A DNA stretch of 64,000 nucleotides from Nannocystis bainbridge (lineage in GTDB: Bacteria > Myxococcota_A > Polyangia > Nannocystales > Nannocystaceae). The stretch covers positions 2,464,001 through 2,528,000 of the forward strand of contig NZ_JAQNDL010000003.1 of assembly GCF_028368995.1 (NCBI RefSeq), in the 5' to 3' direction. Shown here piece after piece: positions 1-64,000 of this stretch. The notes beneath the pieces are model-generated. The model saw nothing but the letters and a program-made list of their open reading frames with translations. It ran no database searches and was not told the DNA's origin. How positions within the stretch are numbered: position 1 is the first letter of the stretch; each line of letters opens with the position of its first letter. The translations under genes were made by a program, and so were the position numbers.

Positions 1-1291
1 ACACGGGGCTGCCGGCCCAGGCGTCGAGCTCGCGCAGGACCGCCGCCGCGGGCCACATCCGCGGCGTGCTCGCGCAGCAGCGCAGCAAGTGGCGCATCGC
101 CGCGTCGAGCGACCGCTCGCCGCCGCCGAGGCGGAGGCCGACGTCGGCCAGCAGGGCGAGCGCCGCGCCGGACCAATACACCCGCTGATAACTGTGCGTC
201 TCGTGCATCTCGCGGCTCGCCAGCGCCAGCGGCTGCCCCTCCCCGTCCTTGCGTCCGCGGTCGAATCCACGTGACAGCGCTTGCCAGCCCGCCGCCTCGC
301 TGCGGAAGCCGCGGCGGGTCGGCAGGACCTCCGTGTAGTACGTGACGAAGCCCTCCGACAGCCACGCGTCGGACTGCTGTACGAACGGCATCCCGTGGTG
401 GAGGAACTCGTGGATCGCCACCCACTCGCCCGGGAACGCGTGGTCGGCCGCCTCGCTCGAGACCAGCAGCTGCACCGAAGGACCGCCGCCGCGCAGCGCC
501 ATCCCGAAGTACACCGGCCCCCCGCCGCCCGGGAACGGCAGCACCACCACCTGCATGCGTTCGCTCGGGAACCGCCCGTACAGCGTCGCCACCGTCTCGG
601 CCGCCGTCGTGATCCAGCGATCGATCCCCGCCGTGCTCAGCTTGCGCGGCTCGTCGACGATCGCCACCGAGAACGTCGCCCCGGCCGCCTCCACCGTCTG
701 CGTCACCAGATCGCCGAACACCGCCTGCGACGCCCACATCAGCGCCGTCACCGGCAGGCGGAACCGCTGCTCGTCGGTCTGCGGCCACGGCACCGACGCC
801 TTCACCCCCGCCGCCAGCGCCAGCTCGATCGTCACCTCGGCCTCGAAGTAGAGCGTCGCCGGACGCCAAAGGATCAGCCGCGGATCGATCGAGACCACCT
901 CGCCGGTGCGCGCGCGCAGGCGCGAACCCGAGCCCTCGAGCAGCCCCTCGACCGCCACCGAGTAGCGCACGCACGCACCGGCGCGCAGCGGCCCGAGCTC
1001 GATCGTCGCGCTGTCCGCGTCGAGCCGCGCGGAGCCGCCGTCGGCCGTCACCTCCGACACCGCCGCCACCGCCGCCGCGTCGTCCTCGTCGATCTTCAGC
1101 CGCCGCGGCGCCCCGTCGGGGAAGCAGACCTCGACGCGCAGACGGTCGAGCTCCGCCGGCACCTCGACGCGGTAGCGCCAGCGCAGCGCTCCGTCCTGCC
1201 CGCGCGCGGACCCGTGAGCGCAGCCCCCCGCGAGCGCGAGCAGGCTCGCCAGCGCGGCCCGGGCCCGCGCACGCTGTCGGCGCTGGAACAC
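1..1291 (-). CDS. Lipoprotein zinc metallopeptidase (gluzincin/M61-like), 3' end runs off the window; absent from the ORF track
   Basis: Hand translation from GTG 1291: MFQRRQRARARAALASLLALAGGC (lipobox) ... WVAIHEFLHHGMPFVQQSDAWLSEGFVTYY (HEXXH plus downstream E) ... YQRVYWSGAALAL; both ends checked to be in the same frame. Confidence 0.75.
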   Translation of the reverse strand, partial: MFQRRQRARARAALASLLALAGGCAHGSARGQDGALRWRYRVEVPAELDRLRVEVCFPDGAPRRLKIDEDDAAAVAAVSEVTADGGSARLDADSATIELGPLRAGACVRYSVAVEGLLEGSGSRLRARTGEVVSIDPRLILWRPATLYFEAEVTIELALAAGVKASVPWPQTDEQRFRLPVTALMWASQAVFGDLVTQTVEAAGATFSVAIVDEPRKLSTAGIDRWITTAAETVATLYGRFPSERMQVVVLPFPGGGGPVYFGMALRGGGPSVQLLVSSEAADHAFPGEWVAIHEFLHHGMPFVQQSDAWLSEGFVTYYTEVLPTRRGFRSEAAGWQALSRGFDRGRKDGEGQPLALASREMHETHSYQRVYWSGAALALLADVGLRLGGGERSLDAAMRHLLRCCASTPRMWPAAAVLRELDAWAGSPV

Positions 1292-1315
1292 CGCCCCATG
1301 GTAGCCTGCGGGTCC

Positions 1316-1912
1316 ATGCGGGTCACATCCCCGGTCGCCCTCAAAGAGTGGGCCGTTTTATGCGCGCGGCTCGAAGCCGGCGAGCAGAGCGTGCTCGTGC
1401 GCAAGGGCGGGATCCGCGAGCCCCGCGCGCCCGGGCAGGCGCCCACCTTCAGCCCCGAGCACCGCGGCTTCTGGCTGCTGCCGACCTTCTTCCACGCCCG
1501 CGAGCCCGGGCGCGACGTCGACCTCGCCCCGGCCGCGCGCGCTCGCCTGCCGCAGGTCCTCGCCGACGCCCCGCCGCCCGGCGTGTTGCGGCTGCGGCTG
1601 TGGGCCGAGGTCGACCTCGCCCTCGAGGTCCACGACCTCGCCGCGCTCGATCGCCTCGGCGACCGCCACGGACTCGACGCCGGGTGCGTCGCCGACCGCT
1701 TCGCCTATCGCAAACCTGGCCTTTGGGTCCTGTTCCTGAGGACCTATCGCTCGGGACAGGTCAGCGAGATCGCCGACCGCGCCGAGTACGCCGGCTGTCA
1801 CTCCTGGGTCGACCTCGCCGAGGAGGTCACCGGCGACGTCGAGCCCGTGCTGTCCGACCGCGAGCACGCCGAACGCCGCGCCGACCTGCGGTCCGCGCTG
1901 GGGGACCGATGA
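1316..1912 (+). CDS. DUF1802 family protein
   Basis: ALKEWAVLCARLEAGEQSVLVRKGGIRE, FWLLPTFFH and YAGCHSWV motifs; start trimmed from ORF 281..1912. Confidence 0.85.
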   Translation: MRVTSPVALKEWAVLCARLEAGEQSVLVRKGGIREPRAPGQAPTFSPEHRGFWLLPTFFHAREPGRDVDLAPAARARLPQVLADAPPPGVLRLRLWAEVDLALEVHDLAALDRLGDRHGLDAGCVADRFAYRKPGLWVLFLRTYRSGQVSEIADRAEYAGCHSWVDLAEEVTGDVEPVLSDREHAERRADLRSALGDR

Positions 1913-3231
1913 GCGACCCGGCGAACACCTGGCGCAGCCGGGCGGGGGCGATCCTCATCGTCCTCACCGTCATCAACTTCCTCAACTACATCGACCAGAT
2001 GCTGCTCAGCTCCGTGCTCGAGCAGATCAAGCTCGAGTTCAGCCTGAGCGACACCGCGGGCGGCCTGCTCGGCAGCCTGTTCGTCATCACCTATACGATC
2101 GCCGCTCCCCTCGGGTACCTCGGCGATCGCTTCCCGCGCAAGAACATCATCGCCGGCGGCGTCGCCCTGTGGAGCCTCGCCACCCTCGCCGCCGCGTTCG
2201 CCCGCAGCTACGAGGAGCTGCTCGTCTGTCGCGCCCTGCTCGGCATCGGCGAGGCCGCCTACGCCACCACCGCGCCCTCGATCATCGCCGACCTCTACGG
2301 CCCCGACCAGCGCAGCCGCAAGCTCGCCCTGTTCTACCTCGCCACTCCGGTCGGTTCGGCGCTCGGCTTCATCCTCGGGGGCCTCATCGGCGAGCATTTC
2401 GGCTGGCGCGCCGTGTTCCTGGTCGGCGGCCTGCCGGGGTTCGTGTTCGCCGCCCTGGTCGCGCGGATCGTCGAGCCCGAGCGCGGCCGGCTCGACCCGG
2501 CGAGCGCGCGGACCGAGGGCAACTTCTTCACCGCGCTGCGGCGGATCTTCCGCACCCCGGCGTGGGGCATCAACACCGTCGGCCTGGCGATGATGACCTT
2601 CACCGTCGGCGGCCTCTCGCTGTGGATGCCGACCTACCTCGAGCGCGTGCACGGCATGAGCACCGCCAGCGCCGGCCCCGTGTTCGGCGCCGTCACCGTG
2701 ATGGCCGGCCTGTGCGGCACCCTCCTCGGCGGCAGCCTCGGCGACCGCATGCAGGCCCGCTCGCCCGGCGGTTATTTCCGCCTCAGCGGCATGGGGTTGG
2801 TCCTGAGCGCCCCGCTCATCGTCCTGCTCACCCGCATGGAAGACCTCGTCGCGCTATTCGTGGTCGCCTTCTTCGCCGAGCTGCTGCTGTTCCTCAACAC
2901 TGGCCCGCTGAACGCCGCGCTGGTCGGCTGCGTGCCGGCGTGGCTGCGGGGCACCGCGTTTGCCGTCAACATCTTCTGCATTCACGCCTTTGGCGACGCG
3001 CTGTCGCGCACCTTGATCGGCTACGTGAGCGACCGGGCCAAGACCGCCTACCTCGCCGGTCAGGTGCAGACCGAGTCCGCGGTGCGGGCGGCCGAGGCCG
3101 CGGGCCTCAACCTCGCGATCGCCACCACCGCGATCCCGGTGCTGCTCGGGGGAATCGTCCTCTTGTGGGGCGCGCGCCGGATCGCTCGCGCGCCCGACGG
3201 GCTCATGACTCACTCGGACCCGCGCCGTTGA
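1909..3231 (+). CDS. MFS transporter (spinster-like)
   Basis: INFLNYID, GYLGDRFPRK (motif A), RALLGIGEA; about 12 hydrophobic segments; ATGA overlap with the upstream gene. Confidence 0.9.
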   Translation: MSDPANTWRSRAGAILIVLTVINFLNYIDQMLLSSVLEQIKLEFSLSDTAGGLLGSLFVITYTIAAPLGYLGDRFPRKNIIAGGVALWSLATLAAAFARSYEELLVCRALLGIGEAAYATTAPSIIADLYGPDQRSRKLALFYLATPVGSALGFILGGLIGEHFGWRAVFLVGGLPGFVFAALVARIVEPERGRLDPASARTEGNFFTALRRIFRTPAWGINTVGLAMMTFTVGGLSLWMPTYLERVHGMSTASAGPVFGAVTVMAGLCGTLLGGSLGDRMQARSPGGYFRLSGMGLVLSAPLIVLLTRMEDLVALFVVAFFAELLLFLNTGPLNAALVGCVPAWLRGTAFAVNIFCIHAFGDALSRTLIGYVSDRAKTAYLAGQVQTESAVRAAEAAGLNLAIATTAIPVLLGGIVLLWGARRIARAPDGLMTHSDPRR

Positions 3232-3328
3232 GGACAGGCGTCCGAGTGGACGCGCCCCCGCCGGCTCCCGTATCGTGTCGACAATTCTGCGCGCCCATCG
3301 CGGGCGCATCGCTCAGGAGCGCCTCCCG

Positions 3329-5089
3329 ATGATCACCCGCAACGCCGCGGCCCTGCTGTTCTCCTGCATCGCCCTGGCCGGCTGCACCTTCGACGCCAGC
3401 GGCCTCGGCGAACAGCCCCCGACTACCAGCGGGGTGACCACCGAGACCACCGGCACGACGACGACCGACGTCACGAGCATGGACGTCACCACGCAGCCGA
3501 CCAGCACCACCGGCGGCGACCTGTGCGGCAATTATCAGACGGACGCCGGCGAGGCGTGCGACCAGGGCCCGAACGGCAACGGCGTGTGCACCCCTGCGTG
3601 CGCCTACAACGTCTGCGGCGACGACTACGTCGGCGCCGGCGAGGACTGTGACGGCCCGGACGACGGCTGCGTCAACTGCCAGCTGGCCTCGTGCGGCAAC
3701 GGCATGACCGACCCCGGCGAAGAGTGCGACGACGGCAACGCGGACGAGACCGACGCCTGCCTCAGCACCTGCAAGAACCCCGGCTGCGGCGACGGCTTCG
3801 TCCAGACCGGCGTCGAGCAGTGCGACGACGGCAACAACCTCGACACCGACGGCTGCGTCGCCGGCTGCAAGCTCGCCACCTGCGGCGACGGCCACGTGTG
3901 GGACGGCACCGAGCACTGCGACGACGGCAACCAGGTCGACGACGACGCCTGCCCCAACAGCTGCGGCCCGCCCGGCTGCGGCGACGGCATCGTCAACAAC
4001 GGCGAGCAGTGCGACGACGGCAACATGACCAACGATGACGCCTGCAGCAACAGCTGCAAGCTCCCCGTCTGCGGCGACGGCATCGTCAACAACGGTGAGG
4101 AGTGCGACAACGGCGAGACCCAGAACGCCGACGACGCCGCCTGCACCCTCGCCTGCGAGACCGCCGAGTGCGGCGACGGCAAGGTCCAGGCCGGCGTGGA
4201 GCCGTGCGACGACGGCAACCAGGTCAACGAAGACGCCTGCACCAACGCCTGCAAGCTCCCCGTCTGCGGCGACGGCTTCGTCAACGGCGACGACGAGTGC
4301 GACGACGGCAACATGTCGCAGACCGACGCCTGCCTCAACGACTGCAAGCTCGCCACCTGCGGCGACGGCCACGTCCGCATGGGCATGGAGCAGTGCGACG
4401 ACGGCAACACCGTCCAGACCGACGCCTGCCTCAACGACTGCGTGCCCGCGGATTGCGGCGACGGCTGGCTGCAGGCCAACTCCGACGAGGACTGCGACCA
4501 CGGCTCGCACAACAGCAACGACATCACCAAGGGCACTTGCAAGACCGACTGCACCCGCGCCGGCTTCCTCGTGTTCGTCAGCTCGAAGCAGTACATCCCC
4601 GGCGGCAACGACTTCAACTCGATCGCCGCCGCCGACGCCCGCTGCGCCGACCTCGCCGCCAGCGACATGGGCTCGCTCAAGATCAAGGGCGGCAAGTGGA
4701 AGGCCTGGCTCGGCGACGGCGCCGCTGGCCCCGGCAACAACTTCCACAAGAGCTCGATCCCTTACTTCACCCTGCGCAACACCACCACCGCCAAGATCGC
4801 CGACAGCTGGACCGACCTGACCGACGCGGACATCATCACCAGCATCGACATCACCGACACCATGCAGGAGCTGACCAGCGGCTCAGACTGCTCGGGCAAC
4901 AACGTCGTCTGGACCGGCATCCACGGCGACAACGGCTTCGGCGATCACTGCGTCAAGTGGACCAGCGGCAACATGGCGATGACCGGCCTCACCGGCAGCC
5001 TCAAGCGCGACGACGGCGGCTGGACCGACGGCTGCAACAACGTCGAGTGCAACCTGTCGGCCCGCATCTACTGCTTCGAGCAGCCCTGA
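3329..5089 (+). CDS. Lipoprotein with Myxococcales Cys-rich (DUF4215-type) repeats and a C-terminal DUF1554-like domain
   Basis: Lipobox LAGC; about 9 CGDGxxxxxEECDDGN repeats; C-terminus FVSS...AADARC...WKAWL...VWTG...IYCFEQ. Confidence 0.85.
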   Translation: MITRNAAALLFSCIALAGCTFDASGLGEQPPTTSGVTTETTGTTTTDVTSMDVTTQPTSTTGGDLCGNYQTDAGEACDQGPNGNGVCTPACAYNVCGDDYVGAGEDCDGPDDGCVNCQLASCGNGMTDPGEECDDGNADETDACLSTCKNPGCGDGFVQTGVEQCDDGNNLDTDGCVAGCKLATCGDGHVWDGTEHCDDGNQVDDDACPNSCGPPGCGDGIVNNGEQCDDGNMTNDDACSNSCKLPVCGDGIVNNGEECDNGETQNADDAACTLACETAECGDGKVQAGVEPCDDGNQVNEDACTNACKLPVCGDGFVNGDDECDDGNMSQTDACLNDCKLATCGDGHVRMGMEQCDDGNTVQTDACLNDCVPADCGDGWLQANSDEDCDHGSHNSNDITKGTCKTDCTRAGFLVFVSSKQYIPGGNDFNSIAAADARCADLAASDMGSLKIKGGKWKAWLGDGAAGPGNNFHKSSIPYFTLRNTTTAKIADSWTDLTDADIITSIDITDTMQELTSGSDCSGNNVVWTGIHGDNGFGDHCVKWTSGNMAMTGLTGSLKRDDGGWTDGCNNVECNLSARIYCFEQP

Positions 5090-5161
5090 CGCTGCCCCTT
5101 GAACATGTCTCAGGGGTCAGATGGCCGGTCCACCGGCGACCGGCGCCATGTCCCTCGGAAC

Positions 5162-6532
5162 ATGTCCCTGAAGCCAGCTCCGGTTCTGCTCGCCGCGCTG
5201 CTCGCCGCCGGCTGCTTCGCCGACCTCGGCCCTGGCGAGCCGCAGCAGCAGACCGCTGGCCCCGACACCTCGACCACCGGCCCCGTCGAAGCCACCACTG
5301 GCCCCGCGGCGGTGTGCGGCGACGGCCTCGTGCAGCCGGGCGAGCAGTGCGACGCCGGCCCGCTCAACGGCGACTGGGCCATCTGCAAGACCGACTGCAC
5401 CGTCGCCGCCTGCGGCGACGGCCTGCGCGGCCCGACCGAGGCCTGTGACGGCGGCGACGACTGCCTGGACGACTGCACCCTGGTGCGCTGCGGCGACGGC
5501 CTCGTCAACCAGGCCAGCGAGCAGTGCGACGACGGCAACCGCGACGACAGCGACGCCTGCGCCAGCACCTGCCTCCCGGTCGGCTGCGGTGACGGCCTGC
5601 TGCAGGACGGCGAGGTCTGCGACCACGGCCCGCACAACGCCGACACCGCCGCCTGCACTTCCACCTGCACCCTCGCCGCCTGCGGCGACGGCTTCGTCGG
5701 CCCCGGCGAGGCCTGCGAGCCGAGCGACGCCGACCCTGCCTGCGGCCTCACCTGCGCCCTCGTCAGCTGCCTCGCCAACGACGAACCCGAGCGCGGCGAG
5801 CAGTGCCAGGTCGCCGACGACGGCTGCACCGAGCGCTGCCTGTTCGACGTCTGCGGCGACAACTTCGACGTCCTCGCCGAGCAGTGCGACGACGGCAACC
5901 TCGTCGGCGGCGACGGCTGCACCTCCGACTGCCAGCTCGAACTCTGCGGCGACGGCGTCCTCGTCGCCGCCGAGGCCTGCGACGACGGCAACCTCGACGC
6001 GGGCGACGGCTGCTCTGCCACCTGCGAGCGCGACGCCTCCTTCGTGTTCGTCACCGAGGGCACCTTCTCCGGCGCCCTCGGCAACGCCGACGCCGCCGAC
6101 GCCGCCTGCCAGGCCGAGGCCGACGCCGCCGCCCTGCCCGGCACCTACCGCGCCTGGCTCACCTTCCCCGGCGACCCTCCGGCCGCCAGCTTCGAGCGCT
6201 ACCCCCTCCCCTACCTCCTGCCCGGCTCCCTCGCCCCCGTCGCCAGCAGCTGGCTCACCCTCGTCGACGGCGACCTCGATCACCCCATCGACCGCACCGC
6301 CGCCGGCCTCGAGCTCCCCGGCGACCTCGCGTGCAGCGACCCCGCCAACCTCGCCTGGACGCACACCCGCGCCACCGGCAGCCCCTTCCCCGGCAACCCC
6401 TGCAGCGGCTGGCTGCTCGACAACGGCACCGCCGTCGCCGGCCTCGTCCACGCCACGGGCCTCGGCTGGACCGAGGGCTGCCCCGACATCGCCTGCGCGC
6501 AGCAGCTCCACCTCTACTGCATCCAGCAGTAG
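5162..6532 (+). CDS. Second Cys-rich repeat / DUF1554-like lipoprotein (tandem paralog)
   Basis: Lipobox AAGC; CGDG...EQCDDGN repeats; FVT...ADAAC...YRAWL...AWT...LYCIQQ. Confidence 0.85.
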   Translation: MSLKPAPVLLAALLAAGCFADLGPGEPQQQTAGPDTSTTGPVEATTGPAAVCGDGLVQPGEQCDAGPLNGDWAICKTDCTVAACGDGLRGPTEACDGGDDCLDDCTLVRCGDGLVNQASEQCDDGNRDDSDACASTCLPVGCGDGLLQDGEVCDHGPHNADTAACTSTCTLAACGDGFVGPGEACEPSDADPACGLTCALVSCLANDEPERGEQCQVADDGCTERCLFDVCGDNFDVLAEQCDDGNLVGGDGCTSDCQLELCGDGVLVAAEACDDGNLDAGDGCSATCERDASFVFVTEGTFSGALGNADAADAACQAEADAAALPGTYRAWLTFPGDPPAASFERYPLPYLLPGSLAPVASSWLTLVDGDLDHPIDRTAAGLELPGDLACSDPANLAWTHTRATGSPFPGNPCSGWLLDNGTAVAGLVHATGLGWTEGCPDIACAQQLHLYCIQQ

Positions 6533-6556
6533 GATCCACCACCGCGCTCGCGGGCC

Positions 6557-8056
6557 TCAACGCGGCGGCGAATCACCCGCCGGCAGCAAGCGCTGCAGCT
6601 TGCGACGCGCCTCCGCGTCATCCGGCTCGAGCGCCAGGTACGCCCGATAGCTGGCGATCGCCCGCTGCGAATTACCCGACCGGCGGTACGCATCGGCGAG
6701 CCCCAGGTGCACGAAGCTCGCCTGCGGGAACGCGGCCGCGGCCAGCCGGCACGTCACGATCGCCGCCGCGACCTCGCCCTCGAACAGCAGCCGCACCACC
6801 GCCTGCTCGAACATCCCTTCGCGCAGCGTCACCTCCGCCGGCTTCTCGGCCATCACCGCTGCGCCTGCCGCATACCCGCGAGCCGCGCCTGCTTCGATCA
6901 CCCGGCTCGTGAACTCGAAGCTCGCGCGTTCGCTCGTCGGGCCGAGCAGCTCGCGCTTGATGAAGCTCTGCACGTCCCAGAAATTTTCCACGTCCCCGTT
7001 GGTCAAGATCACCACCGTGTAGCCGAGCTCGGGCAAGATCAGCAGCTCGTCGGCGATCCCGACATGTCCCCCGCCGTGGCCGACGATCCGCCGGCCGTTC
7101 GTGAACTCCTCGACGAAGCCATAGCCGTAATTGCGCTTGCCGTAGGCGACCTTGCCGGTCGTCAGCGTCGCCGTCGCCGCGGCCCCGAGCAGCCGGTGAT
7201 TCGTCAGCGCGGTCGCAAATCGCACAAGATCGTCGGCGCTCGCGTAGCTGCCGCCGGCCGGGCTCCCCTTCACGGTATTGACATAGTGATTGTTGAGCCA
7301 CTGGCCCGGTGCCTCGCTCGCTCGCGTGTAGCCGATCGCAAGGTTCGGGATCGCCTGGTCGAGCTCGTCGAACCCTGCCCCGCGCATCCCTGCCGGGGCG
7401 AACACCTGCTGCGTCACGTGGTCGAAGTAGCGCTGGCCCGTCACCGCCTCGATCACCAGCCCGAGCACCATGTAGCCCGAATTGCTGTAAGCGAAGCCTG
7501 TCCCGGGCGGGAACGCCAGCGGCGCGTCGACGAACAGCGGCAGATAGTCCGCCACCTCTTTGAACCGCTCCTTCGCCGCCTTGCCGTGCGCCTCCCAGAA
7601 GTTCCCGAGCCCGCTGGTGTGGGTGAGGAGCTGGTGAATCGTCACCTCCTCGCGCACCGCTCGATTCGGGTACGTCGGAAGGTGCTTTCCGACCCTATCG
7701 TCGAGCGCGATCTGGCCTGACTCGACCAGTCGCAAGATCGCCACCCCCGTGAACATCTTGCCCATCGACGCCAGGTTGAAGCGCGTGTCCACCCGATTCG
7801 GCACCTGGTTGGCCAGGTCGGCGAACCCGTAGGCGCCACTGAAGATCGGCGCGCCATCCTGCGCGATCACCACCACCCCGCTGAGCTGACGGTCGCGCGC
7901 GAGCCTCTCCAGGTGCTGCGCGACCGCCCGCACCAGCGCCGGCTCCTGGGGCGAGCCTGGCGCGTCCGTCGTGGCCTTCCGGGCCGCCGGCGACGCGCAG
8001 GAAGCCCCCACCACCAGGCTGCCGAGGACCAGGAACCTGCGCGCGCGCTTGCTCAT
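6557..8056 (-). CDS. Serine hydrolase (beta-lactamase-like family) lipoprotein with C-terminal TPR
   Basis: SMGK (SxxK), LLTHTSG, YSN, HGGG motifs; TPR-like tail. Confidence 0.9.
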   Translation of the reverse strand: MSKRARRFLVLGSLVVGASCASPAARKATTDAPGSPQEPALVRAVAQHLERLARDRQLSGVVVIAQDGAPIFSGAYGFADLANQVPNRVDTRFNLASMGKMFTGVAILRLVESGQIALDDRVGKHLPTYPNRAVREEVTIHQLLTHTSGLGNFWEAHGKAAKERFKEVADYLPLFVDAPLAFPPGTGFAYSNSGYMVLGLVIEAVTGQRYFDHVTQQVFAPAGMRGAGFDELDQAIPNLAIGYTRASEAPGQWLNNHYVNTVKGSPAGGSYASADDLVRFATALTNHRLLGAAATATLTTGKVAYGKRNYGYGFVEEFTNGRRIVGHGGGHVGIADELLILPELGYTVVILTNGDVENFWDVQSFIKRELLGPTSERASFEFTSRVIEAGAARGYAAGAAVMAEKPAEVTLREGMFEQAVVRLLFEGEVAAAIVTCRLAAAAFPQASFVHLGLADAYRRSGNSQRAIASYRAYLALEPDDAEARRKLQRLLPAGDSPPR

Positions 8057-8087
8057 GAGGCTTCATCCATCCGGGCCTCCGTGGTAT

Positions 8088-8107
8088 ATGCGTAGGCACC
8101 TACGCAT
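8088..8107. promoter_or_regulatory. Perfect inverted repeat, probable MarR operator
   Basis: ATGCGTAGG-CA-CCTACGCAT in the 49-bp divergent spacer, overlapping the MarR start codon. Confidence 0.75.
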
Positions 8108-8624
8108 GTCAACCACCCGCACCCCATCGGGCCCCCAGGACTTCACGCGCGAGGGCGGCAGCACCATGATCGGCGCCCGCCTGCGCCGCCTGTCCGAGCG
8201 CATCGACGGCGACGCCGGCCGGATCTACGCCGAGAGCGGCATCGCCTTCGAGCAGCGCTGGATGGCGCCGATGCGCCTGCTTTCGCTGCACGGCCCGCTG
8301 TCGGTCCGAGAGATCGCCGCGGCGCTCGGGATCAGCCACGCCTCGGTCAGCCAGGCCCGGCTGTCCCTGCACAAGGCGCGGCTGATCTCATGGACCACCG
8401 ATCCCACCGACGCGCGCAGCCGCAAGCTCCACCTCACCGCCAGCGGCCGGCGGATGGTCGAGCGGCTCGCCCCGATCTGGAGCGCCCTGATGGCCGCCGC
8501 GATCGAGCTCGACGCCGAGGCCGAGGGCACCGTCGCCGCGCTGGAGCGCCTCGATCGCGCCCTGCAGCGCAGCTCGCTCTACGACCGCGCCAGCGCCCAC
8601 CTGCGCCGTCAAACCCGGGCATGA
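8106..8624 (+). CDS. MarR family transcriptional regulator
   Basis: Winged HTH LSVREIAAALGISHASVSQ...DPTDARSRKLHLTASGR; divergent from the hydrolase. Confidence 0.9.
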   Translation: MSTTRTPSGPQDFTREGGSTMIGARLRRLSERIDGDAGRIYAESGIAFEQRWMAPMRLLSLHGPLSVREIAAALGISHASVSQARLSLHKARLISWTTDPTDARSRKLHLTASGRRMVERLAPIWSALMAAAIELDAEAEGTVAALERLDRALQRSSLYDRASAHLRRQTRA

Positions 8625-8946
8625 GCCCTCGCTCCGCCCGCGGTCGAATCCGCCGACCCCGCCCGCTTCCATCCCGCAAGCCTGCGCCGCCGTGCGTGAC
8701 GGCGCCTCCGCGCCCCGCCGCTTCTGCGGCCCAGCGTGACTGTCACCTCCCGCCCGCTGACCCTCGACATCTTCCTCCATACTCATGCGGATGAATCTCC
8801 CGGGGACGAGCATGCGGGCAAGCACCCCTCGCCTCCCAAGGGCACCACCCGCCGCTCTCCTCCTCCACGACCTCCGCATCACCTCGCTCGACGCTCCATC
8901 CCGCTCTTCCCGTGCATCCGCGGTGAGAACCGCTCGAGCGTCGCCC

Positions 8947-10221
8947 TCACGAAGGCGCGCCGAAGCGGATCACCAGGGAATTGGACGACCAATCCTCGAT
9001 GGGGACGATCTCGATCAGGTCTGGCAGCCCATCGCCGTTGAAGTCGCCCGACCCGCGAAGCTCGCCCGCGGGCACGGCAATCGCTGGGCCGAGGCCATCG
9101 GCCGTCCCCAGGTGCCAGCGGTCGTAGAGCATGACGTCGTCCAGGCCATCGCCATCGAGATCGTCAACCACCGGCGTTGCCTCGAATTCATAACCAAAAT
9201 GGAACGGCTGCGTGCCCTTGAAGCCGCCGCCGCCGTCTCCCAGATATACCGCGCCAGGGACGATGAGGTCGCGGTGGCCATCGCCGTCGAAGTCACCGTT
9301 CCCACTCAGGCTCCGATTGCTGAACCCATGCAGAATGTCATAGGCGCGAACCTCTCCGAAATATCCATCGCCTCCGCCGAACATGATTTGCCCGCCATAA
9401 CGCACTTCGCCAAGATCTTCCGCACGAAAACCCAGGTTGAGATCCGCAAGCCCGTCTTCGTCGAAGTCAAAAACCTCGAAGTACTTGATCAGGATGTCCT
9501 CTTCAAAATCCGCACTCTCGTAGGGCAACACCTGAAGCGACTGTGGCGGCCCGAGCATCCCTCCGCTCGAGCCGAAGTGGACGACGGCTCGTCGCGGGAA
9601 GCTCATCGCCGGGTAGACGAGATCCAACGCACCGTCGCCATCGACGTCACCCGTTCGTAGGGCAGTGACGCCCATGGCGAAGTCTACACGCTGACGGAAG
9701 TCCAGCCCGGAGTCCGTCCCGGCGAATACGACCAGAGAGCTCGGCTCACCGTGGAAGGCCCCGACCACATCGGCGCGGCCGTCTCTGTCAAGATCGACGA
9801 CGGTCGCCAGGAGAACCCCGTCATTCACGTCCACGTCGACATAATCGACGAGCGCGATCGTCGGCAGCGCACGCGGCGTGCCGCACTTGCTGCCGAGAAA
9901 TAGGTTGATCCGCGGCGGGGTATGATTGAAGGCCACGGCATCGCTCACACCATCCCCGTCGATGTCGCCGACCGCGAGCCAATTCACAGGATCGGCGATC
10001 TCGGCCTGCCAGGCGTCTCCATAACACAGCTCGATGTCCGGCCCCTCGGCGCACCAGGCGATCGCAATCTCCGACGCGCACTCGCCGACCGTCGTGGCCG
10101 AGCCCGCATCTCCGCTCGATCCGCTCGATCCAGCGGTGCCGTCCCCGGTCGAATCCGCCGGGCCTTCCGCGACGCAGGCCACGATGGCGAGGGGAGCGAA
10201 CAGGCCGGCGCGACGGAGCAC
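8947..10221 (-). CDS. FG-GAP/VCBS repeat lipoprotein
   Basis: IVAC lipobox; repeated GDxDGDGxxD motifs; more A/T-ending codons than neighbouring genes. Confidence 0.8.
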   Translation of the reverse strand: MLRRAGLFAPLAIVACVAEGPADSTGDGTAGSSGSSGDAGSATTVGECASEIAIAWCAEGPDIELCYGDAWQAEIADPVNWLAVGDIDGDGVSDAVAFNHTPPRINLFLGSKCGTPRALPTIALVDYVDVDVNDGVLLATVVDLDRDGRADVVGAFHGEPSSLVVFAGTDSGLDFRQRVDFAMGVTALRTGDVDGDGALDLVYPAMSFPRRAVVHFGSSGGMLGPPQSLQVLPYESADFEEDILIKYFEVFDFDEDGLADLNLGFRAEDLGEVRYGGQIMFGGGDGYFGEVRAYDILHGFSNRSLSGNGDFDGDGHRDLIVPGAVYLGDGGGGFKGTQPFHFGYEFEATPVVDDLDGDGLDDVMLYDRWHLGTADGLGPAIAVPAGELRGSGDFNGDGLPDLIEIVPIEDWSSNSLVIRFGAPS

Positions 10222-10373
10222 CGCATGAGTATACTGGACCAGGAAACCTCGTCAAAGGTGGTCGAGGATCGTGCTCAGGTCGGTCAAAATCTGGTGATTC
10301 TTGCTTCGGTCCCGGCTGAGTGCGCCCGCGAAGCAGATCCCGTCCGCTCGGAGTACCATGAACGGGCCGGCGG

Positions 10374-10749
10374 TCATTCACGCGAGACGAGGTCCACGCT
10401 GACCGCCGCCGTGAATGTCGCGTTCTGGGTCGTCTGGCTGGCAGAGAGGACGACCTTGATGAACGGGGAGAACCCTGGGAGCAGTCGTCGATCCCGACCT
10501 GAACCCCGCGGCGGTACCGCTCACCGTCGAGGACGTGAATTCGGTGCTGGGATCATCTGCTGTCGGCGCCGTGTTCCGCACGAAGATGTTGATAGCCTGC
10601 CCTGTACCGGTGGTGTGCCCCGTGTGGAGACGTGCGATCGGGACGCCCGACGTATAAGGCGGAACATTCAGTACGCGTGCGAGCACCGTCTCGACGGCGG
10701 TGGGTTTCAAGCGATAGCTCGCCCTATGGCTGTCCCGCGACAGGCACAT
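10374..10749 (-). pseudogene. Probable frameshifted small beta-rich protein gene
   Basis: Protein-like VETVLARVLNVPPYTSG...INIFVRNTAPTADDPSTEF continues in another frame as LPGFSPFIKVVLSASQTTQNATFTAAVSVDLVSRE* (stop at 10374). Confidence 0.4.
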
Positions 10750-10987
10750 GGACGCGCCCCGACACTTACGCAGAACGCTGGCGAGAACAGACGGCCTCGC
10801 CCCGCATATAGCCCGATGCGTACGCGCCCAGGAGCGGCACGCGTCGCTTGAAGGGCTCATCTCGTCGCACCGAACGGCATACCGCCAGATGCTCACGAAC
10901 GCCGGACGACTCGAGAGCGAGGTCCCCCCAGCGCCCGAACGGGCAGCGCGCAGGCGACGCCCGCGAGTGAAGCGGTCGGGGAGTGGA

Positions 10988-11512
10988 TCAGTGCCCCAGC
11001 CCATCGGGGATCACGATGACCTCGTAGTCGAGGTCGTTCGCCTTCTCGAAGATGGCTGACAGCTCGCGGGCCAAGTGTTCCGTGTCGAGCTCGGATGGTT
11101 CGGCCGTCACCATCAGACAAGGGTATCCCACCTGGTGCCCTGGATGACAGCACATGGCGAACCCATGACCATTGACGCCTTTCACTGTGTTCAAACGATC
11201 TCGCTGCTGGGCGTCCATGCGATCGATCAACCCTGTACCGGTCGGTCGAGACCCCGTGGCGCGATGTTCCCAGATCTCCGTACCGATCGCGCCGCCTCGA
11301 CGGCGCTGGTAGACGCCGGCGACGCCGTGAGGCTCGGTGCGTTCGGGTACGAGCGGGCAGACAGAAATTTTCGGGCTCGGCGTGTCCGCCGTGCCGCTCT
11401 CGGCTGACGGCGGTCTCGCCGCAGGACCGTCGGCCGCGGGCTCCCGGGGCGGCGGCTCACCCCGGCAGGCGAGCGTGAGGGCGAAGACGGCGGCGCAGAT
11501 TCTCCTGAGCAT
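10988..11512 (-). CDS. Hypothetical lipoprotein
   Basis: MLRRICAAVFALTLAC lipobox, Pro-rich linker, then a globular Cys-containing domain. Confidence 0.6.
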   Translation of the reverse strand: MLRRICAAVFALTLACRGEPPPREPAADGPAARPPSAESGTADTPSPKISVCPLVPERTEPHGVAGVYQRRRGGAIGTEIWEHRATGSRPTGTGLIDRMDAQQRDRLNTVKGVNGHGFAMCCHPGHQVGYPCLMVTAEPSELDTEHLARELSAIFEKANDLDYEVIVIPDGLGH

Positions 11513-11537
11513 TCGGCCTGCTTTCGGGGAACAAGGT

Positions 11538-11868
11538 TCAGGCGACAAAGGCCTCGATGCTCAATCTTCCATCACGTTCTCGATCGTGCAAGCCCAGGTC
11601 AGGTTGTTCGTGCCGATGATGAGTCCCACGGGACGTTTGCTCAGCGACACCAGCAGCGAGCCAGAGTCGCCGGGTAAGGCGAAGGGCCCCAGATTGCCCG
11701 TGGGACTTATCACATAGCACGGCTTGAACCGGTAACCGCTGCCGTTCAAGGAGAAGTCCTTGCTCTCATTCACCCCGACGATGACACCCTGACGCACGCC
11801 CGAAGTGCCGCCGCTGATCTTCAAGCCCGCGTTGAGGGCCAGCGTCGCCAGAGTTGGATTCAGCGCGC
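11538..11868 (-). pseudogene. 5'-truncated, frameshifted trypsin-like serine protease fragment
   Basis: KISGGTSGVRQG...FALPGDSGSLLV...PVGL (catalytic Ser motif only); restoring one T would give the C-terminus VMEDLSIEAFVA*. Confidence 0.6.
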
Positions 11869-11869
11869 C

Positions 11870-12023
11870 ACGACGGCGACCAGGGCGCCGATTACCTCAT
11901 GCCGCAATTCGAGCCGATGTGGGTCGGCTGGTGGCTCTACCAGGGCAACCCGACCCCGCGCAATACGACGTGTGGATCGACGAGGTCGCCATCGACGGCA
12001 CCCGCATCGGCCGCATCCTCTGA
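11870..12023 (+). pseudogene. C-terminal fragment of a secreted beta-sandwich (Cip1/lyase-like) protein, frameshifted
   Basis: YLMPQFEPMWVGWWLYQGNPTP in one frame continues as AQYDVWIDEVAIDGTRIG in another. Confidence 0.5.
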
Positions 12024-12482
12024 GTCGATGATTCACTGTGTCAGACATCACCACAGCTCCCATGTCTCTCCTTTCATGGCACCGCGCGCTCGTGAAGCAC
12101 CAATCACCATACTCGGCTCCAGTCGCTGTTCGCGGCCGCGACGTCTCGTTCCTCGCGGTCGCCCCGACCATCCGGCCCCGTGCAGGCGTCTGCGCGACAG
12201 AACATGCCTTGCGATCCGCCTTGCGCGCCGGACGCGAGCGGGTCGGAGCCGGACGGCAGTCAGCAGCTTGCGCGGGGCGTATCGCACCGTCGCCGTACAT
12301 CCCCCCGCGAATCTGCCGACGCGTGCGCGCGCGTCTGCGCGCATCGTCGATTAATCCGGCGCATGTCTCCATCGTCATTGTGAGGTGGCAATCGTTCGAC
12401 TCGGCGCTCGCATCGCACCTGCCCGTTCATGGCGCGCGAAAGCGGCGCTTGCAGCCTTGCGCCGATCCGGTACCCTCGCTCG

Positions 12483-13610
12483 ATGTCTAGCATGCAATCT
12501 CGCGGGGGCGTCTCGACGCTCCTGGTGGCGATGACCTTGACCGTCGCGTGTGGCGACCCGGAGGTCCAGGGGACCGGCACCGACACCGGCACGGGTACCC
12601 TGGGCACGGTCGGCACCGACGGCACCGACGGCACCGTCGGCCCGACCGACGGCACCGCCTCCGGCACGGTCACCGACGGCACCGACGGCGGCACGGACAG
12701 CGGCTCCGACTCGACCCCGACGACCACCCAGCCCGTCACCTCCACCACCGACTCGACGGCCAGCGAGACCTCGGACACCGTCACGACGACCCCGGTGACC
12801 TCGACCACCGAGGACACCATCGGCGAGACCACGGTCGACGAGACGACCACGACGACCGACGGCGAGACCACCGACACCACGACCGACGGCACCACGACGA
12901 CCGACGGCGAGACCACCGACACCACGACCACCGGCGAGCCGCCGCTCGAATGTGGCAACCTCCAGGTCAAGTACCGCGACTTCAAGCCGCTGCACACCGA
13001 CTTCGGCTGTCACATGAGCGGCAACATGGCCCGCCCGGGCCTCGTGCAGCAGATGCTGGGCGGCGACCAGACCCCCGTCTACAACCCCAACCCGCCGCCC
13101 CCGCCCCCGAACTACACCGGCACCAACCCGCAGATCACCTCTGCCGCCTCCTACGACGACTGGTACCACACCAAGGCCGACATCAACTTCGAGGTCGCGG
13201 GCGAGCTCGAGTTGACCGAGATCATGCCGGGCATCTGGAGCTTCCAGAGCAACTCGTTCTACCCGCTGACCGGCCAGGGCTTCGGTAACAACGTCACGCC
13301 GAACTGGGCGAACCAGACCTTCCCCGACCGCAACGGCTCGTTCACCACCGAGATCCACACCAACTTCATCTACGAGGCCGGTCAGACCTTCAGCTTCAGC
13401 GGTGACGACGACGTGTGGGTCTTCATCGACGGCAAGCTGGCGATGGACCTCGGCGGCCTCCACGGCCCCGTCAACGGCACCATCAACCTCGACACCCTCG
13501 GCCTCGTCGCCTTCCAGAGCTACACGCTCGACGTGTTCCACGCCGAGCGCTGCGACAGCGGCAGCAACTTCCGCATCGATACCTCGATCAATTGCTTCAT
13601 CCCGATGTGA
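12483..13610 (+). CDS. Fibro-slime (PA14-like) domain lipoprotein
   Basis: TVAC lipobox, Thr-rich linker, YRDF...[11 protein letters not shown]...[25 protein letters not shown]...FHAER...SNFRIDT. Confidence 0.9.
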
Positions 13611-13778
13611 CCGTTCGCCCTCCGGCGAATGGCCACACCCCGCGGCCGCTCACGCCTCGTCGTGAGCGGCCGCATGCTTTTCCTGCGAACAATCGCCGCA
13701 GCTACGGCCCCGCCCGATTCGCGCCTCCGGCCGCCGCGGCGCTTTGCAGCCGCGAGCCCGATCCGCTACCTTCACGGG

Positions 13779-14861
13779 ATGTCTAGCATTCCTTCTCGCG
13801 GCTCGCTCCTGATGGTGATGAGCTTCTCGGTCGCGTGCGGCACCCCGGTCACCCAGGGCACCGGCACCGACTCCGACTCCGACACTGGCACCGGCTCGAC
13901 CGCCTCCACCGACGGCACCGCCACCACCGTCGACCAGCCCACGGCCGGCACCGCCTCTGACGGCACCGACAGCGGCACCGCGAGCGGCACCGAGTCGACG
14001 TCGACCAGCACCACCGCGCCGACCAGCACCACCGATCCGTCCGGCACCAGCACGAGCACCACCGACTCCACGACGATGCCGGTGACCTCGACGACCGAGG
14101 GCGAGACCACCACCCAGGGCGAGACCACCACCACCGACACGACCGCCGGCGAGACCACCGATACGACGACCACCAGCACCACCGGCGAGCCGCCGCTCGA
14201 GTGCGGCAACCTGCAGGTCGTCTACCGCGACCTGAAGCCGATGCACGTCGATTTCGGCTGTCACATGTGGGGCAACGGCGCCCGGCCGAACCTCGTCATG
14301 CCGACGCTCGGCGGCGACAACAAGCCGACCTACAACCCGCAGTCGGGCCCGAACCCGCCGGGGTACGGCGGCTCGAGCCCGCAGATCACCTCGGGCTCCT
14401 CCTTCAGCGACTGGTACAACACCAAGGACGGCACCAACGTGGAGATCGCCGGTGAGCTGGAGCTGACGGAGATCCAGCCCGGCATCTGGAGCTTCGAGAG
14501 CGACTCGTTCTTCCCGCTCACGGATCAGGGCTTCGGCAACAACATCACGCCGAACTGGGCGGGCGAGCTCTACCCCGACCGCAACGGCTCGTTCACCACC
14601 GAGATCCACACCAACTTCGTCTACGAGGCCGGTCAGACCTTCAGCTTCAGCGGCGACGACGACGTGTGGGTCTTCATCGACGGCAAGCTGGCGATGGACC
14701 TCGGCGGCCTCCACCCGCCCGTCAACGGCACCATCAACCTCGACACCCTCGGCCTCACCGTCAACGAGACCTACTCGCTCGACGCGTTCCACGCCGAGCG
14801 CTGCGAGGCCGGCAGCAACTTCCGCATCGACACCTCGATCAATTGCTTCATCCCGATGTGA
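13779..14861 (+). CDS. Fibro-slime domain lipoprotein (tandem paralog)
   Basis: Near-identical C-terminal domain to the 12483 gene, with the same GDDDVWVF signature. Confidence 0.9.
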
Positions 14862-14891
14862 TGCGCCCGCGAATCACCGCACCGCGGCCGC

Positions 14892-16334
14892 TCATGCCTT
14901 GAAGGTCATGAGCGGCCGCATGCGGGCGACGACGTCGCACAGCCCGGCCTCGACCTGGCACGCGACCACCGGGCCGATCGGCTTGTAGGCGGCAGGCGCC
15001 TCCTCGATCCGCCGCTCCTCACGGAGGGTGATGCAGTCGACCCCGGCGAGCCCGAGGTCCCCGGTCTCGCGCCCGCGCCGACCCATCTCGAAGCGAGAGG
15101 TCGCGCGCCCGGCCCCGTGCGACGCCGAGCCGAGCAATTGCGGCGACCCGCGCCCGACCAGCAGATACGAGGCCGCGCCCATCGACCCGGGGATGATCAC
15201 CGGCTGCTCGACCCCGGCCGGGCACGCGCCCTTGCGGGTGATCCATCGCTTCGCCGCGCCTTCCACGGGCAGCGTGATGTTGTGCGGCAGGTCGTACACG
15301 AGCGGCGCGGCGACCTCGCCGAACAGCTCGCGCAGGCGCTGCCGCAGCAGCTCGGCCAGCAGCAGACGGTTGAGGAACCCGTAGTTCGCTGCCGTCGCCT
15401 CCGCCTGCATGTAGCCGGCGACGGCCTCGGGCTGATCCGCCAGCGACAGCGAGAACAGCCCCTCCGGCGGGAACTTCTGGCCCTTCGGCCACAGGCCGCG
15501 CGCCCGGTCGCGCCACAGCGCGCCGACGTGCTTGCCGACCCCGCGCGAACCCGAGTGGATCATGATCGCCACCTGCCCTGCGCGCACGTTCCACTGCCAC
15601 GCGCGGGCCCGGTCGACCACCTCCTCGACCACCTGGATCTCGACGAAGTGATTGCCGCCGCCGATCGTCGCCAGCCCGCCGTCGCGCACCACCCCCTCCT
15701 CCGGCACGATGTCCTCGGGCGCCCAGCGCGGATCGCCGTCCAGCCCGCCGCCCAGGTGCACGCGATCGATCTCCCGCTCGAGCTGATCCAGGTCGCACCG
15801 CGCCAGCTGCCCCAGCGGCCGCCGGCGCACCGCCGACAGCCACCCGGCCAGCCCCTCGCGGAACAGCCCCTGCATCGCCTCGGCCGTCATCGGCAGGTCG
15901 CGCGACGAGAAGAAGTAGTCGCCCTTGAGCCGCTCGACCAGCACATCGCGCTTGGCCAGCAGCTGCTCGGCGGTCAGATCGACCACGTGCAGCCGCATCC
16001 CGCAATTGATGTCGGTGCCGACCGCCGCGGGCACGACGATCCCCTCGGTCTCGACGATCGAACCGATCGCCACGCCGGCGTCGCCCGGATGAAAGTCGGG
16101 CGACGCGCGTACCGTCGTCACGCCGCCGCCCGCCGGGTGGCGCAGCGCGGCCAGTCCGGCCAGCTGGCGCAGCGCCTTGGCTTCGATCGGGAAATCGTCG
16201 GGGAGCAGCACCTCCCCCGCCGGCGCATCGGCGACGTCCTTGAGCCGCACCCGGTACACTCGACCGTCGCGCTCGACATGGAGGCCCTCGCGCGCGAGCG
16301 CGGCGAAGACCCGTTGCAAGTTCTTTGGCTGCAT
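14892..16334 (-). CDS. rtcB: RtcB family RNA ligase
   Basis: PDFHPG, VGTDINCGMR, TIGGGNHFVEIQ, HSGSRG, HN, RKGA, PGSMG, SASHGAGR, EEAPAAYK motifs; AGGAG before ATG 16334. Confidence 0.93.
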   Translation of the reverse strand: MQPKNLQRVFAALAREGLHVERDGRVYRVRLKDVADAPAGEVLLPDDFPIEAKALRQLAGLAALRHPAGGGVTTVRASPDFHPGDAGVAIGSIVETEGIVVPAAVGTDINCGMRLHVVDLTAEQLLAKRDVLVERLKGDYFFSSRDLPMTAEAMQGLFREGLAGWLSAVRRRPLGQLARCDLDQLEREIDRVHLGGGLDGDPRWAPEDIVPEEGVVRDGGLATIGGGNHFVEIQVVEEVVDRARAWQWNVRAGQVAIMIHSGSRGVGKHVGALWRDRARGLWPKGQKFPPEGLFSLSLADQPEAVAGYMQAEATAANYGFLNRLLLAELLRQRLRELFGEVAAPLVYDLPHNITLPVEGAAKRWITRKGACPAGVEQPVIIPGSMGAASYLLVGRGSPQLLGSASHGAGRATSRFEMGRRGRETGDLGLAGVDCITLREERRIEEAPAAYKPIGPVVACQVEAGLCDVVARMRPLMTFKA

Positions 16335-16530
16335 AGACACTGGGCTCCTGCGCACGCGTCGGCCCACGCGCGAGCATTGCGTCGCGTCGCCTCTCGCGGC
16401 GCGCGACGTGCCTGTGCGACCTGACCCTCGGGGCCGTGTCGTGACGCACAGGTCCAATCCACCCCGACGCGACGGACAGCCGTGCATCAGGGCCCAGAGA
16501 ATTCCGAGCAGCAGCCGCGGAACGGCGAGG

Positions 16531-16559
16531 AAGTTACGAGCAGCCCTCCTCGAAGTCAA
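16531..16559 (-). promoter_or_regulatory. sigma70-type promoter for the rtcB leader
   Basis: Minus strand TTGACT-N17-TAACTT. Confidence 0.65.
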
Positions 16560-16841
16560 GCCCGATCGCGGCAGCGCGACCTCGAGCCCGACCACGACCT
16601 CTCGCGAATCAATCTGTCCTTCGAGACACATCAAAACCGCGACTCGCCGCTGCCCTCTCACCTTCTGCCTCCGCGTGTCTCACCACCCGACATCGAGGCA
16701 TGACTCTGCGGCTCGCGCTTCGGCACCAACGACCTCCTCTTCGCCTCAGCGCATCGCGCATGCCCGCGGAGCATCGCTTCCATCCCGCACGACGCGTCAC
16801 CGCCCCACCGCTTCGCCCCTGCACCAATCAGCCGCGAGCTC

Positions 16842-18320
16842 TCACCGCGTCGCCTGTCCCTTCGCACACGCCTTCACCAGCTCGGGCGCCGCCGGCTCGC
16901 GGCGCCACCACCCGGCCTCGCCCGGGCGCGTGAACGTGTAGCGCCAGAACTGCACCCGCACGTGCGACGGCCCTTCCAGCAGCGGCGTGGCGAAGAAACC
17001 CTGCGCTCGCTCCGGCTCCTCGCACAGCGTCGTCAGCAGCCGGCGCACGTACCCCGGCGGCGCACGTCGAGCCCGCAGCCCGTAGAACCACAGCATGAAG
17101 TCGAGCCGCGGCTGATGCGGCGCCACCCACGGCGGAGCCCGATCGAGCGGACCCGGCTTGTAGAACATGCCATACGTCCGCCACGCCCCGGCCTCGAAGC
17201 CCGCGAACTCCGGCTCGACGCGCACGCGGGTGATCTGCGCGAACAGGTGATACGCGTTGAACACGTGCCACGGGGCCGCGCACCGCTGCAGCGCCGTCGC
17301 CCACCGCCCGGCCCCGGCGCCGAGCTCGACCCGCGCCGTCGCCAGCGACAGCGTCACGTACACCAGCGCGAACGCGGCCACGAGCCCGGCGCGCAGCCGC
17401 GGCCACGCCGGCGCGCGCACCTCCTCGCGCGGCAGCAGCACCCGCCCCCACACCGAGCGCCCCGGCAGCCGCGCGTACAGCCACAGTAGGTCCGCGTCGC
17501 GCAGCATGAAGAGGTGCAGCGTCAGCGCCAGCCACACGAAGAACCCGTAGTTCGCGGTCGCCAGGTTCAGCGCCTGAAACCCCGTCAGCACCACCAGCGC
17601 GATCAGCCGCCCGCGCCGGCCGCAGAACAGCAGCACCGGCGCCACCAGCTCGGCCACCAGCGTCGCCCGGCTCTCGAGCGCGTGCCACCAGCCGGGCAGG
17701 TGATGGGCGAACCACGCCACTGGCGTCGGCAGCGGCGCCGTCTCGTAATAATAGGACATGGCGCTGCCGTCCAGCCAATCGCCGAGCGGCGAGCCCCACT
17801 TGGCCAGGCCTGACTCGAAGTACAGCTTGAACGCCGCGAACAGCAGCAGCAGGTGCGCCGTCGCCTGCGGCCGGTCGCGCGGCAGCAGCAGCGCCAGCAC
17901 CCCGCACTCGACCAGCAGGCTGTCCCACTGGAACTGCAGGAACGGCGCGCCGACGCTGACGAACGAGAGATACAGCAGCGTGGCGATCGCCAGCCCCACA
18001 CGCGGCCACACGCCGACGAGCGCCAGCGCCCCCGCGAGCATGCCGACGGTCGCGGCCCCGCGCAGCGCCGCGTCGCTCGTGCCCCACCACAAGAAGATCG
18101 TCGGCGTCGCCAACCACCCGCCCGGGCGCGCGCCCGCGACGGCCTCGGCGATCGGCGACAACCCCCCTGTGCCCAGCAGCGGCGCGATCTGTGCGCGCAG
18201 CGATCCGAACGCGATCACGAACACCAGGCCCAGCAACGTGTGAAACAGCCGCGCCACCACCGGACCCGAGTCGGGCGAGACCCAACCGATGCAGCCAGTG
18301 GGCGCGGCGCGGTCCGTCAC
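16842..18320 (-). CDS. Lipase maturation factor (LMF1-like) membrane protein
   Basis: FLQFQWDSLLVE, YFESGLAK, YYYETAPLPTP, TANYGFF, YHLFA, YKPG, APHQPRLDFMLWF. Confidence 0.9.
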   Translation of the reverse strand: MTDRAAPTGCIGWVSPDSGPVVARLFHTLLGLVFVIAFGSLRAQIAPLLGTGGLSPIAEAVAGARPGGWLATPTIFLWWGTSDAALRGAATVGMLAGALALVGVWPRVGLAIATLLYLSFVSVGAPFLQFQWDSLLVECGVLALLLPRDRPQATAHLLLLFAAFKLYFESGLAKWGSPLGDWLDGSAMSYYYETAPLPTPVAWFAHHLPGWWHALESRATLVAELVAPVLLFCGRRGRLIALVVLTGFQALNLATANYGFFVWLALTLHLFMLRDADLLWLYARLPGRSVWGRVLLPREEVRAPAWPRLRAGLVAAFALVYVTLSLATARVELGAGAGRWATALQRCAAPWHVFNAYHLFAQITRVRVEPEFAGFEAGAWRTYGMFYKPGPLDRAPPWVAPHQPRLDFMLWFYGLRARRAPPGYVRRLLTTLCEEPERAQGFFATPLLEGPSHVRVQFWRYTFTRPGEAGWWRREPAAPELVKACAKGQATR

Positions 18321-18400
18321 CCTTCGACACTACGAGCCAGGGCCGAGCATGACAACCGCGCGGCTTGACCTGCGCCGCGCTTTCGCGTCACCTTTCGACC

Positions 18401-19969
18401 ATGACGCTTATCCGCACTTCCTTAGACCCCGTCCGCACCTCCCTCTTCGTCGCCCTCGGCCTGCTCGCCGCCTGCGCCCCCGGCAAGAACGAGACCGAGA
18501 CCGACGCCACCTCGCTGTCCGAGACCGGCGCCACCACCGACACCGGCAACACCAGCTCGGTCACCGAGGCCACCACCGATCCCGGCACCGGCAGCGAGAG
18601 CGGCGGCCAGACGACCTCGACCCCGACCACCGAGTCGCCGACCTCGACCACCGGCGTGATGCCGTCGCCGGTCTGCGAGGGCACCGTCACCGAGATCGCG
18701 CAAGCCTTCGTCGATCCGCCGACGCCCTCGGGCTTCGTGAAGTGCGACGACGGCGTCATCCACCGCCCCGAGCCGCGCGAGTGCCTGTCGCCGAGCACGC
18801 CGAGCACCTGCCCGGCCGACGCGTCGCCCGACGGCGAGTGCCTCACCGACGCCGACTGCACCGGCAAGCCGTTCGGCTCGTGCCAGCTCAACCAGGTGTT
18901 CGGCGGCATCCTCGCGCCCGGCGATAGCTGCAGCTGCGTGTTCGGCTGCCAGACCGACAGCGACTGCGACACCGGTGAAGTCTGCCGCTGCGCCGGCGAC
19001 GGCCTCGGCCTCCACACCGAATGCATCCCCGCGACGTGCATCACCGACGCCGACTGCGACGGCGAGCTGTGCGGCTTCTCGCCCGACATCTGCGAGCCCG
19101 GCGTGTTCTCCTCGCACTGCACCACCCCCGCCGACAGCTGCGCCGGCGACGGCGACTGCGACAGCCCGCCGTGCAGCTTCGACGGCAGCGCGTGGGCCTG
19201 CGCCAACGCGGCCTGCGGCCGGCCCTTCCTGGTCGACGACGAAGCCGTCACCGCGCCCGCGTGCGCGCGCGACGACTGGCGCGGCCTCGTGCTCGCCCCC
19301 GTCGCGCTGCCGCCGACGCGCGCGCGCCTGGCCGCGTACTGGCAGCAGATCGGCCTGTGCGAGCACGCCTCGGTGGCCTCGTTCGCGCGCTTCATCCTGC
19401 AGCTGCTGGCCGTCGGCGCGCCGGCCGATCTGGTGGAGGGGGCGCAGCGGGCCCTGGCCGACGAGATCGAGCACGCGCGCCTGTGCTTCGCGCTGGCGAG
19501 CCTGTACCAAGGGGCAGGTGTCGGACCGGGCCCGCTGATGGCCGCCGACGCGCTCGGCGAGCTCGACCTCGACGCGGTGGTCGCCGCGGTCATCCGTGAA
19601 GCCTGCGTCGGCGAGACGCTGTCGGCGCTCGAGGCCCGCGAGGCGGCCCTGCGCGCCGAGGACCCGGCCCTGCGCCGTCCGCTCGAGCGCATCGCCGCGG
19701 ACGAGCAGCGCCACGCCGAGCTCGGCTGGAGGTTCGTCCAGTGGGCCCTCGCGCGAGCGAGCGCGGATCAGCGCGCGCGCGCCGAGGCGGTGTTCGCCGC
19801 CGCGATCGCCGACGCCGAGGCGACGATCGCCACGCTCGCGGCCCAGCCCGGCGAGCCCGAGCTGCACGCCCACGGGGTCATCGACGCCCCGCTGCGCGCC
19901 GCGCTGTGGCGCGAGGGCCTGCGCGAGCTCGTCCGCCCGACGCTCGCCGCCCTCCACCACGCCGCCTGA
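18401..19969 (+). CDS. Lipoprotein with a Cys-rich region and C-terminal ferritin-like diiron domain
   Basis: LLAAC lipobox; more than 25 Cys; EHASVASF...DEIEHA...EACVGET...DEQRHAELGW. Confidence 0.85.
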   Translation: MTLIRTSLDPVRTSLFVALGLLAACAPGKNETETDATSLSETGATTDTGNTSSVTEATTDPGTGSESGGQTTSTPTTESPTSTTGVMPSPVCEGTVTEIAQAFVDPPTPSGFVKCDDGVIHRPEPRECLSPSTPSTCPADASPDGECLTDADCTGKPFGSCQLNQVFGGILAPGDSCSCVFGCQTDSDCDTGEVCRCAGDGLGLHTECIPATCITDADCDGELCGFSPDICEPGVFSSHCTTPADSCAGDGDCDSPPCSFDGSAWACANAACGRPFLVDDEAVTAPACARDDWRGLVLAPVALPPTRARLAAYWQQIGLCEHASVASFARFILQLLAVGAPADLVEGAQRALADEIEHARLCFALASLYQGAGVGPGPLMAADALGELDLDAVVAAVIREACVGETLSALEAREAALRAEDPALRRPLERIAADEQRHAELGWRFVQWALARASADQRARAEAVFAAAIADAEATIATLAAQPGEPELHAHGVIDAPLRAALWREGLRELVRPTLAALHHAA

Positions 19970-19993
19970 GTTCTCTCTCGACTTAAAGGGAGA

Positions 19994-20095
19994 GCAGCGG
20001 CGCGCCTCGACGCGCCACTGCGGACTCGCTTACGCGCGCTCTTCCACGCGAGCGAGACCGCAGCGGTGCGCCTCGACGCGCCGCTGCGGACTCGC
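19994..20095. repeat. Two copies (66-bp period) of a GC-rich hairpin, REP-like
   Basis: GCAGCGG(C/T)GCG-CCTCGA-CGCGCC(A/G)CTGCGGACTCGC at 19994 and 20060. Confidence 0.7.
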
Positions 20096-20639
20096 GCGCT
20101 CGTCCGCACGAGCGAGTTCGTCGCGCCGAGCTCGCCCGCACGAGCGCCTTCGCCGCCAGGAACTCGCGCTGAGCGGCTCTGCCTCGCGGCGAAAGTGACA
20201 GTGCCCGCCGCCCTCATGCGCACCCGCGCCCGATCCGCTCCTGCTGTCCCACACGCGGCCGGCGACAGCGCCTCCGTGACCGGGTTCCCGGCCGACGCGA
20301 TCGCTGTCACTTTCTCCCCCGCCGACATCGCCCCGGCGTCCGGGTTCCCGCCGCGGCGCACCTGCTTCGCCCGCGACAACGGCCCCTGACGCAGGTTCCC
20401 GGGCGAGTTCGTCGCGTGCTGCCCACACATTTTTTCGCGACCCGAGGAACCGCGACCCCGGGCCTCTGTCTGTAGCCGCGTCGACGGTGCTGCGACGGCG
20501 AGGCGGGAGGCGGCTGCGAACCAGCCCATCCGCCGCCGCGACGGACCCCCGCGCGGCGAGACGAGCCTGCTCGTCGAGACAGTACCCAAAGAACATGTCC
20601 CTTCGGTCATTTCATTTTGCCGAGAAAGTCAGTGACGCC

Positions 20640-22334
20640 ATGACCATCCGCGACCAGCGTAACGAAGTCAGCTCTGTCAACAACGAGTCCGAGGTGCAGG
20701 ACGGCGGCCGGGTCGCCGAGGTCGTGGCGATGTACAACGACACCGTCCTCGACGTGCAGCACCTCGGCCAGACCCGCGACGGTCGGCGCAGCGCGCCCAA
20801 GTGGCTCGCCGTCGGCGGCGCCCTGGTGCTCGGCGGCCTGGCCCTCTTCGGCCACGACGCCGCCCAGGACTGGGACGGCCACGCCGAGGCCATGAAGGCC
20901 GCGGCCGAGGTCAGCGCCCCGGCGCCGAAGGCCCCCGGCACCGGCCTCGGCGGCCTCGGCTTCGGCCTGGCGATGCTCGGCCTGATCCCCTTCGGCGTCG
21001 CCGCCATGCGCATGCAGGATCGCTCGCGCACCGCCTACACCCTCGGCGAGGGCCACGACGCCGCCTTCCACGTCGTCGTCCCCGGCCACCGCGATCTCCC
21101 GATCGTCCTCGGCGACCGCGAGCACAGCCTGCAGTTCACCGCCGACATGGCCGGCGAGGTCCGGATCGGCGACACCCACGTGACCCTCGCGGAGCTGATC
21201 CAAAACGGCCTCGCGCGGCAGGTCGAGGCCGGCGTCTACAGCTACCCGCTGGCCGCCGGCGCCAGGGCGCGGATCCGCTGGCAGGGCCTGACCTTCTTCA
21301 TCCACTCGGTCGCTCCCGGCCGCGTGATCGCTCGCAAGAGCGAGATCGACAAGCCGTTCTGGTTCCACAACGGCCTGTCCGCCGCCGCGATCGGCAGCCT
21401 CATCCTGCTCACGCAGATGATCCCGAACGAGGCCGGCGCGCTGGCGCTGCAGGAGGAGCTCGCGGAGAGCCGCTTCGTCGGCTACCTCGCCCAGCCGAAC
21501 GAGCAGAAGGACGAGGCGCTCCCGACCGACGAGGAGCAGGCCGACGAGCCCGGCGGCGCGGCCGGCGAGCGCCACGTCGGTGACGAGGGCAAGGCCGGCA
21601 AGAAGGAGAGCAAGCAGGTCTCCGGTCGTTACGCCATCAAGGGTCCGCCCTCGGCGGTCCCCAAGCTGGCCCGCGCCTTCGACCCTGACATGGACGCGCG
21701 CAACACCGGCGTCCTCGGCCTGATGAAGGCCGACTCGGGTCACTTCATGGCCTCGCCCTTCGGCGACGCCTTCGCCGTCGGCAACGACAGCGACGACGTG
21801 TGGGGTCAGCTCGTCGGCAAGGACATCGCCGAGTCCAACGGCGTCGGCGGCCTCGGGCTCGTCGGCTCCGGCCGCGCGGGCGGCGGCACCGGCGAGGGCA
21901 CGGTGGGCCTGACCTCGGTCGGTCTCATCGGCCACAACCGCCCCGGCGACGGCGAGGGCGGCCTGCGTCGCCGCGTGTCCGGCTTCGACGATCGCAAGGG
22001 CCGTACCCCGCAGGTCCTCGCCACCAAGGCCGAGGTCATCGGCGGGCTCGACAAGGACCTCATCCGCCGCGTCGTGCGGGCTCACATCAACGAGGTGCGC
22101 TACTGCTACAACCAGGGGCTGGCCAAGGACGCCAACCTCAAGGGCCGCGTCGCCGTCCAGTTCACCATCGGCGGCACCGGCAAGGTCACCTCGGCCGTCG
22201 TCGGCGAGACCGACCTCAAGGACCGCGCCGTCGGGTCCTGCATCGCCCAGGCGGTCAAGCGCTGGTCCTTCCCCAAGCCGGCCTCGGGCGGCGCCGCGAT
22301 CGTGACCTACCCGTTCATCCTCCAGCCCGGCTGA
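20640..22334 (+). CDS. AgmX/PglI C-terminal (TonB-C-like) domain protein, GltG-like
   Basis: TM segments, Gly-rich stretch, GLDKDLIRRVVRAHINEVRYCYNQGL...GRVAVQFTI...CIAQAVKRWSFPKP...VTYPF. Confidence 0.85.
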   Translation: MTIRDQRNEVSSVNNESEVQDGGRVAEVVAMYNDTVLDVQHLGQTRDGRRSAPKWLAVGGALVLGGLALFGHDAAQDWDGHAEAMKAAAEVSAPAPKAPGTGLGGLGFGLAMLGLIPFGVAAMRMQDRSRTAYTLGEGHDAAFHVVVPGHRDLPIVLGDREHSLQFTADMAGEVRIGDTHVTLAELIQNGLARQVEAGVYSYPLAAGARARIRWQGLTFFIHSVAPGRVIARKSEIDKPFWFHNGLSAAAIGSLILLTQMIPNEAGALALQEELAESRFVGYLAQPNEQKDEALPTDEEQADEPGGAAGERHVGDEGKAGKKESKQVSGRYAIKGPPSAVPKLARAFDPDMDARNTGVLGLMKADSGHFMASPFGDAFAVGNDSDDVWGQLVGKDIAESNGVGGLGLVGSGRAGGGTGEGTVGLTSVGLIGHNRPGDGEGGLRRRVSGFDDRKGRTPQVLATKAEVIGGLDKDLIRRVVRAHINEVRYCYNQGLAKDANLKGRVAVQFTIGGTGKVTSAVVGETDLKDRAVGSCIAQAVKRWSFPKPASGGAAIVTYPFILQPG

Positions 22335-22356
22335 CCTTAAAGACAGCCCATGCCCG

Positions 22357-22396
22357 ACCGGGCGGCGCCCTCGCGGCTCCGCCCGGTTTTCTTTTT
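22357..22396 (+). terminator. Intrinsic terminator
   Basis: ACCGGGCGG...CCGCCCGGT followed by TTTCTTTTT. Confidence 0.75.
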
Positions 22397-23093
22397 ACTC
22401 GAGCCCGTCGTTCAGCCCCGCGTCCGGGTCGCGTCGCAGCTTCAAGATCTTCTCGAGCCGCTCGAACAGATCGATGCGGTCGACCAGGTCGTGGAGATAG
22501 TCGAGCTTGTCGGTCTCGATCGTCACCGTCTCCGACAGGTCGTAGCGCGAGAACCACGCGTCGTAGAGCTCCTGCAGCCGCCGCAGATAGGCGGTCGGGA
22601 TCGCCTGCTCCTCCGGCCGCCCGCGCAGCGCGATCCGCTTGCGCAGCGTCCGCATCGAGCACTTCAAATAGATCATCAGGTCCGGCGGCGGCAGCTGGTG
22701 GACGATGGCCTCGTACAGCTCGCGGTAGGTCTGATAGTCGCGCCGCGTCATCTGTTTGCGGCGGTACAGGTTCTCCGCGAAGATCTCCGCGTCCTCGTAG
22801 ATCGTGCGGTCGCCGATCACCGGCTGCGTGGCCCGGATGAGCTCCTGGTGGATGCGAAACTTCTTGGCCAGGAAGAACACCTGCGAGTGGAACGCCCACC
22901 GCGGCATGTCCCCGTAGAAGTCGACCAGGTACGGGTTCTGCTCGTTCGGCTCGAAGTGCGGCGTCAAACGAAACTGCCGCGCGAGGAACGTGACGAGCGT
23001 CGACTTGCCGACGCCGATGTTGCCGGCGACGGCCACGAACCTGCGGGGGCGGGCAGCGTTCACCCAGGCCGGGTACCGCGATCGCGTGCCCAT
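22395..23093 (-). CDS. Deoxynucleoside kinase (dNK family)
   Basis: AVAGNIGVGKST P-loop, DRTIYED, PDLMIYL, RIALRGRPEE; the start may instead be GTG 23063. Confidence 0.9.
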   Translation of the reverse strand: MGTRSRYPAWVNAARPRRFVAVAGNIGVGKSTLVTFLARQFRLTPHFEPNEQNPYLVDFYGDMPRWAFHSQVFFLAKKFRIHQELIRATQPVIGDRTIYEDAEIFAENLYRRKQMTRRDYQTYRELYEAIVHQLPPPDLMIYLKCSMRTLRKRIALRGRPEEQAIPTAYLRRLQELYDAWFSRYDLSETVTIETDKLDYLHDLVDRIDLFERLEKILKLRRDPDAGLNDGLE

Positions 23094-23420
23094 GTCGAGT
23101 GCGCGAACCCGCGCGATCGCCTCCGCGTGCCGCCGCCGGCCCAGCCGTCGCCCCAACCGCCGCCATCGACTCGTCGGCCCCGCAGATCTGCCACGCCATC
23201 GCTCGCAGCGCCGACGTAGCGAGGTGCCCGTCGCATCGACCCTCCGATCGTCCTCAGCGACGAACTCGCCGAGCCACGACTCGCCAGCCGAGCCCACATC
23301 CCTCGACTCGCCTCACCGTCCGGGCCCGGGCCATCGGCGGCCGACACGCGACGGCCCGGAGCGGCGCCTCGCTCGATGACGCGCCGGACCCGTTTGTTTT
23401 CTCGTATCATCCGCGCCCGC

Positions 23421-25382
23421 ATGCCCGCTGTCGACGACCCTGCCGCGCGCCCGTCCGGGCCCGAGCCATCGGGGTCGTCTGCGCCGGAGCGGCCCGTGCG
23501 GCTCGTCTTCGCCGCCCTGCTGATCCTCGCCTTCCATCTCGGGTGGTTCGCCTATTTCGTCCCGCTCGAGGTCTGGTGGACCGACACCCCGATCGCCGGC
23601 GTCGACTTCGAGACTCACGTCGGCCAGACCTGGCGCTTCATCGAGGCCATGGACGGCTGGGGTCACAGCTGGATGTACGACCCGCGGCTGCTCGCCGGCT
23701 ACTTGCAGGGCGTCATCTTCGACGCCGACAACAAGGGCTGGGAGGTCTGGACCTGGCTCTTGAGCCATGCTGGTCTGTCCGCCGGGTTCGCCTTCAACCT
23801 GTTCGCCGCCCTCGCCCACCTCGGCGTGCTGCCGGTCGTCTACGCCTCCGCGCGGCTGTTCGACCTCACGCGCCGCGGCGCCTTGCTCGCCGCCGGCCTC
23901 GCCTCGGCGCTGTGGTTCTTCGACTCCTTCTCGCACTGGTGCTGGTGGATCGGCATGGTCGCCTACGCCTTCTGCGCCTACCTCGCGCTGCTGCCGCTGG
24001 CGCTGTTCTACCGCTGGACCCGCGAGCGCAAGCCGTGGCAGGGCGTCGCCGCCGGGCTCACCCTCGGCCTCGCCCACCTCGTCCACCCCTACACCTTCGT
24101 CATCCTGGTCGCGCCGATGCTCGCGCTGTGGCTCCGCGAGCTGCGTCGCCTCGGCGCGCGCGGCCACTTCGCCGTGCTGGCGATGGTCGTCTTCACCCTC
24201 GTGCTCAACACCTGGTGGCTCGCCGTCGCCGCCCGCTTCTGGCACTACATCCTCGACTCCGGCTTCTTCGGTCAGTCGGGCCCGCAGTGGCTGCTCGCCG
24301 ACTACCTCGGCCTCGTGCTCGACACCGCCACCTCCGGCCTGCTCGGCACCCGCACCGGCTTCCGCTTCCTCGTCCTCGGCGCCGCGCTGGTCGGCCTGTG
24401 GCGCTGGCGACGGGCCCGCGACCCGCGGACCTTGCCGCTGGCGACCGCGGTGGTGGCGATGCTCCTGCTCGCCTACGCCGCCGGTTACATCTGGCTCTTC
24501 AGACAGATCCAGCCGTACCGCCACGTCCTCCCGCTCGCCTTCCTCGCCGTCATCCCCGCCGCCGCCGCGCTCGAGTCGACCCGCCTGCGCGCGCTGTGGC
24601 GCGAGCTGACCCCGCCCGCGCGCCTGCTGACGTTCGCCCTCGCCCTGCCGGCCGGCCAGCTGCTGCTGCGCGACATCCTCTACTTCACGCCCGCGCACCT
24701 GCCCGAGGTCGCCCCGCTGTACAGCGGCGAGAAGGTCCTGCTGGCCGCCAGCGGCTACCCGGCGCACCCGGACTACCGGCTGTTCGCCGCCCGGCCCGAG
24801 CACGGCGAGATGACGAAGTGGGTCCGCGAGGTCGACGACGGCCAGAGCCGCTTCCTGGTCGAAGAGCCAGCCGTGGGCGAGCGGCTGCACTGGCAGACCG
24901 ACGCCCAGATCATCGGCGGCTTCCGCTTCCGCAACCTCGAGCACAGCATGGCCAACCTCTACCGGCGCCACAAGTTCGGGGTCGCCGGCGAGGACCAACT
25001 GCGCACCTACTTCGAGACCTACGCGGTGCGCTGGGTGATCGTCACCAGCAACGCGACCTGGTGGAACCAGCGGCCCGACCTGCTCGTACCGGCCGGCAAG
25101 GTCGGCCACCACCGGATCTTCCGCACCACGATCGAGCCGCACCTGATCCAGCAAGGCGGCGGCACGGTGGTCGCGGGGCCCAACCTGCTCCGCGTCACCG
25201 GCAGCGACCCGAACATCGACCTCGTGCTGCGCTTCCACTGGATGGAGTACCTGGTCTGTGAGCCAGGTTGCGAGCTCCGGCGCGAGAAGATCGACGACCT
25301 CGACCACGTCGGCTTCATCCGCGTGCCCGCGCCGCACCCCGCCGACCTCGACATCGTCAATCGCTACGGAGAGGCCCCATGA
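23421..25382 (+). CDS. Polytopic membrane protein, GT-C glycosyltransferase-like
   Basis: First loop GVDFETH...YDPRLLAGY, more than 10 TM segments, soluble C-terminal domain. Confidence 0.55.
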   Translation: MPAVDDPAARPSGPEPSGSSAPERPVRLVFAALLILAFHLGWFAYFVPLEVWWTDTPIAGVDFETHVGQTWRFIEAMDGWGHSWMYDPRLLAGYLQGVIFDADNKGWEVWTWLLSHAGLSAGFAFNLFAALAHLGVLPVVYASARLFDLTRRGALLAAGLASALWFFDSFSHWCWWIGMVAYAFCAYLALLPLALFYRWTRERKPWQGVAAGLTLGLAHLVHPYTFVILVAPMLALWLRELRRLGARGHFAVLAMVVFTLVLNTWWLAVAARFWHYILDSGFFGQSGPQWLLADYLGLVLDTATSGLLGTRTGFRFLVLGAALVGLWRWRRARDPRTLPLATAVVAMLLLAYAAGYIWLFRQIQPYRHVLPLAFLAVIPAAAALESTRLRALWRELTPPARLLTFALALPAGQLLLRDILYFTPAHLPEVAPLYSGEKVLLAASGYPAHPDYRLFAARPEHGEMTKWVREVDDGQSRFLVEEPAVGERLHWQTDAQIIGGFRFRNLEHSMANLYRRHKFGVAGEDQLRTYFETYAVRWVIVTSNATWWNQRPDLLVPAGKVGHHRIFRTTIEPHLIQQGGGTVVAGPNLLRVTGSDPNIDLVLRFHWMEYLVCEPGCELRREKIDDLDHVGFIRVPAPHPADLDIVNRYGEAP

Positions 25383-26251
25383 TCGCGGCGCTGCGGATCC
25401 TCTTCAACGTCGCGCTGTACCGGCTGCGGCGGCTCGAGATGGCCAACATGGGCGGCGCGCTGCTCATCATGCTCGCGCTGCGCTTGTCGCCGCTCGACGT
25501 CGTGGTCCGGCTCGGCTTCGCCTTTTTGCTCAACCTGCTCGTCTACCTCAACAACGACTACCTCGACCTGCCGACCGACCTGCGCTCGCCCGAGCGCGAC
25601 GACGCCAACACCCGCTACCTCCGCGACCACCGGCGCGCGGCCCTCGGCGCCCAGCTCGGCCTGGTCGGCGCGCTGCTGGTCGTCGCCTTCGCCTGGGACC
25701 TCGGCCTGCTCATCCCGCTGGTCGTCGGCGGCGGCGTGTGCTGGCTGTACTCGGCGCGGCTCAAGCACGTCGCCGGGGCCGACATCGCCGCGATGATGGT
25801 GTGGGGCGCAGCGATGTTGACGGTCGCGTTCCCGCCGACGCACGCGCTCGGGTGGGCGCTGGCCGGCCTGCTCGCGCTCGACTCGGCGGTGTTCGAGACG
25901 ATCCAGGTCATCCGCGACCACGACGCCGACCGCGACACCGGCGTGCGCACGACCGCCGTCGCGCTCGGCGTCCCGCGCACCCTCGCGCTCGCGCGCGGCC
26001 TGCTGGTCCTCGGCGCTGGCGCCGCCGCGCTGGCGATCCACCCGCTCGTCGCCCTGCCGCCGTTGATCGGCGTCACCCTGCCGCTCGGTCGCCCGGAGCG
26101 CTACTGGAACCTCATCCGCGTGCTCCTCGGCGTCGCCTTCTTGTTCGCCGCCGGGTGGGTCTACGTCCACGGCGCGACCGCGGGTCTGCTGGTCCGCTGC
26201 GCCCTGGACGGCTGTACGGCGTCACCTGGCCTTTCGGCCATGTCGCAATAA
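25379..26251 (+). CDS. UbiA prenyltransferase family protein
   Basis: Asp-rich motifs YLNNDYLDLPTD and IRDHDADRDTGVRTTAVALG; ATGA overlap. Confidence 0.8.
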   Translation: MIAALRILFNVALYRLRRLEMANMGGALLIMLALRLSPLDVVVRLGFAFLLNLLVYLNNDYLDLPTDLRSPERDDANTRYLRDHRRAALGAQLGLVGALLVVAFAWDLGLLIPLVVGGGVCWLYSARLKHVAGADIAAMMVWGAAMLTVAFPPTHALGWALAGLLALDSAVFETIQVIRDHDADRDTGVRTTAVALGVPRTLALARGLLVLGAGAAALAIHPLVALPPLIGVTLPLGRPERYWNLIRVLLGVAFLFAAGWVYVHGATAGLLVRCALDGCTASPGLSAMSQ

Positions 26252-26417
26252 TCGTGTGGCGAGCGGTCGCCTTCCGCCGACATCTGGGGCCGCCCTGCTC
26301 CATTTTCCGACCTAGGGTGTGTAAAATCTCCTGAAGGTTTTTCGTTGAACTGGACGACCCCGTCCCATATGCTGAACAGCGCTTCAGTCTAGCGAAGTTT
26401 TGTCGGAGCGGCCGCAC

Positions 26418-28175
26418 ATGTCCCAAGAAGCACGTTATGACACCCACTTCTCGAGCCCCGCGGACGTCGAGGAGTTCGTCTCGGTCCTCGAGCGGTTCGA
26501 GCGCGGCGAGATCTCGTCGGAGGACTTTCGCACCTTCCGCCTGAAGCGCGGCGTCTACGGGCAGCGGCAGATGGAAGTGAACATGCTGCGGGTCAAGTTC
26601 CCCGGCGGCATCATGAGCGCGGCCCAGCTGCGGACCGCGGCTGGCGTGGCCCGCGAGTACACGCAGTTCCACAAGGGCCACATCACCACCCGGCAGAACA
26701 TCCAGTTCCACTTCGTCAAGCTGGCCGACATGCCCGAGGTCATGGGCCGCTTCGACGTCACCGGCGCGACCACCCGCGAGGCCTGCGGCAACACCGTCCG
26801 CAACGTCACCGGCTGCCCGTACGCCGGCGTCAGCGGCACCGAGGCCTACGACATCACCCCGTACATGCACGCGCTCGTGCGCATGTGCCTGCGCGAGGAG
26901 TGGGCCAACAACCTGCCGCGCAAGTTCAAGATGGCCTTCGAGGGCTGCACCCACGAAGACCACGCGCAGACGGCGATCAACGACGTCGGCTTCCGCGCCA
27001 AGAACAAGGACGGCGTGCGCGGCTTCGAGGTGTTCGTCGCCGGCGGCCTGTCGACCAGCCCGCGCCCGGCCTATCGCCTCCACGACTTCATCCCGGCCGA
27101 CGAGATGCTGGCGCGGACCGAGGCGATCATCCGCGTGTTCGACAAGCACGGCAACCGCAAGAACCGCGCCCGCGCCCGCCTCAAGTACGTCATGAAGGCG
27201 CTGGGCGAGGCGGGCTTCGTCGCCGCCTACGAGGAGGAGGTCGCCAAGCTGGTGGCCGCCGGCACGCTGCAGCGGCCGATCGAGCTGCCGCCCGAGGAGA
27301 CCGCGCCGGCGTGGAACGACCGCGCCCTGGCCGGCCCGCGCGCCAGCGACGACGACCCGCAGTACAAGGAGTGGCTGCGCACCGTCGACCCGCAGAAGCA
27401 GCCGGGCTTCGCCGCCGTGACGATCAAGCTCGACCGCGGCGACATCGCGGCCGACCAGTTCGACCAGCTCGCCGAGCTCGCCGAGACCTTCACCGACGGC
27501 ACCCTGCGCGCCGGCAACCGCCAGAACCTCATCGTCCGGTGGGTCCGCACCGAGTACCTGCCGCACCTGTTCGTCGCGCTGCAGCAGATCGGCGTCGCCG
27601 ACCTCGGCTCCAACACGATCCACGACGTCGTCAGCTGCCCGGGCGCCGACAGCTGCAACCTCGCCGTCACCCACAGCATGAGCCTGGCCAAGCACCTGAC
27701 CCGCTTCCTCAAGAACGCGGGCCAGTCGGCGGACAGCGTCGAGCTCGCGCGCACCGCCGACATCAAGATCTCCGGCTGCCCCAACTCGTGCGGCCAGCAC
27801 CACGTGGCGGCGATCGGCTTCCACGGCACCGTGCGCCACGTCGGCGACGGCAAGCAGGTCCCCGAGTACCAGCTCCACCTCGGCGGCGGCTTCGACGCTG
27901 ACGGCGTCCAGTTCGGCCGTCACATCGTCAAGATCCCCGCGCGCCGGGCCGGCGAGGCCCTCCTGCGCCTGCTCGACCTCTACCGCGACGAGCGCGAGGA
28001 CGGCGAGGAGGCCCGCGCCTTCTTCCGTCGCGTCGCCAAGGAGGACGTCGTCGCGGCGCTCGGCGACGCCCTGCTCGACAGCCAGTTCACCAACCTGCGC
28101 GAGGACGACGTGTTCGACCTCGGCCAGGAGCGCACCTTCGACGTGGCCATCGGCCGCGGCGAATGTGCCGCCTGA
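26418..28175 (+). CDS. Nitrite/sulfite reductase hemoprotein (siroheme, 4Fe-4S)
   Basis: HITTRQNIQFH, NLPRKFK, SCPGADSCNLA and ISGCPNSCGQH motifs. Confidence 0.92.
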   Translation: MSQEARYDTHFSSPADVEEFVSVLERFERGEISSEDFRTFRLKRGVYGQRQMEVNMLRVKFPGGIMSAAQLRTAAGVAREYTQFHKGHITTRQNIQFHFVKLADMPEVMGRFDVTGATTREACGNTVRNVTGCPYAGVSGTEAYDITPYMHALVRMCLREEWANNLPRKFKMAFEGCTHEDHAQTAINDVGFRAKNKDGVRGFEVFVAGGLSTSPRPAYRLHDFIPADEMLARTEAIIRVFDKHGNRKNRARARLKYVMKALGEAGFVAAYEEEVAKLVAAGTLQRPIELPPEETAPAWNDRALAGPRASDDDPQYKEWLRTVDPQKQPGFAAVTIKLDRGDIAADQFDQLAELAETFTDGTLRAGNRQNLIVRWVRTEYLPHLFVALQQIGVADLGSNTIHDVVSCPGADSCNLAVTHSMSLAKHLTRFLKNAGQSADSVELARTADIKISGCPNSCGQHHVAAIGFHGTVRHVGDGKQVPEYQLHLGGGFDADGVQFGRHIVKIPARRAGEALLRLLDLYRDEREDGEEARAFFRRVAKEDVVAALGDALLDSQFTNLREDDVFDLGQERTFDVAIGRGECAA

Positions 28176-28212
28176 GTTCGCCCCCCCCGCTCCGCACCGA
28201 CCGACCAAACTG

Positions 28213-28242
28213 GCGACAGGCTCCCGGGCCTGTCGCTTTTTT
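28213..28242 (+). terminator. Intrinsic terminator
   Basis: GCGACAGGC-TCCCGG-GCCTGTCGC-TTTTTT. Confidence 0.85.
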
Positions 28243-28271
28243 ATGTCCCGACACCGCCGCGCGGAGTCACA

Positions 28272-28299
28272 TGTCCATCCGGACATGTCCTCGAAGACA
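28272..28299. repeat. Two tandem units of the 14-bp dyad TGTCY-N4-RGACA
   Basis: TGTCCATCCGGACA TGTCCTCGAAGACA between convergent genes. Confidence 0.8.
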
Positions 28300-28310
28300 G
28301 CAATGAACGC

Positions 28311-29906
28311 TCACTCGATGTCGAGCGGCGGCTCGACCTGCACCGGCGCCGACCACGGCTCGGGCGGCGGCGGGGCCAGCCAGCCGAACAGCTCGCGCTG
28401 CGGCGGGTACCTCCGCGGCAGCCGGCGCTCCAGCTCGCTCGCGCAGAACTCGACCGACGCGTCGGAGTAGGCGAACACCACCGCCTTGTCGAAGCAATAG
28501 GCGAGCGCCTGCGTGGCGAGGTCTTCGTCCGGCCGCGTGTAGTCGCGGAGCGCCCCGCAGTAGGCCTTGATCGCCTGCTCGGAGCCGAGGCCGCGGGGCA
28601 CCTCGGCGGCCAGCAGCGTATCGACCTGCGCCTGCGCGACCACGGCCACCCGGGCCGCCGCCGCGAACCCGCCGCGAGCGCTGCGCCTGAGCTGCGCGAC
28701 CTTCTCGTAGCGGCGGGTCAGGTCGTTGGCCTGCTCGCGGGCCTTCCCCCAGTAGTCGAGGAAGCGCCGCCGCGAATCCTCGTTCTTGCGCCTCTGCTCG
28801 GCGTACTTCTTGCGGTCGCGTGGGTCCGCCGAATATTGAAGGATCTCCTCGACCGTGAAGTTCATGTCCGCGGGCGGTCGCACTGTCAGCGCCGCCTCGA
28901 GCTCGCGGTCGGCGATCAGCAGCTCCGCCAGGTCGAGCGCCTCGCCGACCTTCAGCCGCAGCCATGGGTCCTCGACCGGCGGCAGCGCCTGGCCGAGCTC
29001 GACCACCTGTTGCAGCCGCCGCTGCGCCGACTCGGCCAGCTTGCGATCGCGCGGGTGCACGGTCACCGCCTGCGCCGCCGGCCCGGCGCACGTCAGCGTC
29101 GGCGGCTTGCCGCGCTTCGGCGTATCGATCGGCGCCGGCTTCGAGGTCACGCACAGGTCCATAAGCCCGCCCTGCTGCTTGCAGGAGCGCCGCCACTCGA
29201 TCGCCGCGTACGTCACCTCGGCGACGATCCGCCGCCCCGGGCCGCCCTTGCTGCCGTGGCGCGTGAGGTAGTCGAGCGCGTGCTTCTGTCGCGCCTGGTC
29301 GTCGGGCAAGGTCTTCGGCAGCAGGTCGGCGCGGGCCCAGTGGACGATCGCGCTGCGCAGCGGGTCCTTGGCGCCGTAGAGCTTCTCGACCTTCTCGAAC
29401 AGCGCCAGCGCGCGCGCGTCCTGCCCGAGCTGCGCGCGCAGCAGGCCGGCCTCCTGCAGCAGTTCGCTCGCCTCGGCCTCGCCGGGGTAACGCTCGGCGA
29501 ACCGCTCCATCGCCGCCGCCGCCCGCTCGAACGCCAGCGTCGCCCGCAGGTGACGCACCAGCGCCAGCAGGGCCACGCGAGCCACCGGCAGCCCGGGGAA
29601 CTTCTCGATCAGCCGCTCGCGCGTCGCCACCATCGCGTCGTACTCGCCCGCGGCCTCGTGACAGCGCGCCGCGTACTCGAGCGCCTCGGCGGCCCGCTCG
29701 TGACGGTCGCCGAGCCGCGCCGCCAGCTGCTCGAGCTGCTCGGCGCAGGCACGCCCGCGGGCCGGGTCACCGGTCTGCGCGGTCGCTACCCCGTCTTGAA
29801 GGATCTGCGCGTCGGTCGGTGACAGCGGCTCGCCCGGGGCCATCGCCGCCAGCACGCCGACGCCCACGCCCAGGCAACGCAGCCATGAGCTCCAGCGCCT
29901 CGCCAT
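28311..29906 (-). CDS. Exported TPR protein (myxobacterial gliding-associated TPR-like)
   Basis: Signal-like N-terminus; helical TPR repeats (AAEALEYAARCHEAAG..., AAAAMERFAERYPG...). Confidence 0.7.
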   Translation of the reverse strand: MARRWSSWLRCLGVGVGVLAAMAPGEPLSPTDAQILQDGVATAQTGDPARGRACAEQLEQLAARLGDRHERAAEALEYAARCHEAAGEYDAMVATRERLIEKFPGLPVARVALLALVRHLRATLAFERAAAAMERFAERYPGEAEASELLQEAGLLRAQLGQDARALALFEKVEKLYGAKDPLRSAIVHWARADLLPKTLPDDQARQKHALDYLTRHGSKGGPGRRIVAEVTYAAIEWRRSCKQQGGLMDLCVTSKPAPIDTPKRGKPPTLTCAGPAAQAVTVHPRDRKLAESAQRRLQQVVELGQALPPVEDPWLRLKVGEALDLAELLIADRELEAALTVRPPADMNFTVEEILQYSADPRDRKKYAEQRRKNEDSRRRFLDYWGKAREQANDLTRRYEKVAQLRRSARGGFAAAARVAVVAQAQVDTLLAAEVPRGLGSEQAIKAYCGALRDYTRPDEDLATQALAYCFDKAVVFAYSDASVEFCASELERRLPRRYPPQRELFGWLAPPPPEPWSAPVQVEPPLDIE

Positions 29907-29912
29907 CGCCCC

Positions 29913-31238
29913 TCAACGCCGGCGGCGCCGCGCCAGCAGCACCAATCCGGCGAGCAGCCACGAGCTGTCTCGAAGGACAGGTTGACCCGAAGCGCAGGAG
30001 CAGCCGCGCTCGGCCAGCTCGCCGCCGTCGGCCCCGGCGCTGTCGTCGTCGCCGCTGTCGTCCCCGCCGTCGCTGCTGCTGCCCGGATCGCTCGGCCCCG
30101 GGGGCTCGGGCTGCGGCTGCGGCTGCGGCTGCGGCTCGGGCTGCGGTGGCGGCGGTTCGGGCTCGGGTTGCGGCGGCGGCGGCTCGGGCTCGGGTTGCGG
30201 CGGCGGCGGTTCAGGCTCGGGCTCCGGCTCCGGCTCCGGCTCGGGATCAGGCCCGGGGAACGGTCCCTGGCCGAACGGCTCGCCGCACATGGCGCTCCAG
30301 CCCCCTGTCAGCGTCGTCGAGCAGCCGTCGCCCCACGTGCTCTGCGGGTCCATCAATTCGCCCGGGAACCCGCCGCAGTTGGCCGTCGGCGTCCAGTTGC
30401 CGTCGATGTCGAAGCACGGCGAAAGATCGACCCCCGCCGCTTGCTCGAGCCAGGCCATGTGCGGCCAGAACATCTCGTAGACCGTCCCGAACCCGCACAC
30501 TTCCTCGTTGGGGCCCGGCGGCGGATCGTCGAGGTGCAGCGTCGAGGCTGCGCCGAGCAGGCGCCACGTGCCGTCGCCCAGGCGCAGGTACGCCGGCCCG
30601 CCCGAGTCGCCGAAGCACCCCCCGTGGTCGGGCCCGACCATGATGATGTCGTTGCCGTCGAGCGACACCTCGATGACGCTCTGCTGCGTGAACCGCTTGG
30701 TGCCCCCGCCGATCGGCTGCGGGTTGCCCTCTCCGTCGAGCACGGCATTGGTCGCGCCGAAGCCGACGATCGTGACCTCCGAGCCCACCAGCGGCGCGAT
30801 CTCGCAGCCCATGATGAGCGGCACCATCGGCACCCCGAGCACCGCCTGCTCGAGCGTGCAGAACGCGAGGTCGTTGACCAGCGCGCCCGGGTCCCACTGC
30901 GGATGCGTGAAACACTCGGCGACCGGCACCTGGCGCACCGGCGCTGCGACGTCCTCCCCGAACATCACGCTTCCGGGCACGGCCCACGACAGCAGCGGGT
31001 CCATGCAGTGCGCCGCGAACACGACGACGTTGGGATGGACCAGCGAGCCGGTGCAGAAGAAGCCCTCGGTGTCGCGGTCGAGCATCGCCACCGCGCTCGG
31101 GAAGTCGCACTCGCCCGCGACCTCACCGTTGAAGATCGGCTGCGGCCGCGAGCTCGGGGCGGCCAACTCGAAGGCCGACGCCTGACCCGTAACCAGCGCC
31201 ACGAGCCCGCCGACCGCCACCGCCGCGAATGCACGCAT
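29913..31238 (-). CDS. S1 trypsin-like serine protease with MYXO-CTERM sorting signal
   Basis: FAAHC, NDLA and CFGDSGGP triad motifs; (PE)n linker; GCSC...WLLAGLVLLARRRRR tail. Confidence 0.92.
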   Translation of the reverse strand: MRAFAAVAVGGLVALVTGQASAFELAAPSSRPQPIFNGEVAGECDFPSAVAMLDRDTEGFFCTGSLVHPNVVVFAAHCMDPLLSWAVPGSVMFGEDVAAPVRQVPVAECFTHPQWDPGALVNDLAFCTLEQAVLGVPMVPLIMGCEIAPLVGSEVTIVGFGATNAVLDGEGNPQPIGGGTKRFTQQSVIEVSLDGNDIIMVGPDHGGCFGDSGGPAYLRLGDGTWRLLGAASTLHLDDPPPGPNEEVCGFGTVYEMFWPHMAWLEQAAGVDLSPCFDIDGNWTPTANCGGFPGELMDPQSTWGDGCSTTLTGGWSAMCGEPFGQGPFPGPDPEPEPEPEPEPEPPPPQPEPEPPPPQPEPEPPPPQPEPQPQPQPQPEPPGPSDPGSSSDGGDDSGDDDSAGADGGELAERGCSCASGQPVLRDSSWLLAGLVLLARRRRR

Positions 31239-31298
31239 GCGGCCGAGGCTCCCATTCCGGCCGGCCGCGCGCAAGCGTGAACGGGTATCATCGCGCGC

Positions 31299-32099
31299 GT
31301 GTACGCCCCCCTCCTCGCGCTCGGACTCGCTGCCGCAGCCCCCGAGTCGGTCACGAGCCGCGACCGGGCCGCGCAGACGCCCGACCCCGACCAACCTCTC
31401 GTCGACACGACCGACGCACCAGCGTCACCGCCGGAGATCGAGCCGGCGACGTCGACCCCCGTCAGCGCGAGCGACGAACCCGTCACGACCGAACCCGCCG
31501 CACCGCCCGTAGCGATCGAGCCCGCCACACCCGCGCCCCCCGTCGCAGCTGCACCGCCGCCGCCGCCCGCAGACCCGCGCCCGCGCTGGTGGGGCCCCGA
31601 CCCGCGCCCGAAGGTCAGCGGCTACGGCGGCCCCGCCCTGCGCCTGTCCGGCCTCAACGGAGCCTTCGCGGCCTTCGTCGGGCTCGAGGGCGGCATCAAC
31701 ATCCTCCAGCGCGTGACGATCGGCGCCTCGCTGCAGTGGCTGCTCAACCCCGTCGACGCCGGCCCGTTCTCCCGCGGCGCCGCGACCCGGATCAACATCA
31801 ACTACGGCGGCCTCGTGGTCGACGTCGCCTACGTCCGCGGCAAGCGGGTCGCCGGCACCGTCGGCGGCCTGCTCGGCGGCGGCGGCGGCTGCGTGCAGAA
31901 CCCCGAGAACGGCCGCTGCGCCGACCGGACCGCCTTCTTCGTCGGTGAGCCGCGCGCCGGCCTGCGCGTGGTCCTGGCCCCGATCGTCCGCCTCCACCTC
32001 GCGCTCGGCTACCGCCTGGTCGCCGCCCGCACCTGGACCGGCCCGGCCAACCTCGGCGGCCCGACAGGCACGATCACGCTCGAGTTCGGCTGGTTCTGA
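31299..32099 (+). CDS. Probable small outer-membrane beta-barrel protein
   Basis: Signal peptide, Pro-rich linker, amphipathic strands, C-terminal ...TLEFGWF. Confidence 0.65.
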   Translation: MYAPLLALGLAAAAPESVTSRDRAAQTPDPDQPLVDTTDAPASPPEIEPATSTPVSASDEPVTTEPAAPPVAIEPATPAPPVAAAPPPPPADPRPRWWGPDPRPKVSGYGGPALRLSGLNGAFAAFVGLEGGINILQRVTIGASLQWLLNPVDAGPFSRGAATRININYGGLVVDVAYVRGKRVAGTVGGLLGGGGGCVQNPENGRCADRTAFFVGEPRAGLRVVLAPIVRLHLALGYRLVAARTWTGPANLGGPTGTITLEFGWF

Positions 32100-32104
32100 A
32101 GGCA

Positions 32105-32174
32105 TGTCCTCGAGGACATTTCTTTAAAGAAATGTACTCGAGAACATTTCCCTACGAACATGTCCTCTCAGACT
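32105..32174. repeat. Five-unit array of the 14-bp dyad
   Basis: TGTCCTCGAGGACA TTTCTTTAAAGAAA TGTACTCGAGAACA TTTCCCTACGAACA TGTCCTCTCAGACT. Confidence 0.85.
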
Positions 32175-32386
32175 TGTCCACGGACGGGCGCTCCGTGGTG
32201 AGCATCGATCTCTCGCCCGATCTACCCGCTGCACACACGTCAGTCTGCAGGAAAGGCGCGACCAGGCTCCGATCCCGGTCGACGCGGACCGCCGCGATCA
32301 CCAGGCGGGTCGAGCTGCGGCCGCTCGCGCATGCACCACGTGGCCCGGAGCACGACCTCGCAGCGGCCGCTGCCTGGCCACTCGCC

Positions 32387-34081
32387 TCACGCCCCGGCCT
32401 GGCTGGCGTAGAGCTCGCGGGCCTCGGCCCGCTGCAGCTCGCCGCCGATCGTGCGCGGCAGGGCGCCCACCGGCACCTGGACCAGCGCGGCGACGCGGAG
32501 CCCGAGCGCTGCCTGGATCCGTCGGCGCAGCGTCGCGGCCATGGTGTTGAACACCGCCCGGTCGACCGCGCGGCCCTCTGCCACCACCACCAGCTCGTCG
32601 CTGAGCTTGCCCGGCCGCGCCAGCGCGACCACCTGGCCCGCGCAGATCCCCGGCACCCGCGCTGCCTCGCGCTCGATCGGCTGCGGATCGTAGCTACAGC
32701 CCTGGACCACGATCACGTCGATCGCCTCCGCTCCGGTTTGCTCGCCGCGGGCGAACGCCACCTCGCCTGCCCCGTCCTCGCCGCGGAAGCGCCACACGAT
32801 CACCCCGCCCGCCGGCGCCAGCGTCGAGCCGGGCTCCGCGTGCGCCGGTGACAGCGGCGTGCGCCGCTCCCTGCCGATGCTCCACGGCCCGCTCGGCGCG
32901 CGCACGACCGGCCTCGCGCTCCCGGACATGTCCTCTTCGCCATGTCTCATCGACCAGCCGATCGGCTGCGCCGGCGACACCGTGGGACGCGACATGTCCT
33001 TTACGCCAGGTCCGCGGCTCGCCGCCGTTGGCGTCGAAACGCCCGTCTCGCCGGGCCCGCGGCTCGTCGTCGTCGGCGCCGACATGTCCTTTACGCCATG
33101 TCCCATCGCACCGCCGCTCGAGGCCCCCGCGCTGGCCGTCTCGGCCGCGGTCGCCGACATGCTCGCCTCCACCGCCACCGTCGCCGCACGGACCTCCGCC
33201 TGCGCCGTGTCCTCCGCTCGGGGCTCCGTCCCCTCGCCCGTCGCCGCCAGCTTGCGAACCACCGGCACCTCGTCGTGGGCCAGCACGCGCACCCCTGGGA
33301 GTTGGGCCCGCTTGTCGGCCCGCAGGAGCGTCGGCCGCTCCGCGATCGTGATCGTCGCTCCGAGCTGATCGACGAGCCGCAGCCAGCGGCCCGCGTCGAG
33401 GCGATCCGGGCGGGCGATCACGAACGGCAAACGCGCTCGCAGCGGCGCCAGCACCCCGGAGACGAGGCCGCGATCGAGGCCCACCCACGACAGCAGCTTG
33501 TCGCTCGCCTGCGTCTCGCCGAGCGCCGCCTCGGCCGCTTCGGCCAGCGTCGCGTGGGTGTAGCTGGTCGCCTGTGCCGCTCCCGTGCGGTCCATCGTGC
33601 ACGCGACCAGCGCCAGATCGTCATCTTTAAAACTCGCCGGGTTGGCCAGGAACACCGGGCCCAGCGGGTGCTCGCCGAGATCGTCGACCGCCACCTCGCG
33701 CAGCTCTCCGAGCAGCGGCATCGACCCTCGCACGGACGGCCGGATCACCCGCTGCGCCTCGCTCGCGCGCATCACCTCCATCACACCGGCGCGCCACACC
33801 TCCGCCGTCTGGCCGTGCGGATCGGTGAGCACCACCGGCACCAGCCCTGCGCGCAGCGCCCCCAGCGTCGCGACGACCAGGTACTCCGGGTCGGGTGCAG
33901 CGATCGCCACTCGCTCGCCGCGTCGGACCCCGCGCGACACCAGCCGGGCCGCGAAGCCCTCGACCGCCACCACCAGCTCACCGTAGCTGCGGGTCCGCGT
34001 CGCCCCGTCGTCGCCGACGATCACGAGGCCGGGGAGAGCGCACCCGCGGAGAGCCACGAGCGAATGAACCAGAGTCGCCAC
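32387..34081 (-). CDS. Degenerate AMP-binding (fatty acyl-AMP ligase-like) protein with a low-complexity insert
   Basis: FAAL-like N-terminus (GVRRGERVAI) and C-terminus (DVIVVQGCSYDPQPIE...ELVVVAE...LPRT); P-loop and A10 Lys not conserved. Confidence 0.65.
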   Translation of the reverse strand: MATLVHSLVALRGCALPGLVIVGDDGATRTRSYGELVVAVEGFAARLVSRGVRRGERVAIAAPDPEYLVVATLGALRAGLVPVVLTDPHGQTAEVWRAGVMEVMRASEAQRVIRPSVRGSMPLLGELREVAVDDLGEHPLGPVFLANPASFKDDDLALVACTMDRTGAAQATSYTHATLAEAAEAALGETQASDKLLSWVGLDRGLVSGVLAPLRARLPFVIARPDRLDAGRWLRLVDQLGATITIAERPTLLRADKRAQLPGVRVLAHDEVPVVRKLAATGEGTEPRAEDTAQAEVRAATVAVEASMSATAAETASAGASSGGAMGHGVKDMSAPTTTSRGPGETGVSTPTAASRGPGVKDMSRPTVSPAQPIGWSMRHGEEDMSGSARPVVRAPSGPWSIGRERRTPLSPAHAEPGSTLAPAGGVIVWRFRGEDGAGEVAFARGEQTGAEAIDVIVVQGCSYDPQPIEREAARVPGICAGQVVALARPGKLSDELVVVAEGRAVDRAVFNTMAATLRRRIQAALGLRVAALVQVPVGALPRTIGGELQRAEARELYASQAGA

Positions 34082-34716
34082 GCTTCATTGTGCGACATGA
34101 CGGGCCGACTCGGATGATCGCCGCGCATACAACCATCACAATCGTCATGGAGCCGCGGCTCCTCGGTCCCCCGACGAAGAACTGCGCCCCCCGCCGATCC
34201 GGGTGATCGCCTCGAGGTCGCACTGCCGTGGACACAGGCGGCGGAACCGCCGCCCGACGACGACGACGACGACCTCGACGCCTCGACCCGCGCTGCCGTG
34301 GCTGCACCTGCACCTCTCGCCCGACGCCGATCACCGCGACGACCGGCTCGCCCGATCGCTGCGCCGGCGCCGCGAAATCAGCCGTGGGATCGGCACGATC
34401 GCTGAGCCTGCCCCCTATGGCGTCGTGTATGCCGCTCTGCGAGCCCGCGGCGTCGACCTCGTCGAAGGCCCTGATCAGCACTTGCAGGCGATGGAGTTCG
34501 ATCGGCTCGCGGCGCATCGGGTTCACACCGACCAGCCTAGACATCACCGATCTCGCTGAGGTTCGAGGCCGCGGCGACCTGCCTCGCGCAAGCATATCGA
34601 CTGGCGCCACCGCGTCGCCGGCCCGATCGCCGCGCCGCGCAGCCGGTTTCACTCCCGCCACCCGGCGATCGTGCGGACGCTCGCTGCTCTCCGACAACCC
34701 CGTCACCGGCACCTGC

Positions 34717-34902
34717 TGTCCGCCGAGACATGCCCTTGAGGACATCCTCTTGAGAACCGCGGCGCCGGCGCATCCGGGCGAGAATCACTTTTGAAAGATC
34801 GCCTCCCTGGGGTCCGGGGTCGTCACTCCTTGCGACCGCAGGGTCCAGCGACCTCACACCTATCCCTTAACACATGTCTTCTTGAACATGTCTCATGGAA
34901 CA
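34717..34902. repeat. Two three-unit arrays of the 14-bp dyad
   Basis: 34717: TGTCCGCCGAGACA TGCCCTTGAGGACA TCCTCTTGAGAACC; 34861: TATCCCTTAACACA TGTCTTCTTGAACA TGTCTCATGGAACA. Confidence 0.75.
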
Positions 34903-35714
34903 TCGACGTCATCCAGGTAAAACTGCCCCGACTTCACCAGCACCGCTCGTCCCGTGATCAGCACCCGGTCGCCGGCCAGCTCGCACGTCAGCTCGCCGCT
35001 GCGGCGCGACACCTGGCGGGCCCGCAGCCGCTGCTTGCCCAGGCGGTCCGCCCACAGCGGCGTCAGCGTGCAGTGGGCCGAGCCCGTCACCGGGTCTTCG
35101 GGGATCCCCTGCGCCGGCGCGAAGCAGCGCGACACGAAGTCGACATCCGCGTCGGGCTCGCCGCCGGGCGCCGTGGCGATCACCGCGAACACATCGGGCA
35201 GGCGCAGCATCGCCGCGAAGTCGGGGCGCAGCGCCCGGACCTCCGCCGCGCTGGTGAACACCGCCACCAGGTCGCGCGCCACCAGCACCTCCGCGGGCCG
35301 GCGGCCGAGCGCCGCGAATAAACCTTCGGACATGTCCCCGGGGACAGCCGGACGCGACAGCAGGTCGAGCGTGAACGCCTCGCCGGTGCGGGTCACCGTG
35401 AGCGGGCCTGACATCGTCCAGAAGCGCAGCCGGTCCGGCGCGTCCGCGCGCACGTGCGAGTGGACGAACGCCGCGGCCAGGGTCGCATGACCACACAGAT
35501 CGACCTCGACCTCCGGGGTGAACCAGCGCAGGTCGAAGTCGTCCGTGCCGGGGCGCGGCGCGTAGAAGGCCGTCTCGGACAGCGCGTTCTCGGCCGCGAT
35601 CTGCTGCAGCAGCGCATCGGGCAGCCACGCCTGCAGGGGGCACACGGCGGCAGGGTTGCCGGCGAAGCGGCGGCTCGTGAACGCGTCGACGTGGAAGCAG
35701 GCGATCTCGGTCAC
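34893..35714 (-). CDS. PhzF family isomerase
   Basis: VDAFT...GNPAAV, LSETAF, LRWFTPEVEVDLCGHATLA, EDPVTGSAHC. Confidence 0.93.
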   Translation of the reverse strand: MTEIACFHVDAFTSRRFAGNPAAVCPLQAWLPDALLQQIAAENALSETAFYAPRPGTDDFDLRWFTPEVEVDLCGHATLAAAFVHSHVRADAPDRLRFWTMSGPLTVTRTGEAFTLDLLSRPAVPGDMSEGLFAALGRRPAEVLVARDLVAVFTSAAEVRALRPDFAAMLRLPDVFAVIATAPGGEPDADVDFVSRCFAPAQGIPEDPVTGSAHCTLTPLWADRLGKQRLRARQVSRRSGELTCELAGDRVLITGRAVLVKSGQFYLDDVDVP

Positions 35715-35759
35715 GCGGGTCAATCTACCGGAGCGCTGACGGACCGTCATACTGAGGAA

Positions 35760-36047
35760 GTGGAATCCCGTTCGCCCATGCGGATCGCCGTCGAGTCGCT
35801 CGCCGAGGCTCGCGCCGCCGCCGGCAGCGGCGACCTCGAGCGCGGCCTCGACCTCGTCGACGACGGCCTCGCGGCTCTCGGGCCGCACTACCAGCGCTCC
35901 GGGCTCATCGACGACTCGGGGCTCAAGCTGACCCTCGCCGCGGTGCGTCGGCGCCAGGGCGACGCCGCCGGCGCGTTCGCGGCGATGGAGCGCGTGCTCG
36001 AGGATCGCATCGCCACCTACGAGGGCCGCAGCGGGGACGTCTCCTGA
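35760..36047 (+). CDS. Small helical (TPR-like) hypothetical protein
   Basis: GAGGA RBS before GTG; typical codon bias. Confidence 0.55.
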   Translation: MESRSPMRIAVESLAEARAAAGSGDLERGLDLVDDGLAALGPHYQRSGLIDDSGLKLTLAAVRRRQGDAAGAFAAMERVLEDRIATYEGRSGDVS

Positions 36048-36082
36048 TCGCCGCCTCGCGGCATCTGTGCTGTCATCGCCGC

Positions 36083-36412
36083 ATGTCCGCCGCGCCGCCG
36101 TCCCCGAAGCGCTCGCGCCTGTCCATCGCCTCGGCCACGCTCGCGACGATCCCGTTGCTCGCGTTCGGCATGCGGCTCGCGCTCGCCGAGCTCGCCGCCA
36201 TCTCCAGCTCGAGCATCACCGGCAACATCCTCTCGTCGACCTTCGAGCTCAGCCTGCTGTGCGTCCCGCTGGCCCTGCCCATCGGCCTGGCCGCGCTGTG
36301 GCGTCACGCCGGCGGCCCCTCGCGCCCGGGCATCGGCCTCGCGCTACTCGGCACGCTGCTGTCCGGCGCCGAGTTGGTGCTGCTGTTCATGATCGCCAAC
36401 GCCGAGTTCTGA
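36083..36412 (+). CDS. Small 3-TM membrane protein
   Basis: Three hydrophobic segments, typical codon bias. Confidence 0.6.
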   Translation: MSAAPPSPKRSRLSIASATLATIPLLAFGMRLALAELAAISSSSITGNILSSTFELSLLCVPLALPIGLAALWRHAGGPSRPGIGLALLGTLLSGAELVLLFMIANAEF

Positions 36413-36431
36413 GGCGACCTCGGCTCGCGCC

Positions 36432-36653
36432 TCACCGCGCCTCGAAGCAGTCGCGGCCCGACGCGCAGCTCTCGGGCACGCTGAGGCCCCCGTCGGGGCC
36501 CGTCACGAATTGCGTGCGCAGGCAGTGGTAGTGGCTCGACCGGCTGGTGCTGAACGCGTCGGGCGTCTCGCGCCCGTACACGTGCATCGCCTTGGTCCGC
36601 AGGTGGCGGCAAACGGGCTGGTCGGGGTCGAACACGCGCAGAAACGTCGGCAT
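36432..36653 (-). CDS. 73-aa Cys-rich protein at the end of the molybdoenzyme operon
   Basis: MPTFLRVFDPDQPVCRHLRTK...HYHCLRTQFVTGPDG...ESCASGRDCF; starts 17 bp after the FAD-subunit stop. Confidence 0.7.
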   Translation of the reverse strand: MPTFLRVFDPDQPVCRHLRTKAMHVYGRETPDAFSTSRSSHYHCLRTQFVTGPDGGLSVPESCASGRDCFEAR

Positions 36654-36670
36654 GGCGGGCTCGCTTTCTC

Positions 36671-37675
36671 TCACTCTGGCAGCGGCACCCCGGCGACCCG
36701 GTGCAGCACCTCGCGGAGCAGCCCCTGGGTCAGCGGGATCTTGTAGGCGTTGTCGCGCAGCGGCTTCGCCCCGGCCAGCGCCGCCTTCGCCGCCTCGGCG
36801 AACAGCGCCTCGCTCGCGGGCTTGCCCTCGAGCACGGCCTCGGCCTCGCGGCTGCGCCAGGGGATCGGCGCCACGTGGCCGAGGGCCACGCGCACGTCCT
36901 TCATCACACCTGACTCGAGGGACATCCTGACCGCCGCCTCCGCGAGCGGCCAGTCGTGCGACTGCTTCTCCTTGACCGCCGCGTAGCCCGAGCGCTGCCC
37001 GGGCGACGGCTTCGGCAGCAGCGCCCGCACCAGCACCTCGCCCGGCTGCAGCGCGTGCTCTCGCTTCGCGTCCTGCTTCGGCGTCACGAACAGCTCGGCC
37101 AGCGCCAGCGTCCGCGGCTCCGGCCCGCGGATCTCCACCTGCGCGTCGAGGGCCGTCAGCGCGCACGCCAGCGTCGAAGGGTGCACGATGAAGCTCGGAC
37201 CGCCGCCGAGGATCGCGTGGAATTTGTTCTCGCCGCCGACCGCCAGGCAGGCCGAGCCGCCCTTCTTCAGGCACACCAGGTCGGCGTGGCGGAAGTACCA
37301 GCAGCGCGGCCGCTGCAGCAGGTTGCCGCCGAGCGTCGCCGCGTTGCGGATCGTCGGCGTCGCCGCCGAGCCGGCCGCCTCGCGCAGCGCCACGTGGGCC
37401 TCGCCGAGGCCCTCGTGGGCCGCCAGCTGCGCCAGCGTCACCAGGGCGCCGATCTGCACGCCCTCGCCGTCGGGCCCGAGCGCGCGCATCACCTCGCGGT
37501 CCGCCTCGCCCAGCCAGCGCAGCTCGATCAGCCGGGCCGGCGCGTCGAGGCCCTCCTTCATGCGGTCGATCAGATCGATCCCCCCGGCCCGCAGCGCGCT
37601 GTCCTGCGGGCGCGCGCGCGCCAGGTCACCGGCGTCGACCAGGGTCTTGGGGCGGCTCAGCACGAACGGTTGCAT
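36671..37675 (-). CDS. Xanthine dehydrogenase family FAD-binding subunit (PaoB/YagS-like)
   Basis: AGGIDL, IRNAATLGGNLLQRPRCWYFR...CLKKGG..C, GHVAPIPWR, NAYKIPL. Confidence 0.92.
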   Translation of the reverse strand: MQPFVLSRPKTLVDAGDLARARPQDSALRAGGIDLIDRMKEGLDAPARLIELRWLGEADREVMRALGPDGEGVQIGALVTLAQLAAHEGLGEAHVALREAAGSAATPTIRNAATLGGNLLQRPRCWYFRHADLVCLKKGGSACLAVGGENKFHAILGGGPSFIVHPSTLACALTALDAQVEIRGPEPRTLALAELFVTPKQDAKREHALQPGEVLVRALLPKPSPGQRSGYAAVKEKQSHDWPLAEAAVRMSLESGVMKDVRVALGHVAPIPWRSREAEAVLEGKPASEALFAEAAKAALAGAKPLRDNAYKIPLTQGLLREVLHRVAGVPLPE

Positions 37676-37732
37676 GGTCTTTCCATCATGGTTGAAAGGA
37701 CATGTCCCGAAGGTAACCTCGGAGGTCGGCCC

Positions 37733-40075
37733 TCAGCTGGCCCCGCGGGTCGGCACCGCGCCGAGCGCCGCGAGCACGCGGTCCGGGGTGAGCGGGAGGT
37801 CGCGGACGGCCACGCCGAGCGCGTCATGGACGGCGCAGGCGATCGCGGCCGCGGTCGGGATCGTCGACGGCTCGCCGATGCCGATCGCCCCGGTGTTGTT
37901 GGCGCCGGTGTCGACCGGCGTGAACACCACGTCGATCTCGCGCGGCACGTCGCGCACGCCGGCGATCTTGTAGCTCTCGAGGTTGGGGTTCAGCATCACC
38001 CCGCGCACGCGGTCCATGATCCGCTGCTCGGTCAGCGCGTAGCTGGTGCCGAGGATCACCCCGCCCTGCACCTGCGAGCGGGCCGTCAGCGGGTTCATCA
38101 CCTTGCCGCAGTCGTGGATCGCCAGCACCCGCTCGACCGCGACCACGCCGGTCCAGGTGTCGACGCGGACCTCGGCGAACTGGACCCCGGCGATCTGGTA
38201 GCTGCTGCCGCCCATGAACTTGACCGGGTAGGCGCCGTAGGTGTCGGGCCGCGTGCCGGTGGCGACGACCGCCTCGCCCTCGATCTTCTTGCACAGCTCG
38301 GCCCACGCGATCGCCTTGGTGCCGGCGCGGACCTGGCCTTCGGACCAGGTCAACTCCTCCGGCTTGCGCCCGAGCTGCTTGGCCGCCAGCGCCGTCAGCT
38401 GGGTCTTGACCGCCTCGGCCGCGGCGCGGACCGCCGGGGTCACGCTGGCCGTGGTGACGCTGCCGCCGCTGCCGACCGACGGCCCGAGCTCGCTGTCGCC
38501 GAGGCGCACGCGGACCGCCTCGACCGGGCGCTGCAGCACCTCGGCGACCACCTGCGCGACCACGGTGGTGATGCCGCCGCCGATGTCCTGCAGGCCGTTC
38601 TTGACCTCGACGCTGCCGTCGCGGGCCACGCTGACGGTGGCGACGACCGCCTTGCCGCGGCCGAAGTCGCCCCAGATCGACGCGGCCACGCCGAAGCCGC
38701 GGCGCACCCGGGTCTGCCTGGTGCGCAGCGCCGCCGCCTGCTTGCGCCCGGCGTCCCAGCCGAACTGCTTGCGCCCGAGCTCGAACTGATGCCGCCGCAC
38801 CGGGTGCTCGTCGTGCTGCAGGCGCAGGTCGAGCGGGTCGAGCTTCAGCTTGGCCGCCAGCTCGTCGAGCGCCAGCTCGAGCGCGAACGCCCCCTGCGGG
38901 TGCCCCGGCGCGCGCATGGCCGTGGCCGGCCCGCCGTGGGTGAACACGTCGTGGCTCTCGACCAGGATGTTGGGGCAGCGCGAGTAGATGCCGAACGCGT
39001 TGCGCCCGACCCCCGCGCCGGTGCCGATGCCCGCGGTCCCGTGGGCCTGGACGTGGATCGCCGTCAGCTTGCCGTCGGCGCCGGCCCCGAGCTTGACGCG
39101 CTGGCGCGAGTCGGGGCGGTTGCCGGTGCACAGGTGCTCCTCCTTGCGATCGAGCAGCAGCCGCACCGGCGCGCCGGCCTTGCGCGCGAGCTCGCCGGCG
39201 ATGAAGCCCATGCGCGAGCCCGGGGCCGAGGCGCCGAACTTGGCCCCGAAGCCGCCGCCGAGGAAATCGGTGTGCACGCGCACGTCGGCCGGCTTGAGCT
39301 CGAACACCTCGGCGAACTCGTCGCGCACGCTGAAGATGCCCTGCGTCGAGCACCACACCGTGGCCTGCTTGGGCCCGTCCCACTGCACGACGATGCTGTG
39401 GGTCTCGAGCGCCGAGTGCGTGTGCACCTGCGTGGTGTACGTCGCCTCGTGCGAGACCTTGGCCATGCGCAGGCCCTTGTGCGCGTCGCCCTTCTTCATC
39501 GACGGCGTGGTGCGGACGTTGCCGCGCTGGCCCGCGCTGCCGCCCGCGCCCGGCTCGTCGCCCTCGGTGCTGCGCTCCTGGACCTTGCCGCGGTGGACCT
39601 GCGGCGCGCCGTCCTGCATCGCCGCCGCGGTGTCGACCACGAACGGCTCCGGCTTGTACGTGACAGCGATCGCCCGCAGCGCCGCCTCGGCCTGCTCCGG
39701 CGTCTTCGCGGCCACGGCGGCGACGTCCTGACCGGCGAAGATCACCCGCTCGCCCGGCTTGACCAGAGCCAGCGCCGCGCTCACCCCGGGCTGCGCCCGC
39801 GCCGGCTCGACGTCGATCGCCTCGACCACCGCGCACGGGTGCGGGCTGCGCAGCACCGCCGCCCACAGCGCGTTGGTCGGCACGATGTCGTGGGTGTACT
39901 TGGCCGCGCCCGAGACCTTGAGCGGCGCCTCGACCCGCGGGTGCGGCTTGCCGATCACCTGCAGCTCGCTGCGTGCGTCCCACGGCTTCGGCTCGCCCGC
40001 CGGCAGCTGCACCTCGATGTCGCGCAGCTGGTCGGCGAACCCGACCCTGAGCGTTACCTTGCGATCGTCCGGCAC
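37733..40075 (-). CDS. Xanthine dehydrogenase family molybdopterin-binding subunit (PaoC/YagR-like)
   Basis: LRSPHP, GGGFGAK, AMRAPG, GSGGS, QVQGGVILG, GIGEP; start GTG 40075. Confidence 0.93.
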   Translation of the reverse strand: MPDDRKVTLRVGFADQLRDIEVQLPAGEPKPWDARSELQVIGKPHPRVEAPLKVSGAAKYTHDIVPTNALWAAVLRSPHPCAVVEAIDVEPARAQPGVSAALALVKPGERVIFAGQDVAAVAAKTPEQAEAALRAIAVTYKPEPFVVDTAAAMQDGAPQVHRGKVQERSTEGDEPGAGGSAGQRGNVRTTPSMKKGDAHKGLRMAKVSHEATYTTQVHTHSALETHSIVVQWDGPKQATVWCSTQGIFSVRDEFAEVFELKPADVRVHTDFLGGGFGAKFGASAPGSRMGFIAGELARKAGAPVRLLLDRKEEHLCTGNRPDSRQRVKLGAGADGKLTAIHVQAHGTAGIGTGAGVGRNAFGIYSRCPNILVESHDVFTHGGPATAMRAPGHPQGAFALELALDELAAKLKLDPLDLRLQHDEHPVRRHQFELGRKQFGWDAGRKQAAALRTRQTRVRRGFGVAASIWGDFGRGKAVVATVSVARDGSVEVKNGLQDIGGGITTVVAQVVAEVLQRPVEAVRVRLGDSELGPSVGSGGSVTTASVTPAVRAAAEAVKTQLTALAAKQLGRKPEELTWSEGQVRAGTKAIAWAELCKKIEGEAVVATGTRPDTYGAYPVKFMGGSSYQIAGVQFAEVRVDTWTGVVAVERVLAIHDCGKVMNPLTARSQVQGGVILGTSYALTEQRIMDRVRGVMLNPNLESYKIAGVRDVPREIDVVFTPVDTGANNTGAIGIGEPSTIPTAAAIACAVHDALGVAVRDLPLTPDRVLAALGAVPTRGAS

Positions 40076-40077
40076 GG

Positions 40078-40710
40078 CTACGCGCTCCCTTTCGCGGCGT
40101 CGAGCACCGCCGCCACGACGTTGGGGTAGGTCCCGCAGCGGCACAGGTTGCCGGCGATCGCGGCCTCGACGTCCTCGCGCGCCAGCTGCTGCCCGCGCGA
40201 CCGCTCGAGCAGGCCCTGGCACGACATCAACATGCCCGAGGTGCAGAACCCGCACTGCAGCGCGTCATGGCGGATGAACGCCTGCTGCAGCACCGACAGC
40301 TTGCCGCCGCTCGCGAGGCCCTCGACCGTCGCCACGGTCGCGCCGGCGACGTCGTGCGCCAGCGTCATGCAGCTGTTGCGCGCGACCCCGTCGATCAGCA
40401 CGGTGCAGGCCCCGCAGGCCCCGCGGTCGCACACCACCTTGGTGCCGGTGAACCGCAGCTGCTCGCGCAGCGCCGCCAGCAAGGTGACGTGCGGCGCGAC
40501 CTCGAGGGTGCGCGCCTCGCCGTTGAGCGTGAAGCTGACCGGCGCGGGCCCCGGCCCGAACGCGGCCTCGCCGTGCCCCGGCCCGGCGGCGTCGCCGTGC
40601 TCCTCGGTGGTGGTGGGCGGCCGCTCGCCCGGCTTGCAGCCGGCGATCAGTCCCGCGGTGCCGATGCCGCGGAAGAGGCCGCGACGGGTAATGCCAGCCC
40701 GATCGGACAT
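40078..40710 (-). CDS. (2Fe-2S) subunit with Tat lipoprotein signal (PaoA/YagT-like)
   Basis: ITRRGLF...LIAGC; GTKVVCDRGACGACT; QCGFCTSG; NLCRCG. Confidence 0.93.
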   Translation of the reverse strand: MSDRAGITRRGLFRGIGTAGLIAGCKPGERPPTTTEEHGDAAGPGHGEAAFGPGPAPVSFTLNGEARTLEVAPHVTLLAALREQLRFTGTKVVCDRGACGACTVLIDGVARNSCMTLAHDVAGATVATVEGLASGGKLSVLQQAFIRHDALQCGFCTSGMLMSCQGLLERSRGQQLAREDVEAAIAGNLCRCGTYPNVVAAVLDAAKGSA

Positions 40711-40760
40711 CAGGCCCACGGTACCACGCCGCCCGGGCCGCGTATACTCCCGCCTGCTGC

Positions 40761-41408
40761 ATGCAGAACGACCCCTCGCTGCAACCTCTGAAGCCGCTGC
40801 TCGATGCCCTGGCGTTCACCACCGAGTTCGGCCGTGAGCTCGGCGAGCTGGCGCCGACCGAGGCGCTGCGGGCCGGCCTGTCTCTCGGGACATCCACGCC
40901 GCTGCCGCCGGCCGACGACCGCGTCCGCGCCGCCGTGCGTGACCTGCTGCGCAAGGCCGGCTTCAAGCCGACCGGGCGCTCCAAACCAGCCTCGGAGTAC
41001 CTGCTCAAGGCGGCCGGCGACGGCTCGCTCGGCAGCATCAACGCCGCGGTCGACGCCTGCAACGTCGCCTCGCTCCACAGCGGCCTGCCGATCAGCGTCG
41101 TCGACCTCGACCGCGCGACCGCCCCGCTGGCGCTCGGCGTGCCGGCGCCGGGCACCAGCTACGTGTTCAACGCCAGCGGCCAGGTCATCGACATCGGCGG
41201 CCTGGTGTCGCTGCTCGACGCCGAGGGCCCGTGCGCCGGCCCGGTCAAGGACTCGCAGCGGACCAAGACCCACCCCGGCACCCGCCGCACCCTCTCGATC
41301 GTGTGGGGCACCACCCAGCTGCCCGGCCTCGCCGCCGCCACCGCCGCGTTCTACCGCGAGCTGCTGCACGGCCTCGGCGCGACCACCGAGACGGTCACGT
41401 TCGAGTAG
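40761..41408 (+). CDS. B3/4 domain protein (PheRS beta editing-like)
   Basis: FKPTGRSKPASEYL, INAAVDACNVASLHSGLPISVVDLD, VKDSQRTK. Confidence 0.85.
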   Translation: MQNDPSLQPLKPLLDALAFTTEFGRELGELAPTEALRAGLSLGTSTPLPPADDRVRAAVRDLLRKAGFKPTGRSKPASEYLLKAAGDGSLGSINAAVDACNVASLHSGLPISVVDLDRATAPLALGVPAPGTSYVFNASGQVIDIGGLVSLLDAEGPCAGPVKDSQRTKTHPGTRRTLSIVWGTTQLPGLAAATAAFYRELLHGLGATTETVTFE

Positions 41409-41476
41409 CCTCTCGGGACATGTCCTGTAGAGCATGCCCTCACGGACATGCTCTTGAGAGCATGCCCCTCAGGGCA
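41407..41476. repeat. Five-unit array of the 14-bp dyad filling a convergent spacer
   Basis: AGCCTCTCGGGACA TGTCCTGTAGAGCA TGCCCTCACGGACA TGCTCTTGAGAGCA TGCCCCTCAGGGCA. Confidence 0.85.
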
Positions 41477-43118
41477 CCTGGATCCCCTGCACCCCGGCGA
41501 GCACCGTCAGCTCGGCCTCGGTCTCGACCCCGGAAGTCTCGGCCTCGATGGTGTCGACGATGCGGAAGCGAGCCCGCATCTCGGTGCGAGTGAGGTCGAT
41601 CGTGACGTAGCCGCGCGAGTGGGCGTTGAAGTATTTAATTTGGGGGATCGTGCTGACGAGCTGCTCGATGGTCTCGGGCGGGACGTCGGTCTCCGAGCTC
41701 GAGGTGATCGAGGTGGTGACGATCTCGACCGCGACCACCGGCGCGTTGGTGTCGCCCGCGGTGGCGTTGAGGTCGGCCATGCCGCCGACGTGCAGGTCGC
41801 CGGCCAGGATCACCACGTTGCCCAGCTCCTCGGCGGCGAGGAAATCGAGCATGCGCTGGCGCGCCTTCGGGTAGCCGTCCCACTGGTCCCAGTTGATGAG
41901 CAGCCCGCTGAAGTCGACCTTTGAAAACACGATCTGCTGGGCGATGAGCTTCCAGATCGCCGGCGACGCCACCAGCCCCGCGGTCAACCACGCCTCCTGC
42001 TCCGGCCCGAGCATGTCGCCGTCCTCGGTCTCGAGCTCGCCGCAGTCCTCGCCCGGGTCGTCCATGCAAAGCTGGTCGGTGCGGTACTGGCGGGTGTCGA
42101 GCAGGAACAGCTCGGCCAGGTCGCCCCATGCGAAGCTGCGGTAGATCGTCAGCCCCTCCGGCGTCGGCGGGGCCACGCGGATCGGCATGTGCTCGTAGAA
42201 GGCCTGGTAGGCGGCGGTCCTGCGGGCCAGGAATTCGGGATCGTCGACCGCCGAGATGTCGGCCACGTAGTTGTTGTCGACCTCGTGGTCGTCCCAGATC
42301 ACCGCCCACGGGAACCGGTGGTGCGCCGCCTGCAGCTGGGTGTCGCCGCGGTACAGCGCGTAGCGATTGCGATAGTCGAGCAGCGTGCGGCACTCCTCGC
42401 TCATGTGCGAGCGCACCGGGCCGCTGTCGCCGTTCTCGTAGATGTAGTCGCCGAGGAACAGCACCAGGTCGAGCTCCTCGGCGGCCAGGTGAGCGTAGGC
42501 GGTGTAGTAACCGGTGGTGAACCGCTGGCAGCTTGCCGAGGCCAGGCGCAGCCGCTCGGGCGCGCTGTCCGGGGCCGGCAGGGTGCGCGTGCGGCCGACC
42601 GGGCTGGTGAATTCGCCGACGTGGAAGCGATAGAAGTACCAGCGGTCGGGCTCCAGGCCGGACGCGTCGACGTGCAACGAGTGGGCGAAGGTCGGGTCGG
42701 CGATCGCCTCGCCGCTGGCGACGATGTCGGCGAACGCGTCGTCGGTGGCGACCTCCCATGCGACCGCGAACGCGACTTCGGGCATGCCGCCGCCAGTCCG
42801 CGGATCGGGCGCGAGGCGGGTCCAGAGGATCACGCGATCGGCGAGCGGATCTCCCGACGCGACCCCGAGCGTGAACGGCGGCCCCGGCAGCGCCGGCTCG
42901 CCGGTGGTGCCGGTCGTCGTCGGCGCGCTCGTCGTCGGCTCGCCCGCAGTGGTGCTGCCGCCGGTGGTCGAGCTGCTGTGCCCGCCGGTGCCCTCGGTGC
43001 CCCCGGCGACCCCGCCGCACGCGCTCGCCGAGGCCGCGGCGACCACCTGCCACAGGAATTCACGGCGCGTCGGCGCGGTGCGAGGTCGCGGGCGGGGCGG
43101 GCGCGGCGGAGAGCTCAT
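41469..43118 (-). CDS. phoD: Alkaline phosphatase D, Tat-exported
   Basis: TRREFL Tat motif; GVASGDP, LGDYIYE, WDDHEVDNN, LDTRQYR, DQWDGY, GDLH. Confidence 0.93.
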   Translation of the reverse strand: MSSPPRPPRPRPRTAPTRREFLWQVVAAASASACGGVAGGTEGTGGHSSSTTGGSTTAGEPTTSAPTTTGTTGEPALPGPPFTLGVASGDPLADRVILWTRLAPDPRTGGGMPEVAFAVAWEVATDDAFADIVASGEAIADPTFAHSLHVDASGLEPDRWYFYRFHVGEFTSPVGRTRTLPAPDSAPERLRLASASCQRFTTGYYTAYAHLAAEELDLVLFLGDYIYENGDSGPVRSHMSEECRTLLDYRNRYALYRGDTQLQAAHHRFPWAVIWDDHEVDNNYVADISAVDDPEFLARRTAAYQAFYEHMPIRVAPPTPEGLTIYRSFAWGDLAELFLLDTRQYRTDQLCMDDPGEDCGELETEDGDMLGPEQEAWLTAGLVASPAIWKLIAQQIVFSKVDFSGLLINWDQWDGYPKARQRMLDFLAAEELGNVVILAGDLHVGGMADLNATAGDTNAPVVAVEIVTTSITSSSETDVPPETIEQLVSTIPQIKYFNAHSRGYVTIDLTRTEMRARFRIVDTIEAETSGVETEAELTVLAGVQGIQVP

Positions 43119-43224
43119 GCGCCGCCAGGATAGCGGAACGCGCGCCCCGCCGGTCCCGGGCGCGTCGCGGCCGCGTGACAACCGCGAGCGCGCCCGCCTC
43201 GCTGCCTCGGTACACTCGCCCGGC

Positions 43225-45084
43225 ATGCGTGTCTCGCCGCTCCTCCTCGCCCTCGCGCTCGGGGGCGCGTGTGCGACGGCCGTCGCTGCCCCCGCGCCGA
43301 CGTCCGCCGAGTGGTCGGCGCGCGAGCGCAAGCAATTGGTGCAGTACGAGGTGGCCCTCGCCGCTCCCGAGTCGCGCTGGCTCGAGATCGTCATGACCGT
43401 CGAGCAGCCTCGCGGTCGTCGCAGCGACGTCGCCCTGCCGGCGTGGATCCCCGGCTCTTATTTGATCCGCGACTTCGCCCGCAACCTCGACGGGATCGAG
43501 GTCACCGACGTCGCCGGGGTGTCGCTGCCGGCCGAGCGCCTGGACAAACAGACATGGCGCATCGGACATGGCGGAAAGAGCTTCCGCGCCCGCTACCGGG
43601 TGTGGGCCGACGAGCCCGGGGTGCGCACCAGCGTGGTCGACGACCGCCACGCGACCCTCAACGGCGCCGGCCTGTTCCTCTACCTCGTCGGCGAGACGGC
43701 GCGCCCGGCCGAGCTGCGCTTCACCGGCCTGCCGAAGGACTGGACCGTGCACGCCGCCCTGCCGCAGCCGACCCCTGGCACCCTGCGCGCGGCCTCCTAC
43801 GACGTCCTGGTCGACTCGCCGCTCGAGCTCGGCACGCCGGTGGTCCACGCGTGGGACGAGGGCGGCGCGCGCATCGAGCTGGTGTTCTCGGCCCCGGCCG
43901 GCAGCAACGCCGACCCCGAGCGGCTGGCCCGCGAGCTCAAGCCGCTGGTCCACGCCTTCGCGGTGGCGATGGGCGGCCTGCCGACCTCGCGCTACGTGTT
44001 CTTGATGCTCGCCGACGAGAAGGGCGACGGCGGGCTCGAGCACGCCGACAGCACGCTCATGCGTGTCCCGAGGGACATGTTCCAGGACGACGGCGGCTAC
44101 CGCCGCGCGCTCCACCTCGCCGGCCACGAGTTCTTCCACCTGTGGAACGCCAAGCGACTGCGCGACGCGGCGCTGGTGCCCTACGACTACGCGCGCGAGG
44201 ATTACAGCCGGCTCCTGTGGTTCCACGAGGGCTTCACCGAGACGATCGAGAACCAGATGCTGGTGCGCGCCGGGGCGACCACGCCGGACGAGTTCTTGCG
44301 CGAGCTCGCGGGCGCGTGGACGGCCTACTTGCAGAAGCCCGGGCGCAACCACGTGCCGCTGACGCAGGCCAGCGTCGAGGCGTGGGTCAAGCAGTACAAG
44401 CCGTCGCCGGGCCACCACGACACCACCATCAGCTACTACGAGAAGGGCCACCTCGCCGGCGTCTGCCTCGACCTCGAGCTGCGCCTGCGCTCGCATGGCA
44501 AGGGCTCGCTGGTCGGGCTGTTCCGCCGCCTGATGACCAGCCACGGCGCGCGCGGCAAGGGCATCACCTTCGACGACGTCGTCGCCGCCGCCTCGGCCGA
44601 AGCCGGCAGCGACGTGCGCGACTTCTTCCGCCGCTACGTCGAGGGCACCGACGAGCTTCCGCTTCCCGCGCAGCTGGCGCGAATGGGTGTCGAGGTCGAG
44701 ATTCGCGCGCCGTCGGCGAGTGAGTCATCGCCGCTGGCGGCCCGCCGCAAACAGGGCTGGTCCGGGCTCCTCTTCAACGACAGCGGCATCCGCAGCGTCG
44801 CCCTCGGCTCGCCCGCAGCGCTCGCGGGTCTGCTGCCCGGCGACGAGATCGTCGCCGTCGCCGCCCGCCGCACCCGCACCGCCGAAGAGGCCGCCGAGCG
44901 CCTGATGGACCACGCTCCCGGCCAGTCGGTCGAAGTCGCCCTCTTCCGCGGCGGCCGCCTGCTGCAGCGCACCCTCACGATCGCCGAGGACCCACGAAAG
45001 CTGGTCCGCTTCGCCGTTTCACCGACAGCAGAGTCTGCTGTCCGCGCCCTCCGCGACGCCTGGCTCTCGACTTCGCCGAAGTGA
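43225..45084 (+). CDS. M61 family aminopeptidase with PDZ domain
   Basis: PAWIPGSYLIRDF, GGLEH, HEFFHLWNAKR, LWFHEGFT, ISYYEKG, C-terminal PDZ. Confidence 0.92.
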   Translation: MRVSPLLLALALGGACATAVAAPAPTSAEWSARERKQLVQYEVALAAPESRWLEIVMTVEQPRGRRSDVALPAWIPGSYLIRDFARNLDGIEVTDVAGVSLPAERLDKQTWRIGHGGKSFRARYRVWADEPGVRTSVVDDRHATLNGAGLFLYLVGETARPAELRFTGLPKDWTVHAALPQPTPGTLRAASYDVLVDSPLELGTPVVHAWDEGGARIELVFSAPAGSNADPERLARELKPLVHAFAVAMGGLPTSRYVFLMLADEKGDGGLEHADSTLMRVPRDMFQDDGGYRRALHLAGHEFFHLWNAKRLRDAALVPYDYAREDYSRLLWFHEGFTETIENQMLVRAGATTPDEFLRELAGAWTAYLQKPGRNHVPLTQASVEAWVKQYKPSPGHHDTTISYYEKGHLAGVCLDLELRLRSHGKGSLVGLFRRLMTSHGARGKGITFDDVVAAASAEAGSDVRDFFRRYVEGTDELPLPAQLARMGVEVEIRAPSASESSPLAARRKQGWSGLLFNDSGIRSVALGSPAALAGLLPGDEIVAVAARRTRTAEEAAERLMDHAPGQSVEVALFRGGRLLQRTLTIAEDPRKLVRFAVSPTAESAVRALRDAWLSTSPK

Positions 45085-45209
45085 CGCGCGCTCCCGCCAG
45101 CGATCACCTAGGGGCGCGCGCGTGAGGTGTGCTTCATGATGTCCCAAGAGACATATCATGACAATCGCCGGCCCTGCGGCCGCGGTGATTCTGCGATTAC
45201 CATGATGGT

Positions 45210-46253
45210 ATGGACAGCGCGCATCCCGGGGCCCCCGGAGAGCTCGAGCCCTTGCTCTCGCCGGCCGACCGGCGCGACCCCACGCTCCGCCTCCGCAGCT
45301 GCCTCCGCGCCGACGACCTGATCGGTCGCTCGCCGCCGATGGTCGAGCTGCTGCGTCAGCTCTCGCAGCTCGCCCCGCTCGACGTCTCGGTCCTGCTCAC
45401 CGGCCCCTCGGGCACCGGCAAGACCCACATCGCCCGCGTCATCCATGCCTCGAGCCCGCGCGCCGCCGCCGGCAAGTTCGTCGAGCTGAGCTGCGCCAAC
45501 CTGCCCGACAGCCTCGTCGAGAACGAGCTGTTCGGCGCCGCCCCCGGGGCCCACTCGACCGCGATCAAGGCCGTCGAGGGCAAAGTGTTCGCCGCCCACG
45601 GCGGCACCCTGCTGTTCGACGAGATCGCCGAGCTGTCGCTGCCGGCCCAGGCCAAGCTGCTGCAACTGCTGCAGTCGCGCGAGTACTACCCGCTCGGCGC
45701 CAGCCGCCCGCGCGCCGCCGACGTGCGGGTGATCGCCGCCACCAACTGCGACCTCAAGGCCCGCGTCGCCCGCCGCGAGTTCCGCGAGGACCTCTATTAT
45801 CGCCTCCACGTGGTGCCGATCCGCGTGCCGTCGCTGACCGAGCGGCGCGACGACATCCCCGAGCTGGCTCAGCACTTCTGCGTGCGCGCCTGCGTGCGCC
45901 ACCGCCTGCCGCCGCTGCACCTGTCCCAATGGACACTCGTGTCGGCCCAGGCCGCCTGCTGGCCCGGCAACATCCGCGAGCTCGCCAACGCCGTCGAGGC
46001 CGCCGTCATCCGCGCCGCCGGCGAGGACTCGCGCGAGGTCGAGACGCGCCACCTGTTCCCCGCGCGCGAGCACGACCACGAGTCCGCCGGCCCGCTCAAC
46101 TATCGCGAGGCCCTGCGTTGCTTTCAGACCCAGCTGGTCCGCGGCACGCTCGTGGACAGCAATTGGAACGTGGCCGAGGCGGCGCGCCGCCTCGCCGTCA
46201 CGCGCGCGCACATGTACAACTTGATGCAGACGCTCGACATCTCGCGGCCGTGA
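45210..46253 (+). CDS. sigma54-type enhancer-binding AAA+ protein, no sensory domain, GAHSTA loop
   Basis: GPSGTGKT, ENELFG, GGTLLFDEI, FREDLYYRL, WPGNIREL, C-terminal Fis-type HTH. Confidence 0.9.
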   Translation: MDSAHPGAPGELEPLLSPADRRDPTLRLRSCLRADDLIGRSPPMVELLRQLSQLAPLDVSVLLTGPSGTGKTHIARVIHASSPRAAAGKFVELSCANLPDSLVENELFGAAPGAHSTAIKAVEGKVFAAHGGTLLFDEIAELSLPAQAKLLQLLQSREYYPLGASRPRAADVRVIAATNCDLKARVARREFREDLYYRLHVVPIRVPSLTERRDDIPELAQHFCVRACVRHRLPPLHLSQWTLVSAQAACWPGNIRELANAVEAAVIRAAGEDSREVETRHLFPAREHDHESAGPLNYREALRCFQTQLVRGTLVDSNWNVAEAARRLAVTRAHMYNLMQTLDISRP

Positions 46254-46634
46254 TCGCCGACCTCGACGCCGCGGCGTGACGCCGCGAACTCGCGCCGACG
46301 CGCGTGACGACCGTGTCGGCGAACTCCATGCGGCCCTCGATCACCGAGCTCGACGATGCGACGACGCTCGTCGCTAGCTGCCGCGCGCATGGATCCGTGG
46401 AGACCCTGTCCAGGCGACATGACATCCTCACGACCAGCACCTCGCCGCGGGCGCGTCCGCGCGGCGATTCGCCCCACCCGTCCCCGCGGGACCCCGCGAC
46501 CCCGCTCGATCCTGCGGAGATCCAGCAGATCGGGCCGAACCCTGCGTCCACTCCGCTGGACACCCGCGGACGCCTGTCGTCACCGGCTCTGGACAACGAA
46601 CCCGCGCACGACCGCGAGCGCGTCGTCGCCGGCC

Positions 46635-46650
46635 TGGAACGTGTTCTGCA
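46635..46650 (+). promoter_or_regulatory. sigma54 -24/-12 promoter
   Basis: TGGAACGTGTTCTGCA (GG-N10-GC), about 20 bp upstream of ATG 46671. Confidence 0.7.
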
Positions 46651-46670
46651 CTCCACTCTGCCAGGCCGTC

Positions 46671-47837
46671 ATGCGTCACCGTGCGACCCTCAGTTCACCT
46701 GTCCCTTCGACCAGATTCTCAGTGCGCGAGCGAGACCTCCGCGGCGAGCCGGTCGACCTCGACGCCACGCCGTCGGCGGTGCGCGTCGAGCTGCTCGGCG
46801 GAGCGCGCACGTTCGGCGTCACCGTGGTCCCGGCCGAGGCCGAGCCGGCCGCGGCGACGCTGACGGGCGCCCACCGGGCCGCCGCGCTGCGCGACCTCGA
46901 CGCCGCGCCCGGGACCCCGGAGCTGGCGCTGCTCCTCTATGTGGCGCTGCAGCGGGCGCGGATCTGGCGGCGCACGGCGGTGGTCAGCGCGGAGCCGTCG
47001 CTGGCGGCGGCGCCGATGCAGCTGTCGGCGCTGGCGCTGCGCGGGCTGCGAGCGGCGCCGCTCGACGAGGCCATGCACCGCCTGTTCGCCGCCTGCGACG
47101 ACGACGGGCGCGCGCTGTCGACGGGTCGCTTCGGCGCCGAGGCGACCGCCTGCCTGTCGCGCCACGCCGAGAGCTTCGCCGAGAACGCCTGGTGCCGGGC
47201 CGTGCACGCCGGCCGCCTCGCGCGCGAGCAGTACGTCGCCACCCTCGCCAACACCCATCAGTACGTCCGCTACACCCCGCGCCTGCTGGCCCGCGCGATC
47301 TCGGTGTGCGACGACGAACCGCTGCGCGACCACTTCACCCGCCACTTCCGCGGCGAACAGAAGCACGACCGCCTCATCGAGGCCGACCTCCGCTACCTCG
47401 AGGCCGACGTCGAATTCGTGCTGCGCGCGATGGTCCCGTGGGGCCCGACGCTCGCGTTCATGAGCGTGCAAGAGAGCATGGTCGCGTTCCACCAGGACCT
47501 CACCTGCTTCCTCGCCGCCCCGTTCGTCGCCGAGGGCCTGGCCGCTCGCGTCGGCCCGCTCGTCCTCGACGACCTCGCCGGCAACATCCGCCGCTGGGGC
47601 TACCGCGAGCCCGCCCGCGCGACCCGCTTCCTCGTCAGCCACGCGCGCGAGGACGGCGGCGACGATGGCCACTGGAGCGCCACGCTCGCCGTGCTCGCCC
47701 GTCAGCTGCGCGACGACACCACCCAGCAACGCTTCCTCGCCGCTCTTCACCTGGCCGCCGACGCCTTTACCGCCAGCTATGACGCCTATGTCGAATATCT
47801 CACCCTCTTCACCCCACCCCTCCTCGCTGACCCTTGA
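46671..47837 (+). CDS. Heme-oxygenase-like (PqqC/CADD-type) diiron redox enzyme with an extra N-terminal region
   Basis: YVATLANTHQYVRYTPRLL, GEQKHD (ExxH), AEG, SHAREDGGDDGH ligand pattern. Confidence 0.7.
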   Translation: MRHRATLSSPVPSTRFSVRERDLRGEPVDLDATPSAVRVELLGGARTFGVTVVPAEAEPAAATLTGAHRAAALRDLDAAPGTPELALLLYVALQRARIWRRTAVVSAEPSLAAAPMQLSALALRGLRAAPLDEAMHRLFAACDDDGRALSTGRFGAEATACLSRHAESFAENAWCRAVHAGRLAREQYVATLANTHQYVRYTPRLLARAISVCDDEPLRDHFTRHFRGEQKHDRLIEADLRYLEADVEFVLRAMVPWGPTLAFMSVQESMVAFHQDLTCFLAAPFVAEGLAARVGPLVLDDLAGNIRRWGYREPARATRFLVSHAREDGGDDGHWSATLAVLARQLRDDTTQQRFLAALHLAADAFTASYDAYVEYLTLFTPPLLADP

Positions 47838-48441
47838 AGCCTTCTGCGCCGCCGAGCGCCCCGACCTCGCCGAACTCTATTGCCTCGGTCAGGTCGAGAG
47901 CTACCGGCGCCACCCCGGCAGCGTCGCCGCGCTGTGGACCGTGCAGCTCGCCGAGGCCTTCGTCGTGCTGGCCCGCGCCCGCGACGGCACCGCCGCCGGC
48001 GGCATGCGCGTGCACCTGCGCCGGCCCGGCTCGCCGCTGCCGGTCGAGCAGGCCCTCGCGGCGGCCTGTCCCATCGAACAGGCGGTCGCGCGCGCCCGCG
48101 GCCCGCTGGTCGAGCTGTGCGGCACGTGGGTCGCGGCCGCGTGGCGCCGCACCGACCTCGCCGCGGCCCTGACCGGCGCCACCCTGGCGGTCGCCCGAGC
48201 CCTCGGGGCGGCGCAGATCGTCGGCTGCGCCCACCAGCACGTCATCGACCTCTACCGCCGCTTCGGCGCGGTCGTCGACGAGACGCTCGGCGTTCACGCC
48301 TACCCCGACCCGCGCTACCAGACCTGCGTGTTCTGGGCCGACCCGTTCGCCTGTCCCGAAGGCCAGCTCGTCGCGGCCTGGTCCGAAGCCCTGCGCGCCG
48401 GCCCCAGCGTCGAATTCGCGCCGCTGCCGCTCGCGGCCTGA
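47788..48441 (+). CDS. GNAT-fold, N-acyl amino acid synthase (FeeM)-like protein
   Basis: AGGMRVH...LPVE...VELCGTWVAAAWRRTDLA...HVIDLYRRFG...YPDPRY; start uncertain (47779 or 47788). Confidence 0.55.
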   Translation: MSNISPSSPHPSSLTLEAFCAAERPDLAELYCLGQVESYRRHPGSVAALWTVQLAEAFVVLARARDGTAAGGMRVHLRRPGSPLPVEQALAAACPIEQAVARARGPLVELCGTWVAAAWRRTDLAAALTGATLAVARALGAAQIVGCAHQHVIDLYRRFGAVVDETLGVHAYPDPRYQTCVFWADPFACPEGQLVAAWSEALRAGPSVEFAPLPLAA

Positions 48442-48446
48442 ACGCC

Positions 48447-48484
48447 TGCGCCGCGCTGCGAGCAGCCCCTCGCAGCGCGGCGCA
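48447..48484. terminator. 16-bp perfect hairpin after the two-gene operon
   Basis: TGCGCCGCGCTGCGAG-CAGCCC-CTCGCAGCGCGGCGCA; no U-tract. Confidence 0.55.
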
Positions 48485-48649
48485 CACAAAGATCGGCGAG
48501 ATGACTCTCGCAGGCCGACGCTCGCCGCAGAGCGACGGAAGCTTCCGCAGGCGGCGGGATGCCTGTCGCAGGGAGGCGAAAGGACGCCTCCCGAAGAGCG
48601 ACGCGCGCCGCTCTCGAGGCAACAGCCCCGCGGGGCCAACAGAGTCTAC

Positions 48650-48761
48650 TGACTCTCACGACATGTCCTTTACAACATGTCCTTTACAACATGTCCTTTA
48701 CAACATGCCCTTTATAACATGCCCGTTCGGACATGCCCCATGCAGCATGTCCGAACGGTCA
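48650..48761. repeat. Eight-unit array of the 14-bp dyad
   Basis: TGACTCTCACGACA, 3x TGTCCTTTACAACA, TGCCCTTTATAACA, TGCCCGTTCGGACA, TGCCCCATGCAGCA, TGTCCGAACGGTCA. Confidence 0.9.
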
Positions 48762-48795
48762 CGCGCGACGCCACGCCGGCCCGGCCTCCGCGGCC

Positions 48796-49752
48796 TCAGG
48801 CGTCGTGCTCGACGCGGCGGATGAACGCCTCGAGGATCGCCGACACCTCGGCCGCCTGCTCGCGATGGGCCCAGTGGTTGGCGTCGAGGCGGTGCACCTC
48901 GAGGTCCGCGGCCACCTCGGAGATGTCGTCGTAGACCTCGGGGCGCAGCGCGAAGTCGTGGGTCGGCACCATCAGGCAGGTCGGCACCTCGACCGGGCGC
49001 AGCTGCGGCCGGCGGATCAGCACCTGGCGGTACAGCGCCAGCGGCGTCAGGGCCGCCTTGCGCGTGCCCTCGGCGTCGAACTCGCGCAGCAGCGGGTCCT
49101 CCTTCGGCACCCCGCCGGCGCGCAGGGCCCGGACCCACGCTTTGGGGAACTGGCGGCCGATGACCTGCTCCGGCAGCCACGGCAGCTGGAAGAACAGGAT
49201 GTACCAGCTGCGCCGCAGCTGATCGAACAAGAACCCGAGCCGACGCGGCGAGCGGGCCGCGCGGATCAGGCTGCGCTGAAACAGCCCCGGGTGCGGCCCG
49301 GCCAGCACCGACAGCGAGCGCAGCCTTCGGGCGTAACGCGGCTCCTCGGCGAACATCCACGCCAGCGCCCCGCCCCAGTCGTGCGCCACCAGGTGGACCT
49401 GTCCTTCGGGACCGGCGACCTCGTCGATCACCGCCTCGATGTCGGCGAGGTAGCGCGCGAACGCGTAGCTCCCGGCCCCCGTCGGCGCCGTCGAGCGCCC
49501 CACCCCGCGCTGGTCGAACGCCGCCACCGGGTGCGTCTGCCCCAGCGAGGCCATCTGCAGCGACCACGTGTCGGCCGTGTCGGGGTAGCCGTGCAGGAAC
49601 AGCACCGGCGTGCGGCGCTCGCCGCGATCCTCCGCGCGGCTGCGCACGACATGGAGCGAGACGTCGTCGTGGGCCACGAACACGTGCTCGAGGCGAGCGA
49701 GCTCGGCATGAGAAGCGGCGCGGGCGTGGTCGTCGTCGGGGCGTCCTGACAT
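48796..49752 (-). CDS. Alpha/beta hydrolase (epoxide hydrolase-like)
   Basis: FLHGYPD, DQRGVGRS, AHDWGG nucleophile, SWYILFFQLP, ANHW. Confidence 0.9.
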   Translation of the reverse strand: MSGRPDDDHARAASHAELARLEHVFVAHDDVSLHVVRSRAEDRGERRTPVLFLHGYPDTADTWSLQMASLGQTHPVAAFDQRGVGRSTAPTGAGSYAFARYLADIEAVIDEVAGPEGQVHLVAHDWGGALAWMFAEEPRYARRLRSLSVLAGPHPGLFQRSLIRAARSPRRLGFLFDQLRRSWYILFFQLPWLPEQVIGRQFPKAWVRALRAGGVPKEDPLLREFDAEGTRKAALTPLALYRQVLIRRPQLRPVEVPTCLMVPTHDFALRPEVYDDISEVAADLEVHRLDANHWAHREQAAEVSAILEAFIRRVEHDA

Positions 49753-49822
49753 GGCCGCGCAAGCTTACACACCCCGGCGCGGACTTGCATGCCGGGCCGG
49801 TCGGGCCAAAGCTCGATCCCCG

Positions 49823-50878
49823 ATGACCCATCCGGCCCGCTACTGGCACCGCGAGGGCGAGCGCATCGTCTGCACCGCCTGCCCGCGGCTGTGCACGATG
49901 TCCGAGGGGCAGCACGGCTTCTGCTACGTGCGCAAGCACGAGGACGGCCGCCTGGTGTCGCTCGCCTACGGCAAGCCCAACGCCGTCGCCGTCGACCCGA
50001 TCGAGAAGAAGCCGCTGTGGCACTTCTTGCCCGGCACCACGATCCTCAGCATGGGCACCGCCGGCTGCAACCTCGGCTGCCGCTTCTGCCAGAACTGGGA
50101 CCTGTCGAAGGCCAAGTCGCACCACAAGCGCGCGCTCGAGCTGAGCCCCGAAGACGTGCCCGTGCTGGCCCGCCGCGAGGGCGCCGCCTCGGTCGCCTTC
50201 ACGTACAACGACCCGACGATCTACCCCGAGTACGTCATCGACGCCGCGCGGGCCGCTCGCGCCGCCGGGGTCGCGGCCGTCGGCGTCACCGCCGGCTACA
50301 TCTCCGACGCCGCGCGCGCCGACATGTACCCCGAGCTCGACGCCCTCAACATCGACCTCAAGGGCTTCAGCGAGCGCTTCTATCACAAGCTGACCTTCTC
50401 GCACCTGCAACCCGTGCTCGAGACCATCGAGTGGTCGGTCAAGCGCGGCCTGTGGGTCGAGCTGACCACGCTCGTGATCCCCGGCCACAACGACGACCCC
50501 GAGGAGCTGCGGGCCCAGTTCCGCTGGATCGCCGACCACGTCGGGCCCGACGTCCCGCTCCACCTCACCGCCTTTCACCCCGACTACAAGCTGCAGGACA
50601 TCCCGGCGACGCCGCCCGAGACCCTGATCCGCGCCCGCGACGAGGCCCGCGCGTTCGGCCTGCGCTTCGTCTACACGGGCAATATCTGGGACCGCGTCGG
50701 CTCCGTCACCGCGTGCCCGGGTTGCGACCTGCCGCTGATCGAGCGTCGCTGGCATGCCGTCACCGCCAACCGCGTCAAGGCCGACGGCACCTGCCCCGGC
50801 TGCGGCGCCAAAGTCCCCGGCGTGTTCGACGATCGCAGCCAGTCGACCTCCGGCGGCCGCCGCTATCATTTGCTCTGA
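49823..50878 (+). CDS. amrS: AmmeMemoRadiSam system radical SAM enzyme
   Basis: CTACPRLC, DPIEKKPLWHFLPG, GCNLGCRFCQNW, AFHPDYK, VYTGN. Confidence 0.92.
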   Translation: MTHPARYWHREGERIVCTACPRLCTMSEGQHGFCYVRKHEDGRLVSLAYGKPNAVAVDPIEKKPLWHFLPGTTILSMGTAGCNLGCRFCQNWDLSKAKSHHKRALELSPEDVPVLARREGAASVAFTYNDPTIYPEYVIDAARAARAAGVAAVGVTAGYISDAARADMYPELDALNIDLKGFSERFYHKLTFSHLQPVLETIEWSVKRGLWVELTTLVIPGHNDDPEELRAQFRWIADHVGPDVPLHLTAFHPDYKLQDIPATPPETLIRARDEARAFGLRFVYTGNIWDRVGSVTACPGCDLPLIERRWHAVTANRVKADGTCPGCGAKVPGVFDDRSQSTSGGRRYHLL

Positions 50879-50888
50879 ACTCCAAGCC

Positions 50889-51725
50889 ATGCCCCACCTC
50901 GAGCCGCACCGCCTGCCCGCCGTCGCCGACCGCTTCTACCCCGGAGACCCGCGCGCGCTTCACCGCGAGCTCGAGCGCTGCCTCGTCGCCGCCGTCGCGC
51001 CGGCGCCCGCGCGCATGATCCTCGCCCCGCACGCCGGCTACGTCTACAGCGGCGCCCTGGCCGGAAGGACATGGTCGCAAGTACATGTCCCGGAGCGCGT
51101 GATTGTGCTGTGCCCCAACCACACCGGCCGCGGCGTCCGGCGATCGATCTGGCCCGGCGGCGCCTGGGACACCCCGGACGGCCCGGTGCCGATCGCCGCC
51201 GACCTCACCGACGCCCTGGTGCGCCACGCCGGCCTCCAGCCCGACACCGCGGCGCACTTGCGCGAACACGCGATCGAGGTCCAGCTGCCGTTCCTGCGCG
51301 CCCGCAACCCCCGGGCCGAGATCGCCGCGGTGTGTCTCGGCGGCCTCGACCTCGTCGAGTGCCAGGCCGTCGGCCTCGGCGTCGCCGCGGCGATCCGCGA
51401 GCTCGAGCAGCGCGCCCCCGACTCGGCGCCGCAGGTGCTGCTGGCCGCCAGCAGCGACATGTCGCACTACACGAGCGCCGACGAGGCCGCCGCGCTCGAC
51501 CGCCTCGCGCTCGACCGCCTGCTCGCGCTCGACCCCGCGGGCCTCTACGAGACGGTCCAGCGCCACGAGATCAGCATGTGCGGGATCTTGCCGGCCACCG
51601 TGGCCCTGGTGGCGGCGCTCGAGCTCGGCGCGACCCGGGCCGAGCTGGTCGGCTACACGCACTCCGGAAAAGTCACCGGCGACACCGAGCGCGTGGTCGC
51701 CTACGCCGGCGCCGTCGTGCAATGA
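50889..51725 (+). CDS. amrB: AmmeMemoRadiSam system protein B (MEMO1 family)
   Basis: PAVADRFYP, APHAGYVYSG, PNHTG, EHAIEVQLPFL, ASSDMSHY, SMCG. Confidence 0.92.
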   Translation: MPHLEPHRLPAVADRFYPGDPRALHRELERCLVAAVAPAPARMILAPHAGYVYSGALAGRTWSQVHVPERVIVLCPNHTGRGVRRSIWPGGAWDTPDGPVPIAADLTDALVRHAGLQPDTAAHLREHAIEVQLPFLRARNPRAEIAAVCLGGLDLVECQAVGLGVAAAIRELEQRAPDSAPQVLLAASSDMSHYTSADEAAALDRLALDRLLALDPAGLYETVQRHEISMCGILPATVALVAALELGATRAELVGYTHSGKVTGDTERVVAYAGAVVQ

Positions 51726-51847
51726 CGGGGCCGCGTTTTTTCTCGAGACACCTGAGCGCCTGATTCTCGGCGCTCGGTGATTGTCGCCTCGAGTGATTCT
51801 TCGAAGTACTCGCCCACGTTCGTCTCGAAGGGCGCGCTCTGCTCGAG

Positions 51848-52010
51848 CTCTCGAAGTATGCGAGGGTCTCCTCGCTCTGGGGAGCTCGATGTCTCGAAGT
51901 GCGAGGGTCTCCTCGCCCTGGAGAGCTCGAGGTTTCGAAATGCGCGGGTCAGCTCGCCCTGCGAAGCCCGAGGTCTCGAAGTGCGAGGGTCAGCTCGCCC
52001 TGGAGAGCTA
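51848..52010. repeat. Four tandem ~41-bp repeats with an internal hairpin
   Basis: Unit GTCTCGAAGTGCGAGGGTCTCCTCGCCCTGGAGAGCTCGAG at about 51848, 51891, 51932 and 51973. Confidence 0.85.
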
Positions 52011-52165
52011 ACCACTTCGGAGGTTGCACAGCGCACCTCGCCGTCCTGGAGTGACGGCGCCGTCGCGCGTGCGTGGAACAGAACGCCCCGGCAACGGCTT
52101 GCACGCGCGTGGGCGCACGAGCGTCGCGAAATAACCGCCTGCACGCGATTCGTTGAGGCGCTGTC

Positions 52166-53374
52166 ATGGCACGCACCCGCGATCTCGTCGCATTGTCCGC
52201 CATCCTCATCGCCCCGCTCGCTGCGATCCTCGTCTCGCAGGCGCTGCCCTCGCTCGCGGTCGACGGGACCGAGCCTGCGCCTACGCGGCCGCAACCGCTC
52301 GCTGCGCCGATCGTGACCGCCCCGCCTGCGGTCGCCCCGATCGCCAGCGAGCCCGCCTGCCCCGCGCCCCAGGCTGCGCCCGGCGAGCCGCTCAGCCAGC
52401 CCAGCTTGCCCGCGGCCGCCGGCCTGTTCGGCGACGCCTTGCTCGTGCGCAAGGAGTCGCTCGTGCTGCACACCGCCGCCGAGCGCCGCTGGGCCAGCGG
52501 TCGCCCCGTCATCACGGCCGAGCCCGGCCACTTGCTCGCCACCCGAGCTGTCCATTGGGATAGCCTGCCGGAGGACCTGCGCAGCCTCGAGGACGCCACC
52601 ATGGTCGTGCACGCCGCTGACGGCAGCACCTGCGTCGCCGCGGTCGGCGAGCCCAAACTCCACCTCGAGCAGATCGGCGACGTCTTCCATCACATCGGCG
52701 ACGACGGCCAGGAGAGCTTCGATCCGCCCGCCGACAAACGTGTCCTTCGGGACATGGTCAAGCAGCTGTTCGCCGAGACCGACGACCTGTTGCTGCTGGC
52801 GCGCCAGCGCGGCGCCTCCGGCCTGTCTTGCGACGGCCTGTGGGCCCGGCGGGCCGACCTCCCGCCCGCCACCGTGTTCGGGCGCCGCAGCCTCGACGAC
52901 GCCGACGCCGCCGCGCTCACGGCCGAGGCTGCGCCGGTCGTGCGGGCTCAGCCCGAGTTCGCCGCCCTCGCCGGTGAGTACGCCGAGTACCTCGCGCCGA
53001 TGGACACCGAGCGCCGCGCCGACCTCCCCGCCTGGGACGCCTTTGTCGCCGCCAACCTCAGGACCGAAGCCTGGCGCGAGATCGGCGGCTCGCGCCAGAT
53101 CGTCAGCGTCCAGCTCCAGTTGCTCGATCGCATGGCCTGCAGCGACGAGTTCGGCGGCACCCTCGCCCTGCTGCTCGAGCGCCGCGACGGCGAGCTCGTC
53201 CGCATGGTCCAGCCTGGCTGGCTCGGCCTCTCCGCGCTCATGGACCTCGAGGGCGACGGCGTGCTCGAGGCCGTCACCGACGACGGCTTCGAGACCGTCC
53301 TCCACACCCACGCCAGCGACGGCGCCGACCTCCGCGACGCCTACTCGGTGCCCTACGTCGGCTGCCCGTGCTGA
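52166..53374 (+). CDS. Exported hypothetical protein
   Basis: N-terminal TM/signal, Pro-rich linker, typical codon bias, C-terminal VPYVGCPC. Confidence 0.7.
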   Translation: MARTRDLVALSAILIAPLAAILVSQALPSLAVDGTEPAPTRPQPLAAPIVTAPPAVAPIASEPACPAPQAAPGEPLSQPSLPAAAGLFGDALLVRKESLVLHTAAERRWASGRPVITAEPGHLLATRAVHWDSLPEDLRSLEDATMVVHAADGSTCVAAVGEPKLHLEQIGDVFHHIGDDGQESFDPPADKRVLRDMVKQLFAETDDLLLLARQRGASGLSCDGLWARRADLPPATVFGRRSLDDADAAALTAEAAPVVRAQPEFAALAGEYAEYLAPMDTERRADLPAWDAFVAANLRTEAWREIGGSRQIVSVQLQLLDRMACSDEFGGTLALLLERRDGELVRMVQPGWLGLSALMDLEGDGVLEAVTDDGFETVLHTHASDGADLRDAYSVPYVGCPC

Positions 53375-53375
53375 A

Positions 53376-53744
53376 CTACGGCGAATCGAGCCGCAGCAGC
53401 GACCGCACCGCGCGAGCGTGATTGCGGGCGACCAGCAGCTCTTGCGCGCCGATCTGCAGGCGCAAGTGATAGTGGGACTTCACCCGCAGCAGCTTCAACC
53501 CGTCGTAGCGCTGGGCCGCGCGACGGACATGGACCTCACGGGAGTGCCTCAACAGCTGGAGCAGGCGCTCGTGGTTGCTGTCGCTCGCGCCGGTATCGAA
53601 GCCCATGGCCTTGCCGGTGAAGTGATACGTCGCGTAGTAGAGCGCCGCGATCGCCAGTCGCCGGCTCGCCTCGGTCGCCTCGGCCGACTGCGCGCGCTCG
53701 CAGTGGCCCAGCGCCTCGGCCCACAGCTCCTCGGGCGTGATCAT
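53376..53744 (-). CDS. HEPN-like domain protein, 122 aa
   Basis: AIAALYYATYH...SNHERL...LKLLRVKSHY matches the SRAYYAxFH...H...LRxxADY pattern; ATGA overlap with the upstream gene. Confidence 0.7.
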   Translation of the reverse strand: MITPEELWAEALGHCERAQSAEATEASRRLAIAALYYATYHFTGKAMGFDTGASDSNHERLLQLLRHSREVHVRRAAQRYDGLKLLRVKSHYHLRLQIGAQELLVARNHARAVRSLLRLDSP

Positions 53745-54481
53745 GCGCGCAGCTCCGCGAGCGGGATCTCCGGCCCGTAGACCGTGAAGACCACCCGTCC
53801 GATGAGGTGCGACGACCCGCCCGGCACAGCATCGACGGCGTCCAGCAGCGCCTCCTGCAGCCGATCGATCTCCGCGTACGAAGTCGCGTCCGTCCAGTAG
53901 TACAGCGCCAGGCGGTCGTGAATCCCGTCGAGCGCCACGATCGAGGCCCTGAACGACGCTACCCGCGGCCCGATCGTCGCCTCGATCGCCGACTGTCGCG
54001 CCTGCCAGCCTTCGACGAGCTCGTGCGTGCTCAGGAAGCCCAGCATCGGATGATCCGGGCAGCGCGCCGCGAACCAAACCAGCTCCCCGTGGCGCACCGC
54101 CATCTGCGCCGCGATCTCGACGCGGGCCTCGTCGAGCTCGGCCAGCGGGCGGTCGTCGAGGCTCGCCAGGACCCGCCTGGCCTCGGCCACCAGACCGGCG
54201 TCACCGAGGCCGGCGGCCAGGTTCAGCGAGATCTCCGGCGGCACTGCCGGCAGCGTCCGCCACAGCTCGAACCCGCGTGCGGCCTCCGCCCGGGCCTCGC
54301 GGGCCTTGCCGGCGAGGACCAGCGCGTTGTCGTAGGTCGTCGACGCGATCAGGCTGCGTGGCTCGCCTGCGGCCTCCCGGGCCAGCTCGTGCAGCACCTC
54401 GGCCAGGAGCGCCCCGTGGTGGGCCTCGAAGCTCTGCAGGCGTTTGCTCAGCGCGACCGACTTGAGCGCAGGGAGGGCCAT
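53741..54481 (-). CDS. Hypothetical helical-repeat protein coupled to the HEPN gene
   Basis: MALPALKS...; TPR-like helices plus a small alpha/beta C-terminal domain; alternative start at 54508. Confidence 0.7.
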   Translation of the reverse strand: MALPALKSVALSKRLQSFEAHHGALLAEVLHELAREAAGEPRSLIASTTYDNALVLAGKAREARAEAARGFELWRTLPAVPPEISLNLAAGLGDAGLVAEARRVLASLDDRPLAELDEARVEIAAQMAVRHGELVWFAARCPDHPMLGFLSTHELVEGWQARQSAIEATIGPRVASFRASIVALDGIHDRLALYYWTDATSYAEIDRLQEALLDAVDAVPGGSSHLIGRVVFTVYGPEIPLAELRA

Positions 54482-54603
54482 GTTCGCCGCAACGTAGCTC
54501 GAGCGCATGGGGTCGTCCAGGCGAGCACCGGGCGCCCCGGGCGACGCCTTCGTACGCGCGCGCACCAAGGCGCGTTGGGCATCGCCTGTTTATTGCCTCG
54601 TGC

Positions 54604-54897
54604 TCACCGCAGCACGATGAAGCTGAGCGGCATCTCCGAGTCGACGGCTTCCCAGTCCACGTCGATCGCTGCCACCCGGGCCGAGGGCGGGCCTTTGCGG
54701 CACCACTCGATCAGCGCTTCCACCCTGGCGCGGGTGCCCTGGGCGCGCAGCTCGACGCAGCCGTTGGGCAGGTTGCGGACCCACCCGCGCAGGCCGAGCG
54801 CCTGGGCCCGGGCTTGCGCGCTGGCGCGGTAGTACACGCCCTGGACGCGCCCGTCGATGCACACGAGCGCCTGGACCACTTCGAGCTCCTGTCCCAT
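54604..54897 (-). CDS. acyP: Acylphosphatase
   Basis: GRVQGVYYR, GWVRNLPNG, GPPSARV. Confidence 0.93.
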   Translation of the reverse strand: MGQELEVVQALVCIDGRVQGVYYRASAQARAQALGLRGWVRNLPNGCVELRAQGTRARVEALIEWCRKGPPSARVAAIDVDWEAVDSEMPLSFIVLR

Positions 54898-54959
54898 CGG
54901 CCCTGTCCTCGGTAACCTGTGCGATCGGCCATATCCCGGGGAACATGTCCCCGGGACCA
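54890..54959. repeat. Five degenerate units of the 14-bp dyad upstream of and overlapping the acyP start
   Basis: TGTCCCATCGGCCC TGTCCTCGGTAACC TGTGCGATCGGCCA TATCCCGGGGAACA TGTCCCCGGGACCA. Confidence 0.65.
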
Positions 54960-54967
54960 GCCGAATC

Positions 54968-55798
54968 CTAGTCTTCCAGCGCCCCGCCGGCGATCCACGC
55001 CTCGATGAGCGCCAGCTTCGCGTCGTCCATCAGGCCCATCGGCGGCGGCATCAGCGTGCCCGCCCCGCCCTCGTCCTCGAAGCCGCCTGCCAGCTTGAGG
55101 TACAGGTAGCTCGCGGCCGGGTCGCTCGGCTCGACCAGGTCGAGGGCGACCGACGGCGACTTGACGTCGACCAGCGCCGCGTACGAGTCGCCCATCGGCA
55201 GGCTGAGGTTGCCGTTGGCCGCGCTCGCCGCGGAGAAGTGGCACGAGCAGCTGGCGTCGATGATCGCCTGCACGTTGGCGAACGTCGGCTCGGCTGGTTC
55301 GCCGGTGGTGTCGGTCCCGCCGGTGTCGGTGTCGGTGTCTACGCCGCCGGTGGTCGCCGGCCCGCCGCCCTCGAACTCCGCGCCCGCGATCCACGAGAGG
55401 ATCACCTGGTTGTTGGGGTTCAGGAAGTCGTTGTCGGCCGGCATGCGCGGCACGGTGCGCGTGAGGCCGAGGCTCGACAGCAGCACGTCGGGCAGCATCA
55501 CGATCGCCAGGTACGAGTTCACGGTGTCGCCGAGGGTCACCAGCGGCACCCCGTTGATCTCGCCGGTGAGGATGCCGTCGATCTCGTCGCCGGCCAGGAT
55601 CGGCAGCGTCGCCCCGGGCGAGTGACAGCCGGACTTGCCGCAGCTGGCCTCGAGCGCCTCACGCACGGCCGGCGGCACGCCGCCGCCGCCGCTGCCGCCG
55701 CTGCCGCCGGTCTCGATCGCCTCGAGCTGGTTGCAGCCCGCGAGCAACGTCGTCGTCGCCAGGGCGAGGGACACGGACTTGAATGTCTTCCGGGACAT
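54968..55798 (-). CDS. Lipoprotein with two cytochrome c-like domains carrying non-canonical heme motifs
   Basis: LLAGC lipobox; CGKSGCH...SYL...RMP...WI; CSCH...VEPSDPAASYLYLKL...LMPP...WIAGGA. Confidence 0.75.
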   Translation of the reverse strand: MSRKTFKSVSLALATTTLLAGCNQLEAIETGGSGGSGGGGVPPAVREALEASCGKSGCHSPGATLPILAGDEIDGILTGEINGVPLVTLGDTVNSYLAIVMLPDVLLSSLGLTRTVPRMPADNDFLNPNNQVILSWIAGAEFEGGGPATTGGVDTDTDTGGTDTTGEPAEPTFANVQAIIDASCSCHFSAASAANGNLSLPMGDSYAALVDVKSPSVALDLVEPSDPAASYLYLKLAGGFEDEGGAGTLMPPPMGLMDDAKLALIEAWIAGGALED

Positions 55799-55802
55799 GT
55801 CG

Positions 55803-57470
55803 TTACAGGCTCCACTTGCGGCTGAGGTTGAAGCCGAAGAAGAAGTTGCCGCGGTCGGTGAACGGGTTCTTGCTCTGACCGCCGGGGGCGTAGAGGTTGG
55901 TGTGGATCTCGCGGGTGTTGGTGATGAAGATCTGGAACAGGTGCTTGCCGGTGTTGACCGAGCCGCCGATCGCCCACGAGCCGATGTTGCTGCCGTTCCG
56001 GTCGGCGTTGCCGCCGCGGAAGAAGAACACGTCGGCGGGGATCGGCAGGTGGTACTCGAGGTCGATGCCCCAGCGCTTCTTTTGACCGAGCCACACCGTC
56101 GAGGCGATGCCGATGCCGAGCGTGCCGCGCTTGTCGCGGACCTTGACCGGGCCGTTCACGGCGTCGTCCGGCAGGTCGACCTGCACGTTGGCCGAGTGGT
56201 TGGTGCGCAGGTGGTAGCCGAACGTCAGCTGCGTGCTCCAGCGGTCGAACCACAAGCGGCTGAGCAGCAGCTGGAAGTTGCCGGCCCACGGGTTGGCGGT
56301 GTTGCTGGGGAAGTCGCGCAGGTACTCGACCGACGCGTAGCCGCCGAAGCTGAGCTTCTTGCCGTCCTCCTGGCGGATCGGGATGTACTTGGTGCCGAGC
56401 TCGTAGCCCTTGCGCGAGTTGGTGCGCCGGATCAGCACGTCCCAGCCGTTCAAGATGCCGTAGGCGAAGCCGTACGAGATGTTGGCGCCGGCGTCGAGGC
56501 CGAACGCGCCCCGCTCCGCGCCGACCTGACCGAAGCGGTGGTCGATGCGGAACTCGAAGGTCCGGCGCCCGAGCGTCGTCGTGGTCGGCAGGTTGATCTG
56601 GAACGTGCCGTGGAACGGCGGCTTGCCGCGCTCCTTCTCTTGCTTGGGCTCGCCGCCGTCGACGTCGCCCGGGGCCTCGGTCGGCCCGGCGGCGCTGTCC
56701 GTCGGCGTCGAGGTCTCGACGACCGCGCCCGCGCTCTGCGAGTCGCCGAGCGCGACGATCCACGAGCGCACGAGTTCCATCTCCTTGGCGCTCAGCGGGT
56801 CGTCGCCCATCGGCATGACGTCGCCCTTGATCCCCTTGTGGCCGGGGATCAGCTTGACGACGAGGTAGCTGTTGTCCGGATCGCCGGGCACGACGAAGCG
56901 CTTGCCCGCGTCCTTCGACTTGTCGCGCGACAGGTGCCCCAGGTCGCCGACGAGCACGACCTCGCTGCCGCCGGACTCGTGGCAGGCGCTGCACTTGTCG
57001 TCGAACAGCTTGCGGACCTTGACCTCGAGGTCGGCCGCCTTCTTGTTGCCGGCCCCGCCGCCGCTGCTGGCCGAAGGGACAGGTGCCGGAGAAGCCGCCG
57101 GCGCGGGCGCGGAGGCCGGCTTCATGCCGGCGATCCAGTCCTTGATCGCCTTCTTCTGCGCCGCGGGCATGGCGTCGCCGGGCGGCATCGCATCGCCGGT
57201 GATGCCCTTGGCGCCGACGATCTTGGCGTAGAGATAACTGGCGTCGGGATCGCCGGCGACGACCAGCGGCTTGCCGGTCGCCTTCGACTTCACCGAGGTC
57301 AGCCGCGCGGGAGAACCCGCGAGCGACACCTCGTCGGCGCCATCATCGTGACAGGCGGTGCAGCTGTCGTCGAAGATCGCCTTGACCTTCGCCTCGAGGT
57401 CAGGGGCCGGCGCGAGGGCCGAAACGACAGCCATAACGAGTGGTGCTGCAGGCGCGAGCATGTGCGTCAA
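55803..57470 (-). CDS. Two c-type cytochrome domains (planctomycete cytochrome C-like) fused to a DUF5777-like outer-membrane beta-barrel
   Basis: CTACH and CSACH, each followed by GDPDxSYL...MP...WI; C-terminal FHGTFQINLPTT...FRIDHRFG...FGLDAGA...TGKHLFQIFITN...FFFGFNLSR; start TTG 57470 or ATG 57461. Confidence 0.8.
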   Translation of the reverse strand: MTHMLAPAAPLVMAVVSALAPAPDLEAKVKAIFDDSCTACHDDGADEVSLAGSPARLTSVKSKATGKPLVVAGDPDASYLYAKIVGAKGITGDAMPPGDAMPAAQKKAIKDWIAGMKPASAPAPAASPAPVPSASSGGGAGNKKAADLEVKVRKLFDDKCSACHESGGSEVVLVGDLGHLSRDKSKDAGKRFVVPGDPDNSYLVVKLIPGHKGIKGDVMPMGDDPLSAKEMELVRSWIVALGDSQSAGAVVETSTPTDSAAGPTEAPGDVDGGEPKQEKERGKPPFHGTFQINLPTTTTLGRRTFEFRIDHRFGQVGAERGAFGLDAGANISYGFAYGILNGWDVLIRRTNSRKGYELGTKYIPIRQEDGKKLSFGGYASVEYLRDFPSNTANPWAGNFQLLLSRLWFDRWSTQLTFGYHLRTNHSANVQVDLPDDAVNGPVKVRDKRGTLGIGIASTVWLGQKKRWGIDLEYHLPIPADVFFFRGGNADRNGSNIGSWAIGGSVNTGKHLFQIFITNTREIHTNLYAPGGQSKNPFTDRGNFFFGFNLSRKWSL

Positions 57471-57523
57471 CCGTGAGTGTTACCACAATGCGCGGCGCCA
57501 AACTCTCCGATAAAATCCGCGCC

Positions 57524-58210
57524 ATGCGCCCATCTTTCACCCGGATCGTCCTCGCGTCGCTGACGCTCCTCGCGTGCAACACGAACCCGGAGTCCGCGAC
57601 GAAGGACGCGCCCGTCGTCGCCGGCAAGACCGACGTCCCGGAGATCAAGGGCCAGCCCCCGGTCGACAACAAGGGCGCCCCGCCGCCCCCGTCGACCGAG
57701 ACCAAGACGGCTGGCGACCCCGCGACACCTCCGCCGGGCGACGCCAAGGCCGACGACACCAAGACCGGGACCACCGGCGAGGCCGCCCCCCCGCCGCCCG
57801 CGGCCGATCCCGCCGCCGCCGCCGAGGCCAACAAGAAGCTGCTCGACGAGGCAAAGGCGAAGAAGACTTCCGATGCTCGCGCCAAGAAGGCGCTCGAGGA
57901 GGCCGAGAAGGGCGGCGCCACCGTGCGCGAGCTGGCCGAGTCCGCCAACGCCCGCGGCGAGGCGCTGTTCGACGACCCCGAGCGCGCGGCCGCGTTCTTC
58001 ACGTGGGCCAGGGACAAGGACGCCACCTACCCCAACCCGGTGTTCAACCTCGCCAAGCAGAGCGCCAACGCCGGCGAGGTGCCGCAGACGGTCGAACTGC
58101 TGAAGGAAGTCTCCAAGCGCGGCGGCAAGACGCTGCTCAAGCAGGTCGGCTTCGACCCGACGTTCGAGATCGTCAAGGACGACGCCGAGGTGCAGAAGCT
58201 GATCAAATGA
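57524..58210 (+). CDS. Lipoprotein with C-terminal TPR-like domain
   Basis: LLAC lipobox, Pro/Thr linker, FNLAK...DPTFEIVKDDAEVQKLI. Confidence 0.75.
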   Translation: MRPSFTRIVLASLTLLACNTNPESATKDAPVVAGKTDVPEIKGQPPVDNKGAPPPPSTETKTAGDPATPPPGDAKADDTKTGTTGEAAPPPPAADPAAAAEANKKLLDEAKAKKTSDARAKKALEEAEKGGATVRELAESANARGEALFDDPERAAAFFTWARDKDATYPNPVFNLAKQSANAGEVPQTVELLKEVSKRGGKTLLKQVGFDPTFEIVKDDAEVQKLIK

Positions 58211-58719
58211 GCGCGCGTCCCGTCGGCGTGCTGTTCGTCTGCTACGCCAACATCGTCCGTTCGCCGCTGGGCGCCGCCGTGTTCGCGCGGCTCGCGGACG
58301 AGCGCGGCCTGACGGCGCGCTTCCGCATCGACAGCGCAGGCGTGGCGGCCGACGCCGGCAACCCGGCCCACCCCGGCAGCGTCCGCGTCGCCGCCGACCA
58401 CGGCCTCGCGCTGGTCCACCAGAGCCGGCTGCTGCGCCGCGACGACCTGTTCGAGTTCGACGAGGTGCTCCTGCTCGACCGCCTTGTCGCGTCCGAGCTG
58501 CGCCGCCTCACCGCCGGCTCCGCCTTCGGCCCGATCGCCGGCGCCGGCCAGCAGGCGCGCATCCGGTTGCTCGCGTCGCTCGCCGACCCCAGCGCCCGCG
58601 GCGCCGACCTCGACGTGCCCGACCCGGTGCGCGGCGGCCCCGAAGGCTTTCTGGCGGCCTACCGGCAGATCGCTCGCGCCTGCGCGGCCCTGGTCGACGA
58701 GCTCGCCGGCAAGACCTGA
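58207..58719 (+). CDS. Low-molecular-weight protein-tyrosine phosphatase family
   Basis: VLFVCYANIVRSP (CX5R), IDSAG, DVPDP; ATGA overlap. Confidence 0.88.
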   Translation: MSARPVGVLFVCYANIVRSPLGAAVFARLADERGLTARFRIDSAGVAADAGNPAHPGSVRVAADHGLALVHQSRLLRRDDLFEFDEVLLLDRLVASELRRLTAGSAFGPIAGAGQQARIRLLASLADPSARGADLDVPDPVRGGPEGFLAAYRQIARACAALVDELAGKT

Positions 58720-58730
58720 CGACACCGACC

Positions 58731-58814
58731 TGCTTCGAGAGACATGCTCCAACGAGCATGCTCTCCAGGACAGGTTCGATCGAACATGCTCGATCGGGCA
58801 TGTTCGAGAGGGCA
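58731..58814. repeat. Six-unit array of the 14-bp dyad at a convergent spacer
   Basis: TGCTTCGAGAGACA TGCTCCAACGAGCA TGCTCTCCAGGACA GGTTCGATCGAACA TGCTCGATCGGGCA TGTTCGAGAGGGCA. Confidence 0.85.
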
Positions 58815-58959
58815 TGCCGTGCAGCGCCGGCATGCGGCGAGGAGCTGACCGCCCGCGCGCCCGGCTCGCGCCTGCATCCGTGCCGGGCCCGGGCGCTCGC
58901 GAGCAGGCGCAGGCCAGCGAGCCGCGTCGGCTCGGGACCTGCGCCTCACCGCGGTCGGC

Positions 58960-61900
58960 TCAGTTGGGCAGCGTCGGCGCCTTCTCGGGCGCGGCTGCCG
59001 GGGCCGCGGCCACCGGCGCCGGCTTGTCGCCGGCGGCCTGATCGCCAGCGGCCCTGGCGGCGAGCACGTCGGGGTGGATCTCGAGCTCGGCGAGCCCACC
59101 CGGGATCAGCAGGTCGGCGACCGGGGTGGCCTCGGCGATCACGCTGCCGTCGCGGCGCTTCAGCACGACCGGCGGGTGGGCCTTCTCGTGGGTCGCGAGC
59201 TGCTTGCCGAGCGCGGCCTGCTTCTCCTCGTCGAGCGCGGTCCAGGCCAGGCGGCCGCGGCACTTGGGGAACTTCGAGCAGCCGAGCCACGGGCCGCGCT
59301 TGCCCATGCGCAGGTTGAGCGGCGCGCCGCACTTCGGGCACGGCACGTCGACCTCGAGCGCCGGGGGCGTCGGCAGCTTGACGCCCTCTTTCTTGTCGAG
59401 GTTGATGACGAACTTCGTGTGGGGGAAGTTGACCGACGCGAGGAACGGGCCGAAGCGGCTGTTGCGGAGCTCCATGTCGGAGCCGTCGTCGGGGCAGACC
59501 ATGTCGACGCGCTCGGGCAGCAGCGGCCGGCCGTCGCGGGTGATCGGTGCCGCGTAGTCGCACTCGGGGTAGCGCGTGCACGACAGGAAGCGGCCGTTCT
59601 TGCCGAACCGGTAGCAGGTCGGCGCCCCGCACTTCGGGCACTTGTAGATCGCCGGCTGGGCCTCGGCCTTGGCGTGCGTCATCGTGTCGCTGGCGATGTC
59701 GAGCGAGCGGCGGAACCCGCCGTAGAACCGCTCGAGCATCTTCTGCCAGTCGGCGCCCTTGTCCTCGATCTCGTCGAGCTGGGCCTCCATCGCCCGCGTG
59801 TAGCCGACGTCCATCAGGTCCTTGAACGCCTCGACCAGCTTGTCGGTCACGACCTCGCCGAGGTCGGTGGCGTAGAAGCGGCGGTCGAGCTGCTCGACGT
59901 ACTTGCGCTCCTGGATGACCGAGATGATCGACGCGTAGGTCGACGGCCGGCCGATGCCCTCGGCCTCGAGCGTCTTGACCAGCGACGCCTCGGTGTAGCG
60001 CGGCGGCGGGCTCTGGAACTTCTGCTGCGGCTCGATCGAGAACGTCCCGAACGCCTGGCCCTCGCCCAGCGTCGGCAGCGTCTGCTCGTCGGTCGCCTGC
60101 ACCCCGAGCACCTTGAGGAAGCCGTCGAACGCCAGCGTGCGGCCGGTCGCCCGCACCACCGCGCCGGTCGGCTTGTCGGCGCGCTCGAACATCACCGCGG
60201 TCGCGTCCCACTGCGCCGGCGTCATCTGGCACGCCACCGTGCGGGCCCAGATCAGCGAGTACAGCTTGAACTGCTCGTCGGTCAGCGCCTCGCGCACGTC
60301 CTCGGGGCGGCGGTTGATGTCGGTCGGCCGGATCGCCTCGTGGGCCTCCTGCGCGTCCTTGTTCGACGACGTGTAGATGTTGGGCTTCTCGGGCAGGTAA
60401 GGCTCGCCGAAGCGCGCGCCGATGAAGCCGCGGATCTGCGTCAGCGCCTCGGCCGACAGCGAGACCGCGTCGGTGCGCATGTACGTGATGAGGCCGACCT
60501 GGCCCTCGCCCGGGATGTTGATGCCCTCGTACAGCTGCTGGGCCGTCCGCATGCTCCGCTGGGTCGTGAAGCCCATCTGGTTGGCGGCCGCGATCTGCAG
60601 CGACGAGGTGATGAACGGCGCCAGCGGGCGCGAGCTGGTCCGCTTGGTCTCGACCGACTTGACGCGGTAGCGCACCGCCGGGTCGACCACGCCGCTGACC
60701 GTGCGCAGCGTCCTCTGCGGGCCCTTGCCCTCCGGGTTGTCGCGCGCCGTGATCTTGACGTCGGCGAGGCCGACGGCCTCGACCGCGCGGGCGACGTCGG
60801 CGGACAGGTCGCGCGGGGCGGTGGAGACCGCCGTGAGCGCGAACTTCTCGCCGCCGAGCTCGACCAGCTCCGACTCGATCGCCGCGTGCTGCGACATCCA
60901 AGTGTTCTGCGCCTTGACGGTCGGGCCCTTGCCCTTCTCGTCGACGGTGGCGAGGTAGGTGGCCCACGCGGCGGTCAGCGGCTGGGCCTGGGCCGGGTCG
61001 ACGCACAGGCGGACGGTGACCTCCCAGCGCTCGTCGGGCACGAAGGCCGCGATCTCGCGCTCGCGCTCGACGATCAGCTTGACCGCGACCGACTGCACGC
61101 GCCCGGCGGACAGCCCGCGCGCGACCTTCTTCCACAGCAGCGGCGACGCCTGGTAGCCGACGATGCGGTCGAGGATGCGGCGCGCCTGCTGGGCGTTGAC
61201 CTTGTTGACGTCGATCGGCCGCGGGTTGGCGAACGCGCGGTGCACGGCCTGCTGCGTGATCGCGTTGAACACCACGCGACGGGCCGCCTGCGGCGGGATC
61301 TTGAGCTCCTCCGCGAGGTGCCAGGCGATCGCCTCCCCCTCGCGGTCAAGGTCCGTCGCGAACCACACTTGCGACGCGTTCTTCGCCAGCCGCTTGAGGT
61401 CGGCGACCGTCTTGCTCTTATTGGTCAGGACCACGTAGGTCGGGCGGAAGCCGTGCTCGAGATCGACCCCGGGCACCGGCTGCTTGGCGCCCTTCTCCGA
61501 TTTGGTCGGCAGGTCGCGGATGTGGCCGACCGACGCCTGCACCACGAAGTTCGGGCCGAGGTACTTGTTGATCGTCTTGGCCTTCGCGGGGCTCTCGACG
61601 ATGACCAGCTGCTTGCCGCGCGCCGACGCGCCTTCGCTGCCGGCCTCGTCCTCGTCGCCCTCCTCGGGCGCCTCCGCGGGCTCGGCCTTGGCCTTGGGTG
61701 CCTTGGCCGCCTTGGGTGCCTTGGCCGCCTTGGGCGTCGCGGCCTTGGCGGCCTTCTTCGCCGGGGCCTTCTTCGCGGCCGCCTTCTTCGCCGCGCCGCC
61801 CTCGGCGGGCTCGGCGGCCTTCTTCGCGGCCTTCTTGGCGGCCTCCTTGGGGGCGCCTTCCTCGGCGTCCTCCGCGGCCTTCTTCGCGGCTTTGGGCTTC

Positions 61901-62004
61901 GCCGGCGAGGCCGCCTCGGTCGCCTTCGCCTTCACCTTGGCGACCTTGCGGGTCTTGGTGGGGGCGTCGGTCTTGGTGCCGTCTGCAGAAGAAGCTCGCG
62001 CCAT
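58960..62004 (-). CDS. topA: DNA topoisomerase I with N-terminal Lys/Ala-rich extension
   Basis: LVIVESPAKAKTI, ATDLDREGEAIAWH, SAGRVQS, ITYMRTD, QEAHEAIRPT, GIGRPSTYA, C-terminal zinc ribbons. Confidence 0.96.
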   Translation of the reverse strand: MARASSADGTKTDAPTKTRKVAKVKAKATEAASPAKPKAAKKAAEDAEEGAPKEAAKKAAKKAAEPAEGGAAKKAAAKKAPAKKAAKAATPKAAKAPKAAKAPKAKAEPAEAPEEGDEDEAGSEGASARGKQLVIVESPAKAKTINKYLGPNFVVQASVGHIRDLPTKSEKGAKQPVPGVDLEHGFRPTYVVLTNKSKTVADLKRLAKNASQVWFATDLDREGEAIAWHLAEELKIPPQAARRVVFNAITQQAVHRAFANPRPIDVNKVNAQQARRILDRIVGYQASPLLWKKVARGLSAGRVQSVAVKLIVEREREIAAFVPDERWEVTVRLCVDPAQAQPLTAAWATYLATVDEKGKGPTVKAQNTWMSQHAAIESELVELGGEKFALTAVSTAPRDLSADVARAVEAVGLADVKITARDNPEGKGPQRTLRTVSGVVDPAVRYRVKSVETKRTSSRPLAPFITSSLQIAAANQMGFTTQRSMRTAQQLYEGINIPGEGQVGLITYMRTDAVSLSAEALTQIRGFIGARFGEPYLPEKPNIYTSSNKDAQEAHEAIRPTDINRRPEDVREALTDEQFKLYSLIWARTVACQMTPAQWDATAVMFERADKPTGAVVRATGRTLAFDGFLKVLGVQATDEQTLPTLGEGQAFGTFSIEPQQKFQSPPPRYTEASLVKTLEAEGIGRPSTYASIISVIQERKYVEQLDRRFYATDLGEVVTDKLVEAFKDLMDVGYTRAMEAQLDEIEDKGADWQKMLERFYGGFRRSLDIASDTMTHAKAEAQPAIYKCPKCGAPTCYRFGKNGRFLSCTRYPECDYAAPITRDGRPLLPERVDMVCPDDGSDMELRNSRFGPFLASVNFPHTKFVINLDKKEGVKLPTPPALEVDVPCPKCGAPLNLRMGKRGPWLGCSKFPKCRGRLAWTALDEEKQAALGKQLATHEKAHPPVVLKRRDGSVIAEATPVADLLIPGGLAELEIHPDVLAARAAGDQAAGDKPAPVAAAPAAAPEKAPTLPN

Positions 62005-62045
62005 GCGGGTCACGTGTGAGACGAGATACAGGAAGGAAGGGCAAG

Positions 62046-62085
62046 AAAAAAGCCCCGGACCTGGCGCCGCCAGGTCCACCGGAGC
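62046..62085 (-). terminator. Intrinsic terminator about 40 bp upstream of topA
   Basis: Minus strand GCTCCGGTGGACCTGG-CGGCG-CCAGGTCCGGGGC-TTTTTT. Confidence 0.75.
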
Positions 62086-62334
62086 CTACCTCTTTAATAG
62101 AAGCCTCACGGCGGCGCCAGCGGGACGGGATGCGACGCACGGGGGCGTCGAGCGCGGTCTGGCGGTCCGAGCGCGAGTTCAGGTCCAGGACGGGAGCATT
62201 GCGCCTCTGGGGTGGAGGAGCAAGATCCCGACGCGCGGTTCTGGTCGTGCGATCTCGGCGCGCCGAGATCGTTGCTCGTCGCCCCTGGCGATCTTACGCG
62301 CGGGCGCGCGACGCGGCCGCGGCGCCCGAGGGCT

Positions 62335-63057
62335 TCACACGCCCGGCGCCGCGCCGGTGCAGCGCGGCACGTAGTCCGGGTTCTTCATCTCGCACACGTC
62401 CTCGATGCACGGGCAGCCGAGCGCGTAGCAGTAGCCGCGCGAGCTGGCGACGCCGAGCTGCTCGATGCAGTCGATCAGGCTCTTCTGGTCGCCCTGCGAG
62501 AAGACCGTGCAGCCCTCGGCGAACGCGTCCTGGTTGGTCGCGTGCTGCGGGCCCCAGCCGGTGCGCTTGGCGACGATGTCGGTGCCGTTGGCCGCGCGCC
62601 ACTTGCCGTCGACCATGATGCAGTCGCGGGCCGGGTCGAGCTCCTGCGTCTGGCAGCACTGCGAGCCCGTGCAGATCTCGTTGATCGTGGCCGTGTCCCA
62701 CTTCGGGTTGCACGGCACCGGGCAGCCGTTGATGAGCGGGCTGTCGAAGCCCGTCTTGACGCACATGCCCTGGGTGCTGAGCGCGTTGTTGTTGTCGGAG
62801 AACAGCGGCGCCCCGTACCGATCGTTGCTGACCCCGTCCATGTGGTAGTTCGGCAGCTTGCCGCCGACGGTCGCCGGATCGTCCGAGCAGCACGTCTCCT
62901 CGCCCGGGCAGCCGTTGTCGCCTTGCTTGGTCGCCTGGGCCGGGTTGCAGCGGAACGACGGGATATCGAGCTCCGGCTCGAAGCACGCGACCGAGGTCAC
63001 GGCGCCCACGCTAAACAGGGCGGCGTAGGTCAGGGCAGTCTTGAGGAGGTTCAACAC
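62335..63057 (-). CDS. Cys-rich lipoprotein of unknown function
   Basis: SVAC lipobox; many Cys including CC pairs; AAGGAG RBS before GTG. Confidence 0.8.
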   Translation of the reverse strand: MLNLLKTALTYAALFSVGAVTSVACFEPELDIPSFRCNPAQATKQGDNGCPGEETCCSDDPATVGGKLPNYHMDGVSNDRYGAPLFSDNNNALSTQGMCVKTGFDSPLINGCPVPCNPKWDTATINEICTGSQCCQTQELDPARDCIMVDGKWRAANGTDIVAKRTGWGPQHATNQDAFAEGCTVFSQGDQKSLIDCIEQLGVASSRGYCYALGCPCIEDVCEMKNPDYVPRCTGAAPGV

Positions 63058-63412
63058 GGACTCCTTGCGGCAGCGTCAACGTGGCACATCCGGCCACAGC
63101 TTGTAAAGCATCCGTCGCGCCCGCCCGCCTGCGCCACCTCGCACTCGCCGCTCGCCGCCTCGCGTCCGCCGCCATTTGTCCATGTGGCTGCAGCCGCGGC
63201 GCCACGCGACCGCCGCCGTGCACGCGTCCCCACGTACACGCGGCGGCCCGAATGGCGAGGACGGCGTGGCGCGTATCGACCGTGTGTCCACTTCTTCACG
63301 ACCGTCCGCACCGCTGCGCGATGACTTCGCGCGCCCGGCTCAGGACACGCGCTGTCCGCATCCCGGCCAGGCTTTTGGCAGTTCCCCCGCGCCCAGCTAT
63401 CCTCGCTCCACC

Positions 63413-64000
63413 ATGACAGTACCGCTGGGTCTCGGGGCCTCGCCCCGGCTCGTGCGCGCGCGACCGCTTGCGGTGCGCTGGAGCGCGATTTTCGCCCTCT
63501 GTTTCGCCTGCTCGAGCACCCCACCTGCGGATCTCCCCTCCGCACCGGAGCCCGAGGTCCCCACCGGAGCCGCCTCCGGCGCCGTGCCGCGCCGGCCCGA
63601 CGAACCCACCGCGCCCCCGGCCGCCCTGGTGTTCCCCAAGACCAGCCAGCGCGAGCAGCCCGCGGGCCACGCCTGGGTGTTCGACGGCTCCGGCGGCGAG
63701 CCCAAGCGGCAGGAGATCGCCGCGGTCGAGGCCGCCGGCTACACGGTCGTCGACCTCGGCAACGGCTGGGTCCCGTACATCTTCAGCGAGAAGACCGTCG
63801 CCGTCGACGACAACCAGCCCAACGACTACCGCAAGCGCTACGTCGACCTCGCCAACAACCGCGTCGACGCCGACGGCGAGGCGCTCGACAAGCACGAGCG
63901 CAACTTCCTCGAGCTGTACGGGATCCCGCCGACGCTCCAGGTCGTCGCCGGCGAGTGGCGCGCCGTCGACGGCGAGATCGGCCCGTGTCTCGAGGCCGCC
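63413..64000 (+). CDS. Lipoprotein, 5' part only (runs off the window); absent from the ORF track
   Basis: Open frame from ATG 63413: ...AIFALCFACS...GYTVVDLGNGWVPYIFSE...NDYRKRYVDLANN...FLELYGIPPT. Confidence 0.75.
   Translation, partial: MTVPLGLGASPRLVRARPLAVRWSAIFALCFACSSTPPADLPSAPEPEVPTGAASGAVPRRPDEPTAPPAALVFPKTSQREQPAGHAWVFDGSGGEPKRQEIAAVEAAGYTVVDLGNGWVPYIFSEKTVAVDDNQPNDYRKRYVDLANNRVDADGEALDKHERNFLELYGIPPTLQVVAGEWRAVDGEIGPCLEAA

What the first reader, a model, noticed from the sequence alone, without database searches (positions are those of the whole stretch)
1731..58814. Highly iterated 14-bp dyad TGTCY-N4-RGACA across the whole window: candidate chromosome-wide protein-binding or HIP1-like element
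Seen: exact TGTCY-N4-RGACA copies start at 16615, 28272, 28286, 29966, 32105, 34717, 35333, 40879, 44064, 45140, 45922, 52741 and 55784. Near copies occur at, for example, 1731, 5149, 20596, 36911, 37689, 48352, 49400, 51072 and 52549. My rough independent-base estimate at about 72% GC gives only about 0.1 exact copies per 64 kb. The central 4 bp vary while the arms stay symmetric, as expected for a site read by a dimeric protein. Sites recur every few kb regardless of gene function, which is unlike a regulon. Known analogues are cyanobacterial HIP1, DNA-uptake sequences, matS/SlmA/Noc sites and REP/BIME; the sequence matches none that I know (parS is a 16-bp TGTTYCACGTGRAACA). Inference: an undescribed nucleoid-organising, topoisomerase-targeting or methylation/repair-linked motif in this lineage.
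Basis: partly seen in the sequence, partly recalled or inferred. Interest (0 to 1): 0.85.

Follow-up and report, generated by a model that had tools for sequence, protein, structure and literature searches.

The report
Genus-wide iterated DNA dyad arrays
A 14-base symmetric DNA word, TGTCC-4 bases-GGACA, occurs thousands of times in this soil myxobacterium and its close relatives, often in head-to-tail rows just after genes. It looks like the landing site of an unidentified DNA-binding protein and is not in the literature I could search.

Summary
All 13 exact copies are at the stated coordinates; 100 shuffles gave a mean of 0.07. The 11.05-Mb genome holds 2,982 exact copies at N4, against 3-29 at every other spacing from N0 to N12. 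About 6,245 copies lie within one mismatch, against about 250 at N3 or N5.

- **Arrays:** units form strictly phased 14-bp tandem arrays of up to 9 units.
- **Location:** density is highest in convergent intergenic regions, then tandem, divergent and coding (2.40, 1.02, 0.40 and about 0.12 per kb).
- **Stop codons:** arrays abut stop codons.
- **Coding copies:** 1,154 exact copies lie inside real genes, against about 40 after synonymous-codon shuffling.
- **No hairpin signal:** the two arms vary independently, with no pairing covariation, almost no G.U strand bias and no T-run. This indicates a two-fold symmetric protein reading duplex DNA.
- **Not a classical REP:** no Y1/RAYT transposase was found.
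- **Distribution:** the element is confined to Nannocystis, with about ten-fold fewer copies in two sister genera. It is at background in 14 other genera of the family and in 250 other Myxococcota genomes.

The binding protein and the function are not identified. No description was found in the literature.

The parts
1731..1758 (.). two degenerate 14-bp units in phase (2 mismatches each)
5149..5176 (.). two units in phase (1 and 2 mismatches), at the start of the called gene 5162-6532
16615..16628 (.). exact single dyad, intergenic
20596..20609 (.). single unit with 1 mismatch, intergenic
28272..28299 (.). two exact units head to tail in a convergent intergenic region, beside a conserved hairpin plus T-run terminator (about 28213-28242)
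29966..29979 (.). exact dyad inside the called gene 29913-31220 (-); kept with 1 mismatch in 3 of 4 other species
32105..32188 (.). array of six phased units starting 6 nt after the end of gene 31299-32099. Orthologous arrays in 5 other genomes differ in unit number and centres
34717..34758 (.). three phased units inside a stretch that is an intact coding sequence in the 5 relatives compared but is decayed here
34861..34902 (.). three phased degenerate units next to the 3' end of the PhzF-like gene
35333..35346 (.). exact dyad inside the PhzF-domain gene (34893-35888, -). Exact in all 4 other species, with a different centre in 2
40879..40892 (.). exact (Y/R) dyad inside gene 40761-41408
41407..41476 (.). 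array of five phased units right after the end of gene 40761-41408
44064..44077 (.). exact dyad inside the peptidase M61 gene (42871-45084), read as V-P-R-D. Kept in 4 of 4 species (0-1 mismatch) with a synonymous change of centre
45140..45153 (.). exact dyad in a tandem intergenic region, 56 nt after a stop codon
45922..45935 (.). exact dyad inside the sigma-54 activator gene (AAA lid region). Identical in 3 of 4 species
48650..48761 (.). array of eight phased units, three of them identical, in the gap between called genes 47788-48441 (+) and 48796-49752 (-)
52741..52754 (.). exact dyad inside the called gene 52193-53374. Exact in 3 of 4 species
54890..54959 (.). array of five phased degenerate units between genes 54604-54897 (-) and 54968-55798 (-)
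55784..55797 (.). exact (Y/R) dyad 6 nt from the stop of gene 55803-57434 (-), overlapping the called start of 54968-55798 (-). Identical in 4 of 4 species
58759..58814 (.). degenerate phased units (2 mismatches) after gene 58207-58719

Best explanation
The unit is a roughly 20-bp two-fold symmetric site, R-S-M-TGTCC-N4-GGACA-K-S-Y. It is read on duplex DNA by a sequence-specific symmetric protein, most simply a homodimer with one subunit per arm.

The single dyad is the ancestral form; it is the only form seen in the sister-genus sample. In Nannocystis the sites multiplied to about 6,000-9,500 per genome. They also formed phased 14-bp head-to-tail arrays in which the outer flank of one site is the arm of the next. 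Neighbouring dimers would therefore sit 14 bp (about 120 degrees) apart, and they probably bind cooperatively.

Sites accumulate wherever the DNA tolerates them:
- They fill non-coding DNA at gene 3' ends right up to the stop codon.
- They are rare near promoters.
- Inside genes they are written into synonymous positions.
- They are sparse in low-GC, probably recently acquired, DNA.

My most likely function is architectural. I propose an abundant lineage-specific DNA-binding protein that coats gene 3' ends, acting as a nucleoid-structuring or boundary/roadblock element, with weaker single sites along genes.

Shown: enrichment, strict spacing, independent arms, array phasing, placement and phylogenetic range. 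Inferred: that a protein dimer reads the site (I put this at about 0.85), cooperative binding, and the architectural or boundary role (about 0.4). The confidence given is for the whole statement.
For: **Enrichment and spacing**
- N4 gives 2,982 exact copies against 3-29 at other spacings.
- It is the only massively over-represented 5-N4-5 dyad: TGTCC observed 1,987, expected 12.8.

**Sequence reading, not pairing**
- G2/C13 is kept in 1,987 of 2,051 sites in which the other four pairs are intact.
- Most departures from consensus are one-sided.
- Mutual information between mirrored positions is 0.007-0.020 bits, below that of neighbouring positions. Complementarity is 1.01-1.12 times the independence expectation.

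**Extended flanks.** Isolated exact sites still show flank preferences: -3 R, -2 S, -1 M in 517 coding and 529 intergenic singles.

**Arrays**
- CATG-N10-CATG occurs 3,736 times against 66-298 at other spacings.
- There are 5,446 arrays of 1-9 units.
- Tandem Repeats Finder independently-bp periods in the window.

**Placement**
- Density per kb is 2.40 convergent, 1.02 tandem and 0.40 divergent.
- Arrays are present in 678 of 1,250 convergent, 869 of 3,336 tandem and 221 of 1,449 divergent regions of at least 40 bp.
- 101 of 1,256 arrays start exactly on the stop codon, and 537 of 1,256 start within 0-11 nt of it.

**Coding copies.** Copies lie inside real domains and number 1,154 against 32-48 after synonymous shuffling.

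**Sister genus.** All 17 units printed from the 196-kb sample are solitary.

**Composition.** Density rises from 0.9 to 8.7 units per 10 kb with GC content.
Against: - No binding protein was identified.
- The one DNA-binding candidate I profiled, a BlaI-like protein beside a promoter-side array, has homologues of equal or better identity in motif-less genera.
- A roadblock or boundary role fits poorly with positive enrichment inside genes. Units within one mismatch number 2,641 in coding DNA.
- Across four other species, the arms of coding units diverge only slightly less than their flanks and no less than the centre. Arms differ at 37 of 450 positions (0.082), flanks at 311 of 2,700 (0.115) and centres at 14 of 180 (0.078), from 45 unit-by-species pairs in one 36-kb region. 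Purifying selection on coding copies is therefore not clearly shown.
- A small excess of G.U-compatible variants lies on the sense strand: 939 against 790.
- Some arrays fold into long hairpins as RNA: -38.3 kcal/mol, z = -7.3 for window 48650-48761. An RNA-level side effect is therefore not excluded.
- All gene calls come from my own codon-usage caller, not from a curated annotation.
Confidence: 0.45

Rival explanations
1. It is a DNA-uptake or 'self-DNA' recognition sequence, like DUS/USS and as now proposed for cyanobacterial HIP1. A symmetric receptor of the competence or recombination machinery prefers the dyad. Uptake plus recombination then drives copies into every tolerated position of resident DNA, with no need for a local function.
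For: - Copy density is of the same order as recalled for DUS/USS: 0.27 exact copies and 0.57 one-mismatch copies per kb.
- Copies occur both in genes, at synonymous positions, and immediately after stop codons.
- The range is lineage-specific.
- Copies are depleted in low-GC zones with low coding density.
- ComEC and DprA are present.
- HIP1 is now proposed as an uptake sequence (abstract of PMC13756078; abstract start of bioRxiv 10.1101/2024.09.10.611283).
Against: - ComEC and DprA also appear in 10-11 of 14 control genomes, so they do not discriminate.
- Phased tandem arrays of up to 9 units are not a feature of DUS/USS as I recall them.
- Spacing between clusters is not even (coefficient of variation 1.18).
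- I know of no evidence of natural transformation in Nannocystis, and none was searched for.
Confidence: 0.2
2. It is a methylation-linked highly iterated palindrome in the HIP1 sense. The dyad, or the CATG formed at unit junctions, is the target of an orphan DNA methyltransferase. Its abundance follows from an epigenetic or repair role.
For: - It is palindromic, highly iterated, and present in both coding and non-coding DNA.
- The CA|TG junction is the best-kept part of arrays.
- The genome encodes many adenine or N4 methyltransferase domains: at least 9 loci with PF01555, 3 strong PF02384 loci and 1 PF02086 locus.
- HIP1 is recognised by two methylases (abstracts seen).
Against: - No methyltransferase was tied to the motif or to its phyletic range; none was profiled.
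- No C5 methyltransferase domain was found.
- The sister genus has single dyads without the CATG flank, so CATG is a product of adjacency and not the core.
- A 10-16-position bipartite site with an N4 gap is unusual for known methyltransferases (recalled).
- Methylation does not explain the phased arrays.
Confidence: 0.1
3. It works at the RNA level. The units are hairpins in mRNA 3' ends that terminate transcription without a U-tract or protect transcripts from 3' exonucleases. This would resemble REP elements or the U-tract-less terminators proposed for high-GC bacteria.
For: - Arrays start at or within 11 nt of the stop codon in 537 of 1,256 cases.
- Density follows the order convergent, then tandem, then divergent regions.
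- My crude scan called a canonical hairpin plus T-run terminator in only about 10% of convergent regions.
- Arrays fold well as RNA: z = -7.3, -3.6 and -4.3 for three of the four multi-unit window arrays folded.
- There is a small sense-strand excess of G.U-compatible variants, 939 against 790.
- Centres of units two apart are reverse complements 3.4 times more often than random pairs, 96 of 2,207.
Against: - There is no pairing covariation within units.
- At pair 5/10, C..A and T..G variants are equal, 147 against 146, when oriented with transcription.
- The 54:46 bias runs in the direction I recall for transcription-associated mutation bias.
- No T enrichment follows the sites.
- A single unit folds at only about -6 kcal/mol.
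- 39% of exact copies lie inside genes, spread along them.
- One identical arm sequence genome-wide is not required for pairing.
- Array-level mirror symmetry of centres is 0.296 against 0.273 for random pairs.
Confidence: 0.1
4. These are preferred cleavage or binding sites of a type IIA topoisomerase (gyrase or topo IV), placed where transcription piles up positive supercoils, as reported for REP/BIME in E. coli. The 4-bp unread centre would correspond to the 4-bp stagger between the two cuts.
For: - The dyad is centred on exactly 4 unread bases.
- Density is highest between convergent genes.
- Array sizes show a bump at 5-6 units, about 70-84 bp.

The 4-bp stagger and the REP-gyrase link are recalled, not taken from a call.
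Against: - As I recall, gyrase specificity is weak and broadly conserved. A 20-bit site confined to three genera would need a lineage-specific change in the enzyme or an adaptor; this was not examined.
- The 14-bp phasing does not match a helical repeat.
- Copies inside genes are not predicted.
Confidence: 0.07
5. It is a REP/MITE-like mobile repeat spread by a transposase.
For: - It clusters in extragenic arrays at 3' ends.
- It has conserved arms with a variable centre, as I recall for the E. coli REP consensus.
- The number of units per array differs between species at the same locus.
Against: - No Y1/RAYT transposase domain was found in the genome, which is 90% complete.
- 1,154 exact copies sit in-frame inside genes, which insertion of a 14-bp element cannot produce.
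- No gene family recurs beside arrays. The largest cluster holds 29 of the 830 flanking genes, and the clusters were not annotated.
- Only 26 of 4,389 adjacent unit pairs are identical.
- Other transposase families were not searched.
Confidence: 0.03

Closest known systems
HIP1, the highly iterated palindrome of cyanobacteria (GCGATCGC)
   Same: It is a palindromic word iterated thousands of times in both coding and non-coding DNA. It is lineage-specific and kept at orthologous positions, and its function is long unclear. It is now linked to methylases and proposed as an uptake signal. I saw the abstracts of PMC4390886 and PMC13756078 and the start of a bioRxiv abstract.
   Different: HIP1 is a contiguous 8-mer that contains methylase sites. 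The present element is a bipartite 5+4+5 dyad with an unread centre and extended flanks. It forms phased 14-bp tandem arrays, is strongly biased to gene 3' ends, and is confined to three genera and not a whole phylum. Methylation was not tested.
REP/BIME elements of enterobacteria and pseudomonads (recalled)
   Same: Short dyad repeats with conserved arms and a variable centre. They cluster in arrays after genes and between convergent genes, and are species- or genus-specific.
   Different: REPs are extragenic hairpins tied to RAYT transposases. Here 39% of exact copies are inside genes. The arms show no pairing covariation. No Y1 transposase domain was found. Units are strictly head to tail at 14 bp and do not alternate in orientation.
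DNA uptake sequences, DUS of Neisseria and USS of Pasteurellaceae (recalled)
   Same: Density is about 0.3-0.9 copies per kb. Copies lie inside genes in tolerated frames and just downstream of genes. The distribution is lineage-specific.
   Different: DUS/USS are asymmetric 9-12-mers and do not form phased tandem arrays. Uptake bias is untested here.
Neisseria dRS3/NIME repeats (recalled)
   Same: Hundreds of copies of a short repeat with conserved inverted arms and a variable centre, arranged in intergenic mosaics.
   Different: dRS3 repeats flank longer repeat units and serve as phage integration targets. Here units abut each other directly and also lie inside genes. No link to integrases was examined.
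Tandem operator arrays bound cooperatively by small dimeric repressors, for example metbox arrays or plasmid centromere repeats (recalled)
   Same: Each unit is a short palindrome and units are repeated head to tail in strict phase, so adjacent dimers can touch.
   Different: Those arrays occur at a handful of promoters or at one centromere. Here there are 5,446 loci genome-wide, with the lowest intergenic density in promoter-side (divergent) regions.

Membership tests
REP/BIME | Strictly extragenic location | tested here: not met
   1,154 of 2,982 exact copies lie wholly inside called genes. Window examples sit inside Pfam domains.
REP/BIME | Hairpin-forming imperfect palindrome with pairing kept | tested here: not met
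   Mirrored positions have mutual information of 0.007-0.020 bits and complementarity of 1.01-1.12 times expectation. Changes are mostly one-sided.
REP/BIME | Cognate RAYT (Y1 transposase) in the genome | tested here: not met
   PF01797 gave 0 matches in G000, which is 90.5% complete. The control search found it in 6 of 14 genomes.
REP/BIME | Clusters after genes and between convergent genes | tested here: met
   Density is 2.40 per kb in convergent regions, 1.02 in tandem and 0.40 in divergent.
HIP1-like highly iterated palindrome | Palindromic word iterated far above expectation in coding and non-coding DNA | tested here: met
HIP1-like highly iterated palindrome | Contains the site of a cognate orphan methyltransferase and is methylated | not testable with these tools
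   Methyltransferase domains are present, but none was linked to the motif and no modification data were available.
DUS/USS uptake sequence | About one copy per kb, lineage-specific, in genes and just after genes | tested here: met
DUS/USS uptake sequence | Preferential uptake of motif-bearing DNA by competent cells | not testable with these tools
   ComEC and DprA are present, but they are also found in most control genomes.
Intrinsic (hairpin plus U-tract) terminator | GC-rich hairpin followed by a T-run on the transcribed strand | tested here: not met
   The logo oriented with transcription shows no T enrichment after the site. The single-unit stem folds at about -6 kcal/mol.
Intrinsic (hairpin plus U-tract) terminator | Strand-specific tolerance of G.U over C.A | tested here: inconclusive
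   146 against 147 at pair 5/10. 939 against 790 over all pairs in 3,167 units.
Transcription-factor regulon operator | Dyad with fixed spacing and independently read half-sites | tested here: met
Transcription-factor regulon operator | Tens to hundreds of sites concentrated in promoter regions | tested here: not met
   There are thousands of sites. Divergent (promoter-side) regions have the lowest intergenic density, and arrays cover 1.2% of their bases against 14.4% in convergent regions.
Chromosome-organising sites (parS, matS, Noc/SlmA sites) | Tens of sites, regionally confined on the chromosome | tested here: not met
   The 6,245 units are spread over all five contigs. Most 100-kb bins hold 10-108 units; the lower counts are in end-of-contig bins.

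The most novel reading that the evidence does not exclude
Nannocystis uses a dedicated sequence-specific DNA-binding protein that polymerises on phased dyad arrays placed directly after stop codons. The arrays occupy more than half of the spaces between convergent genes. They would act as orientation-independent, protein-based ends of transcription units (roadblock terminators or insulators) in a genome where hairpin plus U-tract terminators are scarce. This would be a bacterial counterpart of DNA-bound terminator proteins such as mTERF or RTP (recalled), but used genome-wide.
Probability: 0.15. Interest if true: 0.9.

Novelty: new variant of a known kind. Interest (0 to 1): 0.72.

Why it matters
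Genome-wide iterated words such as HIP1, DUS/USS, REP and Chi each led to a piece of chromosome biology. This element is as abundant as those: about 1.2% of the genome, or 137,684 bp, lies in arrays.

It has an anatomy none of them shows:
- a bipartite dyad with independently read arms;
- strict 14-bp phased arrays;
- arrays that run up to the stop codon;
- copies written into synonymous sites of genes.

It appears in one culturable, sequenced genus, with a graded presence in two sister genera and none in the 14 other genera of the family that were searched. That pattern is close to ideal for finding the responsible protein by phylogenetic profiling and pull-down. If the protein marks gene ends or self DNA, the finding bears on how high-GC bacteria with few classical terminators end transcription, and on how myxobacterial chromosomes of 11-13 Mb are organised. 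The dyad is also a practical marker of resident versus acquired DNA in these genomes.

Tried and rejected
**Chance or composition.** Rejected by the dinucleotide shuffles, the off-spacing controls, the reversed-pattern controls, the ranking of all 5-N4-5 dyads and the codon shuffles.

**A protein motif or one repeated gene family as the source of coding copies.** Rejected. Copies lie in unrelated genes and use two reading frames about equally, 1,252 and 1,069 of 2,641.

**An N5 variant of the same arms in another genus of the family (G035 sample).** Rejected. The excess at N2, N5, N8 and N11 is codon periodicity. No other iterated 4-Nx-4 dyad appeared in that 400-kb sample.

**Mesorhizobium hits to the double unit as a clue to the binding protein.** In the one locus I read of 14, the match is part of a long unrelated perfect palindrome. 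I dropped this lead and did not read the other 13.

**Binding-protein search through arrays in divergent regions.**
- 22 such arrays of at least 3 units were found.
- I scanned 16 flanking small proteins against Pfam.
- Two are DNA-binding: a BlaI-like PF03965 protein and an Xre-type HTH_3 protein.
- Only the BlaI-like one was profiled over 67 genomes, and it does not follow the motif.
- The Xre-type protein and the domain-less proteins were not profiled.

**Intrinsic-terminator co-occurrence.** My crude predictor called terminators in 10-12% of convergent regions but also in 15-19% of divergent ones, so it is mostly noise and I draw nothing from it.

**Other blanks.**
- Rfam found no family in the window.
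- RNA evidence: no RNA holder was listed.
- The structure, complex and protein-database searches were not used, because no candidate protein justified them.

**Literature.** Eight searches found no description of this motif in Nannocystis or other myxobacteria. Supplementary files were not consulted. Subscription papers are outside the library, so 'not in print' holds only for what was searched.

Full report
**Observation.** In 100 dinucleotide-preserving shuffles the mean count was 0.07 and the largest was 2. In the window, N4 spacing gives 13 exact, 22 one-mismatch and 66 two-mismatch copies. N3 gives 0/3/34 and N5 gives 0/1/26.

**Genome-wide numbers and nulls.** The window is G000:C2:2464001-2528000 in an 11,048,555-bp genome of 5 contigs with 71-72% GC.
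- The genome holds 2,982 exact copies, of which 1,987 are the strict form TGTCC-N4-GGACA. The same arms at N0-N3 and N5-N12 occur 3-29 times.
- At N4 there are 1,987 copies with no mismatch, 4,258 with one and 7,530 with two. At N3 the figures are 16/250/2,968 and at N5 they are 5/267/4,617. I therefore estimate roughly 6,000 secure units, and perhaps 9,500 in all.
- Among all perfect 5-N4-5 dyads, this one stands alone. TGTCC is observed 1,987 times against 12.8 expected, and TGTCT 127 times against 0.6.
- The reversed (not complemented) pattern occurs 6 times.
Shuffling synonymous codons within each called gene leaves 32-48 exact copies in coding sequence (10 shuffles, mean 40.1), against 1,154 observed. 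The N5 control in coding sequence gives 7.

**Anatomy.** The logo of all exact sites extends beyond the 14-mer to about A-C-A/C | TGTCC yyrr GGACA | T/G-G-T.
- Part of the extension comes from neighbouring units. Distances between successive sites peak at 14, 28, 42 and 56 bp.
- In-register printing shows rows of 2-8 units in the window.
- Isolated exact sites still show -3 R, -2 S, -1 M and the mirror image on the other side (517 coding and 529 intergenic singles). The site proper is therefore about 20 bp.
- In arrays, the outer flank of one site is the arm of the next.
- CATG-N10-CATG occurs 3,736 times, against 66-298 for N6-N9 and N11-N14.
- I anchored on units with at most 1 mismatch and chained 14-bp steps with at most 3 mismatches. 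This gives 5,446 arrays. The sizes are 3,264 singles, 1,140 doubles, 495 triples, then 163, 209, 130, 33, 10 and 2 for four to nine units, with an unexplained bump at 5-6 units.
- Tandem Repeats Finder independently reports 14-bp periods at 34727, 34872, 48661, 54930, 58776 and 58785, and a 28-bp period at 32103.
- Only 26 of 4,389 adjacent unit pairs are identical, and 128 share the centre. The arrays are therefore not fresh slippage products.

**Location.** No gene calls were supplied, so I trained a codon-usage caller on the genome. It gave 8,196 genes and 84.7% coding. Pfam confirmed several window calls.
- Of the 2,982 exact sites, 1,798 are intergenic, 1,154 are inside genes and 30 straddle an edge.
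- Density is 2.40 per kb in convergent regions (657 sites in 274,168 bp). It is 1.02 per kb in tandem regions (940 in 922,280 bp) and 0.40 per kb in divergent regions (201 in 496,748 bp). In coding DNA it is about 0.12 per kb.
- Arrays cover 14.4%, 4.3% and 1.2% of the bases of those three intergenic classes.
- Arrays are present in 678 of 1,250 convergent, 869 of 3,336 tandem and 221 of 1,449 divergent regions of at least 40 bp.
- In tandem regions, sites sit a median of 70 bp from the upstream stop and 193 bp from the next start.
- Of 1,256 arrays of at least two units near a gene end, 101 begin exactly on the first base of the stop codon, with TGA doubling as the TG of the first unit. 537 begin within 0-11 nt of it.
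- Inside genes, units lie in real domains. Window examples are peptidase M61, PhzF and the lid of a sigma-54 activator.
- Coding units use two frames about equally, 1,252 and 1,069 of 2,641, and are spread along genes.
- Units are fewer in low-GC DNA: 0.9 per 10 kb below 66% GC against 8.7 per 10 kb above 74%.
- The poorest 100-kb zones I checked have lower GC or a lower coding fraction.
- Cluster spacing is close to random, with a coefficient of variation of 1.18 and an excess of long gaps.

**Duplex DNA or hairpin.** If pairing mattered, the arms should covary. They do not.
- With the other four pairs held at consensus, most departures are one-sided. G2/C13 is almost invariant, kept in 1,987 of 2,051 sites.
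- In a set anchored only on the CATG junctions, mirrored positions have mutual information of 0.007-0.020 bits. That is below neighbouring positions, which reach up to 0.249 bits. Complementarity is 1.01-1.12 times the independence expectation.
- Oriented by the flanking genes, C..A and T..G at pair 5/10 are equal, 147 against 146.
- Over all pairs in 3,167 units, the G.U-compatible state is on the sense strand 939 times against 790. This small bias runs in the direction I recall for transcription-linked mutation bias.
- No T-run follows the sites.
- A single unit folds at about -6 kcal/mol. Some arrays can form long inter-unit hairpins as RNA, for example -38.3 kcal/mol with z = -7.3 at 48650-48761.
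- Array-level mirror symmetry of the centres is only 0.296 against 0.273 for random pairs. However, centres two units apart are reverse complements 3.4 times more often than random pairs, 96 of 2,207.

I conclude that the conserved feature is the sequence of each arm on duplex DNA. That is the signature of a two-fold symmetric protein.

**Mobile element?**
- No Y1/RAYT transposase domain is present.
- No gene family recurs next to arrays. The largest cluster holds 29 of 830 flanking genes, and I did not annotate the clusters.
- In-frame copies inside genes cannot arise by inserting a 14-bp element.

**Phylogenetic range.**
- In the tool's 30 relatives, all 10 same-genus genomes hold 185-3,312 Y/R copies. 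One genome from each of two other genera of the family holds 259 and 353. The remaining 6 genera of the family and 12 other families hold 0-19, with controls at 0-20.
- Over 67 genomes and 17 genera of the family, the strict pattern gives 333-2,090 copies in genus g1. It gives 87-169 in g2 (4 genomes) and 67-295 in g4 (5 genomes). All other genera give 0-20.
- In 250 further genomes of the phylum (179 genera) the highest count is 14 and the highest control count is 28.
- A scan of one genome per species of bacteria and archaea for the exact double unit returned 49 stretches. Of these, 32 are in records titled Nannocystis and 14 are in Mesorhizobium. The other 3 are single metagenome-assembled genomes of other phyla.
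- In the one Mesorhizobium locus I read, the match is part of a long unrelated palindrome.
- A 196-kb sample of a g4 genome has 3 exact and 15 one-mismatch units at N4, against 0/5 at N3 and 0/2 at N5. All 17 units printed are solitary.
- A 400-kb sample of another genus (g22) has none above the codon-periodic background and no other iterated dyad.

The single dyad is therefore the older form, and arrays are a Nannocystis development.

**Orthologous positions.** The window region is syntenic in five same-genus genomes at 72-93% identity.
- Intergenic arrays sit at the same places, but they differ in unit number and in the central four bases. At 32105 the relatives carry 2-4 units with variant arms.
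- I followed 22 units between 26,000 and 62,000. Five, all intergenic, had no alignment in any of four species. Coding units were mostly kept. For example, 35333 is exact in 4 of 4 species with a different centre in 2, and 55784 is identical in 4 of 4.
- Measured over 45 gap-free unit-by-species pairs, arms differ at 37 of 450 positions (0.082). Centres differ at 14 of 180 (0.078) and flanks at 311 of 2,700 (0.115). The extra conservation of arms in genes is slight, and the sample is small.

**Interpretation.** Shown:
- a lineage-specific, highly iterated, strictly spaced dyad;
- arms that are read independently;
- phased arrays that fill non-coding DNA at gene ends up to the stop codon;
- copies written into synonymous sites of genes.

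Inferred: a symmetric DNA-binding protein reads the site, and neighbouring dimers on arrays probably interact. The function is open. I favour an abundant architectural or boundary protein at gene 3' ends, at about 0.4 within a protein-read framework of about 0.85. The main difficulty is that copies inside genes are enriched and not avoided. That would fit better with a signal that is useful, or is driven, anywhere in resident DNA. Such a signal could be an uptake or self-recognition sequence, as now proposed for HIP1 (abstract of PMC13756078). Methylation, topoisomerase and RNA-level readings remain possible at lower odds, and the REP-like mobile reading is unlikely.

**Comparison with the literature.** Searches for this motif or for any iterated palindrome in Nannocystis, Sorangium, Polyangiaceae or myxobacteria found nothing relevant. 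The N. exedens genome note mentions only 'complex and large repetitive regions' that blocked closure; I saw passages only. The features of REP/BIME, DUS/USS, dRS3, metbox-type arrays and the topoisomerase stagger are recalled from general knowledge, not from a call.

**Limits.**
- Gene calls are my own.
- No expression data or modification data were available; no RNA holder was listed.
- Only one candidate protein was profiled.
- Supplements of papers were not seen.

Noticed in passing
window 34025-34892: This stretch aligns to an intact, conserved coding sequence in five same-genus genomes. Here it carries several deletions and frame breaks, and a three-unit dyad array (34717-34758) replaces part of it. 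It looks like a decayed gene with an array at the junction.
   Followed up: partly
window about 28213-28242: A classical GC-rich hairpin plus T-run terminator is conserved in the five genomes that could be aligned at this locus (G000 and four relatives). It lies immediately beside the dyad units in a convergent intergenic region.
   Followed up: partly
window 51841-52009: A 41-bp tandem repeat of 4.1 copies at 83% match lies in the intergenic region before gene 52193-53374. It is unrelated to the dyad.
   Followed up: no
window 3718-4465 and 5810-6013: Coding tandem repeats with periods of 96/288 bp and 93 bp, rich in TGC and GAC codons. They look like cysteine-rich repeat domains in two neighbouring genes.
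   Followed up: no
window 5163-16614: No unit with one mismatch or fewer occurs for about 11 kb. GC content is 0.66-0.70 here, against 0.71-0.73 in most of the window. This fits the genome-wide drop of the motif in low-GC DNA and may mark acquired DNA.
   Followed up: partly
genome-wide (G000): Array sizes show a bump at 5-6 units: 163, 209 and 130 arrays of 4, 5 and 6 units. Centres of units two apart are reverse complements 3.4 times more often than random pairs, which gives a minority of three-unit 'super-palindromes' such as 32105-32146.
   Followed up: partly
L057 5785-5900 (Mesorhizobium record): A perfect palindrome of about 44 bp is present twice, 67 bp apart, and happens to contain the double dyad. 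Thirteen other Mesorhizobium records matched the same pattern, so this is probably a genus-wide hairpin repeat of its own.
   Followed up: partly
G000 C3:179592-180002: A BlaI/MecI-type repressor gene (PF03965) lies 188 bp downstream of a five-unit array in a divergent region. It has a 75%-identical paralogue at C2:919257-919664. Both copies recur in the large same-genus genomes (G001, G003, G005, G007, G010).
   Followed up: partly
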